The position numbers were made by a program, and so were the translations under genes. This document shows, in pieces, positions 1-64,000 of a DNA stretch of 64,000 nt. How positions within the stretch are numbered: the first letter of the stretch is position 1; each line of letters opens with the position of its first letter. The DNA is from a virus (lineage: Duplodnaviria > Heunggongvirae > Uroviricota > Caudoviricetes): the IMG/VR virus record IMGVR_UViG_2565956721_000002. The stretch is one strand, 5' to 3'. Under the pieces are notes generated by a model. That model saw only the letters and a program-made list of their open reading frames with translations. It ran no database searches and was not told the origin of the DNA.

Positions 1-22706: not shown

Positions 22707-23428
22707 GCGAAATTAACTATAAAGAACTGCGCGAGGCGGCGAAACAGGCAACGCAAGATGAATGGGTAGCATATATTTTGCCGGGTCATAACGGCATTTA
22801 TCCTGCGCGCACGTCTGAGGGTAGGCATTGCGGATACTTTATTGACTGGCCTAGCGTCTGTCAGGGGCGGGAGAGCATCAACATGAGCATCAGAACCTAC
22901 GCAGTGAATTGCAATGACGCATGGCTAAACACCGAAGGTGATGACATCTCCGGCTCATACGTTAAGTACAAAGACCATCAGGAAGTGGTTGCCGCTCTTG
23001 AGGCCAAGTGCGCGGCGCTGGCGGCGGAGAATGAGCTGGCTCGTAAGGCAGTTCAGGCATTCTGCGATGTTGTTGGCGACAACACCGAGGTTATCGCTGA
23101 GGAGGTTGGGCGAGATGGCGTTCTGGTTATTTTGGGGGCCATGAAGGCAACAGGAAATATTTCAGCCACCGATGCTTTTCTGGCTGAAATTCGTGCGGAA
23201 GCACGCAACGAGGGGATTAACTATACCGCCAGCCGTCTTGCTGCTGCGTTCAATCACGGATTTATCAATAAATCTTTGCGTGAAGTTTTCGACGTTACAC
23301 GCATGATTTTGTCAGCGAAAGAAGAGTTGGCTAATGAACCGCATCCGATTGATGGCCTGTCCGGTGAATATGCGGAGAAATCCCTTGAAGAATGGGCGGA
23401 ACAGATTCGCAAAGGAGGCAAGCAGTGA
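22703..23428 (+). CDS. Ead/Ea22-like accessory protein
   Basis: GTG start after AGGAGG; N-terminus MSEINYKELREAAKQATQDEW is paralogous to 23726 gene N-terminus. Confidence 0.5.
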   Translation: MSEINYKELREAAKQATQDEWVAYILPGHNGIYPARTSEGRHCGYFIDWPSVCQGRESINMSIRTYAVNCNDAWLNTEGDDISGSYVKYKDHQEVVAALEAKCAALAAENELARKAVQAFCDVVGDNTEVIAEEVGRDGVLVILGAMKATGNISATDAFLAEIRAEARNEGINYTASRLAAAFNHGFINKSLREVFDVTRMILSAKEELANEPHPIDGLSGEYAEKSLEEWAEQIRKGGKQ

Positions 23429-23724
23429 GTGTATATCTTATTGATAAACGTCGACGTGGGCAACAAATACCACCTGTAGGAATTCCGAATCACACATGGT
23501 TTTGCGTACTTGATATCGATGGTATGGATGCGTTGGTTGACACTCGTCATTACTGCGATACCGCAACAGCTACTCCGGCGAAAGCAAAGAAAATGGCTGC
23601 TCTGATAGAAAACTGGACTCCACCTGATGGTTGGTGCAATGGGAATGATCGAGATTGGCATGAAAAAATGAAGGGCTATATCTGCGATTTCTTACGTAAA
23701 TGCAACGGATTCAGGGTGATGTGA
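23425..23724 (+). CDS. hypothetical protein
   Basis: GTG start overlapping upstream stop behind the same AGGAGG junction module; track ORF begins 23392. Confidence 0.4.
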   Translation: MSVYLIDKRRRGQQIPPVGIPNHTWFCVLDIDGMDALVDTRHYCDTATATPAKAKKMAALIENWTPPDGWCNGNDRDWHEKMKGYICDFLRKCNGFRVM

Positions 23725-23725
23725 C

Positions 23726-24034
23726 ATGAACAAGATTGACTATCAGGCACTGCGTGAGGCGGCAGAGAAGGCAACGTGGGGAGACTGGGACTCATATAAA
23801 CCACACCGTGGCGCACGTGGTTATGAGGTCCGACTAAGTAGTCAGGCCATTGCGCAACACGTTCTGAAAAACAACGCTGAATTTATTGCTGCCTTTAATC
23901 CAAAGATTGCTTTGGCACTACTGGATGAACGGGAAAGGAACCAGCAATACATCAAATCACGCGACCAGGAGAACGAGGATATTGCGCTAACTGACGGTGT
24001 AATTGTTAATAAGAAAGAAGGAAACGCGGCATGA
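23726..24034 (+). CDS. Ead/Ea22-like accessory protein (paralog)
   Basis: N-terminus MNKIDYQALREAAEKATWGDW parallels the 22703 gene. Confidence 0.45.
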   Translation: MNKIDYQALREAAEKATWGDWDSYKPHRGARGYEVRLSSQAIAQHVLKNNAEFIAAFNPKIALALLDERERNQQYIKSRDQENEDIALTDGVIVNKKEGNAA

Positions 24035-24495
24035 CCACTATTACCAATAAGAAACAGTATCCCAGCGAGCAATATCTTAATGAGCTGATCACCAACATAG
24101 AGTTTGCCGCAAGGGCACCAGTTGAAGTCGTGAGAGCAATGGCAGCAGAGCTACAGAAGCGGCGCGAAGCTGATAGTGCAGAACCAGTTGCTTATATTTT
24201 CAAACATCCGGCCGGGAAATTATTCTGGGCTTTAACGGATGAAAGCAATAAAGAGCAAGCGGACGTTATTCCTGTTTATGCTGCCGCGCCTGCGTCGGTT
24301 GTGCCGGATAATGCATCAGAGCCTCTTGCTTATGCTTACAAAGAGCTTACGCCTGAGATTATGCGCAACCATTTAGCTGTATTCGAGCGATATGGAATAG
24401 CCCCAAACGATAGCACTACCACAATTCAGGCACTGCGAATCGCGCTGGATGGTATAGAGCGGAGCGACGCCATGCTTCAGGGTAAAGGAGGGTGA
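24031..24495 (+). CDS. hypothetical protein
   Basis: 154 aa; starts MTTITNKKQ like the 25208 gene (MTTITKERL). Confidence 0.45.
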   Translation: MTTITNKKQYPSEQYLNELITNIEFAARAPVEVVRAMAAELQKRREADSAEPVAYIFKHPAGKLFWALTDESNKEQADVIPVYAAAPASVVPDNASEPLAYAYKELTPEIMRNHLAVFERYGIAPNDSTTTIQALRIALDGIERSDAMLQGKGG

Positions 24496-24496
24496 T

Positions 24497-24712
24497 ATGG
24501 CTATTGCCGCAAGTTACACAATGCATCTCTATTGTGACTGCCGTCAGTGCACGGAAGGTGTATATCCAGTGCCAGACTTCGGTGAGTATATAGGTACGTC
24601 ATGGGCTGGCTGTGCAAAAGAGGCCCGTAAAGACGGGTGGCGAATAAGCAAAGACAAAACGCGTGCTTTTGCGCCAGGGCATAAAATTTTGAGGAGCAAC
24701 AAAGGAGAGTGA
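24497..24712 (+). CDS. small Cys-rich protein
   Basis: 71 aa; CDCRQC ... C pattern suggests a zinc-binding fold. Confidence 0.4.
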   Translation: MAIAASYTMHLYCDCRQCTEGVYPVPDFGEYIGTSWAGCAKEARKDGWRISKDKTRAFAPGHKILRSNKGE

Positions 24713-24713
24713 T

Positions 24714-24932
24714 GTGCCTACATTATTCAGAAAAGAATATCCGCGAAAAAGTAGAGCGACAGAATTTTTGTTTCTCATTCTGTTTATCGTGTTGATGATA
24801 CCGATATCCCCGTTAATTCTGGTATGGGGAATCGGAAAAATAATTGAGCCAGTTATTGAATTGTATAACGACGTGGTATGGGCTCCGTTCAACACACTGC
24901 ACAATAAAATTAATCCGTATAAGGAAAACTGA
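24714..24932 (+). CDS. small membrane protein
   Basis: 72 aa; hydrophobic FLFLILFIVLMIPISPLILVWGIG; AT-rich. Confidence 0.4.
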   Translation: MPTLFRKEYPRKSRATEFLFLILFIVLMIPISPLILVWGIGKIIEPVIELYNDVVWAPFNTLHNKINPYKEN

Positions 24933-24933
24933 T

Positions 24934-25197
24934 ATGGCAACTTTGACAAAAAAAGAACAGGCATGGTTGAACGAATTACAGGACGTTCTTGATCGCTGTC
25001 CATCACCGAAAAAAATTGGTTTTTACACCATTGGCGATAAAAGCATTTACCTGTATGACCTGCGCCGCATGGATGAAATCATGGAGGCTCTTGATAATCG
25101 TTCGTCAATGGATTGGTGTGTTGCTGTCCATGATATGAATGCCGGATTTGATGAAAAGATTTTATTCCCCTCATCAGTTGAAAGTACAGCAGGATAA
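24934..25197 (+). CDS. hypothetical protein
   Basis: internal ATG 24934 of track ORF 24844..25197 with AAGGAAA RBS, immediately after upstream stop. Confidence 0.4.
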   Translation: MATLTKKEQAWLNELQDVLDRCPSPKKIGFYTIGDKSIYLYDLRRMDEIMEALDNRSSMDWCVAVHDMNAGFDEKILFPSSVESTAG

Positions 25198-25207
25198 GGA
25201 CTAACAC

Positions 25208-26095
25208 ATGACCACTATTACCAAAGAGCGACTGCTGACAATCAGGCAGTGGCGCGAAACATACGGACCTGGTAGCAACGTTGTACTGCCAGCAGAAGAA
25301 GCGGAAGAACTGGCACGAATTGCTCTGGCATCGCTGGAGCAGAATGTACTATCGGGCAACTCTCCGCTTATTCCTGGTGAAGTGTTGTCCGCAATCCGGG
25401 AGGTTGCCAGGATTCGTGCCGATTTCGATGATTTTGACGGTGACAGGCGAGGTATCGGTGATTGTCTGGATGAGGCCGAGCAAGAGCTTATCGTTACCAT
25501 TAACAAATATGCCAGTCAGTTGGCAGCAGAACCGATAGCGACTAATGACGTTCGAGAGCAAACAGCCGTTCCGCCAATACAGGCTGATGTCGCGCAAGCA
25601 ATTGAAAATCTCAAGCAGAAGTTAGTGGAATGCAATCGCTATAACTACTGCGCAGATGCAGTGAAGAACGTAGAGGATGCCTGCCGTGCTGTTAGCTATA
25701 GCCAAGCCGACAATCAGCCAGCATCTGGCAACCAGGCTGCCGAATCCAATCGCGGTAATGAGTGGACTGGCAATCCTGATATTGATAACGCCATCATCAT
25801 GCTCGACCGCATAGATACGCTGGAAAATTGCGATGATGACCGTATTGAGGCTGTTAAGGCTGTTTTGCGTAGACTGGCTGGCAACTCTCCGGTAACTCCG
25901 GATAGTTGGATAAGCTGTAGTGAGCGAATGCCCGCTCAAGATGATTGGATTTTAATTTATTCAAAGCACGGCGAGTATATGGCAGGCCAGGTGCAAGGGG
26001 AATACGTGGAGTTGAGCGACGGCACTTTATCGTGGTTAGGGAACGCCTTGTTCTGGATGCCGCTACCAGAACCGCCGCAGGAGGTGAATCAATGA
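25208..26095 (+). CDS. accessory protein with C-terminal DUF551-like domain
   Basis: 295 aa; C-terminal WISCSERMPAQDDWILIY matches the DUF551 pattern seen in lambdoid phage accessory genes. Confidence 0.5.
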   Translation: MTTITKERLLTIRQWRETYGPGSNVVLPAEEAEELARIALASLEQNVLSGNSPLIPGEVLSAIREVARIRADFDDFDGDRRGIGDCLDEAEQELIVTINKYASQLAAEPIATNDVREQTAVPPIQADVAQAIENLKQKLVECNRYNYCADAVKNVEDACRAVSYSQADNQPASGNQAAESNRGNEWTGNPDIDNAIIMLDRIDTLENCDDDRIEAVKAVLRRLAGNSPVTPDSWISCSERMPAQDDWILIYSKHGEYMAGQVQGEYVELSDGTLSWLGNALFWMPLPEPPQEVNQ

Positions 26096-26175
26096 GCTGG
26101 CCTGAAGCATTCACCACGGTAGGAATTGTGATGGCGGCAGCACTGGGTTTGTATTCAATTTGTCGCTGGTGGTAA
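26092..26175 (+). CDS. small hydrophobic peptide (27 aa)
   Basis: ATG overlapping upstream stop (ATGA) with strong AGGAGGTG RBS; MSWPEAFTTVGIVMAAALGLYSICRWW. Confidence 0.45.
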   Translation: MSWPEAFTTVGIVMAAALGLYSICRWW

Positions 26176-26177
26176 CG

Positions 26178-26411
26178 ATGGGAAAAATAACTTTTGTAGT
26201 CGAATTTGAGGATGGCAAAGAGCCACCTGTTAGCGCCAATCTTGATGTTGCTGGTGGCAGGCTTGTTTCGGTTCTATTTGGTGACTACCGAGATGACTTC
26301 TTCCAACCAGAAGAAGTTGATGTAGTGCGAGAGGCATTAAACGAGTTAAGTGTTGATAACGATGATGCTCATGCGGAAATCATCCAAAAAATGGAACTGC
26401 TAACTCACTAA
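26178..26411 (+). CDS. hypothetical acidic protein
   Basis: internal ATG 26178 (GGTGGT upstream) of track ORF 26160..26411. Confidence 0.4.
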   Translation: MGKITFVVEFEDGKEPPVSANLDVAGGRLVSVLFGDYRDDFFQPEEVDVVREALNELSVDNDDAHAEIIQKMELLTH

Positions 26412-26459
26412 ATTATCAATTATGGTGCTATCACCTACGACACCGAGAGAAAATTTATA

Positions 26460-26582
26460 ATGTCAAAAGTAAATGTTTTGATTTTTTCAGCAATTGTTGG
26501 CTTTGGTTTTACTGCCGGAGTGCAGATTTATATTACGTGGGAAAAAATCATCAACTACGCATGGAGTTGTTTTATTAAGTGA
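26460..26582 (+). CDS. small hydrophobic peptide (40 aa)
   Basis: MSKVNVLIFSAIVGFGFTAGVQIYITWEKIINYAWSCFIK; AT-rich; followed by the 26590 gene. Confidence 0.4.
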   Translation: MSKVNVLIFSAIVGFGFTAGVQIYITWEKIINYAWSCFIK

Positions 26583-26589
26583 GGTAAGT

Positions 26590-26883
26590 ATGTGGAGAGG
26601 TAATAGTCATGGCAAAAGCCAGATGATACTTACCGAATATCAGTTTGACCATAAAACCAATAAATCACGTTCAGTATATTTGCTTCGGCACAATAGCCGC
26701 GTAAGGAATACCGTGCTGGAGCAAAATCTGACTGTTGAAATAGATAATTACGGGGGCTTCAAGCCAACAATTTCGCTTGATGATTTTCCTCGTGGTTTAA
26801 GCGAAAGAGAAGCAATGCTGAAATTAGCAGAATGGCTACAAAGATTAAGCATTGCTATTGAAGATAACTGGTCTGAACCTTAA
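26590..26883 (+). CDS. hypothetical protein
   Basis: internal ATG 26590 with GAGG RBS of track ORF 26494..26883. Confidence 0.4.
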   Translation: MWRGNSHGKSQMILTEYQFDHKTNKSRSVYLLRHNSRVRNTVLEQNLTVEIDNYGGFKPTISLDDFPRGLSEREAMLKLAEWLQRLSIAIEDNWSEP

Positions 26884-26889
26884 ATTTAT

Positions 26890-27264
26890 ATGATGACACT
26901 AAAACATTTTCTTGACCGCCCATTATGGGCGGCAGCCGCAGGCTATGACTTTAATTATATGGATTGCATGTCTTATACCGCCAATGCATACGACTATTCC
27001 TTCAGTCTGCTGCTTAATTCTTTAAGAATATTGCCGCAAACAGAAGTTGGAGAGCTTCATTTATGGCTATTGGGCTTTATCGCGGCTGGAGTTGGTATTG
27101 CTGTATGGCCTTTTATTTTCTGGCTGGTGGCTGTTGTAGTGTGGTTTAAGTGCAAGACGTACCGGAGAAAGTATTTCTTAGGTGATGGAATGACTGATAT
27201 TGCCAAAATGAACATTGAAAAATGGACTAAGGAATGTGAAAAGAAATGGCGCAAAAAGAAATGA
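26890..27264 (+). CDS. membrane protein
   Basis: 124 aa; hydrophobic LWLLGFIAAGVGIAVWPFIFWLVAVVVWF then basic tail. Confidence 0.4.
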   Translation: MMTLKHFLDRPLWAAAAGYDFNYMDCMSYTANAYDYSFSLLLNSLRILPQTEVGELHLWLLGFIAAGVGIAVWPFIFWLVAVVVWFKCKTYRRKYFLGDGMTDIAKMNIEKWTKECEKKWRKKK

Positions 27265-28178
27265 CCAGAATCACTGAAGAGCGTATATCAGAGATTATTT
27301 CCCGTATCGAAATGTATGGTCACGGTGCTGGATATACGGCAGATGAAGTATTGGCACTTGCCCAAATGGCTTTGGCGGCTTGCAAAGATGATAAAAAAAT
27401 GAAGTTTATCGACTTGTTAGTGAAGGAACTGCCTAAGTGCGGCGGGTGGCCTGATGGAATGAGTTATTGTTACCTACCCAGTGTCAATTTAATGGCACCA
27501 TGCGCGACTTTTGCTTTTGGCTCAGACCACAAAAAAGACACTTTCTTTGGGCGCAATTTTTGTTGTGAGATTGAGCTTCCAATTGGTGACCTTGATAGCG
27601 ATGAATACCAGTCAGTTGTCACTCGCGAACAATACGAATCAGCTCTCATAGCGTCGCAGAAAGTCGAGTTCAATGGTGATGAACTTGAAAGTAAGACTTA
27701 CAGGTTGGATTTTGGGCAATGGCTGGAACAGCAACGCGGGAAAATCGATGTGGACTGTGGTTGTGTGTCCACTGAAACATTCATGCACTGGCTGCGGGTA
27801 GCTTACGAGGCTGGCAACTATCCGGATATTCCGGATAGTTCGGTGCCAGCACCAGGAAAGGGCGTCACCGGTGAACGTATCCGAATTAAGCCGCATGTTT
27901 ATCGCGAACTGGTTAACCGTCTCCACGATACAGCGATCAAGTGTGCTGGCACCCAGCAATTACGAGAAAGAATTAGCCGTGTTTTGGGCGACGTTATTAC
28001 ACCAGATCATCATAAACAAGCCGAGAAAAGTGGCCTGGAAAGGTGTCACCTTGAGGCGGCATTAAACATTAAGCCGGGGCATACGCTTGGCATTATTGAT
28101 GCACTATTGGTTCATAAGATGGCCAGGGCTTTATTGCCGCTGGTGGATGCTGGCGATACAAGCGAGGGTGAAGTATGA
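27246..28178 (+). CDS. hypothetical protein
   Basis: 310 aa, no recognisable motif. Confidence 0.45.
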   Translation: MAQKEMTRITEERISEIISRIEMYGHGAGYTADEVLALAQMALAACKDDKKMKFIDLLVKELPKCGGWPDGMSYCYLPSVNLMAPCATFAFGSDHKKDTFFGRNFCCEIELPIGDLDSDEYQSVVTREQYESALIASQKVEFNGDELESKTYRLDFGQWLEQQRGKIDVDCGCVSTETFMHWLRVAYEAGNYPDIPDSSVPAPGKGVTGERIRIKPHVYRELVNRLHDTAIKCAGTQQLRERISRVLGDVITPDHHKQAEKSGLERCHLEAALNIKPGHTLGIIDALLVHKMARALLPLVDAGDTSEGEV

Positions 28179-28537
28179 GAGTTGCAGATCACATCAAACA
28201 CCTTGAAAGAATTATCGAAAACGGTGAACTCTTAAGAGATCAGATGAGACGCACGGCAGAAGTCAGAGAGGCGATAATCCGCAGTCAGGCTGGTAAATTA
28301 AAGCAATTATCAGAGATTAACGCGCTATACAAGAACAGACGTAACCGGGCGGCGCTGCGGCTTCAGAAAGCACGTAATGAAATTAAATTGGTGGAGGCAA
28401 AACTGAAAAAACAGATTCAGCGTTACGATCAGCAAGATGCTTTTTATGCCGCCATCAAGGCGGCTGCTAATGAAATAGGCATCTGGAAGTTGCTGGTGGA
28501 GAAAGCAAAGACGAAGTTAAATGCCAACGAAAGCTGA
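28175..28537 (+). CDS. coiled-coil protein
   Basis: 120 aa, charged heptad-like sequence throughout. Confidence 0.45.
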   Translation: MRVADHIKHLERIIENGELLRDQMRRTAEVREAIIRSQAGKLKQLSEINALYKNRRNRAALRLQKARNEIKLVEAKLKKQIQRYDQQDAFYAAIKAAANEIGIWKLLVEKAKTKLNANES

Positions 28538-28611
28538 ACTACAGGTACCCACCAGCACATACAGAAAATGATTGTTTCCACATCAAGGAGATTTTAATGT
28601 TTCACTGAACA

Positions 28612-28749
28612 TTAAGTAAGCCAGTGCATAATTCCATTTTTTACTGACCTTAAAAGCAAAATCAAAACGATGATGAGGATGATCGCCAGAATCTGGCTAA
28701 TAACAGGCGCATCTAAAAATGCACTCAGGAACTGAAAAAAAGCAGTCAT
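28612..28749 (-). CDS. small hydrophobic peptide (45 aa), antisense-oriented; type I toxin-like candidate
   Basis: ATG at 28749..28747 with AAGGAA about 9 nt upstream; MTAFFQFLSAFLDAPVISQILAIILIIVLILLLRSVKNGIMHWLT; lone minus-strand ORF in an AT-rich gap between plus-strand genes. Confidence 0.35.
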   Translation of the reverse strand: MTAFFQFLSAFLDAPVISQILAIILIIVLILLLRSVKNGIMHWLT

Positions 28750-29198
28750 TAAGGTGGTTCCTTGTCAAATGTAAAGGAGCACTTGCTCACGTTGACGTAG
28801 AAACCCAACCCCTATATAGTTGGATTCGGTGAAAGAAAGTCGTTAACGTGAGCTTACGGCACATGTTTTCGGAACAACATCAGGGAACGGCTAATTCCTT
28901 GATGCGGATGGGGTCTGTAATGCAGACCCTATCTATTAACGTCATGATTGCATCTCAAATTTTCTCCTTATCTTCATTAATCAAAATTCATTTCATTTGT
29001 GAAACATCACAATATTTAGAAAATGGCCCTCTTGCAAGTGCATAACTTTGTGGATAAATCAGGAAGAAAAAAGTTGATTCTGCGCACGGCAAGGCAGATA
29101 AGCTGTGCACAAAAATCAATGGGAAAAGAAAAAAAATTAAAAGTTACTTTGCTGGTTAAATAATAGTCGTTACGCAATTGTTCTGGATGGGATTTGAT

Positions 29199-29450
29199 AT
29201 GCACGATTGGAATATTGCAGCTAAAAGTCAGGAAGAACGGGATAAGGTTAACGTTGATCTGGCTGCCAGCGGTGTGGCGTACAAAGAGCGATTGAACATA
29301 CCTGTCATAGCTGAACAGGTAGCCCGCGAGCAACCAGAGAATCTGCGCACCTATTTCATGGAACGGTTACGGCACTATCGGCAGTTAAGCCTCCAGTTGC
29401 CAAAAGGGAGCGATCCGGTGTATCAGAACGAGGATGCACCAAAAAAATAA
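29199..29450 (+). CDS. hot: homolog of DNA polymerase III theta subunit (HolE)
   Basis: internal ATG 29199 of track ORF 29178..29450; [43 protein letters not shown] aligns with E. coli theta as recalled. Confidence 0.8.
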
Positions 29451-29537
29451 CGGCAAGATGGGGGAGAAATGTGATTAGCCCCCAGCGTGGCGCGCCTACA
29501 AACCCCGCTTTCACAAACTATGCCTTTTCAATGTATA

Positions 29538-29553
29538 CTGTATGAATAAACAG
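29538..29553 (+). promoter_or_regulatory. LexA (SOS) box
   Basis: CTGTATGAATAAACAG fits CTG-N10-CAG, about 20 bp upstream of humD. Confidence 0.7.
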
Positions 29554-29573
29554 TATTATTGAGGTAAAACGCT

Positions 29574-29963
29574 ATGGGCTTCCCTTCTCCTGCGGCGGAT
29601 TATGTTGAAAGCCGAATTTCTCTTGATCAGCAGATAATTAGACATCCTTCAGCGACCTACTTCATGCGGGCAGCTGATAGCCATCACCGTGAGGGAATAT
29701 TGCAGGGTGCTTTGCTGGTGGTTGATTCCTCGCTTACTCCGGTTGATGGTTCTCTGCTTGTGTGCGCTATGGAGGGTGAATATCGCATAAAGAGATACAG
29801 GAAGTATCCGCGCCAGCACCTGGAGGACTTAAGCACCGGGAAGAAAGAGGCGTTACCAGTAGATGACGATGGATACACGGGCAGTAATGCTGTTTTTGGT
29901 GTGATCACTCATGTCATCAATGATGCCCGAAGTGGGGAATTTGATGATTGTCCGGTTATTTAA
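29574..29963 (+). CDS. humD: UmuD-like SOS mutagenesis protein homolog
   Basis: 129 aa with GAGGT RBS; LexA/UmuD-type peptidase region; LexA box upstream; P1 synteny before phd-doc. Confidence 0.8.
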   Translation: MGFPSPAADYVESRISLDQQIIRHPSATYFMRAADSHHREGILQGALLVVDSSLTPVDGSLLVCAMEGEYRIKRYRKYPRQHLEDLSTGKKEALPVDDDGYTGSNAVFGVITHVINDARSGEFDDCPVI

Positions 29964-30005
29964 GCTGCAAAGTGCTGGTGCTTTATGCCTGTGAAGTTTA
30001 TAATT

Positions 30006-30028
30006 GTGTACACATAACGAGTACACGA
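30006..30028 (+). promoter_or_regulatory. phd-doc operator palindromes
   Basis: GTGTACAC and GAGTACAC half-palindromes directly upstream of phd. Confidence 0.55.
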
Positions 30029-30035
30029 GGTGTTT

Positions 30036-30257
30036 ATGCAATCCATTAACTTCCGTACCGCGCGTGGCAACCTTTCTGAAGTGCTCAACAATGTTGAAGC
30101 CGGGGAAGAGGTTGAAATCACCCGCAGGGGCCGTGAGCCAGCAGTAATTGTCAGCAAGGCTACTTTCGAAGCCTACAAAAAAGCGGCGCTGGATGCTGAA
30201 TTTGCATCCCTGTTTGACACCCTGGACTCCACCAACAAGGAACTGGTTAACCGATAA
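30036..30257 (+). CDS. phd: antitoxin Phd
   Basis: internal ATG 30036 (GAGGTG RBS) gives 73 aa [49 protein letters not shown]..., recognised as P1 Phd. Confidence 0.95.
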
Positions 30258-30637
30258 TGAGGCATATATCACCGGAAGAACTTATTGCGCTTCATGATGC
30301 GAATATAAGCCGCTACGGCGGCCTGCCGGGAATGTCAGATCCGGGTAGGGCAGAGGCCATTATCGGGAGAGTTCAGGCCAGAGTTGCCTACGAAGAGATC
30401 ACCGACCTTTTCGAAGTCTCCGCCACCTACCTGGTGGCTACGGCGAGAGGGCATATATTCAATGATGCCAATAAGCGTACCGCGCTAAACAGTGCGCTGC
30501 TATTTCTACGCCGTAACGGGGTGCAGGTATTTGATTCACCTGAACTGGCAGACCTTACTGTAGGCGCTGCGACTGGTGAAATCGCCGTATCTTCAGTAGC
30601 AGAAAAGCTACGTGAACTATATGGTTCCAAGACTTGA
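30257..30637 (+). CDS. doc: toxin Doc (Fic-fold kinase)
   Basis: 126 aa, ATG overlapping phd stop; [40 protein letters not shown]... recognised as P1 Doc. Confidence 0.95.
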
Positions 30638-30656
30638 GTAGTGGAGTTACGAAACA

Positions 30657-30932
30657 ATGTCGAAAATTAACTTAAGAACCGAATCTGCGGTGTTCAAGAA
30701 TCCTACGTTTAACGTACCCAAACAAACGCTTGATGAACTTGTGCCGATTGATAGCAGGTTTGTTATTCCTGCGGAACTGGTCGAGAACTGCAAAGAGAAG
30801 CAAAAGTCGTTAAAGGAAATATCGCCTTCTGAAATCCTCTCCCGCAGTGATGTAAGTAAGGAGGAGGTTTTAAGGGCGATATCTGCATCTACTGCTACCA
30901 CGCTACGTAGATTGTATGGTTCTGCGGAGTAG
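30657..30932 (+). CDS. hypothetical protein downstream of doc
   Basis: 91 aa ORF following doc. Confidence 0.45.
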   Translation: MSKINLRTESAVFKNPTFNVPKQTLDELVPIDSRFVIPAELVENCKEKQKSLKEISPSEILSRSDVSKEEVLRAISASTATTLRRLYGSAE

Positions 30933-30936
30933 ATTA

Positions 30937-31116
30937 ATGGCACGCAAATACAACAAATTGTCCCGTGAAGCGTTAAAGATGCTTCTTGATGGCGTGAGTC
31001 GCCGCAAGGTAAAGCAATACCTGGTTGGTAAGCAAATTGGAGTCAGGACCGCTATTGCTGTGTTATGCCGTCAGGAAATGGTTGTGCTTAAACAGAGAAT
31101 GCCGGGCAGCAGATAA
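30937..31116 (+). CDS. small basic protein (possible DNA-binding)
   Basis: internal ATG 30937 with GGAG RBS of track ORF 30916..31116. Confidence 0.4.
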   Translation: MARKYNKLSREALKMLLDGVSRRKVKQYLVGKQIGVRTAIAVLCRQEMVVLKQRMPGSR

Positions 31117-31143
31117 AGCCCAATCAGTGATGAAAGGTGTGAT

Positions 31144-32187
31144 GTGAAAGCCGTAATTACTCCCTTTGTACAGAAAGAGCTTGGCCTCGCCACGTTCAAA
31201 GTGGATCAGGAGGTCAGAAAGCTGGTGGAGGCTGGCCGTAAATTTATTATGGAGCCGGTGCCGCGTGAGTTAATCGAGCACATGGAAGACGGCCTCGTTG
31301 TTACCGAGCAAACCATGGCAACAAATGAGGCGTTGCAGCCGTTTTTTAACAGCGATGAACTGTTTCGCCGTATTGGCGGAATTGACGCGCTGGTGGCGTG
31401 GTTGCGTAGGAAAGAGGGTCAATGCCAGGCCGCAGATCGTAGTTGGTGTGACAATCATATTGTCCACGCTGAACGAGACAATAGCGCGGTGTTGTTGTGC
31501 TGGCATCACGATAACCATTACCGGATGCGTGGTTTTAATGAGCTGAAAGAAACGCTGCACAATAATCGCGTTAACTGGATACTGGATGTCGCCCGTCAGG
31601 AAATGGGCCTTTCAAATAGCCATGATTTAAGTATTCAGGAGCTGTGCTGGTGGGCTTTCATGCGCAACATGATGCACCTGATGCCGGAAGAAGTCTGCCG
31701 CATATCAATAAATAAGATGAAGGCTACTCCGCAGGATAGCGGACCTCTGAAAGAGGCGGATATTCGCCCGTATGACGATCGCGCTACAGCATATGTTCAG
31801 ATGATGGAAGAACGCGCCGCGCCGATGCGTGCAAAAGTATGCCCTGTGGATGTTGACTCCGACCCTGGCATGGCGCATTTCAAAATACCAAAACTGCGAT
31901 CGCTAAAATTACCTGAGTACATGGACTTTGTTGCTTCCCGTCCGTGCTGTGGGTGTGGAGCTGCGGGAGCTGGCGCTCACATTACGCCTTATATCGTTCG
32001 TCATAGTCGATTATGCGCGCATGACATTTACGCAATTCCTCTGTGCCAGTCATGCCAGCGTGATATTGAGCGTGACCGCGATAATTGGGAGAAGACGCAC
32101 GGTAGGTTGGCGATGCATCAACGATTGTTCTTTGATTACGCGCTTGGAGTGGGCGTTATCACAAGTCATTCGTCGAGTGTTAGATAA
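31144..32187 (+). CDS. Cys/His-rich protein (pdcB position)
   Basis: 347 aa, GTG start with AAAGGTG RBS; clusters CWHHDNH and CCGCG...CQSCQ; lies between doc and lpa. Confidence 0.5.
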
Positions 32188-32188
32188 A

Positions 32189-32205
32189 ATTGCTCTAATG
32201 TATTG
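32189..32205 (+). promoter_or_regulatory. C1 operator-like site upstream of lpa
   Basis: ATTGCTCTAATGTATTG 2 nt after the 31144 gene stop. Confidence 0.55.
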
Positions 32206-32275
32206 CTATTTCTTTAATCGAGGGTATTATATTCCACGTTGATTAGTTGACATGGGCTAATCAGTAGGTGACAGG

Positions 32276-32728
32276 ATGTTACTTAACTGGCAGGGACGCC
32301 ACTTCATGGAAATAAATCACTCACGAATAACATCGTACGAGATTGCGGATTACATGATCCGCACTAAATCTCTTCTATCAGCGAAAGAACTCGCAGCAAT
32401 TCTTGAAAAGGAATACCCGCATCTGGATGTCGATAAGCGCGATGTTTATCTGCGCTTAAAGGCTATCGCTGTGTCTAAGTATTCGTCTGTTTTGATAGAT
32501 GACAGTACACGCCCACGTAGATTTCAGATCCACTCTCTGAATCCTGAATTCTTTCGCCGTAGCCGCGCTCCGCGCCGGTTTGATGAAAAACTCCAGAACG
32601 AACTCTATATGACGCAGGACGAAAAGGAACGCCGGGAGCACCAGCCTTGGGTAATGGCGCGTCAACTTTTCAATAAGGTGGCCCGTCAGCACCGTCATTA
32701 CGGTAATGCCACATCCGCACGTATCTGA
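32276..32728 (+). CDS. lpa: late promoter activator candidate
   Basis: 150 aa ORF between a C1 operator and pacA, matching P1 lpa position; GGTGACAGG RBS; no motif-level confirmation. Confidence 0.55.
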   Translation: MLLNWQGRHFMEINHSRITSYEIADYMIRTKSLLSAKELAAILEKEYPHLDVDKRDVYLRLKAIAVSKYSSVLIDDSTRPRRFQIHSLNPEFFRRSRAPRRFDEKLQNELYMTQDEKERREHQPWVMARQLFNKVARQHRHYGNATSARI

Positions 32729-32813
32729 TTGATTGCTTGCCCGTTCCGGGCCTTTTGACATGTGACTTTCGTTACCCTCGCGTCAAAAAGAGTTTTTACG
32801 AAAGGAAGCATAA

Positions 32814-34007
32814 GTGACCTGGGACGATCACAAGAAGAATTTTGCTCGCCTGGCGCGAGATGGTGGTTACACCATCGCACAGTATGCCGCCGAGTTTAAT
32901 CTTAACCCTAATACCGCACGTCGTTATCTCCGTGCCTTCAAAGAAGACACCAGGACTACGGACAGCCGCAAGTCAAATAAGCCAGTCAGGAAGCCACTAA
33001 AAAGCATGATCATTGATCACTCTAATGATCAACATGCAGGTGATCACATTTCGGCTGAAATAGCGGAAAAACAAAGAGTTAATGCCGTTGTCAGTGCCGC
33101 AGTCGAGAATGCGAAGCGCCAAAATAAGCGCATAAATGATCGTTCAGATGATCATGACGTGATCACCCGCGCCCACCGGACCTTACGTGATCGCCTGGAA
33201 CGCGACACCCTGGATGATGATGGTGAACGCTTTGAATTCGAAGCTGGCGATTACCTGATAGATAACGTTGAAGCGCGGAAGGCCGCGCGCGCTATGTTGC
33301 GTCGGTCCGGGGCCGATGTTCTGGAAACCACTCTTCTGGAAAAGTCTCTTTCTCATCTCCTTATGCTGGAGAACGCCAGGGATACGTGTATTCGCCTGGT
33401 GCAGGAAATGCGCGATCAGCAAAAAGACGATGATGAAGGTACTCCGCCTGAATACCGTATCGCGAGCATGCTAAACAGCTGTTCCGCGCAGATAAGCAGC
33501 CTGATCAACACCATTTACAGCATCCGGAATAACTATCGAAAAGAAAGCCGGGAGGCGGAAAAGCACGCTTTGTCTATGGGGCAAGCTGGCATTGTTAAGC
33601 TGGCATACGAACGAAAGCGTGAAAATAACTGGTCAGTGCTGGAAGCAGCTGAATTCATCGAGGCGCATGGCGGGAAAGTGCCGCCCCTGATGCTGGAGCA
33701 AATCAAAGCCGATCTGCGTGCTCCTAAGACCAATACCGATGATGAGGAAAGGCAAACAGCCGTCGGTGGCCCTTCTCTTGAAGATCTGGACAAAGTTGCG
33801 CGAGAACGGGCCGCCAACCGCCGCGCCGATGCCGCATTGTGGATTGAGCAGCGTAGGGAAGAAATCGCCGATATCGTTGATACAGGCGGTTATGGAGATG
33901 TTGATACTGAAGGTGTATCAAACGACCCATGGCTGGAACAAGACCTGGACGAAGACGAGGAGGAAGACGAAGAAGTTACCCGCAAGCTATACGGGGATGA
34001 TGATTAA
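32814..34007 (+). CDS. pacA: terminase small subunit PacA
   Basis: 397 aa, GTG start with AGGAAG RBS; contains the pac site; very acidic C-terminus. Confidence 0.85.
33008..33164 (+). other. pac packaging site (4 + 3 GATC-containing hexamers flanking the cleavage region)
   Basis: GATC at 33008, 33015, 33027, 33042, then 33138, 33050 and 33161, mostly as TGATCA/G hexamers, inside pacA as in P1. Confidence 0.8.
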
Positions 34008-35491
34008 TGGCCAGAAGTTGCGTAACGGATCCACGTTGGCGCGAGCTGGTGGCGCTATATCGTTATGACTGGATTGCGGCCGCTGATGTTTTGTTCGGCA
34101 AAACACCTACCTGGCAGCAGGATCTGATTATTGAGTCTGTGCAGGAACAGGGTAGCAAGACATCTGTTTCGTCTGGTCACGGTACCGGGAAATCAGACAT
34201 GACTTCTATCATGATCATGTTGTTCATAATCATGTATCCAGGTGCCCGTGCCATTATCGTTGCGAACAAAATTCAGCAGGTAATGACCGGTATATTCAAG
34301 TACATCAAGATAAACTGGGCTACTGCCACCAGCCGTTTCCCATGGCTTGCTGATTATTTTGTTCTGACAGAAACCGCTTTCTATGAGATTACTGGTAAAG
34401 GTGTATGGACTGTAGTACCGAAGGGCTTTCGTCTGGGAAGTGAAGAAGCTCTCGCCGGTGAACACGCAGATCATCTTCTGTATATTATCGATGAAGCCTC
34501 CGGTGTCAGTGATAGAGCTTTCGGTATCATCACCGGTGCTCTTACCGGACAGGATAACCGCATCTTATTGCTGTCACAGCCTACACGCCCAAGCGGCTAT
34601 TTCTACGATACACACCATAAACTGGCCAAGCGTCCTGGTAACCCTGATGGCGTTTATACGGCGATCACGCTTAACAGTGAGGAATCACCGTTGGTAACGC
34701 CAGCATTTATCAAAATGAAGCTGGCGGAGTACGGCGGGCGTGATAACCCTATGTACATGATTAAGGTACGCGGCCTATTCCCTAAATCACAGGATGGCTT
34801 CCTTCTTGGACGTGATGAGGTTGAACGTGCAACGCGGCGGAAAGTCAAGATTGCAAAAGGATGGGGCTGGCTTGCATGTGTGGACGTTGCTGGTGGTACG
34901 GGACGGGATAAGTCCGTTATCAATATCATGATGGTGTCCGGCCAGCGAAATAAACGCCGTGTAATCAACTATCGAATGCTGGAATACACAGACGTTACAG
35001 AAACGCAGCTTGCCGCCAAAATTTTCGCAGAATGTAATCCTGAGCGATTCCCAAATATCACCATAGCGATAGACGGCGATGGCCTGGGTAAAGCAACGGC
35101 GGATCTGATGTACGAGTATTATGGTATTACCGTACAGCGTATACGCTGGGGTAAAAAGATGCATAGCCGTGAAGATAAGAGCCTGTACTTTGATAAACGT
35201 GCTTATGCCAACGTTCAAGCCGCAGAGGCCGTAAAATCTGGTCGTATGAGACTGGATAAGGGTAATGAAACTATTGAGGAAGCGTCGAAAATCCCTGTAG
35301 GGATTAACTCCGCAGGTCAATGGAAGGTGATGAGTAAGGAGGATATGAAGAAAAAACTCAACCTGCACTCACCAGACCATTGGGATACATATTGTTTCGC
35401 TATGCTGGCTGATTATGTTCCCCAGGATGAAGTGCTTAGCGTCGAAGACGAAGCGCAGGTTGATGAAGCTCTGGCATGGCTTAATGAATAA
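34007..35491 (+). CDS. pacB: terminase large subunit PacB
   Basis: 494 aa; Walker A-like SSGHGTGKS, Walker B-like LLYIIDEAS; ATG overlaps pacA stop. Confidence 0.85.
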
Positions 35492-35515
35492 CTCATTGAC
35501 CATGCCGGATAGAAA

Positions 35516-36367
35516 CTATTGCGCGCTTTCGGGGTTGTCGTTTACTGGCTGCCCCTTCTTAGTTTTACGGCTGCGCGTAACTGATGCGGCTGATTTGACC
35601 TTTTTCTCTTCGCGAGTGATGGCAATTTGTTTTTTTACATTTTCAATATCTGCCAGGCGATATATTTTTGCCTGCGGCCAGCGGTCGCAGATGATCGGTT
35701 CTATAGAGTCATAAAGGCTAAATTTTGCTTTCTCGAATTCACCGTTGATGATGATTCCATCACGGAGAGTTTCATCGCAGATAAACACACCACACAGCGG
35801 CACATGGTAACTAACTGATTTACCATCATTGTAGTTAGGGCTACTGGAAATGTAGTGGACGCGCAGCATTGTTTCGCTAAAGCCGTGTACACGCATACGG
35901 AATTTTTCATCCTCCGGGTACTGCTTCATTAGCTCTTTTGTTGCTTCCAGGTTCTCTATGTATTTCGCACTGTGCTCATTGATCCCCGCGCTTTTCTGGA
36001 TGCGAATGTCCTTATCAATCAGATGAATAATGCGGCCAGCGGTCATGTTGACGCTGTTCACAGCTTCTGTCTGATAAGTCGTAACCTTACGCACACCGCG
36101 AAGGATGTTAGGCACAGGATATAAAATAGTCTTTGGGATATTGAGGTCTGGGTACTGTTCCAGTTCCCGCGCCATTAAAGTCCATTTATCAATTTCAGCC
36201 TGAATGCTGTCCGTTTCTTTGAACGGTAGAACGACAACCGGGCGTACAGGACGACCGTCGCTGGCGGCATCAACGTGTTGGGCGCGTGCAACAGCTTTTT
36301 TTAGAAAGAGATCCCTGAAGCTGACGAACTCCTGGTACAGTTGTTCGCCGTAGACATAATTTATCAT
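35516..36367 (-). CDS. c1: C1 repressor of lysis
   Basis: 283 aa (P1 C1 length); strong GGAGGAGGA RBS; about 15 cognate operator sites across the window. Confidence 0.85.
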   Translation of the reverse strand: MINYVYGEQLYQEFVSFRDLFLKKAVARAQHVDAASDGRPVRPVVVLPFKETDSIQAEIDKWTLMARELEQYPDLNIPKTILYPVPNILRGVRKVTTYQTEAVNSVNMTAGRIIHLIDKDIRIQKSAGINEHSAKYIENLEATKELMKQYPEDEKFRMRVHGFSETMLRVHYISSSPNYNDGKSVSYHVPLCGVFICDETLRDGIIINGEFEKAKFSLYDSIEPIICDRWPQAKIYRLADIENVKKQIAITREEKKVKSAASVTRSRKTKKGQPVNDNPESAQ

Positions 36368-36390
36368 TGATCCTCCTCCAGAATTGACAT

Positions 36391-36431
36391 GGCCAACAAC
36401 TCACAGCGGATTACACTGGGAGTTGTTGGCC
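36391..36431. promoter_or_regulatory. perfect 12-bp inverted repeat between coi and c1
   Basis: GGCCAACAACTC - 17 nt - GAGTTGTTGGCC; possible attenuator hairpin or protein-binding site. Confidence 0.4.
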
Positions 36432-36461
36432 ACCATTATAGAAGGATCCAACGAAAATAAT

Positions 36462-36478
36462 AGATTTATTAGTGCATT
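36462..36478 (-). promoter_or_regulatory. C1 operator-like site (Op99-type position)
   Basis: reverse-complement AATGCACTAATAAATCT overlapping the coi 3' end. Confidence 0.5.
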
Positions 36479-36687
36479 TATTGTGAGTCTGGCTGGTTAG
36501 TGGCCATGAGATATTCGATTGTGTCAGTGAGATCATCCAGGTCGTCTTGGGTGATGCGGTACTCCTGATTGGATATCTTTGAGTAGTGTTCAGCAATGGC
36601 GCGGGCAGCGTCGGTTTCGGCAGGGTCTACAGATAAAGCGTTAGAGCAATGTCTAACGTCGTCGATGGTTGGTGGAATGAAAGCCAT
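36478..36687 (-). CDS. coi: C1 inactivator Coi candidate
   Basis: 69 aa (P1 Coi length) directly upstream of c1 on the same strand; GAGG RBS. Confidence 0.6.
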   Translation of the reverse strand: MAFIPPTIDDVRHCSNALSVDPAETDAARAIAEHYSKISNQEYRITQDDLDDLTDTIEYLMATNQPDSQ

Positions 36688-36915
36688 AATTATGCCTCAC
36701 TGTATTGACAACACAGAGCCTGAAGCTCTGACCTACTGTTTCACCCATGATCCATGCTGGGGTAATCTAACAACATTGCGCTGTGTGTAAGATGAGCAAT
36801 GCATAGCTGTAATGCCGTTGTATAAGGTTTCCCTGTTTGCTCATTTCCTTCTGAGCCGCTCTACAACGCTGAAGACACATTAAATAGTGAATCCAAAGTC
36901 GTATTACGAAACGGC

Positions 36916-36932
36916 GGCAAAACTATAATTTA
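36916..36932 (-). promoter_or_regulatory. C1 operator-like site
   Basis: reverse-complement ATTGCTCTAATAAATTA. Confidence 0.55.
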
Positions 36933-37008
36933 TTAGAGCAATTGTCAAACAACTATGAAAAACAATCCAGTTTTTGGCTGGTGGAGTGGGATTTTTCTCT
37001 CAAAATTT

Positions 37009-37025
37009 ATTGCTCTAATAATTCT
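37009..37025 (+). promoter_or_regulatory. C1 operator-like site adjacent to loxP
   Basis: ATTGCTCTAATAATTCT. Confidence 0.55.
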
Positions 37026-37068
37026 TGATTTTTATGCGCAGCTGGACGTAAACTCCTCTTCGGGCCTA

Positions 37069-37102
37069 ATAACTTCGTATAGCATACATTATACGAAGTT
37101 AT
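37069..37102 (+). other. loxP site-specific recombination site
   Basis: exact ATAACTTCGTATA-GCATACAT-TATACGAAGTTAT (13-bp inverted repeats around the 8-bp asymmetric spacer). Confidence 0.98.
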
Positions 37103-37291
37103 CTTAAGGGTTATTGAACATGATCAATTTACCTGTAAATCCATACAGTTCAATACCTTATCAGGTCAAATAGTGATCACTTGATCATTTGATCAAGGTT
37201 GCGCTACGTAAAATCTGCGAAATGTTGGCAGTGTTAGTGCTCCAGATTTCGCGTAGCGCACTTAGCACCACCAATCAATCAGAGGTGAAAA

Positions 37292-37513
37292 ATGGGATAT
37301 TCAGCTGCTAAAGTGTCCACTCATCTTGAGCTTGAGAAAAACCGTGGTTACTGGCGGGCAAAAGGGTTTGATCGTGATAGTTGTCAACTGTCATTATCGC
37401 GCGGTGAAGAGAAAATAGAACGCACGCGCGGTCGCTGGCGTTTCTATGACGAGAACCATAAACAGGTAAAGGCAGAGCCGATCCTGTACACTTTACTTAA
37501 AACCATTATCTGA
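37292..37513 (+). CDS. hypothetical protein immediately upstream of cre
   Basis: 73 aa with GAGGTG RBS; region upstream holds a GATC cluster (37175-37194) and an inverted repeat. Confidence 0.45.
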   Translation: MGYSAAKVSTHLELEKNRGYWRAKGFDRDSCQLSLSRGEEKIERTRGRWRFYDENHKQVKAEPILYTLLKTII

Positions 37514-37520
37514 GTATTAA

Positions 37521-38552
37521 ATGTCCAATTTACTGACCGTACACCAAAATTTGCCTGCATTACCGGTCGATGCAACGAGTGATGAGGTTCGCAAGAACCT
37601 GATGGACATGTTCAGGGATCGCCAGGCGTTTTCTGAGCATACCTGGAAAATGCTTCTGTCCGTTTGCCGGTCGTGGGCGGCATGGTGCAAGTTGAATAAC
37701 CGGAAATGGTTTCCCGCAGAACCTGAAGATGTTCGCGATTATCTTCTATATCTTCAGGCGCGCGGTCTGGCAGTAAAAACTATCCAGCAACATTTGGGCC
37801 AGCTAAACATGCTTCATCGTCGGTCCGGGCTGCCACGACCAAGTGACAGCAACGCTGTTTCACTGGTCATGCGGCGGATCCGAAAAGAAAACGTTGATGC
37901 CGGTGAACGTGCAAAACAGGCACTAGCGTTCGAACGCACTGATTTCGACCAGGTTCGTTCACTCATGGAAAATAGCGATCGCTGCCAGGATATACGTAAT
38001 CTGGCATTTCTGGGGATTGCTTATAACACCCTGTTACGTATAGCCGAAATTGCCAGGATCAGGGTTAAAGATATCTCACGTACTGACGGTGGGAGAATGT
38101 TAATCCATATTGGCAGAACGAAAACGCTGGTTAGCACCGCAGGTGTAGAGAAGGCACTTAGCCTGGGGGTAACTAAACTGGTCGAGAGATGGATTTCTGT
38201 CTCTGGTGTGGCTGATGATCCGAATAACTACTTGTTTTGCCGGGTCAGAAAAAATGGTGTTGCCTCGCCATCATCCACCAGCCAGCTATCAACTCGCGCC
38301 CTGGAAGGGATTTTTGAAGCAACTCACCGATTGATTTACGGGGCTAAGGATGACTCTGGTCAGAGGTACCTGGCCTGGTCTGGACACAGTGCCCGTGTCG
38401 GAGCCGCGCGAGATATGGCCCGCGCCGGAGTTTCAATACCGGAGATCATGCAAGCTGGTGGCTGGACCAACGTAAATATTGTCATGAACTATATCCGTAA
38501 TCTGGATAGTGAAACGGGGGCAATGGTGCGCCTGCTGGAAGATGGTGATTAG
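37521..38552 (+). CDS. cre: Cre tyrosine recombinase
   Basis: 343 aa beginning MSNLLTVHQNLPALPVDATSDEVRKNLMDMFRDRQAFSEHTWKMLLSVCRSWAAWCKLNNRKWFPAEPEDVRDYLLYLQARGLAVKTIQQHLGQLNMLHRRSGLPRPSDSNAVSLVMRRIRKENVDAGERAKQALAFERTDFDQVRSLMENSDRCQDIRNLAFLGIAYNTLLRIAEIARIRVKDISRTDGGRMLIHIGRTKTLVSTAGVEKALSLGVTKLVERWISVSGVADDPNNYLFCRVRKNGVA, matching Cre as recalled; adjacent to loxP. Confidence 0.97.
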   Translation: MSNLLTVHQNLPALPVDATSDEVRKNLMDMFRDRQAFSEHTWKMLLSVCRSWAAWCKLNNRKWFPAEPEDVRDYLLYLQARGLAVKTIQQHLGQLNMLHRRSGLPRPSDSNAVSLVMRRIRKENVDAGERAKQALAFERTDFDQVRSLMENSDRCQDIRNLAFLGIAYNTLLRIAEIARIRVKDISRTDGGRMLIHIGRTKTLVSTAGVEKALSLGVTKLVERWISVSGVADDPNNYLFCRVRKNGVASPSSTSQLSTRALEGIFEATHRLIYGAKDDSGQRYLAWSGHSARVGAARDMARAGVSIPEIMQAGGWTNVNIVMNYIRNLDSETGAMVRLLEDGD

Positions 38553-38569
38553 CCGTCAACGCATAATAA

Positions 38570-38586
38570 ATTGCTCTAATTATTTG
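38570..38586 (+). promoter_or_regulatory. C1 operator-like site
   Basis: ATTGCTCTAATTATTTG downstream of cre. Confidence 0.55.
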
Positions 38587-38602
38587 ATATTTATGGTGGC
38601 AT

Positions 38603-38914
38603 ATGAGAAAGGATTTCAACATCGACGGAAAATATGTAGTGCTGTCTGTAAGCACTAATATTCAGTCGCCAGCCGTCATTGTCACTGTAAAGCTGAGCGA
38701 TAGAATGCCTGATATTGACTCAATATCCGTTGCGTTTCCTGTCAAAAGTATGCGTAGTGCTGAACATTTCGTAATGAATGCCACCGAGGAAGAAGCACGG
38801 CGCGGTCTTGGTAAAGTGATGTCTGAGTTTGGCGAATTTCTGGGGCACGTTAACAAAGCCCTCACAATCAGTTCAGCAAGGTCCAAAGCGTTAACAGCTT
38901 CCATGATGAAATAA
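38603..38914 (+). CDS. hypothetical protein (P1 c8 position)
   Basis: 103 aa with GGTGG RBS; followed by hairpin AGCCTGGC-AAGGA-GCCAGGCT at 38919-38939. Confidence 0.45.
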   Translation: MRKDFNIDGKYVVLSVSTNIQSPAVIVTVKLSDRMPDIDSISVAFPVKSMRSAEHFVMNATEEEARRGLGKVMSEFGEFLGHVNKALTISSARSKALTASMMK

Positions 38915-39045
38915 AAAAAGCCTGGCAAGGAGCCAGGCTGCACAAAAGAGCGGGTTTGTATTCCGCATCCAATCAATCAAGAAGGAGTATAGCACACAGG
39001 TACTGAAGTGAAAAAATGTGATTCGCGATAAACAAAATATCTACC

Positions 39046-39062
39046 ATTGCTCTAATTGATTG
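39046..39062 (+). promoter_or_regulatory. C1 operator-like site overlapping the ref promoter
   Basis: ATTGCTCTAATTGATTG immediately followed by TATAAT at 39064-39069. Confidence 0.6.
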
Positions 39063-39129
39063 CTATAATTGAGCCGCAGTTTTTGTCAACTACGAAGACG
39101 TTGCCATTACTTCACTCCTTGACATCATT

Positions 39130-39155
39130 GGCGGCCATTAGGCCGCCTTTTTTTT
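39130..39155 (+). terminator. intrinsic terminator or attenuator 7 nt upstream of the ref start codon
   Basis: GGCGGCC-ATTA-GGCCGCC followed by TTTTTTTT. Confidence 0.55.
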
Positions 39156-39161
39156 GACCAT

Positions 39162-39722
39162 ATGAAAACAATCGAACAAAAAATTGAACAGTGCCGCAAG
39201 TGGCAGAAGGCAGCCAGAGAACGAGCGATCGATCGGCAACGGGAGAAGTTGGCTGATCCGGTCTGGCGAGAATCTCAATATCAGAAAATGCGGGATACTA
39301 TCGACCGCCGTATCGCTAAACAGAAAGAGCGCCCACCAGCCAGCAAAACGCGGAAAAGCGCGGTAAAAATAAAATCTCGTGGCTTGAAGGGGAGAACACC
39401 AACGGCGGAGGAACGGCGCATCGCCAATGCTCTTGGCGCTCTCCCCTGCATTGCCTGCTATATGCATGGAGTAATATCTAATGAGGTGTCTCTGCACCAT
39501 ATCGCCGGTCGTACCGCGCCGGGTTGTCATAAAAAGCAATTGCCACTTTGTAGATGGCACCACCAGCATGCAGCACCGGCTGAAGTAAGAGAAAAATACC
39601 CCTGGCTGGTCCCTGTTCATGCCGATGGTGTGGTTGGAGGCAAGAAAGAATTCACCTTGCTGAACAAGTCAGAGATGGAGTTGCTGGCTGACGCCTATGA
39701 GATGGCAAACATCATGCACTAA
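39162..39722 (+). CDS. ref: HNH endonuclease Ref (recombination enhancement function)
   Basis: 186 aa MKTIEQKIEQCRKWQKAARERAIDRQREKLADPVWRESQYQKMRDTIDRRIAKQKERPPASKTRKSAVKIKSRGLKGRTPTAEERRIANALGALPCIACYMHGVISNEVSLHHIAGRTAPGCHKKQLPLCRWHHQHAAPAEVREKYPWLVPVHADGVVGGKKEFTLLNKSEMELLADAYEMANIMH with HNH core, recognised as P1 Ref. Confidence 0.9.
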   Translation: MKTIEQKIEQCRKWQKAARERAIDRQREKLADPVWRESQYQKMRDTIDRRIAKQKERPPASKTRKSAVKIKSRGLKGRTPTAEERRIANALGALPCIACYMHGVISNEVSLHHIAGRTAPGCHKKQLPLCRWHHQHAAPAEVREKYPWLVPVHADGVVGGKKEFTLLNKSEMELLADAYEMANIMH

Positions 39723-39910
39723 TAAATATATTATTTTTAATCTGAAATAATTGACAACTGACAAGTGACTTCAGTCAGAATCATCACATGCCCGGTACGG
39801 ATGGATCCCTTTTCAAATATTCCATGGACGGCACAGTCTGAGTACCGGGCGCTACCTTCAGTTGTATTGCTAAGCCGCCGCTGGTGGCTTTTCTTTTTTG
39901 TAGGGGCGCT

Positions 39911-40552
39911 ATGGATAAGAAAATATGCGTTGTTTCGATGAGCGTCGGCAAACCGGCGTCAATGACTGCTGCATGGATCAACAACGAGCTGATAATGGCT
40001 GAGCGGACCAGCTACCCTGAACGCCGCCGCGATATGGAACTCCAGCTGCTGCGCGAATTGCGAGAAAAAGAGGAAAAGGGTTTTATCGTGCTGGTGGAAG
40101 AGGAAAACAGCTTTATTACTGGTCGAGTTGGCCAGCGTGTAAGGTTGCGCGATCCCTTCATGAACGGCAGGCCGGTACTAATTGAGGCAATGCAGATTTA
40201 TAAGGAGCTGGAACGCCAGAAAGCAATCAAGTTACCGCGCAAGGAATCCGGCAAATACATCCTCCACCAAAGCATCTTCGATTCCGAACACGATAAAAAA
40301 GGCGATGAATTTTTCAACATCAACTGGAGCGAAATAACGACAGAGCATGTTCTGACGTTACTATGTTGCTTTGCGACGGAATACAACAACGTTGCCAGCG
40401 CCGACTACATCAGGGCAATGGCTTGTGAAGTGGATAGTCGTGATGACTCATCGCTGATAGCGTCATATATAAACATCATCAAGAAAACTCAAATTATGGG
40501 ATGCGCTAGAGTTCCTCAAGGAATACTCACCGGAAAGAATAATATTCTATAA
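39911..40552 (+). CDS. hypothetical protein at the P1 mat (particle maturation) position
   Basis: internal ATG 39911 of track ORF 39884..40552; sits between ref and the cargo slot; preceded by a hairpin plus T-run at about 39870-39900; identity with Mat not verified. Confidence 0.45.
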   Translation: MDKKICVVSMSVGKPASMTAAWINNELIMAERTSYPERRRDMELQLLRELREKEEKGFIVLVEEENSFITGRVGQRVRLRDPFMNGRPVLIEAMQIYKELERQKAIKLPRKESGKYILHQSIFDSEHDKKGDEFFNINWSEITTEHVLTLLCCFATEYNNVASADYIRAMACEVDSRDDSSLIASYINIIKKTQIMGCARVPQGILTGKNNIL

Positions 40553-40595
40553 CCTACGAAGGTTATTTGTTACTTTCTGCGTAAACCCACAACTC

Positions 40596-40617
40596 ACCTT
40601 CCTAAGTTAAGGAAGGT
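40596..40617 (+). terminator. hairpin terminator between the mat-like gene and the cargo gene
   Basis: ACCTTCC-TAAGTTA-GGAAGGT followed by ATTTAT. Confidence 0.5.
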
Positions 40618-40649
40618 ATTTATCATGAAGTTTAGACATAAGCGTATTA

Positions 40650-41690
40650 TTACATGGGATTAACCACAACCTTTCCATATATATCAAGTTTTGATTGTAA
40701 TACGTTGAGGTGAGACAATTCTTTATTCGAACTAACTTTATCTAAAATTATATTTTTATCTTTTTCAGTCATGTTATACCCTAAGGTAATTTGCTTGAAT
40801 GCAGAAAAAGGAATTTTCTTTAAGTTAATTTCATGATAGTCATGAAAAACATCAGGATACTCATTTAATAGGCAATCATCAATCGATGGAGAGACAATGC
40901 TTCCTATTTTTCTCTCGCAATCAGCCAATGGAAAAATAATTCTACTTTCATTTTCAGGAAGCCACTCTTCACCTTTTGTATAAAGAAGCCTATTAATAAA
41001 AAGCTCGCGAACTGAATCTCGATTTAAGATCCCATGCAATGTATTATCTTTATTCTTTATATCTATATTCCTCGATGGCGCAGGATAGCCATTAAATCGC
41101 ACAGCGCCTTTATAATAGGTTACAGATGCTCTATCTTCTGGATTATAACTAACATCACACGGCCGATATATTTTGAAAAAATCGTGTGTTTCATCGAAAA
41201 CTACAGCAAACCCCTTTCCTATCGATGCATAATGAGTCCACATGTGTAGATTGCAATCACTTTTTGATAGAGAGAACACACCAAGATGACAGCTTACGGC
41301 TTCTACTAAATAATCGTTAAGGTACGTTACTATTTCTTGGAGTTTAGATTCATCATATGAATCCATTGAGGTAAAACCTTCATTGATTAACAAGTGTGGA
41401 AAATCCTCTCCGTATCGTTTCCCGCAAGGTTTTAAATAATACTCTAACTCTTGTATAGATGGGACATAAGATGGATCTCGTTGCATTTTCTTAAATTCAT
41501 TTCTAGCCCATGCGTAATCGGCTGGTGAAAATTTATTAAAAAATGGAAGAAGTCGCGACTCACTCGACGGATCATTAAGATACTTTGGTTGCGTTGCTCT
41601 AAAGAAACCATCCTCCAGACAAGATGTTCTAATGTGCATGCCCGGCCAAGGTTTATCCATATAACTCTCGCCTATATATTTAACTAACAC
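40650..41690 (-). CDS. DUF2971-like protein, AT-rich cargo gene in the slot occupied by res-mod in prototype P1
   Basis: 346 aa, GTG start is the first in-frame start; N-terminal LVKYIG...FRATQPKYLNDPSSE and central FSLSKSDCNLHMWTHYASIGKGFAVVFDE match motifs I associate with DUF2971; visibly AT-rich versus flanks; bounded by hairpins. Confidence 0.6.
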   Translation of the reverse strand: MLVKYIGESYMDKPWPGMHIRTSCLEDGFFRATQPKYLNDPSSESRLLPFFNKFSPADYAWARNEFKKMQRDPSYVPSIQELEYYLKPCGKRYGEDFPHLLINEGFTSMDSYDESKLQEIVTYLNDYLVEAVSCHLGVFSLSKSDCNLHMWTHYASIGKGFAVVFDETHDFFKIYRPCDVSYNPEDRASVTYYKGAVRFNGYPAPSRNIDIKNKDNTLHGILNRDSVRELFINRLLYTKGEEWLPENESRIIFPLADCERKIGSIVSPSIDDCLLNEYPDVFHDYHEINLKKIPFSAFKQITLGYNMTEKDKNIILDKVSSNKELSHLNVLQSKLDIYGKVVVNPM

Positions 41691-41711
41691 TGTATATCGA
41701 TCCTGTTGTTT

Positions 41712-41732
41712 AAGCCCATATCATATGGGCTT
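41712..41732. promoter_or_regulatory. perfect palindrome between lxc stop and cargo gene start
   Basis: AAGCCCATAT-C-ATATGGGCTT, about 22 bp upstream of the 41690 start; contains TATGAT; no flanking T-tract. Confidence 0.4.
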
Positions 41733-41742
41733 TAAATGATTA

Positions 41743-41991
41743 TTAATCAGCATTCAGAAGCAATGCGTTATCTATGATGATCTGCTCCCATTCTTCGAAT
41801 GCCCGATCGCGGACACCTTGGGGAACACTGTTAGTTTTGAAATCGACGACCGTCCGCCATTTCCCGTCCGGGCGGTACATGCGCAGAGCTTTACTTCCCC
41901 CTTCCCTGCGCACCTCAACGTTGTGCTTGTCAGCAAACTCTTGTAATGCTCGTAGCGTCCCATGCTTTACTGTGTAGTATCGCTTTTTCAA
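41743..41991 (-). CDS. lxc: small protein at the P1 lxc position
   Basis: 82 aa, last gene of the darB-ulx-lxc arrangement; 4-nt overlap with upstream gene; named by position and size only. Confidence 0.5.
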   Translation of the reverse strand: MKKRYYTVKHGTLRALQEFADKHNVEVRREGGSKALRMYRPDGKWRTVVDFKTNSVPQGVRDRAFEEWEQIIIDNALLLNAD

Positions 41992-42428
41992 GTTTTCTCT
42001 CCAGCCTGTGCTAAGGCTTCAACTTCCAAATCGTAAGACTCAAACTCATAGTCCTGGTCGTCAACCTCTTCAGGTACTGGCAGTAAATGCCAGGCTGAGT
42101 ATATCTGACCATTATCAAAACGCTCCTGGCTGTAGAGCGTCGCAGCTATGAGTGTCAGCGCCGGGCGGTCATAACGGTAAATTTTGCGAACGTCACGGTC
42201 AACGAGACGACCGAAATTACCATAACCGCGCTCCAGTAATAATTTTTTAATTTCCGGCCAGTATGGGCCATAGCTGCGGTACAGGCGGGGATTTTTCAGT
42301 AATCGCCCGCGTAGCCCTGACAGGAAGAAATCAACGTATTCGTCTTCTGTCTTTCCTAACAACGCTGTACGGAGTACCGCCTCAAGATATGTTTTATTCG
42401 GTTTTATTGTATCAGATAGTGTGGCCAT
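41988..42428 (-). CDS. ulx: protein at the P1 ulx position
   Basis: 146 aa immediately downstream of darB on the same strand; named by position and size only. Confidence 0.5.
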   Translation of the reverse strand: MATLSDTIKPNKTYLEAVLRTALLGKTEDEYVDFFLSGLRGRLLKNPRLYRSYGPYWPEIKKLLLERGYGNFGRLVDRDVRKIYRYDRPALTLIAATLYSQERFDNGQIYSAWHLLPVPEEVDDQDYEFESYDLEVEALAQAGEKT

Positions 42429-42461
42429 ATTATGCGACGCCCGGCGAACCGGGCGCTCCTG

Positions 42462-45400
42462 TTATGCGTATTGTTGGATGACGGCCAGAACGTCCGCCAC
42501 GTTGTGTTTTGTCTCGATAATCCACCAGTTACCCGGGAAATCGCTGTTCTTCGCCTTCGCTGGCAGCCAGCGAGCGCCGAATTTCGCCTTGATTGCGTCT
42601 TTCGCACGGAAAAGAACGCCTTTCATGCCTGAGGCTTCCTGAAGCCCAAATACCTCGCCAGCGGCGAATTTTGGTGCGTACATCATCTTCAGGTCGGCGG
42701 TGGATACGCGATAATTCAGACCAAGAGACTGAGCTATGCTGGTGGCATCACCCTGTATTGATGATAACTCTTCTTGTTTCTCGTTTCTGGCGGCAATTTC
42801 TTCCTCCGTGATGTTGCCAAGGGCCAGGTTTATCCGATCAGCGTCGGCCTGTTTCTCTTCATCGGTGCGCCCGGCAAGAACCGTGTTAATTCTCTGCAAT
42901 ATCTCCACATGATTCTTGCGCATGCTGAGCAATTCCGGCGTAACCTCGTTAAGATCCACCAGCCCAAGGATGGCAAGGTCGGAAAACATTGATACCAGGT
43001 TGTAGGTCATGCGATAGCTGAGTTGGCCATAGGCTGATGGCAACTGCACCGCATCCATTTGATAGGCATCCATAAATTTAGAGCCGTCGTTTACGACATC
43101 CGCAATTGCAGGTGTGATTTTCCCTGTGGTGGCGGCCTCCCTGATTGCTGTTACCCATGATTGAGTCAGTGCGGCGACTGCATGATTCAGATTGGCTTCC
43201 CGTTCTGCTGCGATGCGCGCGCTTGCTGAGTCCATTGCCTGCTTGATCTCGGCTTTATTGCTGTAAATGCCAATGGTGCCAAACTGTGCTGTGGTGATCT
43301 CATAATCTGACGCCCGGAACTCATGGGTACCGAAAATGGCATTGGTGACCTCAAGTTCAGAATCCCCGTTACGAGTAGCCCCCTGGCTTGCTTTCTCCGG
43401 CATTTTTGCGATCGCATCCGCTATTTTCTCCTGAATTGCTTCAGGGGATAGCGTATCTCCGTATGACGCGATTACATCGCCATAATTGGAGCCAAACAAT
43501 TCAACCAGGAATGTTTCTGCCGAACGGATCTGGCGGTTATTCCCTTCCGACATCATACCAAGCACCCATTTTGCAATTGACGACTTCAGCGCGCCGTCAC
43601 GGCGATCCGGGTAAACCGCATGCTTCAGTGGGGCCGTATAGGAACCAACAAAATCAATGCTATAGCCTGACTCTGTAGTCTGAACGCCGTATGAGTCAGT
43701 GATTTTGATCATGCCGCGCTGCTGGAAACGGTAGAAATCGTCACAGGAAATGATGTCGTTAATCCCGGCGATGGAGACGCCACCACTGATTTTCTGCATA
43801 ACAGCATCTTCATCGGGAGTTACATCAACCTGTTTATCCAGCGTCTTCACATCCCAGTTACCCGATTTGGTGCCTTTGAAGGTAAAGATGATCTCCACGT
43901 CTGCGCGCTGGCTGTCGAAGTCCAGCGACTTAATGCGAACGATATCACCGGCACAATCATAGTATTGGCCTACACGCCATGAGCGATCGCCGATAACAAG
44001 GAACTCATTCGCATGGTTAACCAGATCAGGATCAACATCCAGAATGCCTTTATTTATTGCATCCTCCACCAGCGGGCGCAGGCGTTTGATATCCGTCGCG
44101 GCCTTCTGAGTACGGTTCAATAATTTCTCATAGCGGGAGATGGCCTGAGAGATATTAGCCTTGCGCTGAATGGCGCTTTTCAACGACGCGCGATACTGTG
44201 CTAACAACATACGGTCTGTGTGATGGACGCTACCCCAGCGGGCTTTCCAGTCTGCGTTATCAGCTGCTTTGGCCATTACCGCCTGTTTGAATTTGGCGAC
44301 GTCGGCGGTGGTCTTTTCAAGTTCCGCTTTGCTTCGCTCCAATTCAGCGGTAAGTACCTCCACATCCTCACCAGCTGCGTGCTGCGCCTTGATGTAGTTC
44401 TGAAGGTCGATAGTAGCCTGTTCTTTCTGGCGAGCGCGTTTCGCAGCTTTCGCCTTATCCATTTGAACCTGCATCATTACCAGACGTTCGCCGTCATCCT
44501 TCGCGGTATACATCTGCATTTCGATCATGTCATTGGCGTCGGCGTTCTCCATTTCTGACTTATCTGAACGGAGGATATCGGAGATCCAGCCTGCTTTACG
44601 CTTCAGCGTCTTCAGTCGGTATTCATCGAAAGACCCCTTGCCGCAGTAGTAGTGAACGCGAACGCTTGCACGGTTGGAGCCAACTCGTGCACCGCGACCG
44701 TTACGTTGTGCGATACTGGCTGGTGTCCACGGCAACGTCAGGTGGTGGATATCCGTCGTTCCTCGATGCAGGTTGATACCCACCTCTGCCTTTTTGTTGC
44801 AGATGATGATCGGAGTCCGGCCCTCCTGGAAGTCGGCAGCAATCTTTTCCAGCCCACCCAGCGACATTTCATTTTGCTGCGCGATATAGGCGTCATACAG
44901 AGCCATTTGCTCGTTGTATTTCGCTATCTGTGCATCTGTTGGTTCATCCGGTAGCTCTTTCGGCGGTTTAACCGCTTTCAGTTTCTTACCGGTTTTACCT
45001 GCCTCGGCAACCGTCTGAGCATTCAGGATCCCCACCTTTGAAGGTTCAAGGTTAAGAGCATTGCAGATAATGCGCTTGAGCTTCTGGTGTTGCGTTTTTT
45101 CATCGGTGAAGATGATTTGCTTACCTTCCGGGAAAAACTCCTTCAGCGTGGCAATCAGCTTCGCGTATTTGGGCGTAACGGGGTGAGTTACGGTCTGTTC
45201 GTCAATGCCAAACTTGGCCAGGCGCTTATTCACTTCCTGCTCAAATGCTTCCGGTACCTGCAACTGAATAAACTCGCCCTTATCTATCAGGGAGTATTGC
45301 GATTGCTGCGTGATCGAATCATCACTGTCGTCGTCTTCGCTGGTGGCTTGTTTAGGCAAACTGTCCGCCAGCTGCTGCACCGCATCGGCGTACTCCGGCA

Positions 45401-48400
45401 GGAAACGATAGGTGATCCTGCGATAGTACAGGTCCATGTCAGTACATACGCGGTCCATATCCCTGATTATTGAGAAGATCGGACGGGCTTTCTCGTGCTC
45501 AATCACGCCGTCTTCATTGACCGAGGTCGTTACGCCATTGTTGGCTTTGGCTGCCGCTTCCGCCTGCTGACGCAATTCTTCATACGCCGCCAGTTGTTCT
45601 TCCGTAAGTGGTGCATCCTGCTGGTGTTCGTCCAGTTCCGGGATCTCCACGGTATCCTTAACGTCTTCCGCCGTTTTAAGCGTTGTCCAGCGATGGAATA
45701 TGCCGCGCAGCGCATCAAGGTTTTCAAAGCCCACCAGCGCCATTTTTTCTTCAACTTCACCGCTGATTTTCTGTACCGTTTCCAGCCTGGTCTTGCCGAA
45801 GAATTTAACGAAGTCATCAGGACCGTAGATCCCCATCTTCTGCCAGTATTCCTTCGGCAGCACATGAGAAAGCATGTTGTATGCATCGATCGGGGTGTTA
45901 ACGACTGGCGTTGCAGTCAGGAGAACCGGTCCGCGCCCACCATTCTTTTTCATCAGGTACGCGTTTTTAATTGCCATATCCCGCGCCGATTGCGCCACCG
46001 CGCTGGTGGGCAGATAGGCCAGTTGTGACGCTTCGCGACCATTTTTATAGCTATTGCGGTAGTTGTGACCTTCGTCAGCGATCACACTATCGAAGCCCAT
46101 ATCCTCAAAGTACGGATACTTCTCTGCTTTTTCGGTGCCGGTATCTGAATACTCCGACAATACCCGGCGACGCGCGGCCTCTTTGCGGTGGGAGTCGGAG
46201 TCCATTGCGCTGGCTACGCGCCCGGCGGCAACGAAGTCATAAAGCATATCCTGTGCATGCTCATCTACGGTGTCATCACGTAGCGGAATGCGGGCGTATT
46301 GTTCTTTGGTAAACACGACTGCACGGTAATTTGAGTGCGGGATCGCGTTCATCCGCGCCGTGATAGTGGCTTCATCTGCCAGTTTTAGGGCATCGCGCAT
46401 AACTGGAGTGCCATCAGTACCAAGAACAGGTTTACCGTTCTCATCGAGCACCGGCACCTGGCGAATCTGATCGCCATCCATCAGCACATCAAGACCGACG
46501 AACAGGTAGTTACTGAATGCCTCTTCACTCAGGAATTCTTTTGCTTCGTAATACCAGTTTTCCAGCACTGATTTAGGCACTACATACGCAGTACGGGTGG
46601 AGCGACCGTTCTCATAGTTGAACGCCTCAAGCGCCAGCGCGGTCGTAGTTTTACCCAGCCCGGTGCCGAAGCCCAGGATGCCGCGCCCATCTTCGGACAG
46701 TCGGCGCACTTCGCTATTCTGGTAATCAAATGGCTGGCGCTTACCGCTTAATCCCTTCAACCCAAGCGGATCGCCAGAGTGTTCATACGGGATATTGCTA
46801 TTGAACACATCGTTGTATTTGGCAACCAGTTCATCGTAGCGATCGTGCGTCTTGATCCACTTATTGAACTGGTCCTCAAGCAGTGCCATCTGCTCGCGGT
46901 AGCCGTTCGCCGTCGCGCTATCTTTGCCACCGATACGCGCACCATTGAGATACTTTTCCAGCTGTGCCGGGAACCCGGTCGCGTTTTCACCTGATTTACG
47001 GTCCCACTCGTAGCGGATCTCGCCTGTTTCTTTATCCTTGCGCTGGACGACACCGTATCGGTGCCCGACGAACAGGCCATCACCACCGTGATAGGTGTCA
47101 GAAACCATTTCGTCGCCTTCCAGCTGCACTGACTGCACATAGCGCAGATCCGGATAGCCCTTTTCCTGCAAAAACTCCAGAATGACGGAACGGTCGAACC
47201 AACGGCTATTGAGCTTAAACCGGATATTCTCTGCTGGCGTCTTGATGCGCTTCTCTTCGATCGCTGCCAGCTGATTAAGGACGTTGTTCTTTACTGGACC
47301 GTCGGGGAGCGTGGCGAGGAATTCCTGTTTTGGAGCCACTATCTCGTTAATGTCGCCGCTGGTGGCGCGGGCGAACGGAACAATCCCGCCATACGGTGAA
47401 ACCGCAATACCAGGAGTGCTGGCCAATAAATTAAGCAACTCTTCATCACTGGCTGGCAATTCGCCGGTAAACGCAAGGCGGAAATCATCGAGCTGGATTG
47501 GATCGCGGGTAAGATCGCTATAGAGATAACGCAGGGTGTCCTGATAGCTGGTGGAGTCATAACTGGCGCTGGAATCATGCGTAACCAGCTTTCCTGTCAG
47601 CTCGTCAGAAATAGTGCCATCCAGCTTAATTGCACCACGGAAAGCAAACCAGGCGCGCGCACCGCTTCCCGATAATTTAGCTATCGGACCGCGACCAGGG
47701 TTACCAAAACGGTCAATCTCTGCCTGCAAACGGGATACCAGAGAAAGGCGCTGCTGTTCGATTTGTTCAGCACTATGCCCGGCGGCCTTCATATCCTGAT
47801 ATTCAATTAACATCCGGCCAATCATCGCCCCACGATACAAGCGTTCACGGTATTTTTCAGGCTGGCTGTTAATCCAGTCCACCAGCTGCACCATATCGTC
47901 GCTGATTGATGTGGTGTACTTATCGCGGACATTTGCCATCTGGGTAAATGTCATACCGAGACGGCCTTCTGTTGTAGTCAGGTTACGCTGAAGAGCCTCC
48001 CAGCTATCCGCGCCATAACTGGCAGCATCAATTTTAAGTTCCTTCCCGGCATCAGCTTCAATCCAGCGACCACCAGCATATTTTTGCCATACGCCATTAA
48101 TCAGGCGCATTTCCCCTTCACCAACAACGTCTGCGGTCAGTGACGGTTCAGCCATATCGAGCAAAGACCAGTCGATACGGCTTTCGAAACGATGAATCAG
48201 CTTCGCTTTAAGAGCCTGGTTATCAATCTGACCGTCGGCACGAACCTCAATACGCCCCTGGAAGCCCTTTTCCTGGGTGCCATGAACAAACCGGCGGCCA
48301 TCCTTTTCAAACCACTTGCCAGAAATAAACGTTGGCCAAAGCACATTTGCCGATTCAAGAGTGCTTTCATCCACCAGGGGGATTTTCTCAGCCATCTCTG

Positions 48401-49229
48401 CCGGATGTTTGCGCATCAGCACCACATCAACGACTGTACTGGTCCCGTTTGCGTCAAAAGTACCGGTAGGCAAGCGGTGGGCACCAAGAAATTCAGCTTT
48501 CCGTGATAGGCGCAGGCGTAACCGCTTCATGTTTGAACCTGAAACAATGGACGGCGGCACAATCACGCACATGAATCCGCCTGGCTTTATCTTGTCCAGC
48601 ATGCGGAGCATGAAGTAAGAACCCATGTCCGTTTCTTCTGCGTAAGGCTTATCGATGTTGCGTGTGTTATCACGACCGCCGAACGGAACGTTACCCACAA
48701 CATGGTCGAATGAATCGTTAGGCGTGCTTATAGCCAGCTGTTCGAACGGGGAAATCTGTACGCTGTCTTCCGGGTGTAACAACTGGTTTATACGACCGGA
48801 AACACTGCTGATCTCAGTCGCGGTCATCACCGTACCAACCGGTTTTGTCTCATTAAAAACGCCGGTTCCCGCCGATGGTTCCAGAGTGTTACCTACGTCC
48901 GCGCCGTAGAGCTTCATGATCTCCCAGACACCTTCAGCGATCGGCTTTGGTGTGTAATATTCGGAGACGGACCCGCCAATGCCGCCTTCACCGGTGTACC
49001 CAGCCAGGATCTGGCGCTGTTCATCTGTCAGTGTCGCGCCGTCCACCAGCGAATTAAGCAAATCAATCGCCTTCTGATTCGCCTCCCGGCGTAGTCGGTC
49101 ATAGCTTTTGCCTTCCACCTTTTCCACGCCGTATCTAATCGGCGCTCGGTGAGATGTTATTGCCCTAATGTATTTCAATATTTCGCTGACACTTGAACAG
49201 CGAAACACCCCCATAGATAGCTTGTTCAT
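42462..49229 (-). CDS. darB: antirestriction protein DarB (N6-adenine methyltransferase fused to SF2 helicase)
   Basis: 2255 aa (P1 DarB length); AAGGA RBS; N-terminal MTase motifs (SAGTGVF, GNVPFGG); central helicase motifs (GFGTGLGKTT, IADEGHNYRN). Confidence 0.85.
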   Translation of the reverse strand: MNKLSMGVFRCSSVSEILKYIRAITSHRAPIRYGVEKVEGKSYDRLRREANQKAIDLLNSLVDGATLTDEQRQILAGYTGEGGIGGSVSEYYTPKPIAEGVWEIMKLYGADVGNTLEPSAGTGVFNETKPVGTVMTATEISSVSGRINQLLHPEDSVQISPFEQLAISTPNDSFDHVVGNVPFGGRDNTRNIDKPYAEETDMGSYFMLRMLDKIKPGGFMCVIVPPSIVSGSNMKRLRLRLSRKAEFLGAHRLPTGTFDANGTSTVVDVVLMRKHPAEMAEKIPLVDESTLESANVLWPTFISGKWFEKDGRRFVHGTQEKGFQGRIEVRADGQIDNQALKAKLIHRFESRIDWSLLDMAEPSLTADVVGEGEMRLINGVWQKYAGGRWIEADAGKELKIDAASYGADSWEALQRNLTTTEGRLGMTFTQMANVRDKYTTSISDDMVQLVDWINSQPEKYRERLYRGAMIGRMLIEYQDMKAAGHSAEQIEQQRLSLVSRLQAEIDRFGNPGRGPIAKLSGSGARAWFAFRGAIKLDGTISDELTGKLVTHDSSASYDSTSYQDTLRYLYSDLTRDPIQLDDFRLAFTGELPASDEELLNLLASTPGIAVSPYGGIVPFARATSGDINEIVAPKQEFLATLPDGPVKNNVLNQLAAIEEKRIKTPAENIRFKLNSRWFDRSVILEFLQEKGYPDLRYVQSVQLEGDEMVSDTYHGGDGLFVGHRYGVVQRKDKETGEIRYEWDRKSGENATGFPAQLEKYLNGARIGGKDSATANGYREQMALLEDQFNKWIKTHDRYDELVAKYNDVFNSNIPYEHSGDPLGLKGLSGKRQPFDYQNSEVRRLSEDGRGILGFGTGLGKTTTALALEAFNYENGRSTRTAYVVPKSVLENWYYEAKEFLSEEAFSNYLFVGLDVLMDGDQIRQVPVLDENGKPVLGTDGTPVMRDALKLADEATITARMNAIPHSNYRAVVFTKEQYARIPLRDDTVDEHAQDMLYDFVAAGRVASAMDSDSHRKEAARRRVLSEYSDTGTEKAEKYPYFEDMGFDSVIADEGHNYRNSYKNGREASQLAYLPTSAVAQSARDMAIKNAYLMKKNGGRGPVLLTATPVVNTPIDAYNMLSHVLPKEYWQKMGIYGPDDFVKFFGKTRLETVQKISGEVEEKMALVGFENLDALRGIFHRWTTLKTAEDVKDTVEIPELDEHQQDAPLTEEQLAAYEELRQQAEAAAKANNGVTTSVNEDGVIEHEKARPIFSIIRDMDRVCTDMDLYYRRITYRFLPEYADAVQQLADSLPKQATSEDDDSDDSITQQSQYSLIDKGEFIQLQVPEAFEQEVNKRLAKFGIDEQTVTHPVTPKYAKLIATLKEFFPEGKQIIFTDEKTQHQKLKRIICNALNLEPSKVGILNAQTVAEAGKTGKKLKAVKPPKELPDEPTDAQIAKYNEQMALYDAYIAQQNEMSLGGLEKIAADFQEGRTPIIICNKKAEVGINLHRGTTDIHHLTLPWTPASIAQRNGRGARVGSNRASVRVHYYCGKGSFDEYRLKTLKRKAGWISDILRSDKSEMENADANDMIEMQMYTAKDDGERLVMMQVQMDKAKAAKRARQKEQATIDLQNYIKAQHAAGEDVEVLTAELERSKAELEKTTADVAKFKQAVMAKAADNADWKARWGSVHHTDRMLLAQYRASLKSAIQRKANISQAISRYEKLLNRTQKAATDIKRLRPLVEDAINKGILDVDPDLVNHANEFLVIGDRSWRVGQYYDCAGDIVRIKSLDFDSQRADVEIIFTFKGTKSGNWDVKTLDKQVDVTPDEDAVMQKISGGVSIAGINDIISCDDFYRFQQRGMIKITDSYGVQTTESGYSIDFVGSYTAPLKHAVYPDRRDGALKSSIAKWVLGMMSEGNNRQIRSAETFLVELFGSNYGDVIASYGDTLSPEAIQEKIADAIAKMPEKASQGATRNGDSELEVTNAIFGTHEFRASDYEITTAQFGTIGIYSNKAEIKQAMDSASARIAAEREANLNHAVAALTQSWVTAIREAATTGKITPAIADVVNDGSKFMDAYQMDAVQLPSAYGQLSYRMTYNLVSMFSDLAILGLVDLNEVTPELLSMRKNHVEILQRINTVLAGRTDEEKQADADRINLALGNITEEEIAARNEKQEELSSIQGDATSIAQSLGLNYRVSTADLKMMYAPKFAAGEVFGLQEASGMKGVLFRAKDAIKAKFGARWLPAKAKNSDFPGNWWIIETKHNVADVLAVIQQYA

Positions 49230-49240
49230 TGGTAATCCTT

Positions 49241-49261
49241 AACAAGTGACTAGTGTTAAAT
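49241..49261 (+). promoter_or_regulatory. putative late-promoter motif (AACAAGTGACTAGTGTTAAAT)
   Basis: 44 nt upstream of prt in the divergent darB/prt intergenic region; shares core with the tail-operon and lyz upstream motifs. Confidence 0.4.
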
Positions 49262-49295
49262 TCCGTTCAAACACGATGCGAATTATTCTAATTAA

Positions 49296-52026
<2,731 letters not shown>

Positions 52027-52037
52027 CCATCAAAAAT

Positions 52038-52059
52038 AACCCCGGCGGCTGCCGGGGTT
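52038..52059. terminator. hairpin terminator between convergent pro and lyz operons
   Basis: AACCCCGGC-GGCT-GCCGGGGTT. Confidence 0.6.
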
Positions 52060-52070
52060 CTCGTTAACTA

Positions 52071-52325
52071 TTATCGCCTTCGTCTGCGTGCCATATATTT
52101 TCGCACCGCGCGACGTGGGCAATCTGAAGCGGTTTCTTTCTGCTGCATCAATCTTGCAGCCATGCTCAAAAATGTCAGGCACAGCCGAAGCCCGGCATAT
52201 AATAGCGGTTCCAGTGGCCACGTCTCATTGAGCACATATACCGCCATGAAAATCGAGTCGAAAACTATCGCCGCCAGCGATAACTTCATTGTCGAAAGTC
52301 GGCGGAGCTGCCGGAGTTTATTCAT
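52071..52325 (-). CDS. small hydrophobic/basic protein downstream of lyz
   Basis: 84 aa; ATG overlaps lyz stop; hydrophobic core and RRRRR C-terminus; ends at the terminator hairpin. Confidence 0.35.
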   Translation of the reverse strand: MNKLRQLRRLSTMKLSLAAIVFDSIFMAVYVLNETWPLEPLLYAGLRLCLTFLSMAARLMQQKETASDCPRRAVRKYMARRRRR

Positions 52326-52875
52326 TGACCAGTCCCGTCAGGCAAAGCTGGCGTTCTTTTTCACGGCGAATCTTTAAACCTCGCAGGGGCACGCCGTTAC
52401 TGTTCACGAAATCAGGGAGATGGTTACACATATTCACCCATTCTCCTTTCTGCGCCCACTTGTGGATGGACGTTTCTACTCGCATGCCTCGCGCTTTGCT
52501 GTAGTAGGTCCGTAAACTATTGCATCCCATATTGAATGCCGCGCTTGTCATTGCGCTAAAGGCATTATCGGGCATGTCTTTGCCCCGGAAGTGCTGGTTA
52601 ATACAGCGTTCAGCGATCAGGATATTCTTTTCCCAATCAGCGGCGATTTGCTGGTCGGTTTTTCGCACGCCCGGCGTTACCCCGTGTGTATTACCAATCC
52701 CGTCAGTCCATACACCCGCCGGGCACATGTATGGGTCACGTCGGCAACCTTCAGCGTTTCCGATAAGCTCAAGCCCCGCCTGGTTGGTTCGCACATTGCC
52801 ATTACCCATCACGATGGTAATCATCACCGCGATAGCGCAAATTGCACCGCCTCCTGCGGCTGTTTTTCCCTTCAT
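52318..52875 (-). CDS. lyz: endolysin, T4-lysozyme-like
   Basis: 185 aa (P1 Lyz length); N-terminal signal-anchor-like segment then lysozyme-type fold motifs; AACAAGTGA motif upstream. Confidence 0.8.
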   Translation of the reverse strand: MKGKTAAGGGAICAIAVMITIVMGNGNVRTNQAGLELIGNAEGCRRDPYMCPAGVWTDGIGNTHGVTPGVRKTDQQIAADWEKNILIAERCINQHFRGKDMPDNAFSAMTSAAFNMGCNSLRTYYSKARGMRVETSIHKWAQKGEWVNMCNHLPDFVNSNGVPLRGLKIRREKERQLCLTGLVNE

Positions 52876-53007
52876 AAAGACCTCATAAGCGAATTTTTAC
52901 GCTCCAGGACAAACACCCATTCACAGCCAATACCGACTGACTCGATCCCTTTAGAAGACACAGGATAATGCAAATCACTTGTTAGCTACGTTTCAAAGAT
53001 ATACATT

Positions 53008-53024
53008 ATTGCTCTAATTAATTT
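53008..53024 (+). promoter_or_regulatory. C1 operator-like site upstream of ssb
   Basis: ATTGCTCTAATTAATTT about 20 bp before the ssb start. Confidence 0.6.
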
Positions 53025-53043
53025 ATTTTATTAGGTAAGATAA

Positions 53044-53532
53044 GTGGCACAACGCGGTGTAAACAAAGTCATCCTGATTGGTACCCTGGGGCAAGACCCG
53101 GAGATCAGGTATATACCAAATGGCGGCGCGGTCGGAAGACTCAGCATCGCAACGAATGAATCATGGCGCGACAAGCAAACGGGCCAACAGAAAGAGCAAA
53201 CAGAATGGCATAAAGTCGTTTTGTTCGGAAAACTTGCTGAAATTGCGAGTGAGTATTTACGAAAAGGTTCTCAGGTCTACATCGAAGGGAAACTTAAAAC
53301 CCGTAAGTGGACAGATGACGCCGGTGTAGAACGTTACACGACGGAAATTATCGTCAGCCAGGGCGGCACCATGCAAATGATCGGCGCTCGCCGCGACGAT
53401 TCACAGTCCTCAAATGGCTGGGGGCAGTCAAACCAACCTCAAAACCACCAGCAATACAGCGGTGGTGGCAAACCTCAGAGCAGCGCCAATAACGAACCTC
53501 CAATGGACTTTGAAGACGATATTCCGTTTTAG
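53044..53532 (+). CDS. ssb: single-stranded DNA-binding protein
   Basis: GTG start; near-colinear with E. coli SSB ([17 protein letters not shown]...) including Gly/Gln-rich tail and acidic C-terminus DFEDDIPF. Confidence 0.95.
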
Positions 53533-53734
53533 AGTTTATGAGTAAAAAACGACTGAAAGAAAAGCGGTGGTCCAAACGCCAACAAAAGCACGAACTCGCT
53601 AAAAAACGCCAAAGTTGGCAATGGAACGCGTTTTTAACGAACAGAACACCCCGAGATATTGCTTTCGCTGGTGGGAAAACATTCCTGACCCACCTGAAGG
53701 CGCAATACATCAGTTTTTAAGCAGAGAAAAGACT

Positions 53735-54523
53735 ATGGCAGCACAAAATACTAAAACAATTCAATACCGCCTGCGTAATGGCCAGAGTGTCGAAGTGACC
53801 ATCAATAATGATGGTGTACCTGGCGAAAAGGTTTCTATCTCCGATCTGGCTATCGAAAAAACCATCATGTGCCACCTTGGCTTTACTGAAGAAGTGAGCA
53901 AAAAGCATGGTGTAGCAATCTGGAGCGCAATGGATACTGGTATGCGCAAATTCATTACTGCTCGTACCCCAGGGATGACCATGATGGACCTCATGCAGAT
54001 TGCGCCGCTGTTTGAATGTGAGCCTTTAGATGTATTCAGCAATCCAGCTATCTGCCAGCAGTTATATGGTGAGATGAAACTCGCGGTTACCCCCATTGTG
54101 CTGCATGAAGGATCGCTTGCTGGCGTGTGGAAAGTGGAGCGTATTTCAAGCTACATGCCTTTCCATGTCAACGGCGTAATCACTGGTGAAAATCAACCTG
54201 TTTCCGTTATAAAGTCAGACCTCAAGCGCGCAATTCTTGAAGCAAGTTGTCGAGTTGTCGGCCTGGGCAAACAGTCTTATGTTTCCTTCCCGGCTGGCCC
54301 TGAAGGCCCGGCAGAAATTCTGATTATGGATGCCGATCTGCTATGGCAAATACAGTTTCTGATTGGCAAAAGCATCATCCGCGCTGAAGAACTCGATCAG
54401 TACATTACCTGCACGATGACGGATGAAGTCAAAAGTGTGGCTATAGCCAATGCCCGGAACCTATGTCGTGCTGCATTAACAGAACTGCAAGAAAACACCA
54501 CGGAAGAGGTGGAAAGTGATTAA
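53735..54523 (+). CDS. hypothetical protein upstream of the terminase paralog
   Basis: internal ATG 53735 of track ORF 53615..54523; stop overlaps downstream GTG start. Confidence 0.45.
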   Translation: MAAQNTKTIQYRLRNGQSVEVTINNDGVPGEKVSISDLAIEKTIMCHLGFTEEVSKKHGVAIWSAMDTGMRKFITARTPGMTMMDLMQIAPLFECEPLDVFSNPAICQQLYGEMKLAVTPIVLHEGSLAGVWKVERISSYMPFHVNGVITGENQPVSVIKSDLKRAILEASCRVVGLGKQSYVSFPAGPEGPAEILIMDADLLWQIQFLIGKSIIRAEELDQYITCTMTDEVKSVAIANARNLCRAALTELQENTTEEVESD

Positions 54524-55610
54524 TCGTATACAGAATGAATCTGCCTGGTTAGCACTGATAGAACGGTATAAAGACAATTGGGAACTGGCAGCAAAAGAGT
54601 TGCTTGATATTGAGTTAACACCTCATCAAGCAAAAATTATTAACGCGATAAAGAACACCGGAGCCAAAGTCACTGCCACCACACCACATGGTATTGGGGA
54701 AACCTCTATTGTGGCAGTGATTAGCATCCTGCAAACAATACTGTATTCGTGTTCCCGTACAGTGGTTGTTTCTCCTGCGATTAACGATAGTCGAAAAACA
54801 ATAATTGACTATATGTTCCGTTATTGGGAGCGAGTTACCCAAAAACACCCTTTTCTTGGCAATTATTTCAGAATACACCCTGACAAAGGGTTGGTGCATA
54901 TCAGTGAAACATGGGGATGCGTCTATATAACCTATTGTCTGAATAACGAAGAGTCTCTGGCTGGTTTTACTGGACCGCACGATCTTTTCATCGTTATTAA
55001 CTCGGCGGAAATCAGCGATCGCGCTCATGCAGTGATAACTGGCAATTTAACCAATTATGACTCGCGCCTGCTGTTGCTGTCGAAACCATCGGAACGCGAG
55101 AAAGGGTACTTTTATGATTCGCATCACCGGTTGGCCCATAGTAAAAACAATCCTGCTGGTTTTTTCACGGCGATAACTCTAAACACAGAGGATTCACCTC
55201 TCGTTTCTGAAGCATATCTTGAATTCAAAGCCAAAGAGTTTGGTGGGCGCAATAGCGATGAATATCGCCGATTGATCTTGGGGAAATTTCCCGGGATTCG
55301 GGAGTTGATGGAAAAGTCATCTGTTCCCCGTAATATGCACTTCACAATGACTGACGGTAGTAAATGGGTAGTGCCTACGATCGTGATCGCCAAACACCAT
55401 GCGAAACATCACGCTCAAAAACACAACTCCAGCACATTAGACTGGCTGAAGGCCTATACAATACCGTTATTCTCGGCAAACCATAACGCTATAGCTGAAT
55501 GGGCTAAACAAATCCCCTGGCAGGATGTGGCTGAAGAGGCATTTGTCGAAAAACCACCAAGAGATTTGCACGAGCACTGTTGGCTGACATCAGAAAAAAG
55601 CTTCTCGTGA
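54516..55610 (+). CDS. PacB-like terminase ATPase-domain paralog (shorter than PacB)
   Basis: 364 aa, GTG start with GAGGTGG RBS; alignable by eye to the PacB N-terminal half (Walker A TATTPHGIGETS; YFYDSHHRLAHSKNNPAGFFTAITLNTEDSPLVSEAYLEFKAKEFGG versus Pac[48 protein letters not shown]); lacks PacB C-terminal third. Confidence 0.6.
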   Translation: MINRIQNESAWLALIERYKDNWELAAKELLDIELTPHQAKIINAIKNTGAKVTATTPHGIGETSIVAVISILQTILYSCSRTVVVSPAINDSRKTIIDYMFRYWERVTQKHPFLGNYFRIHPDKGLVHISETWGCVYITYCLNNEESLAGFTGPHDLFIVINSAEISDRAHAVITGNLTNYDSRLLLLSKPSEREKGYFYDSHHRLAHSKNNPAGFFTAITLNTEDSPLVSEAYLEFKAKEFGGRNSDEYRRLILGKFPGIRELMEKSSVPRNMHFTMTDGSKWVVPTIVIAKHHAKHHAQKHNSSTLDWLKAYTIPLFSANHNAIAEWAKQIPWQDVAEEAFVEKPPRDLHEHCWLTSEKSFS

Positions 55611-55641
55611 GGTAAAAATCCCGCCGATTGGCGGGATTTCT

Positions 55642-55950
55642 TCAATATACGATCTGGTCTACATGATCACCAAAATCATCGTCGTCGTCCTCATCGCCAC
55701 CATCTACTGCTGGCCAATCAACAAACCAGCCAGCGTAAAGATGCAGCGTTCGGAGAACATCACTTGCGGGAGCATCAAGGGTGTTAACGAATCCCATATA
55801 GCTATTGGGATTTGCCCCAGCTATGGCTTCAGCGATCATGTCCTCGGTAATGTCACCGGAGATAATGCTTAAACGCCCGGAAACTTCTTCATTATCATCA
55901 AATTCGATAATGGCATCTCCGCCTAATGGCGCTGCGATTTTAATCTGCAT
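55642..55950 (-). CDS. small acidic protein, last gene of the Dar operon
   Basis: 102 aa with poly-Asp C-terminus. Confidence 0.45.
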   Translation of the reverse strand: MQIKIAAPLGGDAIIEFDDNEEVSGRLSIISGDITEDMIAEAIAGANPNSYMGFVNTLDAPASDVLRTLHLYAGWFVDWPAVDGGDEDDDDDFGDHVDQIVY

Positions 55951-58927
55951 TATTTAGCTCCTTTGCCACACCTAATAACAGTTCCAGCAATCCGTCACCA
56001 TTCATCAGTGATGCGGCAGCGGCCTCTTTGTCATGATACAACTGAAGAGCCATAGAGAATACTTCCGTTGCTGACGTTTTGGAAATAGTCGGTGATTTCT
56101 GCCGAATTTTCCCGGTGTTACTTACTGAGGCTGGCGGGTATACCTTCGCCATATAAATATTACTCAATCGAGATCTGAAGCACCATTCAGGCTTGCCACG
56201 CCCACCGATATTGACGAAAGATGGCTTATCCCCTTCAACATTGGCCTTCAGGAATGACCGGGCTTTCTCTAACAAACCAGGGTTACTGTACTCAAGATGA
56301 TGACCCAGCTCGTGCCACAGTGCACTTGCATTTTCATCGTTCAAATTGACAGCAACAACACCATTTAGATTTGCATATGCCCTTCCCTGGTGGTGAACCA
56401 CTTTTGATAAGGTCGATATTTTCCCGCCGGTCAGGCGATAAATATCAGCAAGTTCCTTGCGCAGGTCTATCCCACCATTCTGTCCAGCGCGGGCTTCTTC
56501 CACTTCTTCCGTGATAAAAGAGTCGGCCCACTCAAGAGCTTTTTCTTCAGATACGGATGAGTTTGCGATCGCACTGTTCATGGCAGATAACACTTTCTCG
56601 TGGACCGAACCCATACTTCGCTGATTCATTTGCCAGCGTGTCTGCGGGTTATATGAGAATCGCTTAAGTAGTTGGTCAAGCTGCTCAAGTTCTTCTTCAC
56701 TGACATACTTTTTAGCCTCACCAATAATGCCAGGGAGAATATTGCCGTTAGGATTAAACGCTCGCGACAGGAAGAGTTTCAGCGCCCCCATGCCCTCCGA
56801 TGCTTCAATATCACCAATAACCCGGTTAACAATGGCCGCACTCTTCGGATTAGCATCCGCCAACGCTCTGGCTACGATTTGCAGGGACGATACGACCTCA
56901 CGCTGCATATCAGTCCTGATCTCATCAATAAACTCTGGCGTTATGCCGTGCTCTTTAAGGATATCCCGGCCTTCCGCCGTTACCCCATCGATATCACCGA
57001 CATGTTTATTAACACGACTTTGCAATGCCTTAAATGCCTTCAGAATTCCACGGGCATCATCCGCTTTACTAACGGCCTTCCTGAATGCTGGCAAGAAGTC
57101 TGAGTTAACCTCATTTTGTTGATCGGCCCACTGAATGGAGGCTTCTTTCATCTCGTCCAGAGTCAGATCACCCAACGCGGTATGGTCTGTGAATATGAGC
57201 GACAACCTCTGAACCATTTCTGCCAATGGTGATGCCGAATGCGCCGCGCTAAGGAATGCTTTCACCCTGGTTGGGCGAATGGAAAACCAGTCAATAGCTG
57301 GTGGCATATCTCCGTTTTTTATCGCCTGCGCTATCTCGTCAAAGCCATCGCGCCCAAGGGAGGATGCGTGATTTAACAAGCCGCGAAGTAACGAATTGCT
57401 GATACCGAATAATCGGCACCATTTTTTCACGTCGGCAACAGGCATTCGAACAAAATGCGCAAGCACTTGTACAAGCTGTTCATCCTGGGGATCTGTGCGG
57501 GAAAGCAGCCTGATCAGATGAATAATGTCTTTGATGCCGGATGCCCGATGTAATAGCAAACTGGTATACGGAGCAACACCGTTGTAACTACCGCCGGAAA
57601 CGGACTCGAAAAGACCGCCGGATATCCCTTGCATGCCTTCGTTTTCCAGTTCCTGAGACACCTGGCGAAGGATATCCTGTAACGACACATCGCCGCCGCC
57701 AAACATATCCCCCAGCGCCTGGCCCTGGTGCTGTAACTCATCATTGATACGTTGAGCCATCAACTTAAAGGCGGTGGCCATACGCTTCGCGCTACGGTTA
57801 TTCGCGACGATGAACAACGCGAGTGCTTTCACTTCCGGGGCCGTTTCGCTGAACATATCCCCCTGAGCAATAACATCGGTAATATGCTGGCCTGACTCCT
57901 TCGATTGCCTTACCAGGTCTACCGCATCTTTCAATGCCGCCAGCGCCTTTTTATCGAGGCTATCCGCTGTCTCAATGCCATCAACAATAGTTGTCACAGC
58001 CTGCTTGTGCGCTTCTCCTGATAAAGCCTGCATCTGGACAAAATCATTGGCTGCCGCATTAAGCGCCGTCAGAACATTACGCATATCCGGATCAGGTTCT
58101 TCTGCAACCATCCTTACCAGGCGCGCATCCTTATATGCCTTGGCAAAGATCGCGTTTTGTATACGGTCTACAAGTTGCCGTGTTGGTCGCCCATCTTCAG
58201 TTACAAGGCCAGCCGCCTGTGTGGCACCAACTTGCGTCATGAATCCGCGAATAAACGCGTCATTACTGCGGCTAAGCAGATCTCCGCTTTCTGACGGATT
58301 AAACAGCGCCATCATCGCCGGTGTTATGCTGTCGGCATCAACAAAAGCCTTTTCACTGGCTGCCATTTCCTGAAGATCAGAAATATTTGAGTCCTTGGCA
58401 AACTGAACGCGGTCAACCTTAGTTAACCGGCGGCGCACCAGTACCGGAGCCGTCATTGATTCAACCTTTTCAGGAGGTATGCCGAATTCGGTCGCATGTT
58501 CAATCAGGTACTCACGATACCGATCCGCATTGCCGTCCTGATAGGCTTTGATGATCCCCATAGTCCGTCCATTACCTGACTCAACGGCATTGTCCTCACC
58601 AATTATCGGCGCGCCATGGCTGGATAAACCGGAATCGGTAAGCTGAGCAGGCCGCAAATCTTTGGATATCTGGTTAACCTGAAGAAGGCTGGATGCGCGG
58701 GTCCGGTCGCGCGGCTGAAGTTCCTGGGGATAGTCAGGATTAATTTTCCCATCCAGAGTATTGGATATCAAAAGAGCTGAGGCATCGACGATATCAAACG
58801 CTGTTTTTACCTCGTCTCCCTTCGCTGTCACCACATACGAAACCCGCCCATAATCGGGCAGGTTCTTTAGCAGCTCGATCAGCGTTTCTATGCTGGTGGC
58901 CATTACCACCTGATCGCTTAAGCTCAT
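55940..58927 (-). CDS. ddrB: large Dar-operon protein (P1 DdrB position)
   Basis: 995 aa immediately downstream of ddrA/darA on the same strand; named by synteny and size. Confidence 0.5.
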   Translation of the reverse strand: MSLSDQVVMATSIETLIELLKNLPDYGRVSYVVTAKGDEVKTAFDIVDASALLISNTLDGKINPDYPQELQPRDRTRASSLLQVNQISKDLRPAQLTDSGLSSHGAPIIGEDNAVESGNGRTMGIIKAYQDGNADRYREYLIEHATEFGIPPEKVESMTAPVLVRRRLTKVDRVQFAKDSNISDLQEMAASEKAFVDADSITPAMMALFNPSESGDLLSRSNDAFIRGFMTQVGATQAAGLVTEDGRPTRQLVDRIQNAIFAKAYKDARLVRMVAEEPDPDMRNVLTALNAAANDFVQMQALSGEAHKQAVTTIVDGIETADSLDKKALAALKDAVDLVRQSKESGQHITDVIAQGDMFSETAPEVKALALFIVANNRSAKRMATAFKLMAQRINDELQHQGQALGDMFGGGDVSLQDILRQVSQELENEGMQGISGGLFESVSGGSYNGVAPYTSLLLHRASGIKDIIHLIRLLSRTDPQDEQLVQVLAHFVRMPVADVKKWCRLFGISNSLLRGLLNHASSLGRDGFDEIAQAIKNGDMPPAIDWFSIRPTRVKAFLSAAHSASPLAEMVQRLSLIFTDHTALGDLTLDEMKEASIQWADQQNEVNSDFLPAFRKAVSKADDARGILKAFKALQSRVNKHVGDIDGVTAEGRDILKEHGITPEFIDEIRTDMQREVVSSLQIVARALADANPKSAAIVNRVIGDIEASEGMGALKLFLSRAFNPNGNILPGIIGEAKKYVSEEELEQLDQLLKRFSYNPQTRWQMNQRSMGSVHEKVLSAMNSAIANSSVSEEKALEWADSFITEEVEEARAGQNGGIDLRKELADIYRLTGGKISTLSKVVHHQGRAYANLNGVVAVNLNDENASALWHELGHHLEYSNPGLLEKARSFLKANVEGDKPSFVNIGGRGKPEWCFRSRLSNIYMAKVYPPASVSNTGKIRQKSPTISKTSATEVFSMALQLYHDKEAAAASLMNGDGLLELLLGVAKELNNAD

Positions 58928-58939
58928 CCCTGTTACGCC

Positions 58940-59305
58940 TTATGCTGCCTCTTTAATGTTGGCGGCTATCCATGCCGCCGTGTGCTGTTTAACCTGGTCC
59001 AGGTCGATGTATGTGCCAACATATTGACTCAAATCCTGCAAGGTACCGATAAATGCATCGGTGCTCTGATCGACGAATTTATCAGCCAGGAAATCAGCAA
59101 CCAGTTTTGGCACACCATCATGTACCGAAGGTTGTTTTTCCTCGCCACTACTGCCGCCGGACACACCGTACCCCATCTGTTGCATGATCTGGTCAATTTC
59201 ATCGCTGATATCCAGCAACTCCATGCCACTCGCGGTAGCCGCTTTGGACATCAGAGCATCCAACTTATCGCTGAGATCCATTAACTCAATAGCTGATAGT
59301 GTCAT
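58940..59305 (-). CDS. ddrA: Dar-operon protein (P1 DdrA position)
   Basis: 121 aa, acidic; 4-nt overlap with darA stop; named by synteny. Confidence 0.5.
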   Translation of the reverse strand: MTLSAIELMDLSDKLDALMSKAATASGMELLDISDEIDQIMQQMGYGVSGGSSGEEKQPSVHDGVPKLVADFLADKFVDQSTDAFIGTLQDLSQYVGTYIDLDQVKQHTAAWIAANIKEAA

Positions 59306-61221
59306 GCCGCTACCCCCGCTTTCTGGATTGCTACCAACAGATCAGCCAGGTGGCGAGCTGCGCCGTTAACCAGCTCTTCGTTTTCCTCAAAACGTCCGGC
59401 AGCCTGAAGGGCTGCAATCGCTTCCCGGACATTGCCCCGGGCGTTACGGATCTCCGCCATGTCAGTGCTTTGTATATCCATCACGTTATTGAGATATTCA
59501 ATGGCTTTATTAGCCTCTGCATCTGCTTCGCTAACCGTTTCATCAGGCTGTGCCGGGGCCGGTTCTGGCTGAGTAATCTCACCGACTTCGGCCTGCAATG
59601 CATTGATCATGCTCTGCACCATTTTCTCGGTGCCAGCGCCCCCAGGAAACGCAATATTGGAGAAAGTTTTTTGAAACTGAGTTTTCAGCATTACGCGGAA
59701 CTCGTCTGGTGAGCTGGTGGCCAGCTCCAGAGCTTTTTGTGCATATTTGCCAAACGGACCATTAGTAAGTGTCTTCGCCAGGAAGTCGAAAGAATCCTCG
59801 CGAGGCAATAACTTCAGGTCGTACTCACTCATTTGCTGATCAGAAAGCGGGGTATCGTAAGTAGCAATGCCGTAGCGTGCATATTCATAATACGGGTCAC
59901 CTTCATCAGGGCGCGGCAGAATTGCTTTGTTACCTTCAGGTATTGCGCCAGGGGCCGCCGGACGCATTTGCAGGGCATATCGATATGCACCTACAGAGAC
60001 TTCTGGTTCAGGCGAAGAGCTACCGGTATCCTCCGCTGGTTCAGGTTCGACGTTTTCCGGTTTATGTTCTTCTGGTTGGACCAGGTATTCCGATACATTA
60101 CCCGCTTTATAGGCTTTAAACAGCTTGCCGATCGCATCTGCCATGTCCACACCCTGTATGGATTTAGCCTTGATCATGTATACGCTGCCATCCGGATCGG
60201 TTAACTGGATATACCCTTCGCCGCCCCCAATGAATTGCTTCATTGATGCACCATTACTGAGCGTCACTTCCCCGTCCATATGCATACGATTTTTGATACT
60301 GGCAAGGCGATCCGTCAGCGCGCGAGAGTGCCCACCAGTCATCCCCGCTGGAGCAATGGTACCGCGCCCACCAGTGCGATTGAGCTGATCAATCTCCGTC
60401 TGCAAACGCTCATTCTCTTCATAAAGAGAATCCGCTTCCGATGCAACAGCGTTAATTTTCTGCTCCAGATCTGCCTTCTGCCCTTCTACCGCTGCCACCT
60501 GATCCGCGAGGTCGCTCATGGCATCCTCTTTCTGGTCACTGTCAGCCTGTAGTTGGGTTATTTCATCAACAAGGGCTTTTTTCTTCTTCTGCGCACGCTG
60601 GAATTTTGCCGAGTTTTTCTCTGCAAGGTTGGCAAGTTTCATGGTGACCTGCGCCAGCGTCATATCACGTCCACTCATCGGAGCAACGGTGTGAGTAACG
60701 TCTTTTTTATTCAGTAAGAACTGGAAAGCAACCAGCGTATCGCTATTGGTGATCCGGTTTTCCGCTGTCGGGCTATGAAACAGAATGCTGATAGTCTGAC
60801 CATCACTGAGCGGAATAATGGCTGGCAAGACCGGCAGCCCGTTAACGTTACGTGCCCGGCCAATTTCAGCGCCGCCGATCGCGCGCGCGCCGCTCTGGGC
60901 CACATCCCCCGTTTTATCACTCCCCGCAGAGATTCCGGTACCATTCAGCTTCTGGTTCAATGCCCGGACAAATGCCTGCATGGTCCGGTGTAACTGCAAA
61001 CGAGTAGAACTAATCGCCTCCAGTAAATCCGTAGCACACCAGTGGATCGGCGTGTCATAGAAGAACGTAGCCTCGATTTCCTCCAGGGTGTTGGATTCCG
61101 TCATCAGATAGCGGTCCTCACCGGCCATTAATGCGCGATATTCATCATCAGTCACTGGCGGGGGAAGCACGTCAAGCCCAGGCTTGATCGTCACCCCTTT
61201 ATTGATATTGAACTGTTCCAT
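59302..61221 (-). CDS. darA: antirestriction / head internal protein DarA candidate
   Basis: 639 aa (matches P1 DarA precursor size as recalled) between hdf and ddrA. Confidence 0.6.
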   Translation of the reverse strand: MEQFNINKGVTIKPGLDVLPPPVTDDEYRALMAGEDRYLMTESNTLEEIEATFFYDTPIHWCATDLLEAISSTRLQLHRTMQAFVRALNQKLNGTGISAGSDKTGDVAQSGARAIGGAEIGRARNVNGLPVLPAIIPLSDGQTISILFHSPTAENRITNSDTLVAFQFLLNKKDVTHTVAPMSGRDMTLAQVTMKLANLAEKNSAKFQRAQKKKKALVDEITQLQADSDQKEDAMSDLADQVAAVEGQKADLEQKINAVASEADSLYEENERLQTEIDQLNRTGGRGTIAPAGMTGGHSRALTDRLASIKNRMHMDGEVTLSNGASMKQFIGGGEGYIQLTDPDGSVYMIKAKSIQGVDMADAIGKLFKAYKAGNVSEYLVQPEEHKPENVEPEPAEDTGSSSPEPEVSVGAYRYALQMRPAAPGAIPEGNKAILPRPDEGDPYYEYARYGIATYDTPLSDQQMSEYDLKLLPREDSFDFLAKTLTNGPFGKYAQKALELATSSPDEFRVMLKTQFQKTFSNIAFPGGAGTEKMVQSMINALQAEVGEITQPEPAPAQPDETVSEADAEANKAIEYLNNVMDIQSTDMAEIRNARGNVREAIAALQAAGRFEENEELVNGAARHLADLLVAIQKAGVAA

Positions 61222-61222
61222 G

Positions 61223-61834
61223 TTAATTTCCTGCTTTCAGTTGCTTAAGACGGCGTTTGAGTTCGCCATTTCGGGCCTTTTCGTTATTGAGTCGGCCTGT
61301 CTCCTTATCCAGCTTCGCCCGCAAATCAGTGATCTGCTGTTGATTGAAAGACACCGAGTTCTGCGCTGATTTATAAGCGGCAACCACCTGAGCATTCCGC
61401 TGTTTTGCCTCTTGCAGGCGCTGAAAGTTGGATTTTACTGCCGGTTTCTTGTCTACCGGATTGGCAACACGTTTCGCTTTGGCGATCAGTGATTTCTGGA
61501 ATTTTGCGGAGTTTTTGCGGGCCGCTTGCCCCATGACGGTACCAAGCGTCTTGATATCCGGCGATTGAGCGTTAGGAATAGCTTTTCCATTCAGCCTCAC
61601 AGACGATATATCGCCAGTATCGTTTACCTGTATGGCAAGAATTTGTCCGTCGTTAAGAACCAGCTTTGCGGTTTTAACTTTAACGCCATCTTTCGTTGTT
61701 GCGCGGTTGCTGGAGTCAACCTCAATTACCGTAACACCGGTTTTATTGATCGCCGCGATAAGGGATTTCAGCCCCTTTTCATTAACCTGGTCAAAATCGA
61801 CCGTTGCATACTTATTTTTCGTCATCTGACACAT
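61223..61834 (-). CDS. hdf: Hdf-position protein
   Basis: 203 aa upstream of darA; basic coiled C-terminus; named by synteny. Confidence 0.5.
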   Translation of the reverse strand: MCQMTKNKYATVDFDQVNEKGLKSLIAAINKTGVTVIEVDSSNRATTKDGVKVKTAKLVLNDGQILAIQVNDTGDISSVRLNGKAIPNAQSPDIKTLGTVMGQAARKNSAKFQKSLIAKAKRVANPVDKKPAVKSNFQRLQEAKQRNAQVVAAYKSAQNSVSFNQQQITDLRAKLDKETGRLNNEKARNGELKRRLKQLKAGN

Positions 61835-62255
61835 CCTGTGCGAGATTTATTACGTAACTTCTGCGGATTTGCTGAGTAACAGGGAAAATCCGATACAACG
61901 GGTTAATGAACGAGTCGCCATGCGTAACCATGACGTTGAAATGCCACAGTCGCTCTCCTTTACCCATATATTCAGTGGGTATGTACAACCATTCACTGTT
62001 TTCGCCCTGTTCAGCCGACGTCAAACAACGTTGTTCGCCTTCAATCACTGTCGTCGGCTTCTGAACATCGCGGATCCAATATCTGACCGTTGCGCCGCGC
62101 AAAAACGGGAATTTAGACCGGTATTTGAACGGCACCCGGATGAAACCCGGTTTAATTTCCACATCACCAAGTTCTAAATGCGTGATGTCCTTGCGTTTTA
62201 GCAAATAGCGATCGGCTAAGGCTAACGCAAGAACGCATACACCCCAGCCAATCAT
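61812..62255 (-). CDS. lydB: antiholin/lysis determinant candidate
   Basis: 147 aa following the holin-like gene, as in P1 lydA-lydB. Confidence 0.5.
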   Translation of the reverse strand: MIGWGVCVLALALADRYLLKRKDITHLELGDVEIKPGFIRVPFKYRSKFPFLRGATVRYWIRDVQKPTTVIEGEQRCLTSAEQGENSEWLYIPTEYMGKGERLWHFNVMVTHGDSFINPLYRIFPVTQQIRRSYVINLAQDVSDDEK

Positions 62256-62581
62256 TTCCCGCCTCCCTTTTTCACCAAACTTGTAAGAACATTCAGAATG
62301 CTATCGATATTCACTCGTTTCATCCCTGAAATCACCTCATGACCGTTATTGCTGGCTATCGTTACCATTAAGTACGTAATTGATAACTCCCAGCCCTCGT
62401 GTTGCCCCAATAGGTACGCCACCGCGCCAGCTGTCACTGCAACAAAGATCTCCGTAACCAATCCCAACAAATTGCCAGACTGGCGACCGTCTCGGACATC
62501 CATCAGGAACGTGCCTATCCCACCAATTACTGAAAGCAGGAGCGCAATAGCAACTGGAGCTAATTCCTGTGTGTCAAGCAC
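62252..62581 (-). CDS. lydA: holin candidate
   Basis: 109 aa with two hydrophobic helices (VAIALLLSVIGGIGTFL, IFVAVTAGAVAYLLG) and charged C-terminus. Confidence 0.55.
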   Translation of the reverse strand: MLDTQELAPVAIALLLSVIGGIGTFLMDVRDGRQSGNLLGLVTEIFVAVTAGAVAYLLGQHEGWELSITYLMVTIASNNGHEVISGMKRVNIDSILNVLTSLVKKGGGK

Positions 62582-62655
62582 AAGTTCCCTCCTACGTTGT
62601 CAGGAGGTAATGGTATGCAAAGTAACTTCTCAACCGGTTATGTTGCATAAGAGAC

Positions 62656-62919
62656 TTACCTATTCAACCGACTTTTGGAACCTTCAATAATAAGCCTGCT
62701 ATTGGCGCTGAAAATAAGAACCATGCAGCTCTGAAGGCTTTCATTCATATCCTTATATTCCGCGAGATACATGCCAATAAAGCCAGCAAGTACGGCGGAA
62801 ATACATTCGGCCAGCAATTTCTTGCATGAAGACTCGTAACGGTTTTCACATAGCCCACTCAAATACGAATACACCCCACCAAGAAGGGATAACATCACGA
62901 TATGTACATAAAATGTCAT
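62656..62919 (-). CDS. small membrane protein, first gene of the lyd/dar operon
   Basis: 87 aa, two hydrophobic segments; AGGT upstream. Confidence 0.4.
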   Translation of the reverse strand: MTFYVHIVMLSLLGGVYSYLSGLCENRYESSCKKLLAECISAVLAGFIGMYLAEYKDMNESLQSCMVLIFSANSRLIIEGSKSRLNR

Positions 62920-63046
62920 TTTTTACCTATACAACAGTAAGTTGAACAACATCTGAGAACGGTATGCACTTTGTGATTTCCACACACACTGGTTTTGTTA
63001 ATTAAAACCTGTAGCTTGCAATAAATAACGATAGTGGGCAGAAAAT

Positions 63047-63240
63047 ATGCTAATAGGCTATGTACGCATATAGACAAATGAACAAAACACAGCTATGCAG
63101 TGAAAAGCACTTGAAAGCGCAGGATGTGAGCTAATTTTTGCGAATAAGGCGAGCAGCAAAAAGGCTGGGCACCTTGGGTTAAAAAAGGTTCTGCGTATGC
63201 TTTCCAGAGGTGATACCCTAGTCTCGGGCTAGGGACAACA
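63047..63240 (+). pseudogene. DNA invertase (Cin/Hin/Gin family) N-terminal remnant
   Basis: reads MLIGYVRI(stop)TNEQNTAMQ(stop)KALESAGCELIFANKASSKKAGHLGLKKVLRMLSRGDTLVSG(stop), alignable to the invertase N-terminus but with in-frame stops and the C-terminal two-thirds missing; convergent with intact cin. Confidence 0.6.
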
Positions 63241-63354
63241 TTTCGAGGACAGTTTTCATTAGCGGTCAGCAGGCGCTAGATACATCGAATTGATGTGCCG
63301 CGCGATAAATGTACCTATTCTATCAAGATAAATTACACCGACGCGGCATTAGAA

Positions 63355-63927
63355 TTACAGCTCAGATTGAGTTTGGCGCTTCTCTACAGGATGATAACGA
63401 TAAATCGTCGATACACCGATATCGTAAATAATTGCCAACTGTTTCCTGCTGTAGCCATTTTCGATCAACCTCGCTATTTGCTCATGTTGTTCTTTTGTCA
63501 ACTTCGGGCGACGTCCGCCAATGCGTCCCTGTTCGCGTGCAGCTGCCAGTCCGGCCAGTGTTCTCTCAACAATTAATTCACGTTCCATTTCTGCTAAAGC
63601 CCCCATGACGTGAAAAAAGAAACGCCCCATGGGTGTTGATGTGTCAATACTGTCTGTCAGACTACGGAAATTAACACCTTTTTCCCGCAACTCCTCTATA
63701 AGCGTGATAAGGTGTTTCATACTTCTGCCAAGCCTATCCAGCTTCCAGACAACCAGCGTATCTCCTTCTGATAACGTTCTGAGCAGCTTTTTCAAGCCTG
63801 GTCTGGCTGACTTTGTTCCGCTTATTTTATCTTCAAAAATCAGTTCACATCCTGCGCAGTTCAGTGCATTTCTTTGTAAATCTGTGTTTTGGTCATTTGT
63901 TGACACACGAATGTAGCCAATTTGCAT
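63355..63927 (-). CDS. cin: Cin DNA invertase (serine recombinase)
   Basis: start at ATG 63927 (MQIGYIRVSTNDQNTDLQRNAL...); catalytic Ser region and C-terminal HTH as in Hin/Gin/Cin. Confidence 0.9.
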   Translation of the reverse strand: MQIGYIRVSTNDQNTDLQRNALNCAGCELIFEDKISGTKSARPGLKKLLRTLSEGDTLVVWKLDRLGRSMKHLITLIEELREKGVNFRSLTDSIDTSTPMGRFFFHVMGALAEMERELIVERTLAGLAAAREQGRIGGRRPKLTKEQHEQIARLIENGYSRKQLAIIYDIGVSTIYRYHPVEKRQTQSEL

Positions 63928-64000
63928 GAAAAACAACCTCTTTGTTTAGTTAAAAATACATCGTTGGTATAGGTAGGGATTAAGACTAAAACGTTGGTTT

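Follow-up and report, generated by a model that had tools for sequence, protein, structure and literature searches.

The window analyzed here is a 64,000-nt stretch of DNA that represents a phage P1-type plasmid and is 99% identical to P1. Its positions 28400 to 29300 are 99.0% identical to positions 85779 to 86680 of phage P1 (NC_005856) and 99.7 to 100% identical to the corresponding region of many P1-type plasmids. We investigated the interval between pmgV, which an earlier note on this DNA had listed as a coiled-coil gene, and hot; humD and phd/doc are also among the flanking genes. As claimed in that note, the gap is AT rich, with a GC content of 0.379 at 28540-29180 compared to 0.483 for the whole window. 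The interval falls within a region listed as variable among P1-type plasmids (PMC9603915). It is dispensable for P1 lytic growth according to CRISPRi knockdown of upfN and upfO and to a deletion survey (PMC10695390), which fits an accessory module. Farther to the right, the gap between hot and humD measures only 124 nt (29450-29574) where P1 carries the 573-nt LexA-regulated lxr, indicating that the window stems from a P1-type plasmid without lxr. The features of the interval are the following.

Up to 28537: pmgV (end of gene)
28594-28615, minus strand: 8-bp A/U-rich hairpin across the ORF45 stop codon, possibly a 3' stem of the mRNA
28612-28749, minus strand: ORF45, 45 aa, MTAFFQFLSAFLDAPVISQILAIILIIVLILLLRSVKNGIMHWLT; candidate toxin or small membrane protein
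28719-28832, plus strand: upfM, annotated in the P1 reference
28756-28763, minus strand: ORF45 Shine-Dalgarno (SD) region, AAGGAACC (GAGGAUUA in the 77% lineage)
28785-28853, no strand: inverted repeat, extended to 13 bp (arms 28785-28797 and 28841-28853), enclosing the small RNA (sRNA) promoter
28786-28973, no strand: strongly constrained noncoding block with low divergence compared to its flanks
28792-28820, plus strand: sigma-70 promoter TTGACG-17-TATAGT, near consensus (10/12); predicted start at ~28828
28828-28945, plus strand: candidate structured sRNA, predicted, ~115 nt, three hairpins
28840-28872, plus strand: sRNA hairpin HP1
28848-29045, plus strand: upfN, annotated in the P1 reference
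28878-28904, plus strand: sRNA hairpin HP2
28906-28934, plus strand: sRNA hairpin HP3
28964-28969, minus strand: SD-like AAGGAG, strong and invariant, in the putative ORF45 leader
29009-29057, minus strand: nrdA-like promoter directed at ORF45; predicted start at ~29002
29014-29009, minus strand: its -10 hexamer TATTGT, 17 nt after the -35 hexamer
29023-29163, plus strand: upfO, annotated in the P1 reference
29037-29032, minus strand: its -35 hexamer TTGCAA
29045-29037, minus strand: TTATGCACT, within the nrdA-like promoter
29057-29049, minus strand: DnaA box TTATCCACA of the nrdA-like promoter
29199-29450: hot, starting at 29199 (alternative TTG start at 29178)

Relatives of this interval fell into three lineages only, namely, a P1 type (99 to 100% identity), a P7 type (~92% over the interval), and a third type (~77%, the 77% lineage). 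Searches for more diverged relatives in viral contigs, metagenomes, plasmids, and E. coli genomes returned the same three lineages, as did a covariance-model search and an exhaustive phmmer search, and a scan of genome contigs gave only chance-level matches in unrelated taxa. ORF45 occurs exclusively on P1-type plasmids, from Escherichia, Salmonella, and Shigella. It is found in 229 PLSDB plasmids, nearly always at full length, and 216 of 5,426 complete E. coli genomes (~4%) carry the element. ORF45, the conserved block, and the nrdA-like promoter always co-occur. P7-type plasmids have kept all three and lack hot. Thus, these elements appear from their distribution to form a module that is independent of hot and is not simply a hot leader. 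In two P7-type relatives (L159 and L005), the hot-proximal sequence to the right of the window equivalent of ~29087 is replaced by SSU5-like sequence. Insertion sequences were also noted, namely, an IS903 directly downstream in P7 itself and an IS1 within the interval in plasmid NZ_AP026785.1.

The P1 reference record annotates the interval differently. It places three plus-strand ORFs without assigned function there (upfM, upfN, and upfO), lists the predicted sigma-70 promoters P2upfM, P1upfM, and PupfN as well as the late promoter LPhot, and does not contain ORF45. In the 77% lineage, stops or frameshifts break all three of these frames, and upfN and upfO are interrupted in this way in P7 also. 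Since all three are broken in the diverged lineage, upfM, upfN, and upfO are probably spurious annotations, and the previous statement that the gap holds no plus-strand gene was effectively right. The predicted promoters P1upfM and P2upfM were rejected too, as indels disrupt both of them in the 77% lineage.

The minus-strand frame had been described before with exact coordinates, a length of 45 aa, and one hydrophobic stretch, all of which we could confirm. The predicted peptide has a hydrophobic core of ~18 residues, with a single predicted transmembrane (TM) segment, and a basic C-terminal tail; its KD hydropathy, taken over 19 residues, peaks at 3.08 (at 2.59 in the diverged lineage). ORF45 thereby falls within the size and hydrophobicity range of a generic type I toxin peptide (<60 aa, membrane targeted). 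The ribosome-binding site that had been deemed plausible is an AAGGA located 9 nt upstream of the ATG. In RefSeq, the same peptide is the "hypothetical protein" WP_000123562.1, called by PGAP in plasmids; our literature search retrieved no publication naming either the peptide or this accession. ORF45 did not match any Pfam, NCBIfam, or PADLOC profile, and its best hit in PHROG was a family of unknown function at an E value of 0.056. An exhaustive phmmer search against 1.84 billion representatives recovered only variants of ORF45 itself, and comparison with curated toxin families (Hok/Gef, Ldr, TisB, ShoB, Ibs, Fst, and others) gave no significant profile match. A resemblance to Ldr and Fst through a "DxAP(I/V)" motif was considered and discarded, since ORF45 gave neither a BLASTP alignment to LdrD nor a profile match.

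The ORF45 frame is open and free of indels in all three lineages. In the 77% lineage, it again comprises 45 codons without indels (MIVFFQFLSAFLNAPVLSQVLAIVFIVVLIWFFKSVINRGVRWLI), and indels occupy 0 of 138 alignment columns in ORF45 compared to 7 of 73 and 1 of 36 in its flanks. The AGGA core of the SD sequence is retained in that lineage, and the spacer between SD and ATG has diverged by five substitutions and one indel. Over ORF45, comparison with the 77% lineage gave a dS of 0.49 and a dN of 0.22 (dN/dS of 0.45). In simulations, a frame of this length remained open in ~40 to 44% of mutation sets, and the joint probability of an open frame with replacements at least as conservative as those observed was ~0.07. 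Constraint on the peptide is thus modest to weak, and ORF45 is, judging from these comparisons, probably but not certainly coding. A few ORF45 alleles have frameshifted or truncated C termini; in such alleles (L160, 2493-2642; proteins P0001 to P0004), single-base indels or insertions alter or truncate only the tail after the TM segment. In the hairpin over the stop codon, the one pair changed in the 77% lineage is a G.U on the minus strand and an A.C on the plus strand, a weak hint at a 3' stem of a minus-strand RNA.

The strongest signal in the interval is the noncoding block. Between 28786 and 28958, it differs from the 77% lineage by 15 substitutions in 174 nt (JC 0.092), and conservation extends to ~28973. 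The intergenic flanks have diverged by JC 0.25 to 0.51 in the same comparison, and the synonymous sites of hot, which serve as the neutral reference for this pair of lineages, by a dS of ~0.55. The block thus evolves at a rate ~6-fold below neutral and is far more constrained than ORF45. Several frames in this region were considered as coding and rejected: orf25 on the minus strand, in which all three substitutions are nonsynonymous; leader ORFs of 21 and 3 codons, which are conserved neither in length nor in sequence; and upfN, which is frameshifted. The invariant AAGGAG is followed on the minus strand by a 9-codon TTG frame (28940-28973) reading MRCNHDVNR, MRCNHDINR in the 77% lineage, and MRCIYEVNR in L096. 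Read on the plus strand, the same motif is a CUCCUU anti-SD-like sequence in the RNA tail.

At the left end of the block lies the near-consensus plus-strand promoter, which corresponds to PupfN of the P1 record, where it is predicted only. Both of its hexamers are invariant, and two spacer positions vary. The RNA predicted to start from it folds with a free energy of -44.6 kcal/mol and a z score of -4.9 to -5.3; the values for its minus-strand counterpart were -32.3 kcal/mol and -3.0, and the z-score peak is local to 28840-28959. The plus-strand model contains seven G.U pairs that would be C.A mismatches on the opposite strand, and 97.5% of the cells in an alignment of eight distinct variants pair in the model. 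HP3 shows one compensatory change (U-A to C-G) together with a G.U to A-U and an A-U to G.U change that are compatible with pairing on the plus strand only; in HP2, the loop varies and the stem is kept. Variable positions favor unpaired columns (12 of 52, compared to 7 of 70 paired columns; one-sided P = 0.044). The covariation is thin, coming from three lineages in which most pairs are invariant, and 18 of 500 shuffles reach the observed score. The strong purifying selection on a promoter and a structured plus-strand RNA and the likely misannotation of upfM, upfN, and upfO are the most solid new facts on the interval.

The earlier note had also pointed to a hairpin, GGGTCTG-TAATG-CAGACCC. This hairpin is real but lies at 28911-28929, ~7 nt to the left of the reported 28918-28936, and extends to a 13-bp stem (28906-28918 paired with 28922-28934). 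No canonical intrinsic terminator or U tract was found after HP3, which is followed by UAUCUAUUAA. Comparison of the RNA with Rfam 15 (Sok, Rdl, IstR, OhsC, OrzO, C4, and others) gave chance-level hits only (E values of at least 1.6, far below the gathering scores), and a covariance model built from these RNA sequences detected nothing outside the P1-type module. The HP2 loop ACGGCTAATTC (28887-28897) has an 11-nt perfect antisense match at 27970-27980 in pmgT (27246-28178); a match of this length is no more than chance would give in a 64-kb window, and the loop shows no conservation.

These patterns bear on the reading that the interval has no function beyond its known promoters, ORF45 being a chance ORF in AT-rich DNA and the similarity of the block a product of recent recombination between lineages. 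The survival of a 45-codon frame in about 40% of the simulated mutation sets agrees with this idea, as do the mosaic nature of P1-type plasmids, with their listed variable region, and the dispensability of the interval for lytic growth. However, the 15 substitutions in the block are patterned by structure (compensatory, wobble, and biased toward loops), indicating that the block was not recently exchanged. Moreover, ORF45 has accumulated no indels where its flanks have several, its SD sequence is preserved, and the element is intact in the ~229 plasmids and 216 complete genomes that carry it. We regard a lack of function as improbable.

A 12-bp inverted repeat had been reported as well, and we found it as described, with arms CTCACGTTGACG (28786-28797) and CGTTAACGTGAG (28841-28852) forming 11 Watson-Crick pairs out of 12 and one G.T. 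Both arms are invariant in all lineages, and the onset of conservation of the block coincides exactly with the left arm. By analytic estimate, ~0.04 to 0.15 such repeats are expected by chance in 640 nt; the shuffle control is weak, as 17% of shuffles contained at least one. The candidate sRNA at this place is the predicted three-hairpin RNA of the plus strand, and the repeat is not part of it: the sRNA start lies inside the repeat, and the left arm, which contains the -35 hexamer of the sRNA promoter, is upstream of that start. Thus, both arms could occur together only in a minus-strand mRNA or in plus-strand read-through. The repeat may fold into a hairpin within the leader of the minus-strand mRNA, ~22 nt ahead of the ORF45 SD sequence, or may serve as an operator pair.

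On the other side of the block, the nrdA-like promoter faces ORF45. The older record M95666 annotates a minus-strand "nrdA-like promoter" with a DnaA box at this place, and direct comparison with the region upstream of E. coli nrdA confirmed this annotation. The P1 minus strand (cttcctgatTTATCCACAaagTTATGCACTTGCAAgagggccatttt) is nearly identical to E. coli across the DnaA boxes and the -35 hexamer; identity to the E. coli nrdA region is 83.5% over 115 nt (29019-29133), and the P1 record gives a value of 94% for 56 nt. A -10-like hexamer (TATTGT or TACTGT) stands at a 17-nt spacing in all three lineages, in diverged surroundings. The promoter, whose activity is predicted, thus has the nrdA-type arrangement of DnaA boxes directly upstream of -35 and -10 hexamers, with 17-nt spacing and homology to E. 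coli, and matches the consensus at 8 of 12 positions. No NrdR box was detected within three mismatches in the promoter or in the TATATA region of the block. We found no terminator-like site between this promoter and ORF45, and neither prediction nor inspection made a better minus-strand promoter nearer to ORF45 evident.

The nrdA-like segment (29019-29155) is shared with SSU5-type phage-plasmids (L008, ~2387-2624; also L176 and L177), phage Cyrano being one example of this type. In these elements, a bidirectional intrinsic terminator (AAAAAGCCCAGCCTAGTCAACTGGGCTTTTT) and the direct repeat GTCGCCAGATACTTAYGGC follow the segment on its left, upstream of a humD-like gene, and the segment may drive a short RNA. 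Since the SSU5-type elements share the nrdA-like segment alone and continue with unrelated sequence, ORF45 and the block are specific to the P1 lineage.

Instead of being an RNA gene, the block might act as DNA, with the inverted repeat and the hairpins as protein-binding operators or as a single-strand initiation or priming signal tied to the neighboring DnaA boxes and to the replication and repair genes hot and humD. Consistent with such a role, the inverted repeat has its left arm exactly where conservation sets in, its arms bracket a promoter, and DnaA boxes are close by. In addition, most stem positions are invariant, so pairing in RNA is unproven. However, the strand asymmetry, with seven G.U pairs and wobble changes tolerated on the plus strand alone, fits RNA better than it fits duplex sites, and loops vary where stems are kept. 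Moreover, the block did not match a C1 or LexA operator pattern (both by inspection only) or an NrdR pattern, and its motif is not repeated elsewhere in the window. A DNA-level role of this kind is thus improbable, with a small chance of being correct.

The reading that we favor, although tentatively and at somewhat less than an even chance, is that the interval constitutes a cis-antisense module resembling type I toxin-antitoxin systems, made up of ORF45 and the plus-strand RNA. Transcription would start at ~29002 from the leftward promoter, whose DnaA boxes and -35 hexamer would have been captured from the host nrdA regulatory region. The resulting mRNA of ~400 nt would consist of a leader of ~250 nt followed by ORF45, translated into a single-pass membrane peptide. 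Inside this leader, the near-consensus and presumably constitutive plus-strand promoter would produce the ~115-nt three-hairpin RNA, from ~28828 to 28940 or beyond. Because the two genes overlap, the small RNA would be perfectly complementary to the ORF45 leader, provided that the ORF45 mRNA begins at the nrdA-like promoter (~29002). By analogy with hok/sok and ldr/rdl, pairing of the small RNA with the leader would lead to degradation of the mRNA or to a block of its translation, and the face-to-face promoters, with starts ~175 nt apart, could add transcriptional interference. Synthesis of ORF45, which we infer to be toxic, would be limited to conditions in which the antisense RNA drops, such as after the plasmid prophage is lost, or in which the DnaA-controlled promoter is under strong induction. 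The DnaA boxes suggest coupling to replication status.

This control model depends wholly on the overlap in cis with a long leader, since complementarity in trans between the sRNA and the ORF45 start region is at chance level (z = +0.5 and -1.6). Sequestration of the SD sequence in the long leader was considered as a conserved mechanism and rejected, being predicted to be weak and not conserved. The earlier suggestion of a type I toxin-antitoxin locus is therefore upheld in part. An intact small hydrophobic ORF with an SD sequence, a constrained opposite-strand promoter with a structured RNA, and a leftward promoter argue for it, whereas the weak constraint on the peptide, the lack of membership in a known toxin family, and the absence of trans-complementarity to the start region argue against it. 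Small lysis or exclusion loci had been proposed as well, and nothing specific supports either role.

The same absence of trans-complementarity would be expected if the features were independent, i.e., if the RNA were a stand-alone trans-acting sRNA or the structured leader of a transcript that lysogens express toward hot and ORF45 were a harmless small membrane protein or unexpressed. The much stronger constraint on the RNA block than on ORF45 is consistent with this alternative. Moreover, no terminator-like site was found between the plus-strand promoter and hot, and read-through to hot is possible in P1 itself; hot is reportedly expressed in lysogens, which would need an upstream sigma-70 promoter. 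Against a leader function, P7-type plasmids retain the block and ORF45 without a downstream hot, and conservation is poor in the stretch that separates the block from hot, which contains a 19-nt indel. Against a trans-acting RNA, no significant complementarity to other sites of the 64-kb window was found. The invariable co-occurrence of the block, the nrdA-like promoter, and ORF45 also argues against independence. Overall, we consider independent features to be somewhat unlikely.

A cis-antisense module at this place would be of interest in several respects, as P1 is a reference phage and a model phage-plasmid and its relatives spread resistance genes. If confirmed, it would replace three probably spurious genes (upfM, upfN, and upfO) with two real ones, extend the type I repertoire by one toxin family and one regulatory RNA family, both new, and provide a case in which a mobile element took over a DnaA-regulated promoter of its host for the control of a membrane peptide. 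A second stabilization module would also affect the reading of P1 maintenance experiments performed with phd/doc mutants. The full version of this proposal, in which P1 carries, previously unrecognized and 1 kb from phd/doc, a second addiction or stress module with a new type I toxin family, its new three-hairpin antisense RNA, and a toxin promoter derived from host nrdA and wired to DnaA and replication, is bolder and would tie the maintenance of the plasmid prophage, or abortive responses, to the replication cycle of the host; we hold it to be unlikely.

Compared to known systems, the proposed module would share several traits with hok/sok (and with pnd and srnB): a toxin mRNA of ~400 nt in which a long leader precedes the ORF of a small membrane peptide close to the 3' end, a short antisense RNA transcribed from a strong opposite-strand promoter inside the leader, and a location on a low-copy plasmid-type replicon, where it adjoins another addiction module, phd/doc. 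In contrast to Hok, ORF45 shows no Hok/Gef similarity (no Pfam or NCBIfam match), and it is not coupled to a mok-like overlapping frame. The candidate antisense RNA also differs, with ~115 nt and three hairpins located 80 to 190 nt upstream of the start codon.

With ldrD/rdlD of E. coli, the module would share a cis antisense RNA gene inside a long 5' leader and a single-TM peptide with a basic C-terminal tail. The Ldr motif "D-x-AP-(I/V)" bears a superficial resemblance to ORF45. However, BLASTP gave no alignment between ORF45 and LdrD at E values of up to 100, the peptide did not match the Ldr family, and the RNA did not match any Rfam family. In tisB/istR-1, zorO/orzO, shoB/ohsC, and dinQ/agrB, the promoter of the small RNA likewise sits directly upstream of the peptide ORF, with divergent orientation. 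Pairing would again take place ~80 to 200 nt upstream of the start codon, where the standby sites of those systems are found, and the toxin promoter would be tied to a regulator of replication or DNA stress, with DnaA boxes here and LexA there. Those systems differ in that they use ~20 nt of trans-type complementarity, whereas no significant complementarity was found here outside the overlap, and the peptides are unrelated.

With respect to the promoter, the closest likeness is to the E. coli nrdAB promoter region, with nearly identical DnaA boxes and -35 hexamer. The homology ends before the -10 hexamer, NrdR boxes are absent here, and ORF45 takes the place of ribonucleotide reductase as the downstream gene. 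Because every sequence-based test of membership in a known family failed, the module, if real, would represent a new family, one whose anatomy and would-be working resemble those of hok/sok and ldr/rdl.

Follow-up and report, generated by a model that had tools for sequence, protein, structure and literature searches.

Among the closest described systems to the gene under study is Aristaios, a single gene of the Lactococcus plasmid pUCCL641 that encodes a DUF2971 protein of 316 aa (Grafakou et al., 2024, PMC11381338). It is a validated abortive-infection (Abi) gene, and the block that it imposes falls on phage transcription or on protein production (PMC11381338, PMC13064643, PMC12967558). It is the sole DUF2971 protein that has been tested, and it is a plasmid gene that protects the host (PMC11381338). 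The family has about 8,500 clusters at 50% identity. It has been proposed to be a DarT/AbiGi-like ADP-ribosyltransferase (ART) family (PMC12522546). A first, sequence-only reading of this locus, which left the function of the protein unassigned, is outdated given that proposal and the validation of Aristaios. Another related system, PDC-S31, is a single-gene candidate from defense-island association and is not validated; no papers were found on the name ‘PDC-S31’.

The site where the gene lies has also been described. In P1, the region between mat and lxc was published as RD-1 (P1 3,469-9,749, res-mod(IS5)) (Venturini et al., 2019, PMC6906374). RD-1 is described there as a hot-spot at which average-GC DNA meets AT-rich DNA and other orfs take the place of res-mod; the comparison covered three elements and contains no cargo catalogue (PMC6906374). 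The first, sequence-only reading gave the P1 interval as res-mod plus IS1. Res-mod is present, but IS1 is not; the annotated P1 has IS5 in mod (mod749::IS5 strain), and IS1 sits in a different P1 hotspot, RD-2 (PMC6906374). The gene family, the swap site RD-1, and the DUF2971 annotation are already known, and one family member has been validated.

The window is the whole stretch of viral DNA that was analyzed, 64,000 nucleotides in length. Annotations of CP083412 and P1 (NC_005856) place cre, c8, ref, and mat to the left of the gene and lxc, ulx, and darB to its right (Table 1), and they match the P1 order that had been read from the flanks. Across the P1-like loci compared, lxc is 95-100% identical. 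The interval between the mat stop (40552) and the lxc stop (41743) is 1190 bp and contains one gene, in agreement with the earlier description of a minus-strand ORF alone in about 1.2 kb. The AT-richness of this ORF was also borne out. Its GC content is 0.352, compared to 0.483 for the window, 0.477 for the left 10 kb, and 0.520 for the right 10 kb. Only 0.5% of 1041-bp segments (mean GC 0.484, sd 0.032) are equally low, and every one of these overlaps the DUF2971 ORF. The GTG start at 41690 is favored by the N-termini of homologs (MLVKYYGL...) and by a confident N-terminal strand in the AF2 model, and on these grounds the ATG at 41660, the PGAP call, was dropped. A plasmid that is near-identical to the window, ph681355, carries blaCTX-M-15 and phd-doc.

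Table 1. Features of the mat-lxc region and of the DUF2971 gene (window coordinates).
Feature	Position	Strand	Description
mat (maturation control protein)	39911..40552	+	Left backbone anchor; annotation in the 100%-identical stretch of CP083412
Exchanged variable module	40435..41742		1308 bp, GC 0.35; diverged mat 3' allele, hairpin, DUF2971 gene, lxc-side hairpin
Hairpin	40596..40617		Stem of 8 bp, loop of 6 nt; separates the convergent genes mat and DUF2971; terminator scan
DUF2971 gene	40650..41690	-	346 aa, GTG start; predicted stand-alone ADP-ribosyltransferase-fold protein
WLPENESR	40941..40964	-	Codons 243-250; E246-x-E248 is the proposed ART motif III (ExE), start of strand 248-254
HMWTHYA	41226..41246	-	Codons 149-155; Y154 is the proposed ART motif II tyrosine
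PKYLNDPSSE	41559..41588	-	Codons 35-44; conserved block
RxT	41592..41600	-	Codons R31-A32-T33; proposed ART motif I, on strand 29-31
Perfect palindrome	41712..41732		10-bp arms; lies between the stop of lxc and the start of the DUF2971 gene; read from sequence
lxc (bof)	41743..41991	-	C1 repressor modulator, right backbone anchor; ‘modulator protein’ in CP083412, ‘Lxc’ in P1
ulx	41988..42428	-	Ulx-like anti-restriction protein; annotation in P1 and P7 records
darB	42462..49229	-	2255 aa; N-6 DNA methylase/helicase, defense against restriction; ORF and annotation

With mat as the anchor, 80 P1-like loci were fetched, and 74 related loci plus the window were tabulated. They form 14 sequence classes, which correspond to about 12 cargo types and an empty form. 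RD-1 can be occupied by type III restriction-modification (R-M) genes, CapRel-like RelA/SpoT (PDC-S33), SIR2_2 (PDC-S25/ThsA-like), PIN_12 (PDC-S34), JukA, or DUF2971. All of the cargos are AT-rich (GC 0.35-0.43, compared to 0.49 for the empty form), and their orientation differs between classes. The mat-lxc site is a cargo-swapping hotspot that holds mostly defense genes, which upholds the idea of a swapped cargo at an R-M hotspot. The tabulation takes the published account (PMC6906374) further by listing about 12 cargo types, of which the DUF2971 cassette is one of the commonest. GNAT, YaaC, and lipoprotein genes also occur as cargo; they are not known defense genes, so guilt by association at RD-1 is imperfect.

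DUF2971 and res-mod were never found together in one mat-lxc interval (0 of the 74 P1-like loci). Using tblastn, no Res/Mod homologs were detected in the window, ph681355, or 10 other DUF2971 loci, and ph681355 has no res/mod annotation. EcoP1I res-mod occupies the same slot and is likewise AT-rich accessory cargo. However, it consists of two genes (helicase-nuclease and methyltransferase) in a 5.2-kb cargo module, whereas the window has one 1-kb gene with a predicted ART fold. The two are unrelated in sequence and mechanism, with no tblastn similarity. Presumably, res-mod and the DUF2971 gene are functional alternatives that protect the lysogen.

The cassette had been placed at 40560-41740. 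This location stands, but the exchanged module extends slightly further. In comparisons with most other P1-like loci, homology stops within mat at nt ~524 of 642 (about 40435 in the window) and returns exactly at the lxc stop codon (lxc nt 1-3). The last ~38 codons of mat thus belong to the module, as a diverged allele that is linked to the cargo, and the module length is identical in 10/10 IMG/VR carriers. The cassette is probably swapped among P1-like elements through homologous recombination, the crossovers falling in the 3' end of mat and at the end of lxc.

Both of the inverted repeats that had been reported were found. The hairpin beside mat is followed by ATTTAT on the plus strand (terminator scan) and folds as RNA with -17.3 kcal/mol; its z scores are -4.3 (minus strand) and -2.8 (plus strand). 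It is probably a two-way terminator, and comparison of the cargo classes showed that it is confined to the DUF2971 class. The palindrome folds with 9 bp paired around a 3-nt loop (-12.1 kcal/mol, z -3.4), and no U-tract follows it on the minus strand. It had been read as a boundary of the cassette. Each of the other cargo classes has its own, different hairpin at this position beside lxc, so a special boundary element or recombination site was rejected. The palindrome is the class-specific version of a terminator-like hairpin that all cargo classes have there.

The assignment of the protein to DUF2971, first made from two short segments, is now supported by Pfam (PF11185). Residues 150-251 align to profile positions 1-89 of 89 with 28.3 bits against a gathering cut-off of 22 (E 4.8e-6), and the match is also present in all 43 aligned homologs. 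There was no NCBIfam match for the protein, and a check for homology to housekeeping or structural families found none. Four HMMs of PADLOC’s PDC-S31 match as well: PDLC04994 (4e-16), PDLC04990 (2.2e-14), PDLC04991 (1.1e-10), and PDLC04992 (4.9e-6). These are matches to the HMMs as they stand before PADLOC’s own coverage thresholds; the best model aligns to residues 120-183 only and the second, PDLC04990, to residues 118-324. Relatives of 290-320 aa in the broad family align across profile positions of about 17-335.

Conservation was assessed in two sets, 43 close homologs (the subfamily) and a broad set of 52 sequences down to 22% identity. The segments recognized earlier as KY...NDP..E and HMWTHYA correspond to PKYLNDPSSE and residues 149-155, and both fall within the most conserved blocks of the family. 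P35, L38, N39, D40, and E44 are invariant in the subfamily; in the broad set, this still holds for D40, while at least 90% of the sequences keep N39 and E44. The Pfam model begins at HMWTHYA, where Y154 does not vary in either alignment and W151 is invariant or conserved to at least 90%. W243, E246, E248, and R250 are invariant in the subfamily; in the broad set, E248 and R250 remain so, and E246 is kept by at least 90% of the sequences. Among the close homologs, R31 and T33 show no variation, and at least 90% of the broad set have R31. The published signature of ART motif I is [R/H]x[D/T] (PMC12522546).

In the AF2 model, R31-A-T33 lies on its strand, Y154-A-S156 comes after strand 136-142, and E246-N-E248 opens strand 248-254, the fifth core strand. 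The motifs were matched to ART strands by position rather than by superposition, with secondary structure taken from the model. Strands 1-2 are separated by a large helical insert, as are strands 4-5. This topology agrees with the published account, in which DUF2971 is an ART with DarT and AbiGi as relatives (PMC12522546). The DUF2971 protein looks like an ADP-ribosyltransferase of the DNA/RNA type. Foldseek of the model against PDB and BFVD returned nothing below E = 0.2, and no viral protein structure resembling it was detected in BFVD. Profile HMM searches of PDB with the subfamily and 52-sequence alignments gave no match at E <= 10. An hmmscan of the 43 members against Pfam for DarT, AbiGi, and other ART families at E <= 10 found DUF2971 only, plus scattered noise; thus there is no HMMER-level similarity to Pfam DarT/DUF4433. 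Unlike DarT, the protein also has ~100-residue helical inserts and an extra C-terminal domain. The gene further differs from DarTG in that it has no DarG macrodomain antitoxin or other partner and is the sole gene between mat and lxc. No macrodomain neighbor was found in the Serratia and Klebsiella homolog contexts.

The window gene most likely has a role in defense. It is probably a stand-alone, NAD-dependent ADP-ribosylating abortive-infection gene, carried as accessory cargo at RD-1, with which the lysogen defends itself against other phages; we hold this reading with somewhat better than even confidence. When a phage infects, the enzyme would transfer ADP-ribose from NAD+ to a nucleic acid or to part of the gene-expression machinery, and this would stop the phage at transcription or protein synthesis, as reported for Aristaios. 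No antitoxin is encoded next to the gene, and therefore the polypeptide presumably keeps its own activity in check until it meets a phage cue. The candidate autoinhibitors are a helical insert of ~80 residues (~56-135), the C-terminal domain (~255-346), or both. The reading draws on family membership, fold resemblance, motif conservation, hotspot behavior, and purifying selection; the enzymatic activity, target, trigger, autoinhibition, and anti-phage phenotype are what we infer.

Like Aristaios, the window gene is a single gene for a DUF2971 protein within about 300-350 aa, the two being related through shared Pfam membership only. Aristaios comes from a Gram-positive host, is carried by a plasmid, and has a demonstrated Abi-like phenotype, while the window gene belongs to a phage-plasmid and is a putative Abi gene. 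A tblastn of the protein against PLSDB gave no Lactococcus match at E <= 0.01.

A bolder version of the abortive-infection reading can be put forward only tentatively, as an unlikely possibility. The protein would be an antitoxin-less, self-regulated nucleic-acid ART in which the insert and C-terminal domain directly sense a phage component and a DarT/Tpt1-like catalytic core is then set free to act on phage DNA or RNA, or which P1 uses together with the Dar anti-restriction operon. If true, it would be a version of DarTG or CmdTAC with sensor and effector in one polypeptide. Its gene would also rank among the most common immunity cargos that P1-like phage-plasmids carry in clinical E. coli, Salmonella, and Shigella.

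The ART-like fold could be used in another way, although this is doubtful. The protein might be an NAD+ glycohydrolase that depletes NAD+ with a SIR2/TIR-like outcome, a Tpt1-like 2'-phosphotransferase acting on RNA, or a non-catalytic binder. The invariant ExE, R, and Y residues instead suit the sites of transferase-type ARTs (PMC12522546), and Aristaios is reported to block phage transcription or protein production.

The position of the gene points to a different, rather improbable role, that of an ART serving the phage. Phages use the ART fold for host takeover, as in T4 Alt/Mod. The gene lies on the same strand as lxc-ulx-darB and immediately downstream, and ulx and darB have anti-restriction functions. 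A promoter scan found no convincing minus-strand sigma-70 promoter upstream of the gene, and manual comparison with the annotated P2mod promoter of P1 at the lxc junction gave just a weak TTGCTT-16 nt-AATCAT. Since the intervening hairpin has no U-tract, the gene may be co-transcribed with lxc-ulx-darB, genes that serve the phage rather than the host. Its product could then modify components of the host or of competitors to the advantage of P1, in host takeover or anti-defense like T4 Alt/ModA/ModB, or as an extension of Dar anti-restriction. However, the slot is filled mainly by defense genes and can be empty, and it is therefore not part of the Dar core. Cargo orientation varies among the classes, no likeness to a viral protein structure was detected, and the sole tested family member is a host-protecting Abi gene of a plasmid. 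In addition, close homologs occur in bacterial chromosomes, each as a solitary accessory gene. One adjoins smpB at the cargo end of a P2/HP1-like prophage, and another is in a Klebsiella islet outside phages, next to an AAA_15/AAA_21 ATPase pair.

A further reading, improbable as well, is a module for competition or addiction in place of classical anti-phage immunity. ART toxins such as DarT arrest growth. A toxin-like ART could exclude other plasmids or phage-plasmids or stabilize the element post-segregationally, replacing the addiction role of res-mod, which is counted among the plasmid-stability and addiction functions of P1 (PMC6906374). In PLSDB, 88 plasmids from four genera carry the DUF2971 cassette, compared to 65 with EcoP1I-type res-mod, and no other cargo type counted on P1-like plasmids is as frequent; this frequency would fit such a role. 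Yet the cassette has no antidote gene, and an Rfam scan of 40300-42100 for an RNA partner (type III antitoxin, riboswitch) gave no match at E <= 1. A classical poison-antidote mechanism is therefore without a visible second component. Moreover, ph681355 already has phd-doc.

All of the copies examined (11/11 independent copies, with 7 alleles) keep the full ORF and the GTG start. Their polymorphic codons are 17 synonymous and 7 nonsynonymous, a crude pN/pS of about 0.11, and the gene is under purifying selection. A decaying or functionless hitch-hiker in a recombination hotspot, which the AT-rich foreign DNA, the lack of an assigned function, and the lack of a recognizable promoter might suggest, is effectively refuted by the intact copies and the low pN/pS, and the spread over four genera and the catalytic-type residues that are invariant across a family of thousands of clusters also stand against it.

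As a probable abortive-infection cargo of the lysogen, the DUF2971 gene leaves current concepts unchanged and adds detail to a pattern already known. Clinical E. coli, Salmonella, and Shigella commonly carry P1-like phage-plasmids, which spread ESBL genes. Knowing the immunity cargo of each element helps to predict the outcomes of phage therapy and the competition between mobile elements, and in the tabulation the textbook EcoP1I system is no more frequent at RD-1 than the DUF2971 cassette. Only one member of the very large DUF2971 family has been tested. An enterobacterial member in a genetically tractable phage-plasmid would be a convenient model for determining its target and trigger.

In the window, the stop codons of mat and lxc enclose 1190 bp, and the DUF2971 gene is alone there. 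Its flanks are in P1 order, with cre, c8, ref and mat to the left and lxc, ulx and darB to the right. The best-supported reading is that it is a stand-alone defence gene of the abortive infection (Abi) type, and this is considered fairly probable. The family, the fold resemblance, the conserved catalytic-type residues, the hotspot context and the purifying selection were observed here; catalysis, substrate, trigger, autoinhibition and phenotype are proposed. The ORF has a GC content of 0.352, compared with 0.483 in the window as a whole and 0.48-0.52 in the 10 kb to either side, and among 1041-bp windows across the 64 kb (mean 0.484, sd 0.032) it is the lowest-GC stretch. The ORF, its AT-richness, the hairpins on either side and the P1 flank order had been described in the sequence-only reading and were recovered. 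That reading had also placed IS1 in the mat-lxc interval of P1. Annotated P1 has IS5 inside mod there (the mod749::IS5 strain), and its IS1 is located in RD-2, not RD-1 (PMC6906374). The S. Typhi phage-plasmid ph681355 (CP083412) has about 99.4% identity to the window and 100% across the DUF2971 locus. The second lowest-GC patch of the window, which contains three small ORFs, may be a further accessory insertion.

Positions of features in the window (unless a locus, accession or residue is named), of cargos between mat and lxc, and of the modelled protein
Feature	Position	Loci	Detail
mat stop codon	40552		
Hairpin	40596-40617		flanked by mat and the DUF2971 gene, which converge on it
DUF2971 ORF	40650-41690, minus strand		346 aa, GTG start at 41690
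PGAP start, identical gene in CP083412	41660		ATG, 336 aa
Sigma-70-like site	41286-41314, + strand		best of region; inside DUF2971 gene, antisense; ATGACA-17-AATAAT, 10/12 matches
Palindrome	41712-41732		
lxc stop codon	41743		
Low-GC patch	~26150-27500		GC about 0.39
Small ORFs of patch	26160-26411, 26494-26883, 26890-27264		last with hydrophobic, membrane-like segment
DUF2971 cargo		10 + window	1308-bp module
Solitary SIR2_2 protein	e.g. L015 10525-12044, L014, L029	14	434-435 aa; three sequence classes; PDC-S25/ThsA-like
RelA/SpoT protein		11	~379 aa; two sequence classes; PDC-S33, CapRel type
GNAT acetyltransferase		9	201 aa; two sequence classes; no PADLOC match
Empty form		9	147-157 bp
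Type III res-mod		7	about 5.2 kb
PIN_12 protein		5	PDC-S34
Antirepressor + HTH + JukA block		3	about 3.7 kb
YaaC + nucleoside-deoxyribosyltransferase-like pair		3	346-aa YaaC-like, 169-aa nucleoside-2-deoxyribosyltransferase-like; no PADLOC match
Lipoprotein		3	135 aa, glycine-rich C-terminal helix; no PADLOC match
Cargos without PADLOC match	L071 10525-11514; L050; L020 10525-12340; L012 10525-11223		
Serratia marcescens CP026702 homolog flanks	L082 6170-7825, 9686-12156		551-aa protein and three of 217, 256 and 347 aa
Klebsiella ATPase and partner	L085 9785-12008		509-aa AAA_15/AAA_21/AAA_23 ATPase, convergent 221-aa partner
Distant DUF2971 genes	NZ_CP069855.1 84110-84706; NZ_AP022453.1 41724-42320		examples
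Strand	residues 29-31		carries R31-A-T33 (AF2 model)
First insert	after strand 29-31		~100 residues, helical (AF2 model)
Strand	residues 136-142		then HMWTHY154AS (AF2 model)
Second insert	ahead of E246-N-E248		E246-N-E248 opens strand 248-254 (AF2 model)

The hotspot has been published as RD-1 (P1 3,469-9,749) and described as an average-GC/AT-rich boundary with other orfs in place of res-mod (PMC6906374). Eighty P1-like loci were fetched from IMG/VR through a Mat anchor, and both anchors were present in 74. Sequences from mat nt 525 up to the lxc stop fell into 14 classes on clustering, and these were annotated by Pfam and PADLOC. All of the cargos are AT-rich (GC 0.35-0.43) compared to the empty form (0.49). 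The SIR2_2 protein is the most frequent cargo of the IMG/VR sample (14/74). It has at least two diverged alleles (65 close PLSDB matches and 57 at 80-90% identity), and in PADLOC it matches the candidate PDC-S25 best, with ThsA next. By position, the GNAT, YaaC pair and lipoprotein cargos are candidate defence or exclusion genes. DUF2971 and res-mod were together in none of the 74 loci, in keeping with the exchange proposed from the sequence, and no Res or Mod homologs were found in the window, anywhere on ph681355 or up to 10 kb away in the ten other carriers. In PLSDB, 708 plasmids match the flanks. Counted as records with at least 80% of a module, there are 88 for DUF2971, 65 for the SIR2 allele used as query, 65 for EcoP1I-type res-mod and 21 for one CapRel-like allele. 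The 90 records matching the DUF2971 module are from Escherichia (70), Salmonella (14), Shigella (4) and Klebsiella (2). The DUF2971 cassette is among the commonest RD-1 occupants. A preprint survey of more than 1,500 P1/D6 elements lists type III R-M, dGTPase, PrrC and CapRel as defences and does not mention DUF2971 (10.1101/2025.09.12.675607).

The link to DUF2971, previously made by eye, is borne out by a Pfam match of 28.3 bits against a gathering threshold of 22 (residues 150-251). Conservation within the family is among the highest in the two segments picked out with it, KY..NDP..E and HMWTHYA. PDC-S31, a candidate family of PADLOC, matches through four of its models (best 4e-16), and PHROG 1762, which has no function given, matches at 8e-71. 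NCBIfam gave no match for the 346-aa protein. The 346-aa ORF was also called correctly: homologs begin with MLVKYYGL, which matches (GTG)LVKYIGE in the window, and these N-termini point to the upstream GTG, as does an N-terminal beta-strand that AF2 models with confidence. The PGAP call in CP083412 and the RefSeq copies is probably ten residues short.

The P1 version is one tight cluster of 839 member sequences in a collection of 5.8 billion proteins. Its nearest relatives beyond this cluster (50-54% identity, ~350 aa) are from Klebsiella, Serratia, Vibrio, Shewanella, Salmonella and others. In an exhaustive HMM search against clusters of 50% identity, 39 of them matched at E <= 1e-30, 1,317 at <= 1e-10 and 8,537 at <= 1e-3. 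On these searches, the P1-type proteins are a small subfamily within a very large superfamily, most members of which have 260-320 aa. A Serratia homolog lies in a P2/HP1-like prophage, at its cargo end, past the tail-fibre genes and adjoining smpB; a Klebsiella homolog is in a small islet, beside an ATPase and a partner that has no Pfam match. Both are solitary, and a macrodomain neighbour is absent beside each. The Klebsiella pair recalls two-gene ATPase defence systems in its architecture. The four Serratia flanking proteins have no Pfam match, and an accessory or defence islet of several genes may span the stretch from tail fibre to smpB. About 120 PLSDB plasmids, from Klebsiella, Enterobacter and Citrobacter, have a distant DUF2971 gene (~26% identity over residues 1-266); their size (~105-128 kb) and non-mobilizable typing suggest another phage-plasmid lineage with DUF2971.

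Structure comparison of the AF2 model gave modest scores throughout: yeast Tpt1 6.4, M. tuberculosis DarT 6.0, Thermus DarT 5.6, E. coli DarT1 5.4 and Thermosipho DarTG 5.0. Foldseek against PDB and BFVD returned nothing significant, sequence profiles from subfamily and broad alignments matched no solved structure, and HMMER scans of 43 family members against Pfam matched no other ADP-ribosyltransferase (ART) family. Because of these results, the ART assignment is probable but not proven. The order of strands and inserts in the model agrees with that published for DUF2971 as an ART family related to DarT and AbiGi (PMC12522546). All 43 homologs share R31, T33, Y154, E246 and E248. When the comparison is widened to 52 sequences, down to 22% identity, Y154 and E248 still do not vary, and conservation of R31 and E246 is 90% or more. 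The predicted fold resembles DarT, but the gene is not a DarTG system, since there is no DarG and no DarT-family sequence match. Other chemistry on an ART-like fold, such as that of an NADase or a Tpt1-like enzyme, is the foremost alternative to an Abi-type ART, and is unlikely.

In most other P1-like elements, DNA homology ends within the 642 nt of mat, near nt 524 (window ~40435), and restarts exactly at the lxc stop codon. The exchanged module, judged from this alignment, begins within mat and not downstream of it. The cassette had been correctly seen as a single AT-rich gene; its left edge had not, since homology breaks inside mat. Up to nt 524, mat is 95-99% identical from element to element. 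For the last ~38 Mat codons, each cargo class has a separate allele, with length and several residues kept and the DNA strongly diverged; at 40435-40552, the DUF2971 and lipoprotein classes diverge most from the majority form (ARQEPSLLSPLINII...). These cargo-linked alleles suggest crossovers within mat or selection on the Mat C-terminus. The hairpin and the perfect palindrome both fold far better than shuffles (z -2.8 to -4.3). As each class has its own GC-rich hairpin directly before the lxc stop codon, the palindrome is the form that this positionally conserved, terminator-like hairpin takes in the DUF2971 class, and a special recombination site was ruled out.

Since the gene is on the minus strand, the palindrome is upstream of it, 21 nt before the GTG; an AGGA is 10 nt upstream of the GTG. 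A promoter scan and manual comparison found no good sigma-70 promoter upstream. The annotated mod promoters of P1 abut or overlap the lxc end, and their counterpart in the window is only a weak TTGCTT-16 nt-AATCAT. With these signals, and no U-tract on the minus strand of the palindrome, expression by read-through from the lxc promoters is a reasonable inference. An ART serving the phage, co-expressed with lxc-ulx-darB, is second among the alternatives and likewise improbable. The antisense sigma-70-like site may be chance, because the region has fewer promoter-like sites (2) than expected from shuffles (5.6); an antisense RNA regulator from it is conceivable. Neither a second ORF nor an Rfam RNA was found in the cassette, which therefore has no visible antitoxin. 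An addiction or competition module, taking over the stabilising role of res-mod, ranks third and is doubtful.

Eleven copies were compared, the window and ten IMG/VR carriers. The 1041-nt ORF with its GTG start is intact in all, and the 7 alleles have 24 polymorphic codons (17 synonymous, 7 nonsynonymous; crude pN/pS 0.11), with no changes in motif residues. This argues against a decaying passenger, and a passenger without function is very improbable.

As an Abi-type defence, the DUF2971 protein would be an ART-fold enzyme that is silent in the lysogen, possibly held inactive intramolecularly by its inserts. Upon infection, it would ADP-ribosylate a nucleic acid or a gene-expression component, and this would halt phage development. 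Such an outcome is suggested by Aristaios, a lactococcal DUF2971 protein that by analogy appears closest in working mode. Aristaios is described as Abi-like and as interfering with phage transcription, so that phage structural proteins are no longer detectable (PMC13064643, PMC12967558). EcoP1I, the system that the gene replaces, is unrelated to it.

The ART prediction for the family, one validated defence member and the hotspot itself are already known, and the gene is annotated as "DUF2971 domain-containing protein" in dozens of RefSeq plasmids. Added here are a census of RD-1 cargos with the DUF2971 cassette among the most frequent, a corrected start codon, exact module boundaries and an R/Y/ExE set conserved in the P1-type subfamily. 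A specialist would not be surprised by the DUF2971 gene, and it is a sensible candidate for a phage panel.

What the first reader, a model, noticed from the sequence alone, without database searches (positions are those of the whole stretch)
40560..62920. Element keeps the full Dar antirestriction apparatus but lacks its own restriction-modification genes
darB, ulx and the hdf-darA-ddrA-ddrB operon are intact, so virions should still be protected against host type I restriction. The element's own type III R-M slot is occupied by the DUF2971-like cargo and no IS1 is present at the junction. This points to selection for exchanging the defence payload while keeping counter-defence, and makes the cargo gene the main candidate for superinfection or plasmid exclusion in this lineage.
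Basis: inference. Interest (0 to 1): 0.4.

Follow-up and report, generated by a model that had tools for sequence, protein, structure and literature searches.

The report
P1-type phage-plasmid with swapped defence cassette
This is an ordinary P1-family phage-plasmid: it keeps the anti-restriction (Dar) genes found throughout the family, and a known variable slot that holds a restriction system in phage P1 holds here a common single-gene cassette (DUF2971) that probably blocks other phages.

Summary
All six Dar genes (ulx, darB, hdf, darA, ddrA, ddrB) are full length and 96-99% identical to P1. The 64-kb window has no res, mod or IS1 homologue. The mat-lxc slot holds one gene for a DUF2971 protein.

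The pattern is not unusual and has been published. The res-mod locus is a described variable region of P1-like plasmids, and a large survey found Dar in every P1/D6 element it examined. In my own sample of 73 P1-like loci the slot carried about eleven payload types or was empty. These included a SIR2-like gene (14), DUF2971 (10), type III R-M (9) and CapRel (8, including the validated CapRel-SJ46); seven slots were empty. The identical DUF2971 cassette is in 87 PLSDB plasmids.

The cargo matches PADLOC candidate PDC-S31 and shares its Pfam domain with Aristaios, a validated lactococcal abortive-infection protein. It keeps a conserved ExE motif and weakly resembles DarT ADP-ribosyltransferases. 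It is a reasonable but untested anti-phage candidate. Nothing supports a role in plasmid exclusion.

About 30 kb of the replicon is unseen. Of two DUF2971-carrying relatives, one was checked completely and the other over the part matching the unseen stretch; neither has R-M genes there.

The parts
39911..40552 (+). mat (213-aa form). Its last 118 bp (40435-40552) belong to the exchanged cassette and are diverged from every other payload class.
   Evidence: tblastn to P1 Mat. Homology break at 40434. Cassette-specific mat tails. phrog_1837 matched over 1-212.
40435..41742 (.). Exchanged cassette of 1308 bp and about 40% GC. It replaces P1 res-mod (P1 coordinates 3351-9749).
   Evidence: blastn against P1. 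GC 0.40 against about 0.48-0.52 in the flanks. Identical cassette in 87 PLSDB plasmids and 60 E. coli genomes.
40596..40617 (.). Hairpin between the convergent mat and cargo genes; terminator-like.
   Evidence: Terminator scan.
40650..41690 (-). DUF2971 / PDC-S31 cargo gene. The ORF runs from a GTG at 41690 (346 aa). The start annotated in CP083412.1 and NZ_CP195974.1-type records corresponds to the ATG at 41660 (336 aa).
41743..41991 (-). lxc (bof), a modulator of C1. It forms the right border of the slot.
   Evidence: 100% identical to P1 Lxc over 82/82 aa.
41988..42428 (-). ulx (Dar component). It contains the P1lxc-P3lxc promoter sequences; P1lxc and P2lxc are identical to P1.
   Evidence: 98.6% to P1 Ulx. 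phrog_1629, Ulx-like anti-restriction. Promoter comparison.
42462..49229 (-). darB (methyltransferase-helicase, Dar component).
   Evidence: 2255/2255 aa at 98.7% to P1 DarB.
55940..58927 (-). ddrB
   Evidence: 995/995 aa at 98.9%.
58940..59305 (-). ddrA
   Evidence: 121/121 aa at 95.9%.
59302..61221 (-). darA
   Evidence: 639/639 aa at 98.3%.
61223..61834 (-). hdf. The start equivalent to P1's is at 61825.
   Evidence: 200/200 aa at 98.5%.
61812..62919 (-). lydB, lydA and lydC, lysis genes at the head of the dar operon.
   Evidence: LydB 98.6%, LydA 100%, LydC 67% over residues 6-78.
53735..55610 (+). isaA plus a 364-aa ORF (54516-55610) at the locus where P1 has isaA-IS1-isaB. No IS1 is present here.
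   Evidence: IsaA 94.7%; no InsA or IsaB hit. Non-P1 segment 54525-55643. phrog_5902. No Pfam or PADLOC hit.

Best explanation
The window is a P1-family (Punavirus) phage-plasmid, and the region is its standard cre-ref-mat / lxc-ulx-darB / prt-pro / dar-operon block.

The six Dar proteins belong to the conserved late/virion gene set, so their presence is expected in any functional P1-like virion. By near-identity to P1 they should be packaged, co-injected with the DNA, and protect it from type I restriction (inferred).

The short interval between the convergent genes mat and lxc is a known variable region (RD-1). Alternative cassettes are exchanged there by homologous recombination in the conserved flanks. 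The left crossover zone lies inside the 3' end of mat and the right edge is the lxc stop codon.

In this element the cassette is a 1.3-kb, low-GC, single-gene unit encoding a DUF2971 protein (PADLOC candidate PDC-S31). The most likely function (inferred) is a self-contained abortive-infection type anti-phage protein. It would be an ADP-ribosyltransferase-like enzyme with a conserved Tyr and ExE motif, kept inactive in the lysogen. It would be expressed by read-through from the lxc promoters or from a weak P2mod-like promoter. Infection by another phage would switch it on, and it would then modify a nucleic acid or a transcription component.

No R-M system is encoded in the 64 kb, and there is probably none on the replicon.
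For: Identity of the element: 81% of the window aligns to P1 at 94-99% identity, and all Dar proteins are full length.

Hotspot behaviour: 73 IMG/VR P1-like loci showed about eleven payload classes plus empty slots. Homology to the window always ended at 40434 and resumed at 41739-41747, and each class had its own mat tail. The payloads include validated defences: EcoP1I-type R-M and CapRel-SJ46 (L061 is phage SJ46; PMC9712102). They also include defence-like SIR2, PIN and JukA genes.

Mosaicism: window 1-23991 is 100.0% identical to pEC-16-35-3, which carries type III R-M in the slot, whereas 34000-51357 is only 98.2-98.5% identical to that plasmid.

The cargo:
- It matches Pfam DUF2971 and PDC-S31.
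- It is the only long ORF in the cassette.
- Y144, E236 and E238 are invariant in 46 homologues, which fits the Y/ExE motif described for DUF2971 (PMC12522546).
- Aristaios, a 316-aa DUF2971 protein, is an experimentally shown single-gene Abi that affects phage transcription (PMC11381338, PMC13064643).
- Homologues of about 50% identity sit after the tail-fibre genes at the edge of a Serratia prophage, and in a Klebsiella islet next to an AAA_21 ATPase.

Absence of R-M:
- No Res or Mod hit in the window.
- None of the ORFs scanned in the non-P1 segments gave a restriction-endonuclease or PADLOC hit; the only such hits in the window were to the P1-homologous orphan methyltransferase dmt and weak LmuB-like hits to pmgS.
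- The complete relative CP083412.1 has no res/mod by annotation or tblastn, and NZ_CP195974.1 has none in bases 1-48000, the only part read, which covers the stretch the window lacks.
Against: The anti-phage role of this DUF2971 protein is untested, and sequence relatedness to Aristaios itself was not measured.

No consensus sigma-70 promoter was found upstream of the cargo, so expression in the lysogen is assumed rather than shown.

Several payloads at the same slot (GNAT, AraC+EAL, a lipoprotein) are not obviously defence genes, so location alone does not prove defence.

About 30 kb of the replicon (tail fibres to repA/par) is not in the window.
Confidence: 0.8

Rival explanations
1. An R-M system is present, but elsewhere on the same replicon, in the roughly 30 kb not covered by the window. 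The element would then not really lack restriction.
For: P1-like plasmids can acquire R-M at other variable regions. pSvP1, for example, carries a type I R-M in the pmg region (PMC6906374), and PrrC/type I systems are reported on P1-like elements. The window ends at the invertase gene, so the tail-fibre to repA stretch is unseen.
Against: The pmg/RD-5 equivalent lies inside the window (22102-29812) and its scanned ORFs gave no R-M hit. The DUF2971-bearing relative CP083412.1 has no R-M gene anywhere, and NZ_CP195974.1 has none in bases 1-48000, which cover the stretch corresponding to the unseen part. tblastn with Res and Mod was negative against both sequences as fetched.
Confidence: 0.07
2. 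The DUF2971 gene is not an anti-phage defence. It would be a moron with some other role, such as a toxin or effector, a host-physiology modifier or a plasmid-stability function, or simply a neutral hitch-hiker in a recombination-prone AT-rich gap.
For: The same slot also carries GNAT, AraC+EAL and lipoprotein genes with no defence signature. About 18% of DUF2971 proteins were predicted to be secreted effectors (PMC12522546). PDC-S31 is only a candidate in PADLOC. No promoter was detected. The fold evidence is weak.
Against: A DUF2971 protein has been shown to act as a single-gene Abi. Two validated defences (type III R-M and CapRel-SJ46) and SIR2, PIN and JukA genes occupy the same slot. A homologue sits at the edge of a Serratia prophage, directly after its tail-fibre genes. 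The gene is intact and 99-100% conserved in its cluster of 839 sequences. The catalytic-type residues are invariant.
Confidence: 0.25
3. The element is a decaying, non-infectious plasmid remnant. Intact Dar genes would then say nothing about virion protection.
For: P1-like elements often lose phage functions (PMC10879196). The invertase region is rearranged, with a cin fragment plus a divergent invertase on the other strand. The tail-fibre region is unseen.
Against: Every P1 late, head, tail, packaging and lysis gene that falls in the window is present as a full-length ORF at 94-100% identity. The same invertase arrangement occurs in phage vB_EcoM-813R1, which is deposited in GenBank as a phage genome.
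Confidence: 0.08

Closest known systems
Phage P1 / P7 (Punavirus) and the published variable region RD-1 (res-mod) of P1-like phage-plasmids (Venturini 2019, PMC6906374; PMC9603915)
   Same: The backbone, gene order and Dar genes are the same at 96-100% protein identity. The slot boundaries match too (P1 3469-9749 in the paper; 3351-9749 here). As in pJIE250-3, pSvP1 and pTZ20_1P, res-mod and IS1 are absent and other ORFs take their place.
   Different: The payload is a DUF2971 gene rather than EcoP1I or EcoP7I. The last 39 codons of mat are cassette-specific.
CapRel-SJ46, the fused toxin-antitoxin defence of the P1-like phage SJ46 (Zhang 2022, PMC9712102)
   Same: It occupies the same mat-lxc slot of a P1-like phage-plasmid as a single-gene cassette of about 1.3 kb. 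It is an example of a self-contained enzyme with a fused regulatory domain that causes abortive infection.
   Different: The protein family is unrelated (RelA/SpoT pyrophosphokinase against DUF2971). It lies in the opposite orientation, co-directional with mat. Its function is proven, whereas the DUF2971 cassette is untested.
Aristaios (Lactococcus plasmid single-gene Abi, 316 aa, DUF2971; PMC11381338) and PADLOC candidate PDC-S31
   Same: Both have the DUF2971 Pfam domain, a single-gene layout and similar size (336 against 316 aa), are carried on a mobile element, and have a predicted ADP-ribosyltransferase-like fold.
   Different: The host phylum differs. Direct sequence similarity to Aristaios was not measured. 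No phenotype is known for the enterobacterial protein.
DarT of DarTG (ssDNA thymidine ADP-ribosyltransferase)
   Different: There is no DarG macrodomain partner and no DarT Pfam match. The cargo has large helical inserts and an extra C-terminal domain of about 90 aa. The similarity is below the usual significance level.

Membership tests
P1 Dar anti-restriction system | All six components are encoded: Hdf, DarA, DdrA, DdrB, DarB and Ulx (PMC12810830). | tested here: met
   Full-length tblastn matches at 95.9-98.9% identity, each in an uninterrupted ORF.
P1 Dar anti-restriction system | P1 gene organisation: the lydA-lydB-hdf-darA-ddrA-ddrB-hxr operon, and darB-ulx-lxc next to prt. | tested here: met
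   The order and strands match the P1 annotation. The PdarB, P1lxc and P2lxc promoter sequences are identical to P1.
P1 Dar anti-restriction system | The proteins are packaged in the capsid, co-injected, and protect DNA from EcoK/EcoB/EcoA type I restriction. | not testable with these tools
   Inferred only, from near-identity to the experimentally studied P1 proteins.
Type III R-M (EcoP1I / EcoP7I) | res and mod genes are present. | tested here: not met
   No tblastn hit at E<=1e-3 in the 64 kb. The positive control against P1 gave 99-100%. The slot holds 1308 bp with one unrelated ORF.
Any R-M system on the element | A restriction endonuclease paired with a methyltransferase. | tested here: inconclusive
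   No endonuclease hit among the ORFs scanned in the non-P1 segments. Only the orphan methyltransferase dmt and darB carry methyltransferase domains. About 30 kb of the replicon is unseen. The DUF2971-bearing relative CP083412.1 has none anywhere, and NZ_CP195974.1 has none in bases 1-48000, the only part read.
DUF2971 (PF11185) / PADLOC PDC-S31 | A match to the family profile above threshold. | tested here: met
   Pfam 28.3 bits against a cut-off of 22. Four PDC-S31 models matched, best E=4e-16.
DUF2971 (PF11185) / PADLOC PDC-S31 | The conserved ART-type motifs described for the family: a strictly conserved Tyr and an ExE motif (PMC12522546). | tested here: met
   Y144, E236 and E238 are invariant and R21 is at least 90% conserved in 46 homologues of 35-52% identity. 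Which residue belongs to which motif was not confirmed by structural superposition.
Aristaios-type single-gene Abi | A stand-alone DUF2971 gene on a mobile element with an ADP-ribosyltransferase-like fold. | tested here: inconclusive
   [not shown]
Aristaios-type single-gene Abi | Confers phage resistance with an abortive-infection phenotype. | not testable with these tools
   Needs phage-challenge experiments.
DarTG toxin-antitoxin | A DarT toxin with an adjacent DarG macrodomain antitoxin. | tested here: not met
   No second ORF lies on the coding strand of the cassette. No DarT or macrodomain Pfam hit.

The most novel reading that the evidence does not exclude
The enterobacterial DUF2971 cassette would be an autonomous, single-polypeptide ADP-ribosyltransferase-type immune sensor-effector. 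An N-terminal ART-like catalytic core would be held off by its own C-terminal domain of about 90 aa until a phage product binds, as the fused antitoxin does in CapRel at the same slot. The cassette-specific C-terminal tails of Mat would then be more than recombination scars and would be functionally matched to the neighbouring cargo.
Probability: 0.15. Interest if true: 0.5.

Novelty: already known. Interest (0 to 1): 0.18.

Why it matters
As a finding it mainly confirms known biology. P1-like phage-plasmids keep Dar and shuffle what sits in the res-mod slot.

Three things are of practical value:
1. The mat-lxc gap is a compact, sharply bounded place to look for new single-gene defences in Enterobacteriaceae. 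It already contains two validated systems.
2. The DUF2971/PDC-S31 cassette is in about 13% of P1-like plasmids in PLSDB, including the CTX-M-15-carrying plasmid of S. Typhi, yet it has no assigned function in enterobacteria. It is a cheap and well-defined target for a phage-challenge test.
3. Lysogens of this type should not impose EcoP1I restriction, which matters when P1-like elements are used or encountered in transduction and phage-therapy work.

Tried and rejected
- Source record. The exact record was not found. The best matches were CP083412.1 (99.5% over 39001-64000) and NZ_CP093228.1 (100.0% over 1-23991), so the replicon is a mosaic and its unseen part cannot be read.
- Searches with the cargo that found nothing: NCBIfam, an HMM profile against PDB sequences at E<=10, Foldseek against PDB (best E 0.5) and Foldseek against BFVD viral structures.
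- The afdb50 library was not available.
- A literature search for 'PDC-S31' found no papers.
- A promoter scan of the slot found no consensus sigma-70 promoter upstream of the cargo. The P2mod-equivalent hexamers are ACGCAT/TAATAA, comparable in quality to P1's but not convincing.
- I looked for other defence genes in the window's non-P1 segments (3539-3964, 6799-7894, 22102-29812, 54525-55643). Among the ORFs scanned there were no PADLOC hits. The only PADLOC hits in the window were to two P1-homologous genes, the orphan methyltransferase dmt and, weakly, pmgS (LmuB-like coiled coil).
- I considered a clean, recent cassette swap on an otherwise identical backbone and rejected it. The flanks differ by about 1.5-1.8% from the R-M-bearing plasmid whose other 24 kb is identical, so the exchanged tract is larger than the cassette.
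- I considered DarTG membership and rejected it, because there is no DarG partner.
Full report
**What the window is.** The window is a P1-family phage-plasmid. Megablast of 37000-50000 and 49000-64000 hits phage P1, P7, RCS47, SJ46 and many 'Punavirus' records at 97-99% identity. A blastn against P1 covers 51.8 of the 64 kb at 94-99% identity.

Using the P1 annotation and a tblastn of P1 proteins, the region of the finding reads as follows:
- mat 39911-40552 (+)
- a 336/346-aa ORF 40650-41660/41690 (-)
- lxc 41743-41991 (-), ulx 41988-42428 (-), darB 42462-49229 (-)
- prt 49305-51014 (+), pro 51007-52026 (+)
- lyz 52318-52875 (-), ssb 53044-53532 (+)
- isaA 53735-54523 (+), a 364-aa ORF 54516-55610 (+)
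- hxr 55642-55950 (-), ddrB 55940-58927 (-), ddrA 58940-59305 (-), darA 59302-61221 (-), hdf 61223-61834 (-)
- lydB, lydA and lydC up to 62919 (-)

**Check of the observation.**
- Dar genes. All six Dar components named in the literature (DarA, DarB, DdrA, DdrB, Hdf, Ulx; PMC12810830) are full length and 95.9-98.9% identical to P1. The PdarB, P1lxc and P2lxc promoter sequences are identical to P1.
- R-M and IS1. P1 Res, Mod (rebuilt by removing the IS5), IS1 InsA and IsaB give no tblastn hit in the window at E<=1e-3. The same queries find P1 itself at 99-100%.
- The slot. The ORF in the slot matches Pfam DUF2971 above the gathering threshold. DNA homology with P1 ends at 40434, which is 118 bp before the mat stop codon, and resumes exactly at the lxc stop codon, 41743.

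The observation therefore stands. The remark about IS1 does not bear on the slot. P1's IS1 lies between isaA and isaB, about 10 kb away, and the insertion in the sequenced P1 mod gene is an IS5.

**Is R-M really missing?** Within the window, the only segments that are not P1-like are 3539-3964, 6799-7894, 22102-29812, 30628-30877, the cassette itself, 54525-55643 and 63224-63399.

The ORFs I scanned in these segments gave SPFH/Band-7, Ead/Ea22 and DUF551 hits, or nothing, and none gave a PADLOC hit. The only PADLOC hits in the window were to two P1-homologous genes: the orphan C5+Dam methyltransferase dmt, and weak coiled-coil (LmuB-like) matches to pmgS.

The window lacks the stretch from the tail fibres to repA/par, which is about 30 kb in P1. 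I could not find the source record. In the closest complete DUF2971-bearing relative, CP083412.1 (S. Typhi ph681355, 99.5% over 25 kb), no R-M gene is annotated anywhere and tblastn with Res and Mod is negative. For a second, NZ_CP195974.1, I read bases 1-48000, which cover the stretch corresponding to the unseen part; no R-M gene is annotated there and tblastn is negative. I put the chance of a hidden R-M system at about 7%.

**What the slot is.** I fetched 80 P1-like loci from IMG/VR using Ulx as the query and measured the interval between lxc and mat. The 73 resolvable loci, annotated with Pfam and PADLOC, fall into these classes:

| Payload | Loci |
|---|---|
| SIR2-like (PDC-S25/ThsA-like) | 14 |
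| DUF2971 | 10 (plus one truncated) |
| Type III R-M | 9 (5 EcoP1I-identical, 4 with a different Mod) |
| CapRel (PDC-S33; includes L061, which is phage SJ46 itself) | 8 |
| GNAT | 8 |
| Empty (35-45 bp with a hairpin) | 7 |
| PIN_12 | 5 |
| JukA + KilAC/ORF6N + HTH | 4 |
| AraC + EAL | 3 |
| YaaC-like + deoxyribosyltransferase-like | 2 |
| Lipoprotein | 2 |

In almost every class, homology with the window ends at 40434 and resumes at 41739-47. Each class carries its own diverged version of the last 39 or so codons of mat. The full 2255-aa darB ORF is present in at least one locus of every payload class, including all seven empty ones, and in 59 of 72 loci overall. The shorter ORFs include loci whose upstream flank was cut short (for example L023 and L039).

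In PLSDB, 670-699 plasmids carry lxc-ulx. Of these, 87 carry this exact cassette and at most 108 carry an EcoP1I-type res. Among complete E. coli genomes, 60 of 564 with the flanks carry the cassette.

The window itself is a mosaic. Bases 1-23991 are 100.0% identical to pEC-16-35-3, which has type III R-M in the slot, while 34000-51357 is only 98.2-98.5% identical to that plasmid. Exchange therefore happens by homologous recombination of tracts larger than the cassette.

**What is already published.**
- Venturini et al. 2019 (PMC6906374) defined res-mod as hotspot RD-1 (P1 3469-9749) and isaA-IS1-isaB as RD-2. Both were replaced by other ORFs in three P1-like plasmids, with the antirestriction block between them conserved.
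- PMC9603915 lists res-mod as variable region 1 in 54 P1-like elements.
- A 2025 preprint on 1,592 P1/D6 sequences reports that the Dar-Ddr system was 'present in every sequence'. Complete defence systems (type III R-M, dGTPase, PrrC, CapRel) were found in only 28-56% of elements, depending on the host.
- DarA and Hdf are also required for head morphogenesis, which is a second reason for their retention.

**The cargo.**
- Family. The 336-aa protein hits four PADLOC PDC-S31 models (best E=4e-16) and phrog_1762. NCBIfam found nothing.
- Relatives. Its 90% identity cluster holds 839 sequences. The next relatives are 35-54% identical proteins from Klebsiella, Serratia, Vibrio, Shewanella and others.
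- Conserved residues. In an alignment of 46 of these, T23, P25, N29, D30, E34, S130, Y144, E236, E238 and R240 are invariant and R21 is nearly so. This fits the published description of DUF2971 as an ADP-ribosyltransferase-like family with a strictly conserved Tyr and an ExE motif, closest to DarT and AbiGi (PMC12522546).
- Precedent. Aristaios, a 316-aa DUF2971 protein on a lactococcal plasmid, is an experimentally shown single-gene Abi-like system that interferes with phage transcription (PMC11381338; PMC13064643).
- Context of homologues. One homologue sits after the tail-fibre genes at the edge of a Serratia prophage next to smpB. Another lies in a small Klebsiella islet next to an AAA_21 ATPase.

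**Mechanism proposed (inferred).** The cassette would be expressed in the lysogen, either by read-through from the lxc promoters or from a weak promoter at the P2mod position. The hairpin after lxc has no T-run, and no consensus promoter was found. The protein would stay inactive until another phage infects, then ADP-ribosylate a nucleic acid or a transcription component and abort the infection. Nothing supports plasmid exclusion.

**Verdict.** The phenomenon is ordinary and already known. The one open item is the untested function of a common DUF2971 cassette.

Noticed in passing
window 40435-40552, and loci L007-L086: Every payload class at the mat-lxc slot carries its own diverged version of the last 39 or so codons of mat. 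The DUF2971-linked tail is the most divergent. Mat protein is 99-100% identical to the window's only in DUF2971-bearing loci, against 81-92% in the others.
   Followed up: partly
window 39765-39941 and 39884-40552: Relative to P1's annotated 250-aa Mat, the first 44 or so codons lie in a different frame, in a separate 58-aa ORF. The 213-aa form starting at 39911 is the one annotated in relatives, and it matches the 212-position phrog_1837 profile end to end.
   Followed up: partly
window 63047-63223 (+) and 63355-63936 (-): A 59-codon fragment is 81% identical to the N-terminus of P1 Cin. It is followed by a full-length serine invertase on the opposite strand that is only 74% identical to Cin. 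The same layout is seen in phage vB_EcoM-813R1 and in CP083412.1.
   Followed up: partly
window 1-23991 against 34000-51357: The replicon is a mosaic. The first 24 kb are 100.0% identical to pEC-16-35-3 (NZ_CP093228.1), which carries a type III R-M in the slot. The slot flanks are only 98.2-98.5% identical to that plasmid and are closest to S. Typhi ph681355 (99.5%).
   Followed up: yes
window 2813-5077: dmt is 754 aa here against 1013 aa in P1. There is an internal deletion of about 1 kb and a 426-bp replacement (3539-3964). The gene keeps an N-terminal C5-methylase region and the C-terminal Dam-type domain.
   Followed up: partly
window 6799-7894: The start of P1's tciA region and the sequence upstream of it (P1 Δres Δmod record 66447-67183) is replaced by a 275-aa SPFH/Band-7 protein (7049-7876), next to the tRNA-Met gene.
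   Followed up: partly
window 22102-29812: A 7.7-kb block has no match in the P1 reference used. It contains Ead/Ea22-like and DUF551 proteins and several small ORFs with no family hit. The ORFs scanned there gave no defence or R-M hit.
   Followed up: partly
window 54516-55610: At the locus where P1 has IS1 and isaB there is a 364-aa ORF (phrog_5902). It has a weak match to the ATPase region of large terminases and no Pfam, NCBIfam or PADLOC hit. In relatives this second variable slot carries dGTPase, MBL-fold or porin genes.
   Followed up: partly
loci L014 and L085; L050, L072 and L080; L008, L020, L027 and L028: Other payloads at the slot may be worth a look. They are a YaaC-like protein with a nucleoside-2-deoxyribosyltransferase-like protein, an AraC regulator with an EAL-domain protein, and a three-gene unit of JukA, a KilAC/ORF6N antirepressor-like protein and an HTH protein.
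   Followed up: partly
[not shown]
   Followed up: no
L093-L096 (Serratia) and L089-L092 (Klebsiella): Chromosomal homologues of the cargo (about 50% identity) sit directly after the tail-fibre genes at the edge of a prophage next to smpB, and in a small islet beside an AAA_21/AAA_15 ATPase plus a 221-aa partner.
   Followed up: partly

Follow-up and report, generated by a model that had tools for sequence, protein, structure and literature searches.

Our results suggest that the perfect palindrome lying between lxc and the cargo gene of this P1-like phage-plasmid may work as a hairpin in the sense-strand RNA. We propose, tentatively, that it forms an intercistronic stem-loop without a U-tract, which would be either a leaky terminator or a protector of the 3' end of the lxc mRNA, the cargo gene being expressed by read-through. 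Three points are new: the palindrome belongs to the cargo, the borders of the exchanged cassette are exact, and the position directly after lxc is a slot in which hairpins recur. The palindrome itself is an ordinary feature at a known hotspot and not a new kind of element. The coordinates of the features, all referring to the window (the whole 64-kb stretch of DNA that was analysed), are collected in Table 1.

Table 1. Features in and around the exchanged cassette; positions are those of the window.
Feature	Position	Strand	Basis
Exchanged cassette (variable region)	40435..41742		Pairwise BLAST against 19 junction types
Second cassette hairpin, ACCTTCCT-AAGTTA-AGGAAGGT	40596..40617	+	Lies between the convergent mat and cargo genes
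Cargo ORF, 346 aa, GTG start	40650..41690	-	PADLOC PDC-S31, DUF2971
Best sigma-70-like match of the 3-kb region, ATGACA-17 bp-AATAAT, 10/12	41286-41314	+	Scan
lxc-cargo intergenic region, 52 bp (10 nt, palindrome, 21-nt spacer)	41691..41742	-	Sequence
Palindrome, AAGCCCATAT-N-ATATGGGCTT	41712..41732	-	Sequence, fold prediction
Weak promoter-like match, TTAATA-15 bp-TATGAT, 9/12	41720..41746	-	Looser scan only
lxc, C1 co-repressor/modulator	41743..41991	-	PHROG, DNA identity
ulx	41988-42428	-	PHROG, DNA identity
P1lxc equivalent, sigma-70 promoter	42036..42064	-	Sequence identical to P1
P2lxc equivalent, sigma-70 promoter	42214..42242	-	Sequence identical to P1
darB	42462-49229	-	PHROG, DNA identity

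An earlier note on this DNA had named the genes upstream of the cargo darB, ulx and lxc. These names are correct, both by PHROG matches and by 97-99% DNA identity to the annotated genes of P1, P7 and their relatives. The gap between lxc and the cargo, which had been put at 50 bp with some 22 bp from the palindrome to the start codon, measures 52 bp, with 21 nt from the palindrome to the GTG. We took the GTG at 41690 and not the ATG at 41660 as the cargo start because the N-terminus it gives, MLVKYIG, fits the MLVKYYG that hardly varies among the homologues, the conserved form being MLVKY(Y/I)G. The spacer carries a Shine-Dalgarno-like AGGA at 41704-41701, 10 nt before the GTG. On the other side of the palindrome, lxc is closed by two in-frame stops (TAA TAA, 41740-41745), the second of which stands on the cassette side of the breakpoint; in other cassette types the lxc stop is TAA or TGA. 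Just upstream of the palindrome there is also an AT-rich stretch, GATTAATAATCATTTAAAG (41735-41756, minus strand). Aligned by hand, it agrees at about 11 of 19 positions with the 19-bp Fur-box consensus, which we take to be a chance likeness in AT-rich DNA.

The palindrome, AAGCCCATAT-C-ATATGGGCTT, is perfect (10+1+10), as had been claimed, and the TATGAT reported within it is found on the minus strand at 41725-41720. When one mismatch is allowed the arms grow to 13 nt (41709-41735). No second copy was found in the 64-kb window with up to 3 mismatches tolerated, and none of the 100 shuffled controls gave a match. The window has 6 perfect inverted repeats whose arms are 10 nt or longer and whose loops do not exceed 6 nt; a first-order Markov model predicts 0.5. 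The class of strong hairpins is therefore non-random here. Across about 100 copies there is no variation within the palindrome; the only SNPs, at positions 41696 and 41700, both fall in the spacer.

In the lxc-sense RNA the palindrome is predicted to fold into a 9-bp stem closed by a 3-nt loop, at -12.1 kcal/mol (z = -3.4); the plus-strand prediction reaches -14.7 kcal/mol (z = -4.1). The stem, 9-10 bp with 3 G-C pairs per arm and an AT-rich centre, begins 10 nt past the lxc stop. Note that the fold energy is moderate only: an energy at least as great as that of the palindrome is reached by about 19% of the 50-nt windows in the 64 kb, and by 3.5% of those with a GC content of 40% or less. A perfect palindrome is uninformative on which strand is active. 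Here the complementarity reaches the very centre, a property unnecessary in an RNA hairpin and commoner in dyads bound by proteins. A search of Rfam with the palindrome gave a chance-level match only.

The palindrome had been judged a poor intrinsic terminator for want of a flanking U-tract. This judgement was borne out, as the scan reported the palindrome on neither strand. Like a canonical intrinsic terminator, it is a GC-containing stem-loop directly past a stop codon. It differs in its AT-rich stem centre and in its tails: with a U-tract defined as at least 5 of the 8 bases immediately 3' of the stem, the lxc-sense tail has none (AAACAACAGG; stem-adjacent AAACAACA), and the plus-strand tail is T-rich but interrupted (TTTAAATGATTATT; also given as TTTAAATG/TAAATGAT). 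True terminators with T-runs do occur in the same slot in sister cassettes, for example in L026, L044 and L075.

Transcription of lxc has been described as constitutive and outside C1 control (PMC8546580). Because the equivalents of both P1lxc and P2lxc are identical in the window to those of P1, transcripts should enter the palindrome in lysogens, and P1lxc is their likely source. In the lxc-sense RNA the palindrome would form a short stem-loop of 9-10 bp. Lacking a U-tract, this hairpin should terminate poorly, and it would pause or stop only a fraction of the transcripts that start at the constitutive lxc promoters. It would also block 3'-to-5' exonucleases and so stabilize the 3' end of the lxc mRNA. 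Read-through would then yield small amounts of the cargo protein, translated from a GTG start with a distant AGGA; it is favoured because the 21 nt of the spacer, which hold the AGGA, are too few to accommodate a separate promoter. What we show here is where the palindrome lies, that it belongs to the cassette, that it has the potential to fold, that hairpins recur in the slot and that the lxc promoters are conserved; we infer that it acts as RNA rather than as DNA, that it is a leaky terminator and that lxc and the cargo share a transcript.

Protective hairpins between cistrons are established in E. coli, at malE-malF and papBA, as are stem-loops without a U-tract at Rho-dependent 3' ends (PMC5927463, PMC6061677). 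As occurs in malE-malF and papB-papA, the palindrome would provide a stable local structure, devoid of a U-tract, between co-oriented genes and a few nucleotides past the upstream stop. This placement would suit two cistrons that differ in stability or in expression. The palindrome differs from those hairpins in its short stem (9-10 bp, -12 kcal/mol) and in being a single unique copy that is not a REP element. A REP-like element was considered and rejected, the palindrome being single-copy in the window and found elsewhere (plasmids, E. coli, IMG/VR, metagenomes) only in the context of the DUF2971 cassette.

The palindrome lies at the edge of an exchanged cassette. In megablast searches of phage records, the match of P1, P7, SJ46, RCS47 and others to the window ends at the lxc stop (41743, within a few bases), and just two records match on through the cargo. 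The break in homology at the lxc stop is seen in P1, in P7 and in about 16 further P1-like phages, and the palindrome is 10 nt away from it. After the lxc TAA, P1 and P7 continue with ACTTCCCCAAATTATGG…, which is unrelated to the window from the first base. The GC content of the cassette is 29-39%, against 47-54% in the flanks. One of its edges is sharp, at the lxc stop, and the other falls within the last ~118 nt of mat. This segment of mat (40435-40552, about 39 codons) is variable, with alleles of 213 and 250 aa, and the C-termini of Mat therefore differ between cassettes. Between mat and the cargo, the second hairpin is followed on the plus strand by ATTTATCATG and, by its sequence, looks like a terminator for mat. 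The lxc-mat variable region corresponds to the res-mod region, RD-1 of Venturini et al. (PMC6906374). From these comparisons, the insert is best described as a one-gene DUF2971 cassette, horizontally acquired, that stands in for the EcoP1 res-mod genes of P1 between lxc and mat.

The comparison of related junctions that the earlier note had proposed, asking whether the palindrome goes with the cargo or with lxc, gave a clear answer: it goes with the cargo, and it is absent from the lxc junctions that bear other cargo (about 13 types). Together with its flanks, the palindrome occurs in 90 plasmids, in 64 E. coli records, in 14 IMG/VR contigs and in at least 10 metagenome contigs. The plasmids with 100% identity include CP083412.1 and NZ_CP086223.1. 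Each copy adjoins this DUF2971 gene, save two that are remnants of the same cassette, namely one on E. coli H15 plasmid A, truncated by an IS1, and one in a chromosome, disrupted by an IS (L250). The H15 plasmid A copy (NZ_CP010179.1) was considered as a stand-alone palindrome and rejected, as it is such a remnant. There (L097:4248-5038) the IS1 abuts the equivalent of position 41705, 7 nt past the palindrome; the entire DUF2971 gene is gone, and lxc and the palindrome are kept.

The cargo domain is DUF2971 (Pfam), and the protein matches the PADLOC single-gene defence candidate PDC-S31 (E = 3.5e-16). An AlphaFold model of the cargo, built from 20 homologues (mean pLDDT 86), has a predicted DarT/Tpt1-like ADP-ribosyltransferase fold. 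In line with this, DUF2971 has been predicted to be a DarT/AbiGi-like ADP-ribosyltransferase in published work (PMC12522546). Outside the cassette, the closest cargo homologues are at most 54% identical. No comparable palindrome was found upstream of 9 cargo homologues of 36-50% protein identity (8 genomic ones and one Aeromonas plasmid copy, of 68% DNA identity), despite their long upstream regions. As far as these sequences indicate, the palindrome is not general to DUF2971 genes. The searches for a donor returned, in the IMG/VR scan for the palindrome, the same P1-like contigs only; in the metagenomes, among the matches listed, those that matched in the flanks were all P1-like and the rest were chance matches to a 16-base core.

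We then surveyed the junction itself in 80 IMG/VR loci and ten further Lxc-encoding contigs, which gave 23 distinct sequences after the lxc stop, belonging to about 14 cassette types. The cargoes include a SIR2-like gene (PDC-S25/ThsA-like), a PIN_12/PIN_8 gene (PDC-S34-like), a YaaC pair, an acetyltransferase, an ANT/ORF6N gene, an EAL gene, EcoP1 mod-res and an 'empty' lxc-mat junction. Within the first 50 nt past the lxc stop, 18 of the 23 variants reach -12 kcal/mol or lower, with about 13 unrelated hairpins (background, 19%). The 'empty' junction has a hairpin too, and in one more cassette type the hairpin lies a little further downstream. The P1/P7 mod cassette is the only type without one (-7.4 kcal/mol). 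Only three or four of the slot hairpins carry a T-run, and that of the palindrome, at -12 kcal/mol, is the weakest among them. Most cassettes are convergent with lxc, and in these one would in any case expect a hairpin that terminates the cargo gene. The co-directional cases, which are the informative ones, number two or three only, including the DUF2971 and PIN cassettes. Moreover, since P1 and P7 have no hairpin past lxc, it is not needed for lxc function.

These results bear on the suggestion of the earlier note that the palindrome is a junction scar of cassette exchange. The palindrome does sit at a cassette-exchange junction, where homology ends at the lxc stop, but the term 'scar' does not fit, as almost all cassette types bring a strong hairpin of their own to this position. 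A hairpin that recurs at the same position points to a functional or structural slot and not to debris. A related explanation, which we consider unlikely although it fares best among the alternatives, is that the hairpin is a passenger without present function that arrived with a young cassette, for instance as the terminator of an upstream gene in the donor. The copies of the cassette are 98.5-100% identical, which would have left no time for decay; gene capture commonly brings flanking terminators along; the other end of the cassette also has a hairpin; and P1 and P7 manage without one at this place. Against this, the donor context was not found, the palindrome with its flanks occurring, among the matches listed, in P1-like contexts only and the other homologues being at most 54% identical. 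In addition, a hairpin is present in precisely this slot in about 13 cassette types, the two non-P1 co-directional ones among them, which argues for selection or for a mechanistic reason.

The same position in P1 and P7, right after lxc and before a co-directional defence gene, is organized in another way: the P1 lxc-mod gap is of about 150 bp, with the annotated promoters P1mod and P2mod and no strong hairpin, whereas here the gap is of 52 bp and its sequence is unrelated. In P1, P2mod overlaps the lxc stop. Its counterpart in the window has ACGCAT as -35 and TAATAA as -10 (TAAACT in P1), and the -35 is poor in P1 and in the window alike.

A close analogue of the palindrome is the hairpin of the PIN_12/PIN_8 (PDC-S34-like) cassette. 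In this cassette the lxc stop is followed by about 7 nt, a stem of about 10 bp without a U-tract, some 24 nt containing GAGGA or AGGA, and an ATG. Both junctions thus have a stop, 7-10 nt, a ~10-bp stem without a U-tract and 21-24 nt with a Shine-Dalgarno sequence, ahead of a co-directional candidate defence gene. The PIN hairpin differs in its unrelated sequence, its longer loop and its G·U pairs, by which it is a hairpin on one strand only and not a DNA palindrome. These pairs render it much more stable as lxc-sense than as antisense RNA (-17.0 against -7.7, and -19.7 against -15.0 kcal/mol), and a U·G-to-C-G change distinguishes its two alleles. The G·U pairs and the strand asymmetry therefore identify the PIN hairpin as a structure of the sense RNA. 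For the palindrome too, a sense-strand RNA structure is, by analogy, the simplest reading.

Another IMG/VR locus, of a different cassette type (L013:4250-4290), has a still longer perfect palindrome directly after lxc, CTATGCCTGGCT-A-AGCCAGGCATAG (12+1+12), so perfect dyads are not peculiar to the DUF2971 cassette. The 'empty' junction of L047 (4250-4290) is a hybrid of two types. From the 5' flank through the 5' arm to the loop it follows the L007 type (CAATTTTGCCCGGAATTACCGGGC); its 3' side is of the L021 type (ATCTTTCAGAGATAAT), and the crossover lies in the CCGGGCA arm common to both. Similarly, L021 and L252 have both arms in common and differ in the loop and in the downstream sequence. 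The L047 hybrid and the L021/L252 arms are the few pointers to an exchange guided by hairpins. It is a long shot that the hairpins at the lxc stop, besides forming the ends of transcripts, might be where the lxc-mat cassettes are gained, lost and swapped, by a hairpin- or terminator-guided capture of which the palindrome would be one boundary.

The earlier note had also raised the possibility of an operator for a dimeric regulator, and this fared poorly. In its most concrete form, a host or phage regulator would bind the dyad and repress the TTAATA-15 bp-TATGAT promoter, silencing a potentially toxic DarT-like gene until a signal arrives. The -10 of this promoter-like sequence is inside the palindrome, the sole layout that would permit the latter to be its operator. 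The perfect dyad symmetry with its 1-bp centre, the TATGAT core with a 9/12 promoter-like match, and a toxin-like ADP-ribosyltransferase fold encoded by a cassette without an antitoxin gene all speak for this idea. However, the match has a 15-bp spacer and a poor -35, and the standard scan, which found no sigma-70 promoter in or near the gap, missed it; nor are promoter-like matches in the 3-kb region above the level of shuffled sequences (3 against 6.4 expected). The one-gene cassette brings no regulator, and no cognate one was found nearby. The 64-kb window holds neither a second site nor an enrichment of the half-site, and the homologues elsewhere have no such dyad upstream, so that neither a repeated nor an ortholog-conserved site was found. 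An operator over this weak promoter is improbable.

Known sites gave no better fit. By eye, the palindrome has no likeness to loxP, whose layout is 13-8-13. The same is true of the -22 regions of the Lpa late promoters (LPpro, AAGTGACTA; LPlyz, AAGTGATTT) and of the C1 operator (ATTGCTCTAATAAATTT, quoted in PMC8546580), and these mismatches also count against an operator. An integron attC-like site would share with our junctions a palindrome bounding each cassette, given the hairpin beside the lxc stop in about 13 types; it was rejected, as such sites also have a conserved core on which one recombinase acts, and there is no core common to the arms, for example AAGCCCATAT, CTCCGGCCTA, CTATGCCTGGCT, TTAGGCCACT, CGGGCAG and GCCCGG. 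Elsewhere in the window, at 5074-5089, we noted a perfect 16-bp palindrome, CTAATAAATTTATTAG, resembling two overlapping core halves of the C1 operator (…CTAATAAATTT). By its sequence, this one may be a bivalent C1 operator.

The best sigma-70-like match of the 3-kb region lies within the cargo gene in the antisense orientation and faces both the 5' end of this gene and the palindrome; a cis-antisense RNA to the toxin-like gene could start from it. That the palindrome, followed by UUUAAAUGAUUAUU, would end such an RNA, which would cover the cargo 5' end and its ribosome-binding site, is very unlikely: the slightly stronger plus-strand fold (-14.7 kcal/mol, z = -4.1), the T-rich tail and the 10/12 promoter-like match facing the palindrome are in its favour, but the tail does not pass as a terminator in the scan, promoter-like matches are no commoner than in shuffled sequences, Rfam has no match and the analogous PIN hairpin is clearly a sense-strand one.

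Taken as a sense-strand hairpin, the palindrome suggests a probable route of expression for a candidate defence toxin carried on P1-like plasmids that are widespread in E. coli, Salmonella and Shigella: the constitutive lxc transcript, passing through a leaky hairpin. The exact borders of the exchanged cassette (40435-41742) are also gained, and the recurrent hairpin slot after lxc helps both the annotation of this defence hotspot and the design of reporters and knock-ins in P1.

Follow-up and report, generated by a model that had tools for sequence, protein, structure and literature searches.

The closest described counterpart of the locus analysed here lies in p15B. Sandmeier et al. are said to have found in 1991 that a truncated 5′ region of an invertase gene is located beside min, which was named psi-win and is reportedly highly homologous to cin of phage P1; the psi-win enhancer was reportedly inactive and was reactivated by two substitutions. 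In 1992, Sandmeier et al. reportedly read the Min system as a substitution of a Cin-like system. The enhancer of the Din invertases (sis) comprises two Fis-binding sites approximately 48 bp apart in the 5′ coding region, and invertases of the Cin family use secondary (quasi) sites at low frequency. Truncated cin genes have been reported for other P1-like plasmids, and the P1-like plasmid pJIE250-3 carries a reversed invertase with 98.5% identity to p15B Min (PMC6906374). A reversed Min-type gene of this kind is also found in the element studied here, which is represented by a stretch of 64,000 nucleotides of Caudoviricetes DNA (IMG/VR record IMGVR_UViG_2565956721_000002), referred to as the window. 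Its right end was compared with P1, p15B and further relatives.

Colinearity with P1 and p15B

The following features were assigned to the left part of the locus:

62656-62919, minus strand: lydC, putative holin, an 87-amino-acid ORF annotated as LydC in the sister phage vB_EcoM-673R5 and in P1
62958-63046, plus strand: remnant of the P1 cin promoter and 5′ untranslated region, by alignment to P1 31570-31659 read against the annotated −35, −10 and RBS of P1cin
63047-63223, plus strand: psi-cin, corresponding to codons 1-59 of P1-type cin, by translation, Pfam, tblastn and codon comparison with P1
63071-63073: stop 1, TAG in place of the catalytic Ser9
63101-63103: stop 2, TGA in place of Arg19
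63223/63224: substitution junction, ...GGTGATACCCTAGTC / TCGGGCTAGGG... (TCGGG...), by the blastn end point and alignments

Megablast analysis of window positions 60000-64000 against phage genomes yielded P1-like sequence of approximately 95% identity through darA, hdf, lydB, lydA and lydC, which stopped at 63223. Likewise, blastn directly demonstrated colinearity of window 58398-63223 with P1 27000-31836 (95.9% identity), with lydC as the last conserved P1-type backbone gene left of the scar.

Notes in the P1 GenBank record map p15B (X62121) onto P1, and all four mapped segments were reproduced by the window:

p15B 7728-8294, P1 30674-31240: 99% according to the note; window 62072-62638, 99.8%
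p15B 7483-7638, P1 31346-31499: 84% according to the note; window 62730-62883 (lydC region), 85.1%
p15B 7147-7408, P1 31570-31832: 89% with one gap according to the note; window 62958-63219 (262 nt), 90.1% with one gap
p15B 6463-6533, P1 31684-31754: 83% according to the note; window 63833-63903, 83.1%

Spacers of 75, 92 and 614 bp separate the segments in the window, compared to 75, 90 and 614 bp in p15B, and the window is consequently colinear with p15B X62121 nt 6463-8294 as mapped onto P1. Judged by the coordinates and identities in the P1 GenBank notes, the locus has the p15B arrangement. The stub at 63047-63223 (psi-cin) is what we take to be psi-win, the truncated invertase pseudogene beside min in p15B of E. 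coli 15T-. Both are situated between lydC and the 3′ end of min and agree in orientation, in the 262-nt length and in the distance of 614 bp to the min enhancer, in a comparison made through the coordinates and identities given in the P1 record rather than base by base with X62121. In addition, the product of the intact gene next to the stub exactly matches an old UniProt entry, Q05517. The stub is an ordinary evolutionary scar and has reportedly been documented already for p15B; its value is that of an annotation point, and small as a discovery.

The stub and its decayed control region

The plus-strand frame starting with the ATG at 63047 translates as MLIGYVRI*TNEQNTAMQ*KALESAGCELIFANKASSKKAGHLGLKKVLRMLSRGDTLVSG* (asterisks, stop codons). 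With the stops masked, this translation matched the Pfam Resolvase profile PF00239 with 32.7 bits (E=9e-8; cutoff 23.3 bits) over profile positions 2-68 of 145, and tblastn with P1 Cin as query against the window detected residues 1-59 with 81% identity (E=4.5e-26). The match to the serine recombinase profile is thus significant, but the open frame is lost at Ser9 by the TAG codon. Only 59 of the 186 cin codons are retained, and HTH_7 and a complete catalytic domain are absent. A Cin-type N-terminus with in-frame stops, cut after the GDTLV block, had been predicted originally, and Pfam, tblastn and blastn all support this description at levels far beyond chance; its end, however, lies at 63223 and not at 63240.

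At the nucleotide level, the stub together with its upstream region showed 89.5% identity to P1 over 267 nt (blastn, E=6e-95). In this alignment window 62958-63223 corresponds to P1 31570-31836, for which the P1 record annotates the predicted P1cin promoter, the RBS, the cin start codon (31660) and the enhancer (31678-31749). Alignment to cin and other invertases, as had been proposed for tracing the source, identified P1 cin as the closest, with 20 of 177 nt differing; the range for cin of P1, P7, D6 and SJ46 was 20-29 of 177 nt. The stub thus shares position, promoter region and codons 1-59 with P1 cin (NC_005856, 31660-32220) but lacks codons 60-186, the HTH domain and the overlapping cixL. 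Because of the colinear position beside lydC and the attached cin promoter region, 63047-63223 is by its sequence the remnant, or ortholog, of P1 cin in its native place and orientation.

The 20 nucleotide differences from P1 are distributed over 17 codons, of which 11 carry missense or nonsense changes and 6 silent changes only; beyond the two stops, nine codons are affected by missense changes. Comparison of relative rates, using P1, SJ46 and the stub of the E. fergusonii plasmid pHNCF11W-130kb with P7 and D6 as additional references, clearly demonstrated accelerated decay: 13 lineage-specific changes were counted in the stub and 1-2 each in the three others, and 11 of the 13 fall on codon positions 1 or 2. 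Since the lydC region is also unusually divergent from P1 (85% identity), part of the 10.5% divergence may be older than the truncation and reflect a different cin allele rather than decay. Nevertheless, the relative-rate test argues that most of the divergence is specific to the stub. Among five other carriers, the stub and the 131-bp filler which follows it differed from the window by approximately 1.4-1.7%, the lyd genes by approximately 0.4% and min by approximately 0.35% (excluding one carrier with a different min allele); as the differences are few and the carriers related and thus non-independent, this comparison is taken as supporting evidence. At 63174 (codon 43, CTT), the T of the window is a private substitution of this lineage, as P1 and each of the five other carriers show a C at this position. 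Taken as a whole, psi-cin is a pseudogene, in all likelihood a nonfunctional scar and not a working element.

The control elements of cin were located in the stub region by alignment to P1, and the Fis sites were placed by the Fis consensus and by analogy to the literature on Hin and Cin:

62977-62982, plus strand: homologue of the predicted P1cin −35, TTTCCA
63003-63008, plus strand: homologue of the P1cin −10, TAAAAT changed to TAAAAC
63036-63038, plus strand: Shine-Dalgarno homologue, GAG changed to GGG
63065-63136, plus strand: homologue of the P1 cin recombinational enhancer (P1 31678-31749), by P1 annotation and alignment
63068-63082: putative Fis site I, ATATAGACAAATGAA compared to GTATCAACAAATGAA in P1, with three changes including an outer G
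63117-63131: putative Fis site II, GCGCAGGATGTGAGC, the same as in P1

All three changes in putative site I are specific to the stub, and the old cin enhancer is presumably inactive. The conservation of putative site II could be due to chance, over only 15 bp, or to residual constraint. The old cin region has probably also lost its promoter function; a promoter scan detected no sigma-70-like promoter on either strand of the stub, and searches of 62500-64000 against Rfam gave no match at E≤1. The C1-repressor operator consensus ATTGCTCTAATAAATTT matched 15 times in the window with up to three mismatches, compared to 0.34 matches expected (positions 1546, 5068, 5079, 15499, 19123, 19172, 21264, 32189, 36462, 36926, 37009, 38570, 39046, 49159 and 53008), which is consistent with a P1-type immunity network, and none of the matches is located in 62900-63400. 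Control of lydC through a C1 operator, as in P7, was consequently rejected for this locus: there is no operator near the stub, and the upstream region of P7 is not homologous.

The sequence TTAATTAAAACC (62998-63009), regarded in the original prediction as a crossover half-site, overlies the −10 homologue; at this position P1 has ...TAAAATCC, also given as TTAATTAAAATCC, which is its annotated P1cin −10. A crossover site was defined by two 12-bp half-sites in inverted orientation that flank a 2-bp core (…AAACC-NN-GGTTT…), and the genuine sites of the element read CTTCCCCAAACC-AA-CGTTTTAGTCTT (also noted as CCCCAAACC-AA-CGTTTT). After TTAATTAAAACC, the sequence continues with TG-TAGCTTGCAATA, which does not match as a right half-site. 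Moreover, the half-site pattern TTNNYNNAAACC occurs six times in the window with 5.5 occurrences expected. Being present at chance frequency, without a second half and homologous to the P1cin −10, TTAATTAAAACC was discarded as a cix, mix or hix half-site. Positions 62992-63010 form a perfect 6-bp inverted repeat, GGTTTT-GTTAATT-AAAACC, probably by accident; P1 has GGTTTTT...AAAATCC, from which the repeat derives by deletion of one nucleotide and replacement of a T by a C.

The min gene and the replaced segment

To the right of the junction, the following features were assigned:

63224-63354: 131-bp filler that separates the junction from the min stop codon, attributed to the incoming cassette
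63349-63335, minus strand: weak terminator-like hairpin just past the min stop
63355-63927, minus strand: min, intact gene for a Min/Pin-type serine DNA invertase of 190 amino acids with Resolvase and HTH_7 domains
63833-63903: homologue of the enhancer, within min, aligned to P1 31684-31754
63982-64000: first crossover (mix) site of the inversion region, AAGACTAAAACG-TT-GGTTT..., cut by the end of the window

The product of the intact gene matched the Pfam profiles Resolvase and HTH_7 with 174 and 56 bits, respectively, and is an exact match to UniRef Q05517_ECOLX, 'DNA-invertase'. Its amino acid identity is 82% to PinE of e14 and 74% to P1 Cin; the gene itself is 69.8% identical to P1 cin DNA and lies in the opposite orientation. 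Nucleotide homology to e14 is restricted to 63487-63928, excluding the 3′ end of the gene and its flank. An intact cin convergent with the fragment, as first described, is therefore an intact invertase gene of the Min/Pin type and not cin, and should be named min (pin-like). The distance from 63223 to its stop codon at 63355 is 131 bp instead of the approximately 115 bp estimated before. Likeness to e14 Pin and p15B Min concerns this neighbour and not the stub, and like p15B min the gene is transcribed away from an invertible region with multiple sites in both orientations. In the enhancer within min, both putative Fis sites have the canonical form.

The region beyond position 64000 was followed in the near-identical sister phage vB_EcoM-673R5, in which the mix site continues as ...GGTTTGGGGAAG. 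The core CCCCAAACCAACGTTTT was found at least five times in both orientations over approximately 3 kb right of min (~15982, ~16420, ~16910, ~18516 and ~18960 of the segment examined). This region has the composition of a Min-type multiple-inversion region. Crossover sites, for which inspection beyond position 64000 had been proposed, are thus present there in the sister phage, but they belong to a Min-type multisite region and not to a C segment. Only past a run of tandem repeats of approximately 300 bp does the sister phage match P1 again, from P1 37095 onwards, a position in the constant part of the tail-fibre gene S. P1 31837-37094, comprising the rest of cin, cixL, the C segment, cixR and part of S (~5.3 kb), is accordingly swapped for approximately 5.4 kb of other DNA. 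These data identify the element as a P1-like phage-plasmid of the p15B/Min type and not of the Cin type.

In the same phage, positions 19303-20646 of the segment contain five tandem repeats of approximately 300 bp in the constant part of S, each approximately 75% identical to the repeated elements of P1 at 37095-37241. In the vB_EcoM-673R5 record, the annotation of min is split into Hin1 and Hin2, and the stub shows single-base deletions in A-runs (window-equivalent 63158 and 63181); both the split min and the deletions in the stub probably represent homopolymer sequencing errors and not biology.

The junction at 63223/63224 follows codon 59 (GDTLV) and is the same in five other carriers. With the sequence GATACCCTAGTC/TCGGGCTAGGG, it does not contain an AAACC-NN-GGTTT core. 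From approximately 63291 the filler shares homology with the DNA that follows the 3′ end of chromosomal min/pin-like invertase genes. For the 67 bp at 63224-63290 no donor with a matching left end was found, as the chromosomal relatives match only from approximately 63291. In the chromosomal example inspected, the homology breaks off at the border of a prophage remnant next to flgA, which is uninformative with respect to the donor. This example, positions 1579-3724 of a segment of the E. coli Ecol_448 chromosome, carries a min/pin-like invertase gene and tail-fibre remnants directly beside flgA; its identity to window 63291-64000 is 73%, and it resembles a small cryptic prophage remnant. The 3′ two thirds of cin were detected neither in the 64-kb window nor in 28 kb of vB_EcoM-673R5, where only min matched, with approximately 70% identity.

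Origin and spread of the scar

Searching PLSDB, 457 plasmids showed any match to 62900-63380, and at least 147 of them covered at least 80% of it, including the stub, the junction and the 3′ end of min; two phage records, 99.4-99.8% identical, also share the junction. Presence in all P1-like genomes as an identical element is not observed, the stub being confined to a Min-type subset, which comprises at least 147 of the 457 matching plasmids. Five carriers were inspected base by base, and all have the junction in common. In pCFSAN004177G_03, which was aligned in full, both stops are present, and the substitutions listed for the other four carriers all lie outside the stop codons. The common junction and the retention of both stops indicate one origin for this type of stub. 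The plasmid pMTY1886_NA2 carries the same stub and junction next to a min allele (1956-2528 of the segment examined) that differs at 35 of 573 nt, and its homology to the window is lost at approximately 63955, implying a later exchange right of the scar.

Stubs of other types are found in relatives. Salmonella phage SJ46, E. fergusonii pHNCF11W-130kb and E. coli pCARB35_01 likewise possess 5′ cin remnants beside lydC followed by non-P1 DNA, and SJ46 also has a convergent pin-like invertase gene. Unlike the stub in the window, they break at approximately codon 78-79 or codon 70, are joined to other downstream DNA and carry other lesions, namely, a stop at codon 5, a 1-bp deletion and an 11-bp deletion; they are also much less decayed, with 1-2 lineage-specific changes (SJ46 and E. 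fergusonii) compared to 13. The respective positions in the segments examined are 692-916 and 1048-1468 (SJ46), 3149-~3385 (pHNCF11W-130kb) and 3090-~3300 (pCARB35_01). Given these independent stubs, which differ in breakpoint and in downstream DNA, truncation of cin from its 3′ side is a recurrent outcome of cassette turnover at this locus.

Very probably, the stub in the window is the left-over of the substitution of a Cin cassette by a Min cassette. An ancestor with the P1 arrangement (lydC, cin, cixL, C segment, cixR, S) would have undergone recombination replacing the DNA from codon 60 of cin up to a point inside the constant part of S; the C segment with cixL and cixR would have been lost together with the final two thirds of cin. 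The incoming DNA would have been a tail-fibre inversion module of the Min/Pin type that brought several mix sites, alternative 3′ ends for the tail fibre and a pin-like invertase gene whose transcription runs away from the invertible DNA. Since no donor with a matching left end was found, the crossover mechanism can only be inferred; the left crossover, inside cin, appears to have been illegitimate, and the direction of the event would have been a substitution into a Cin-type ancestor. Left behind would have been the cin promoter region, the RBS and the first 59 codons including the enhancer segment. No longer under selection, the stub would have drifted, with Ser9 turned into TAG, a second stop, mutations in the −10 and the Shine-Dalgarno sequence and the loss of one putative Fis site, and present-day inversion would be carried out by Min via its own enhancer inside min. 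The stub can thus be read as a dated scar at the left edge of a host-range cassette swap. Scars of this type can be used to trace the movement of tail-fibre and host-range modules among P1-like phage-plasmids, many of which carry resistance genes.

The original prediction was right in reading the fragment as a decayed, truncated pseudogene left by an earlier rearrangement at the edge of the invertible-segment region; the two mechanisms suggested for it did not stand up to analysis. Duplication of the resident invertase gene followed by decay would explain the presence of two invertase-related sequences at most approximately 130 bp apart. The stub, however, differs from the adjacent min at 59 of 177 nt and in 39% of the residues (61% protein identity), compared to 20 of 177 nt for P1 cin. 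Moreover, its upstream 89 bp are homologous to the promoter region of P1 cin and not to the region upstream of min, and it occupies the native position of cin beside lydC, so that a duplication can practically be dismissed. Aberrant inversion or deletion by Cin or Min between a true site and a quasi-site inside cin would place a break close to the invertible region, as is the case, and the low-frequency use of quasi-sites by these enzymes would in principle permit it. This origin of the junction is nevertheless very improbable, given that the junction lacks a cix- or mix-like core and that neither the window nor the 28 kb searched of the sister phage contains a reciprocal product with the 3′ part of cin. 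Right of the junction lies a complete foreign gene with its own 3′ flank instead of inverted P1 DNA, and the proposed half-site, occurring at chance frequency, is 215 bp away from the junction.

Retention of the stub for a role in cis, either as an auxiliary Fis or enhancer element for Min or in divergent regulation of lydC, was considered as well. Putative Fis site II is unchanged from P1, the stub persists in at least 147 plasmids and through the later exchange of the min allele in pMTY1886_NA2, and P7 is annotated with a lydC C1 operator just upstream of cin. Persistence, however, is equally expected of a neutral stretch of 300 bp between two needed genes, and the stub and filler are more variable among carriers than the flanking genes. 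Putative Fis site I differs from P1 by three changes specific to the stub, one of which affects the outer G, Min already has its own enhancer with both sites canonical, and the enhancer of p15B psi-win was reportedly inactive unless two nucleotides were changed (Sandmeier et al. in 1991). No C1 operator is located in 62900-63400, compared to 15 elsewhere in the window, and neither a sigma-70-like promoter on either strand of the stub nor an Rfam match was detected. Such a role is thus quite improbable, and substitution of the cassette, leaving a nonfunctional remnant, is the reading we prefer.

At least 5-6 independent cin stubs were counted, with breakpoints from cin nt ~48 to ~236. That tail-fibre cassettes of P1-like phage-plasmids are preferentially exchanged with their left boundary in the 5′ end of cin seems rather unlikely; such a preference could result from a local recombination hotspot or from a constraint that keeps the lydC-proximal region, possibly including the intact putative Fis site. 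Alternatively, breakage would be random, with viability as the sole filter. SJ46 and E. fergusonii pHNCF11W-130kb both break near cin codon 78-79, only a few bases apart, and are joined to different DNA at this point. Truncated blast matches in phi456, NZ_CP062884 and NZ_CP127308 suggest still shorter stubs, ending at cin nt ~48 and ~121.
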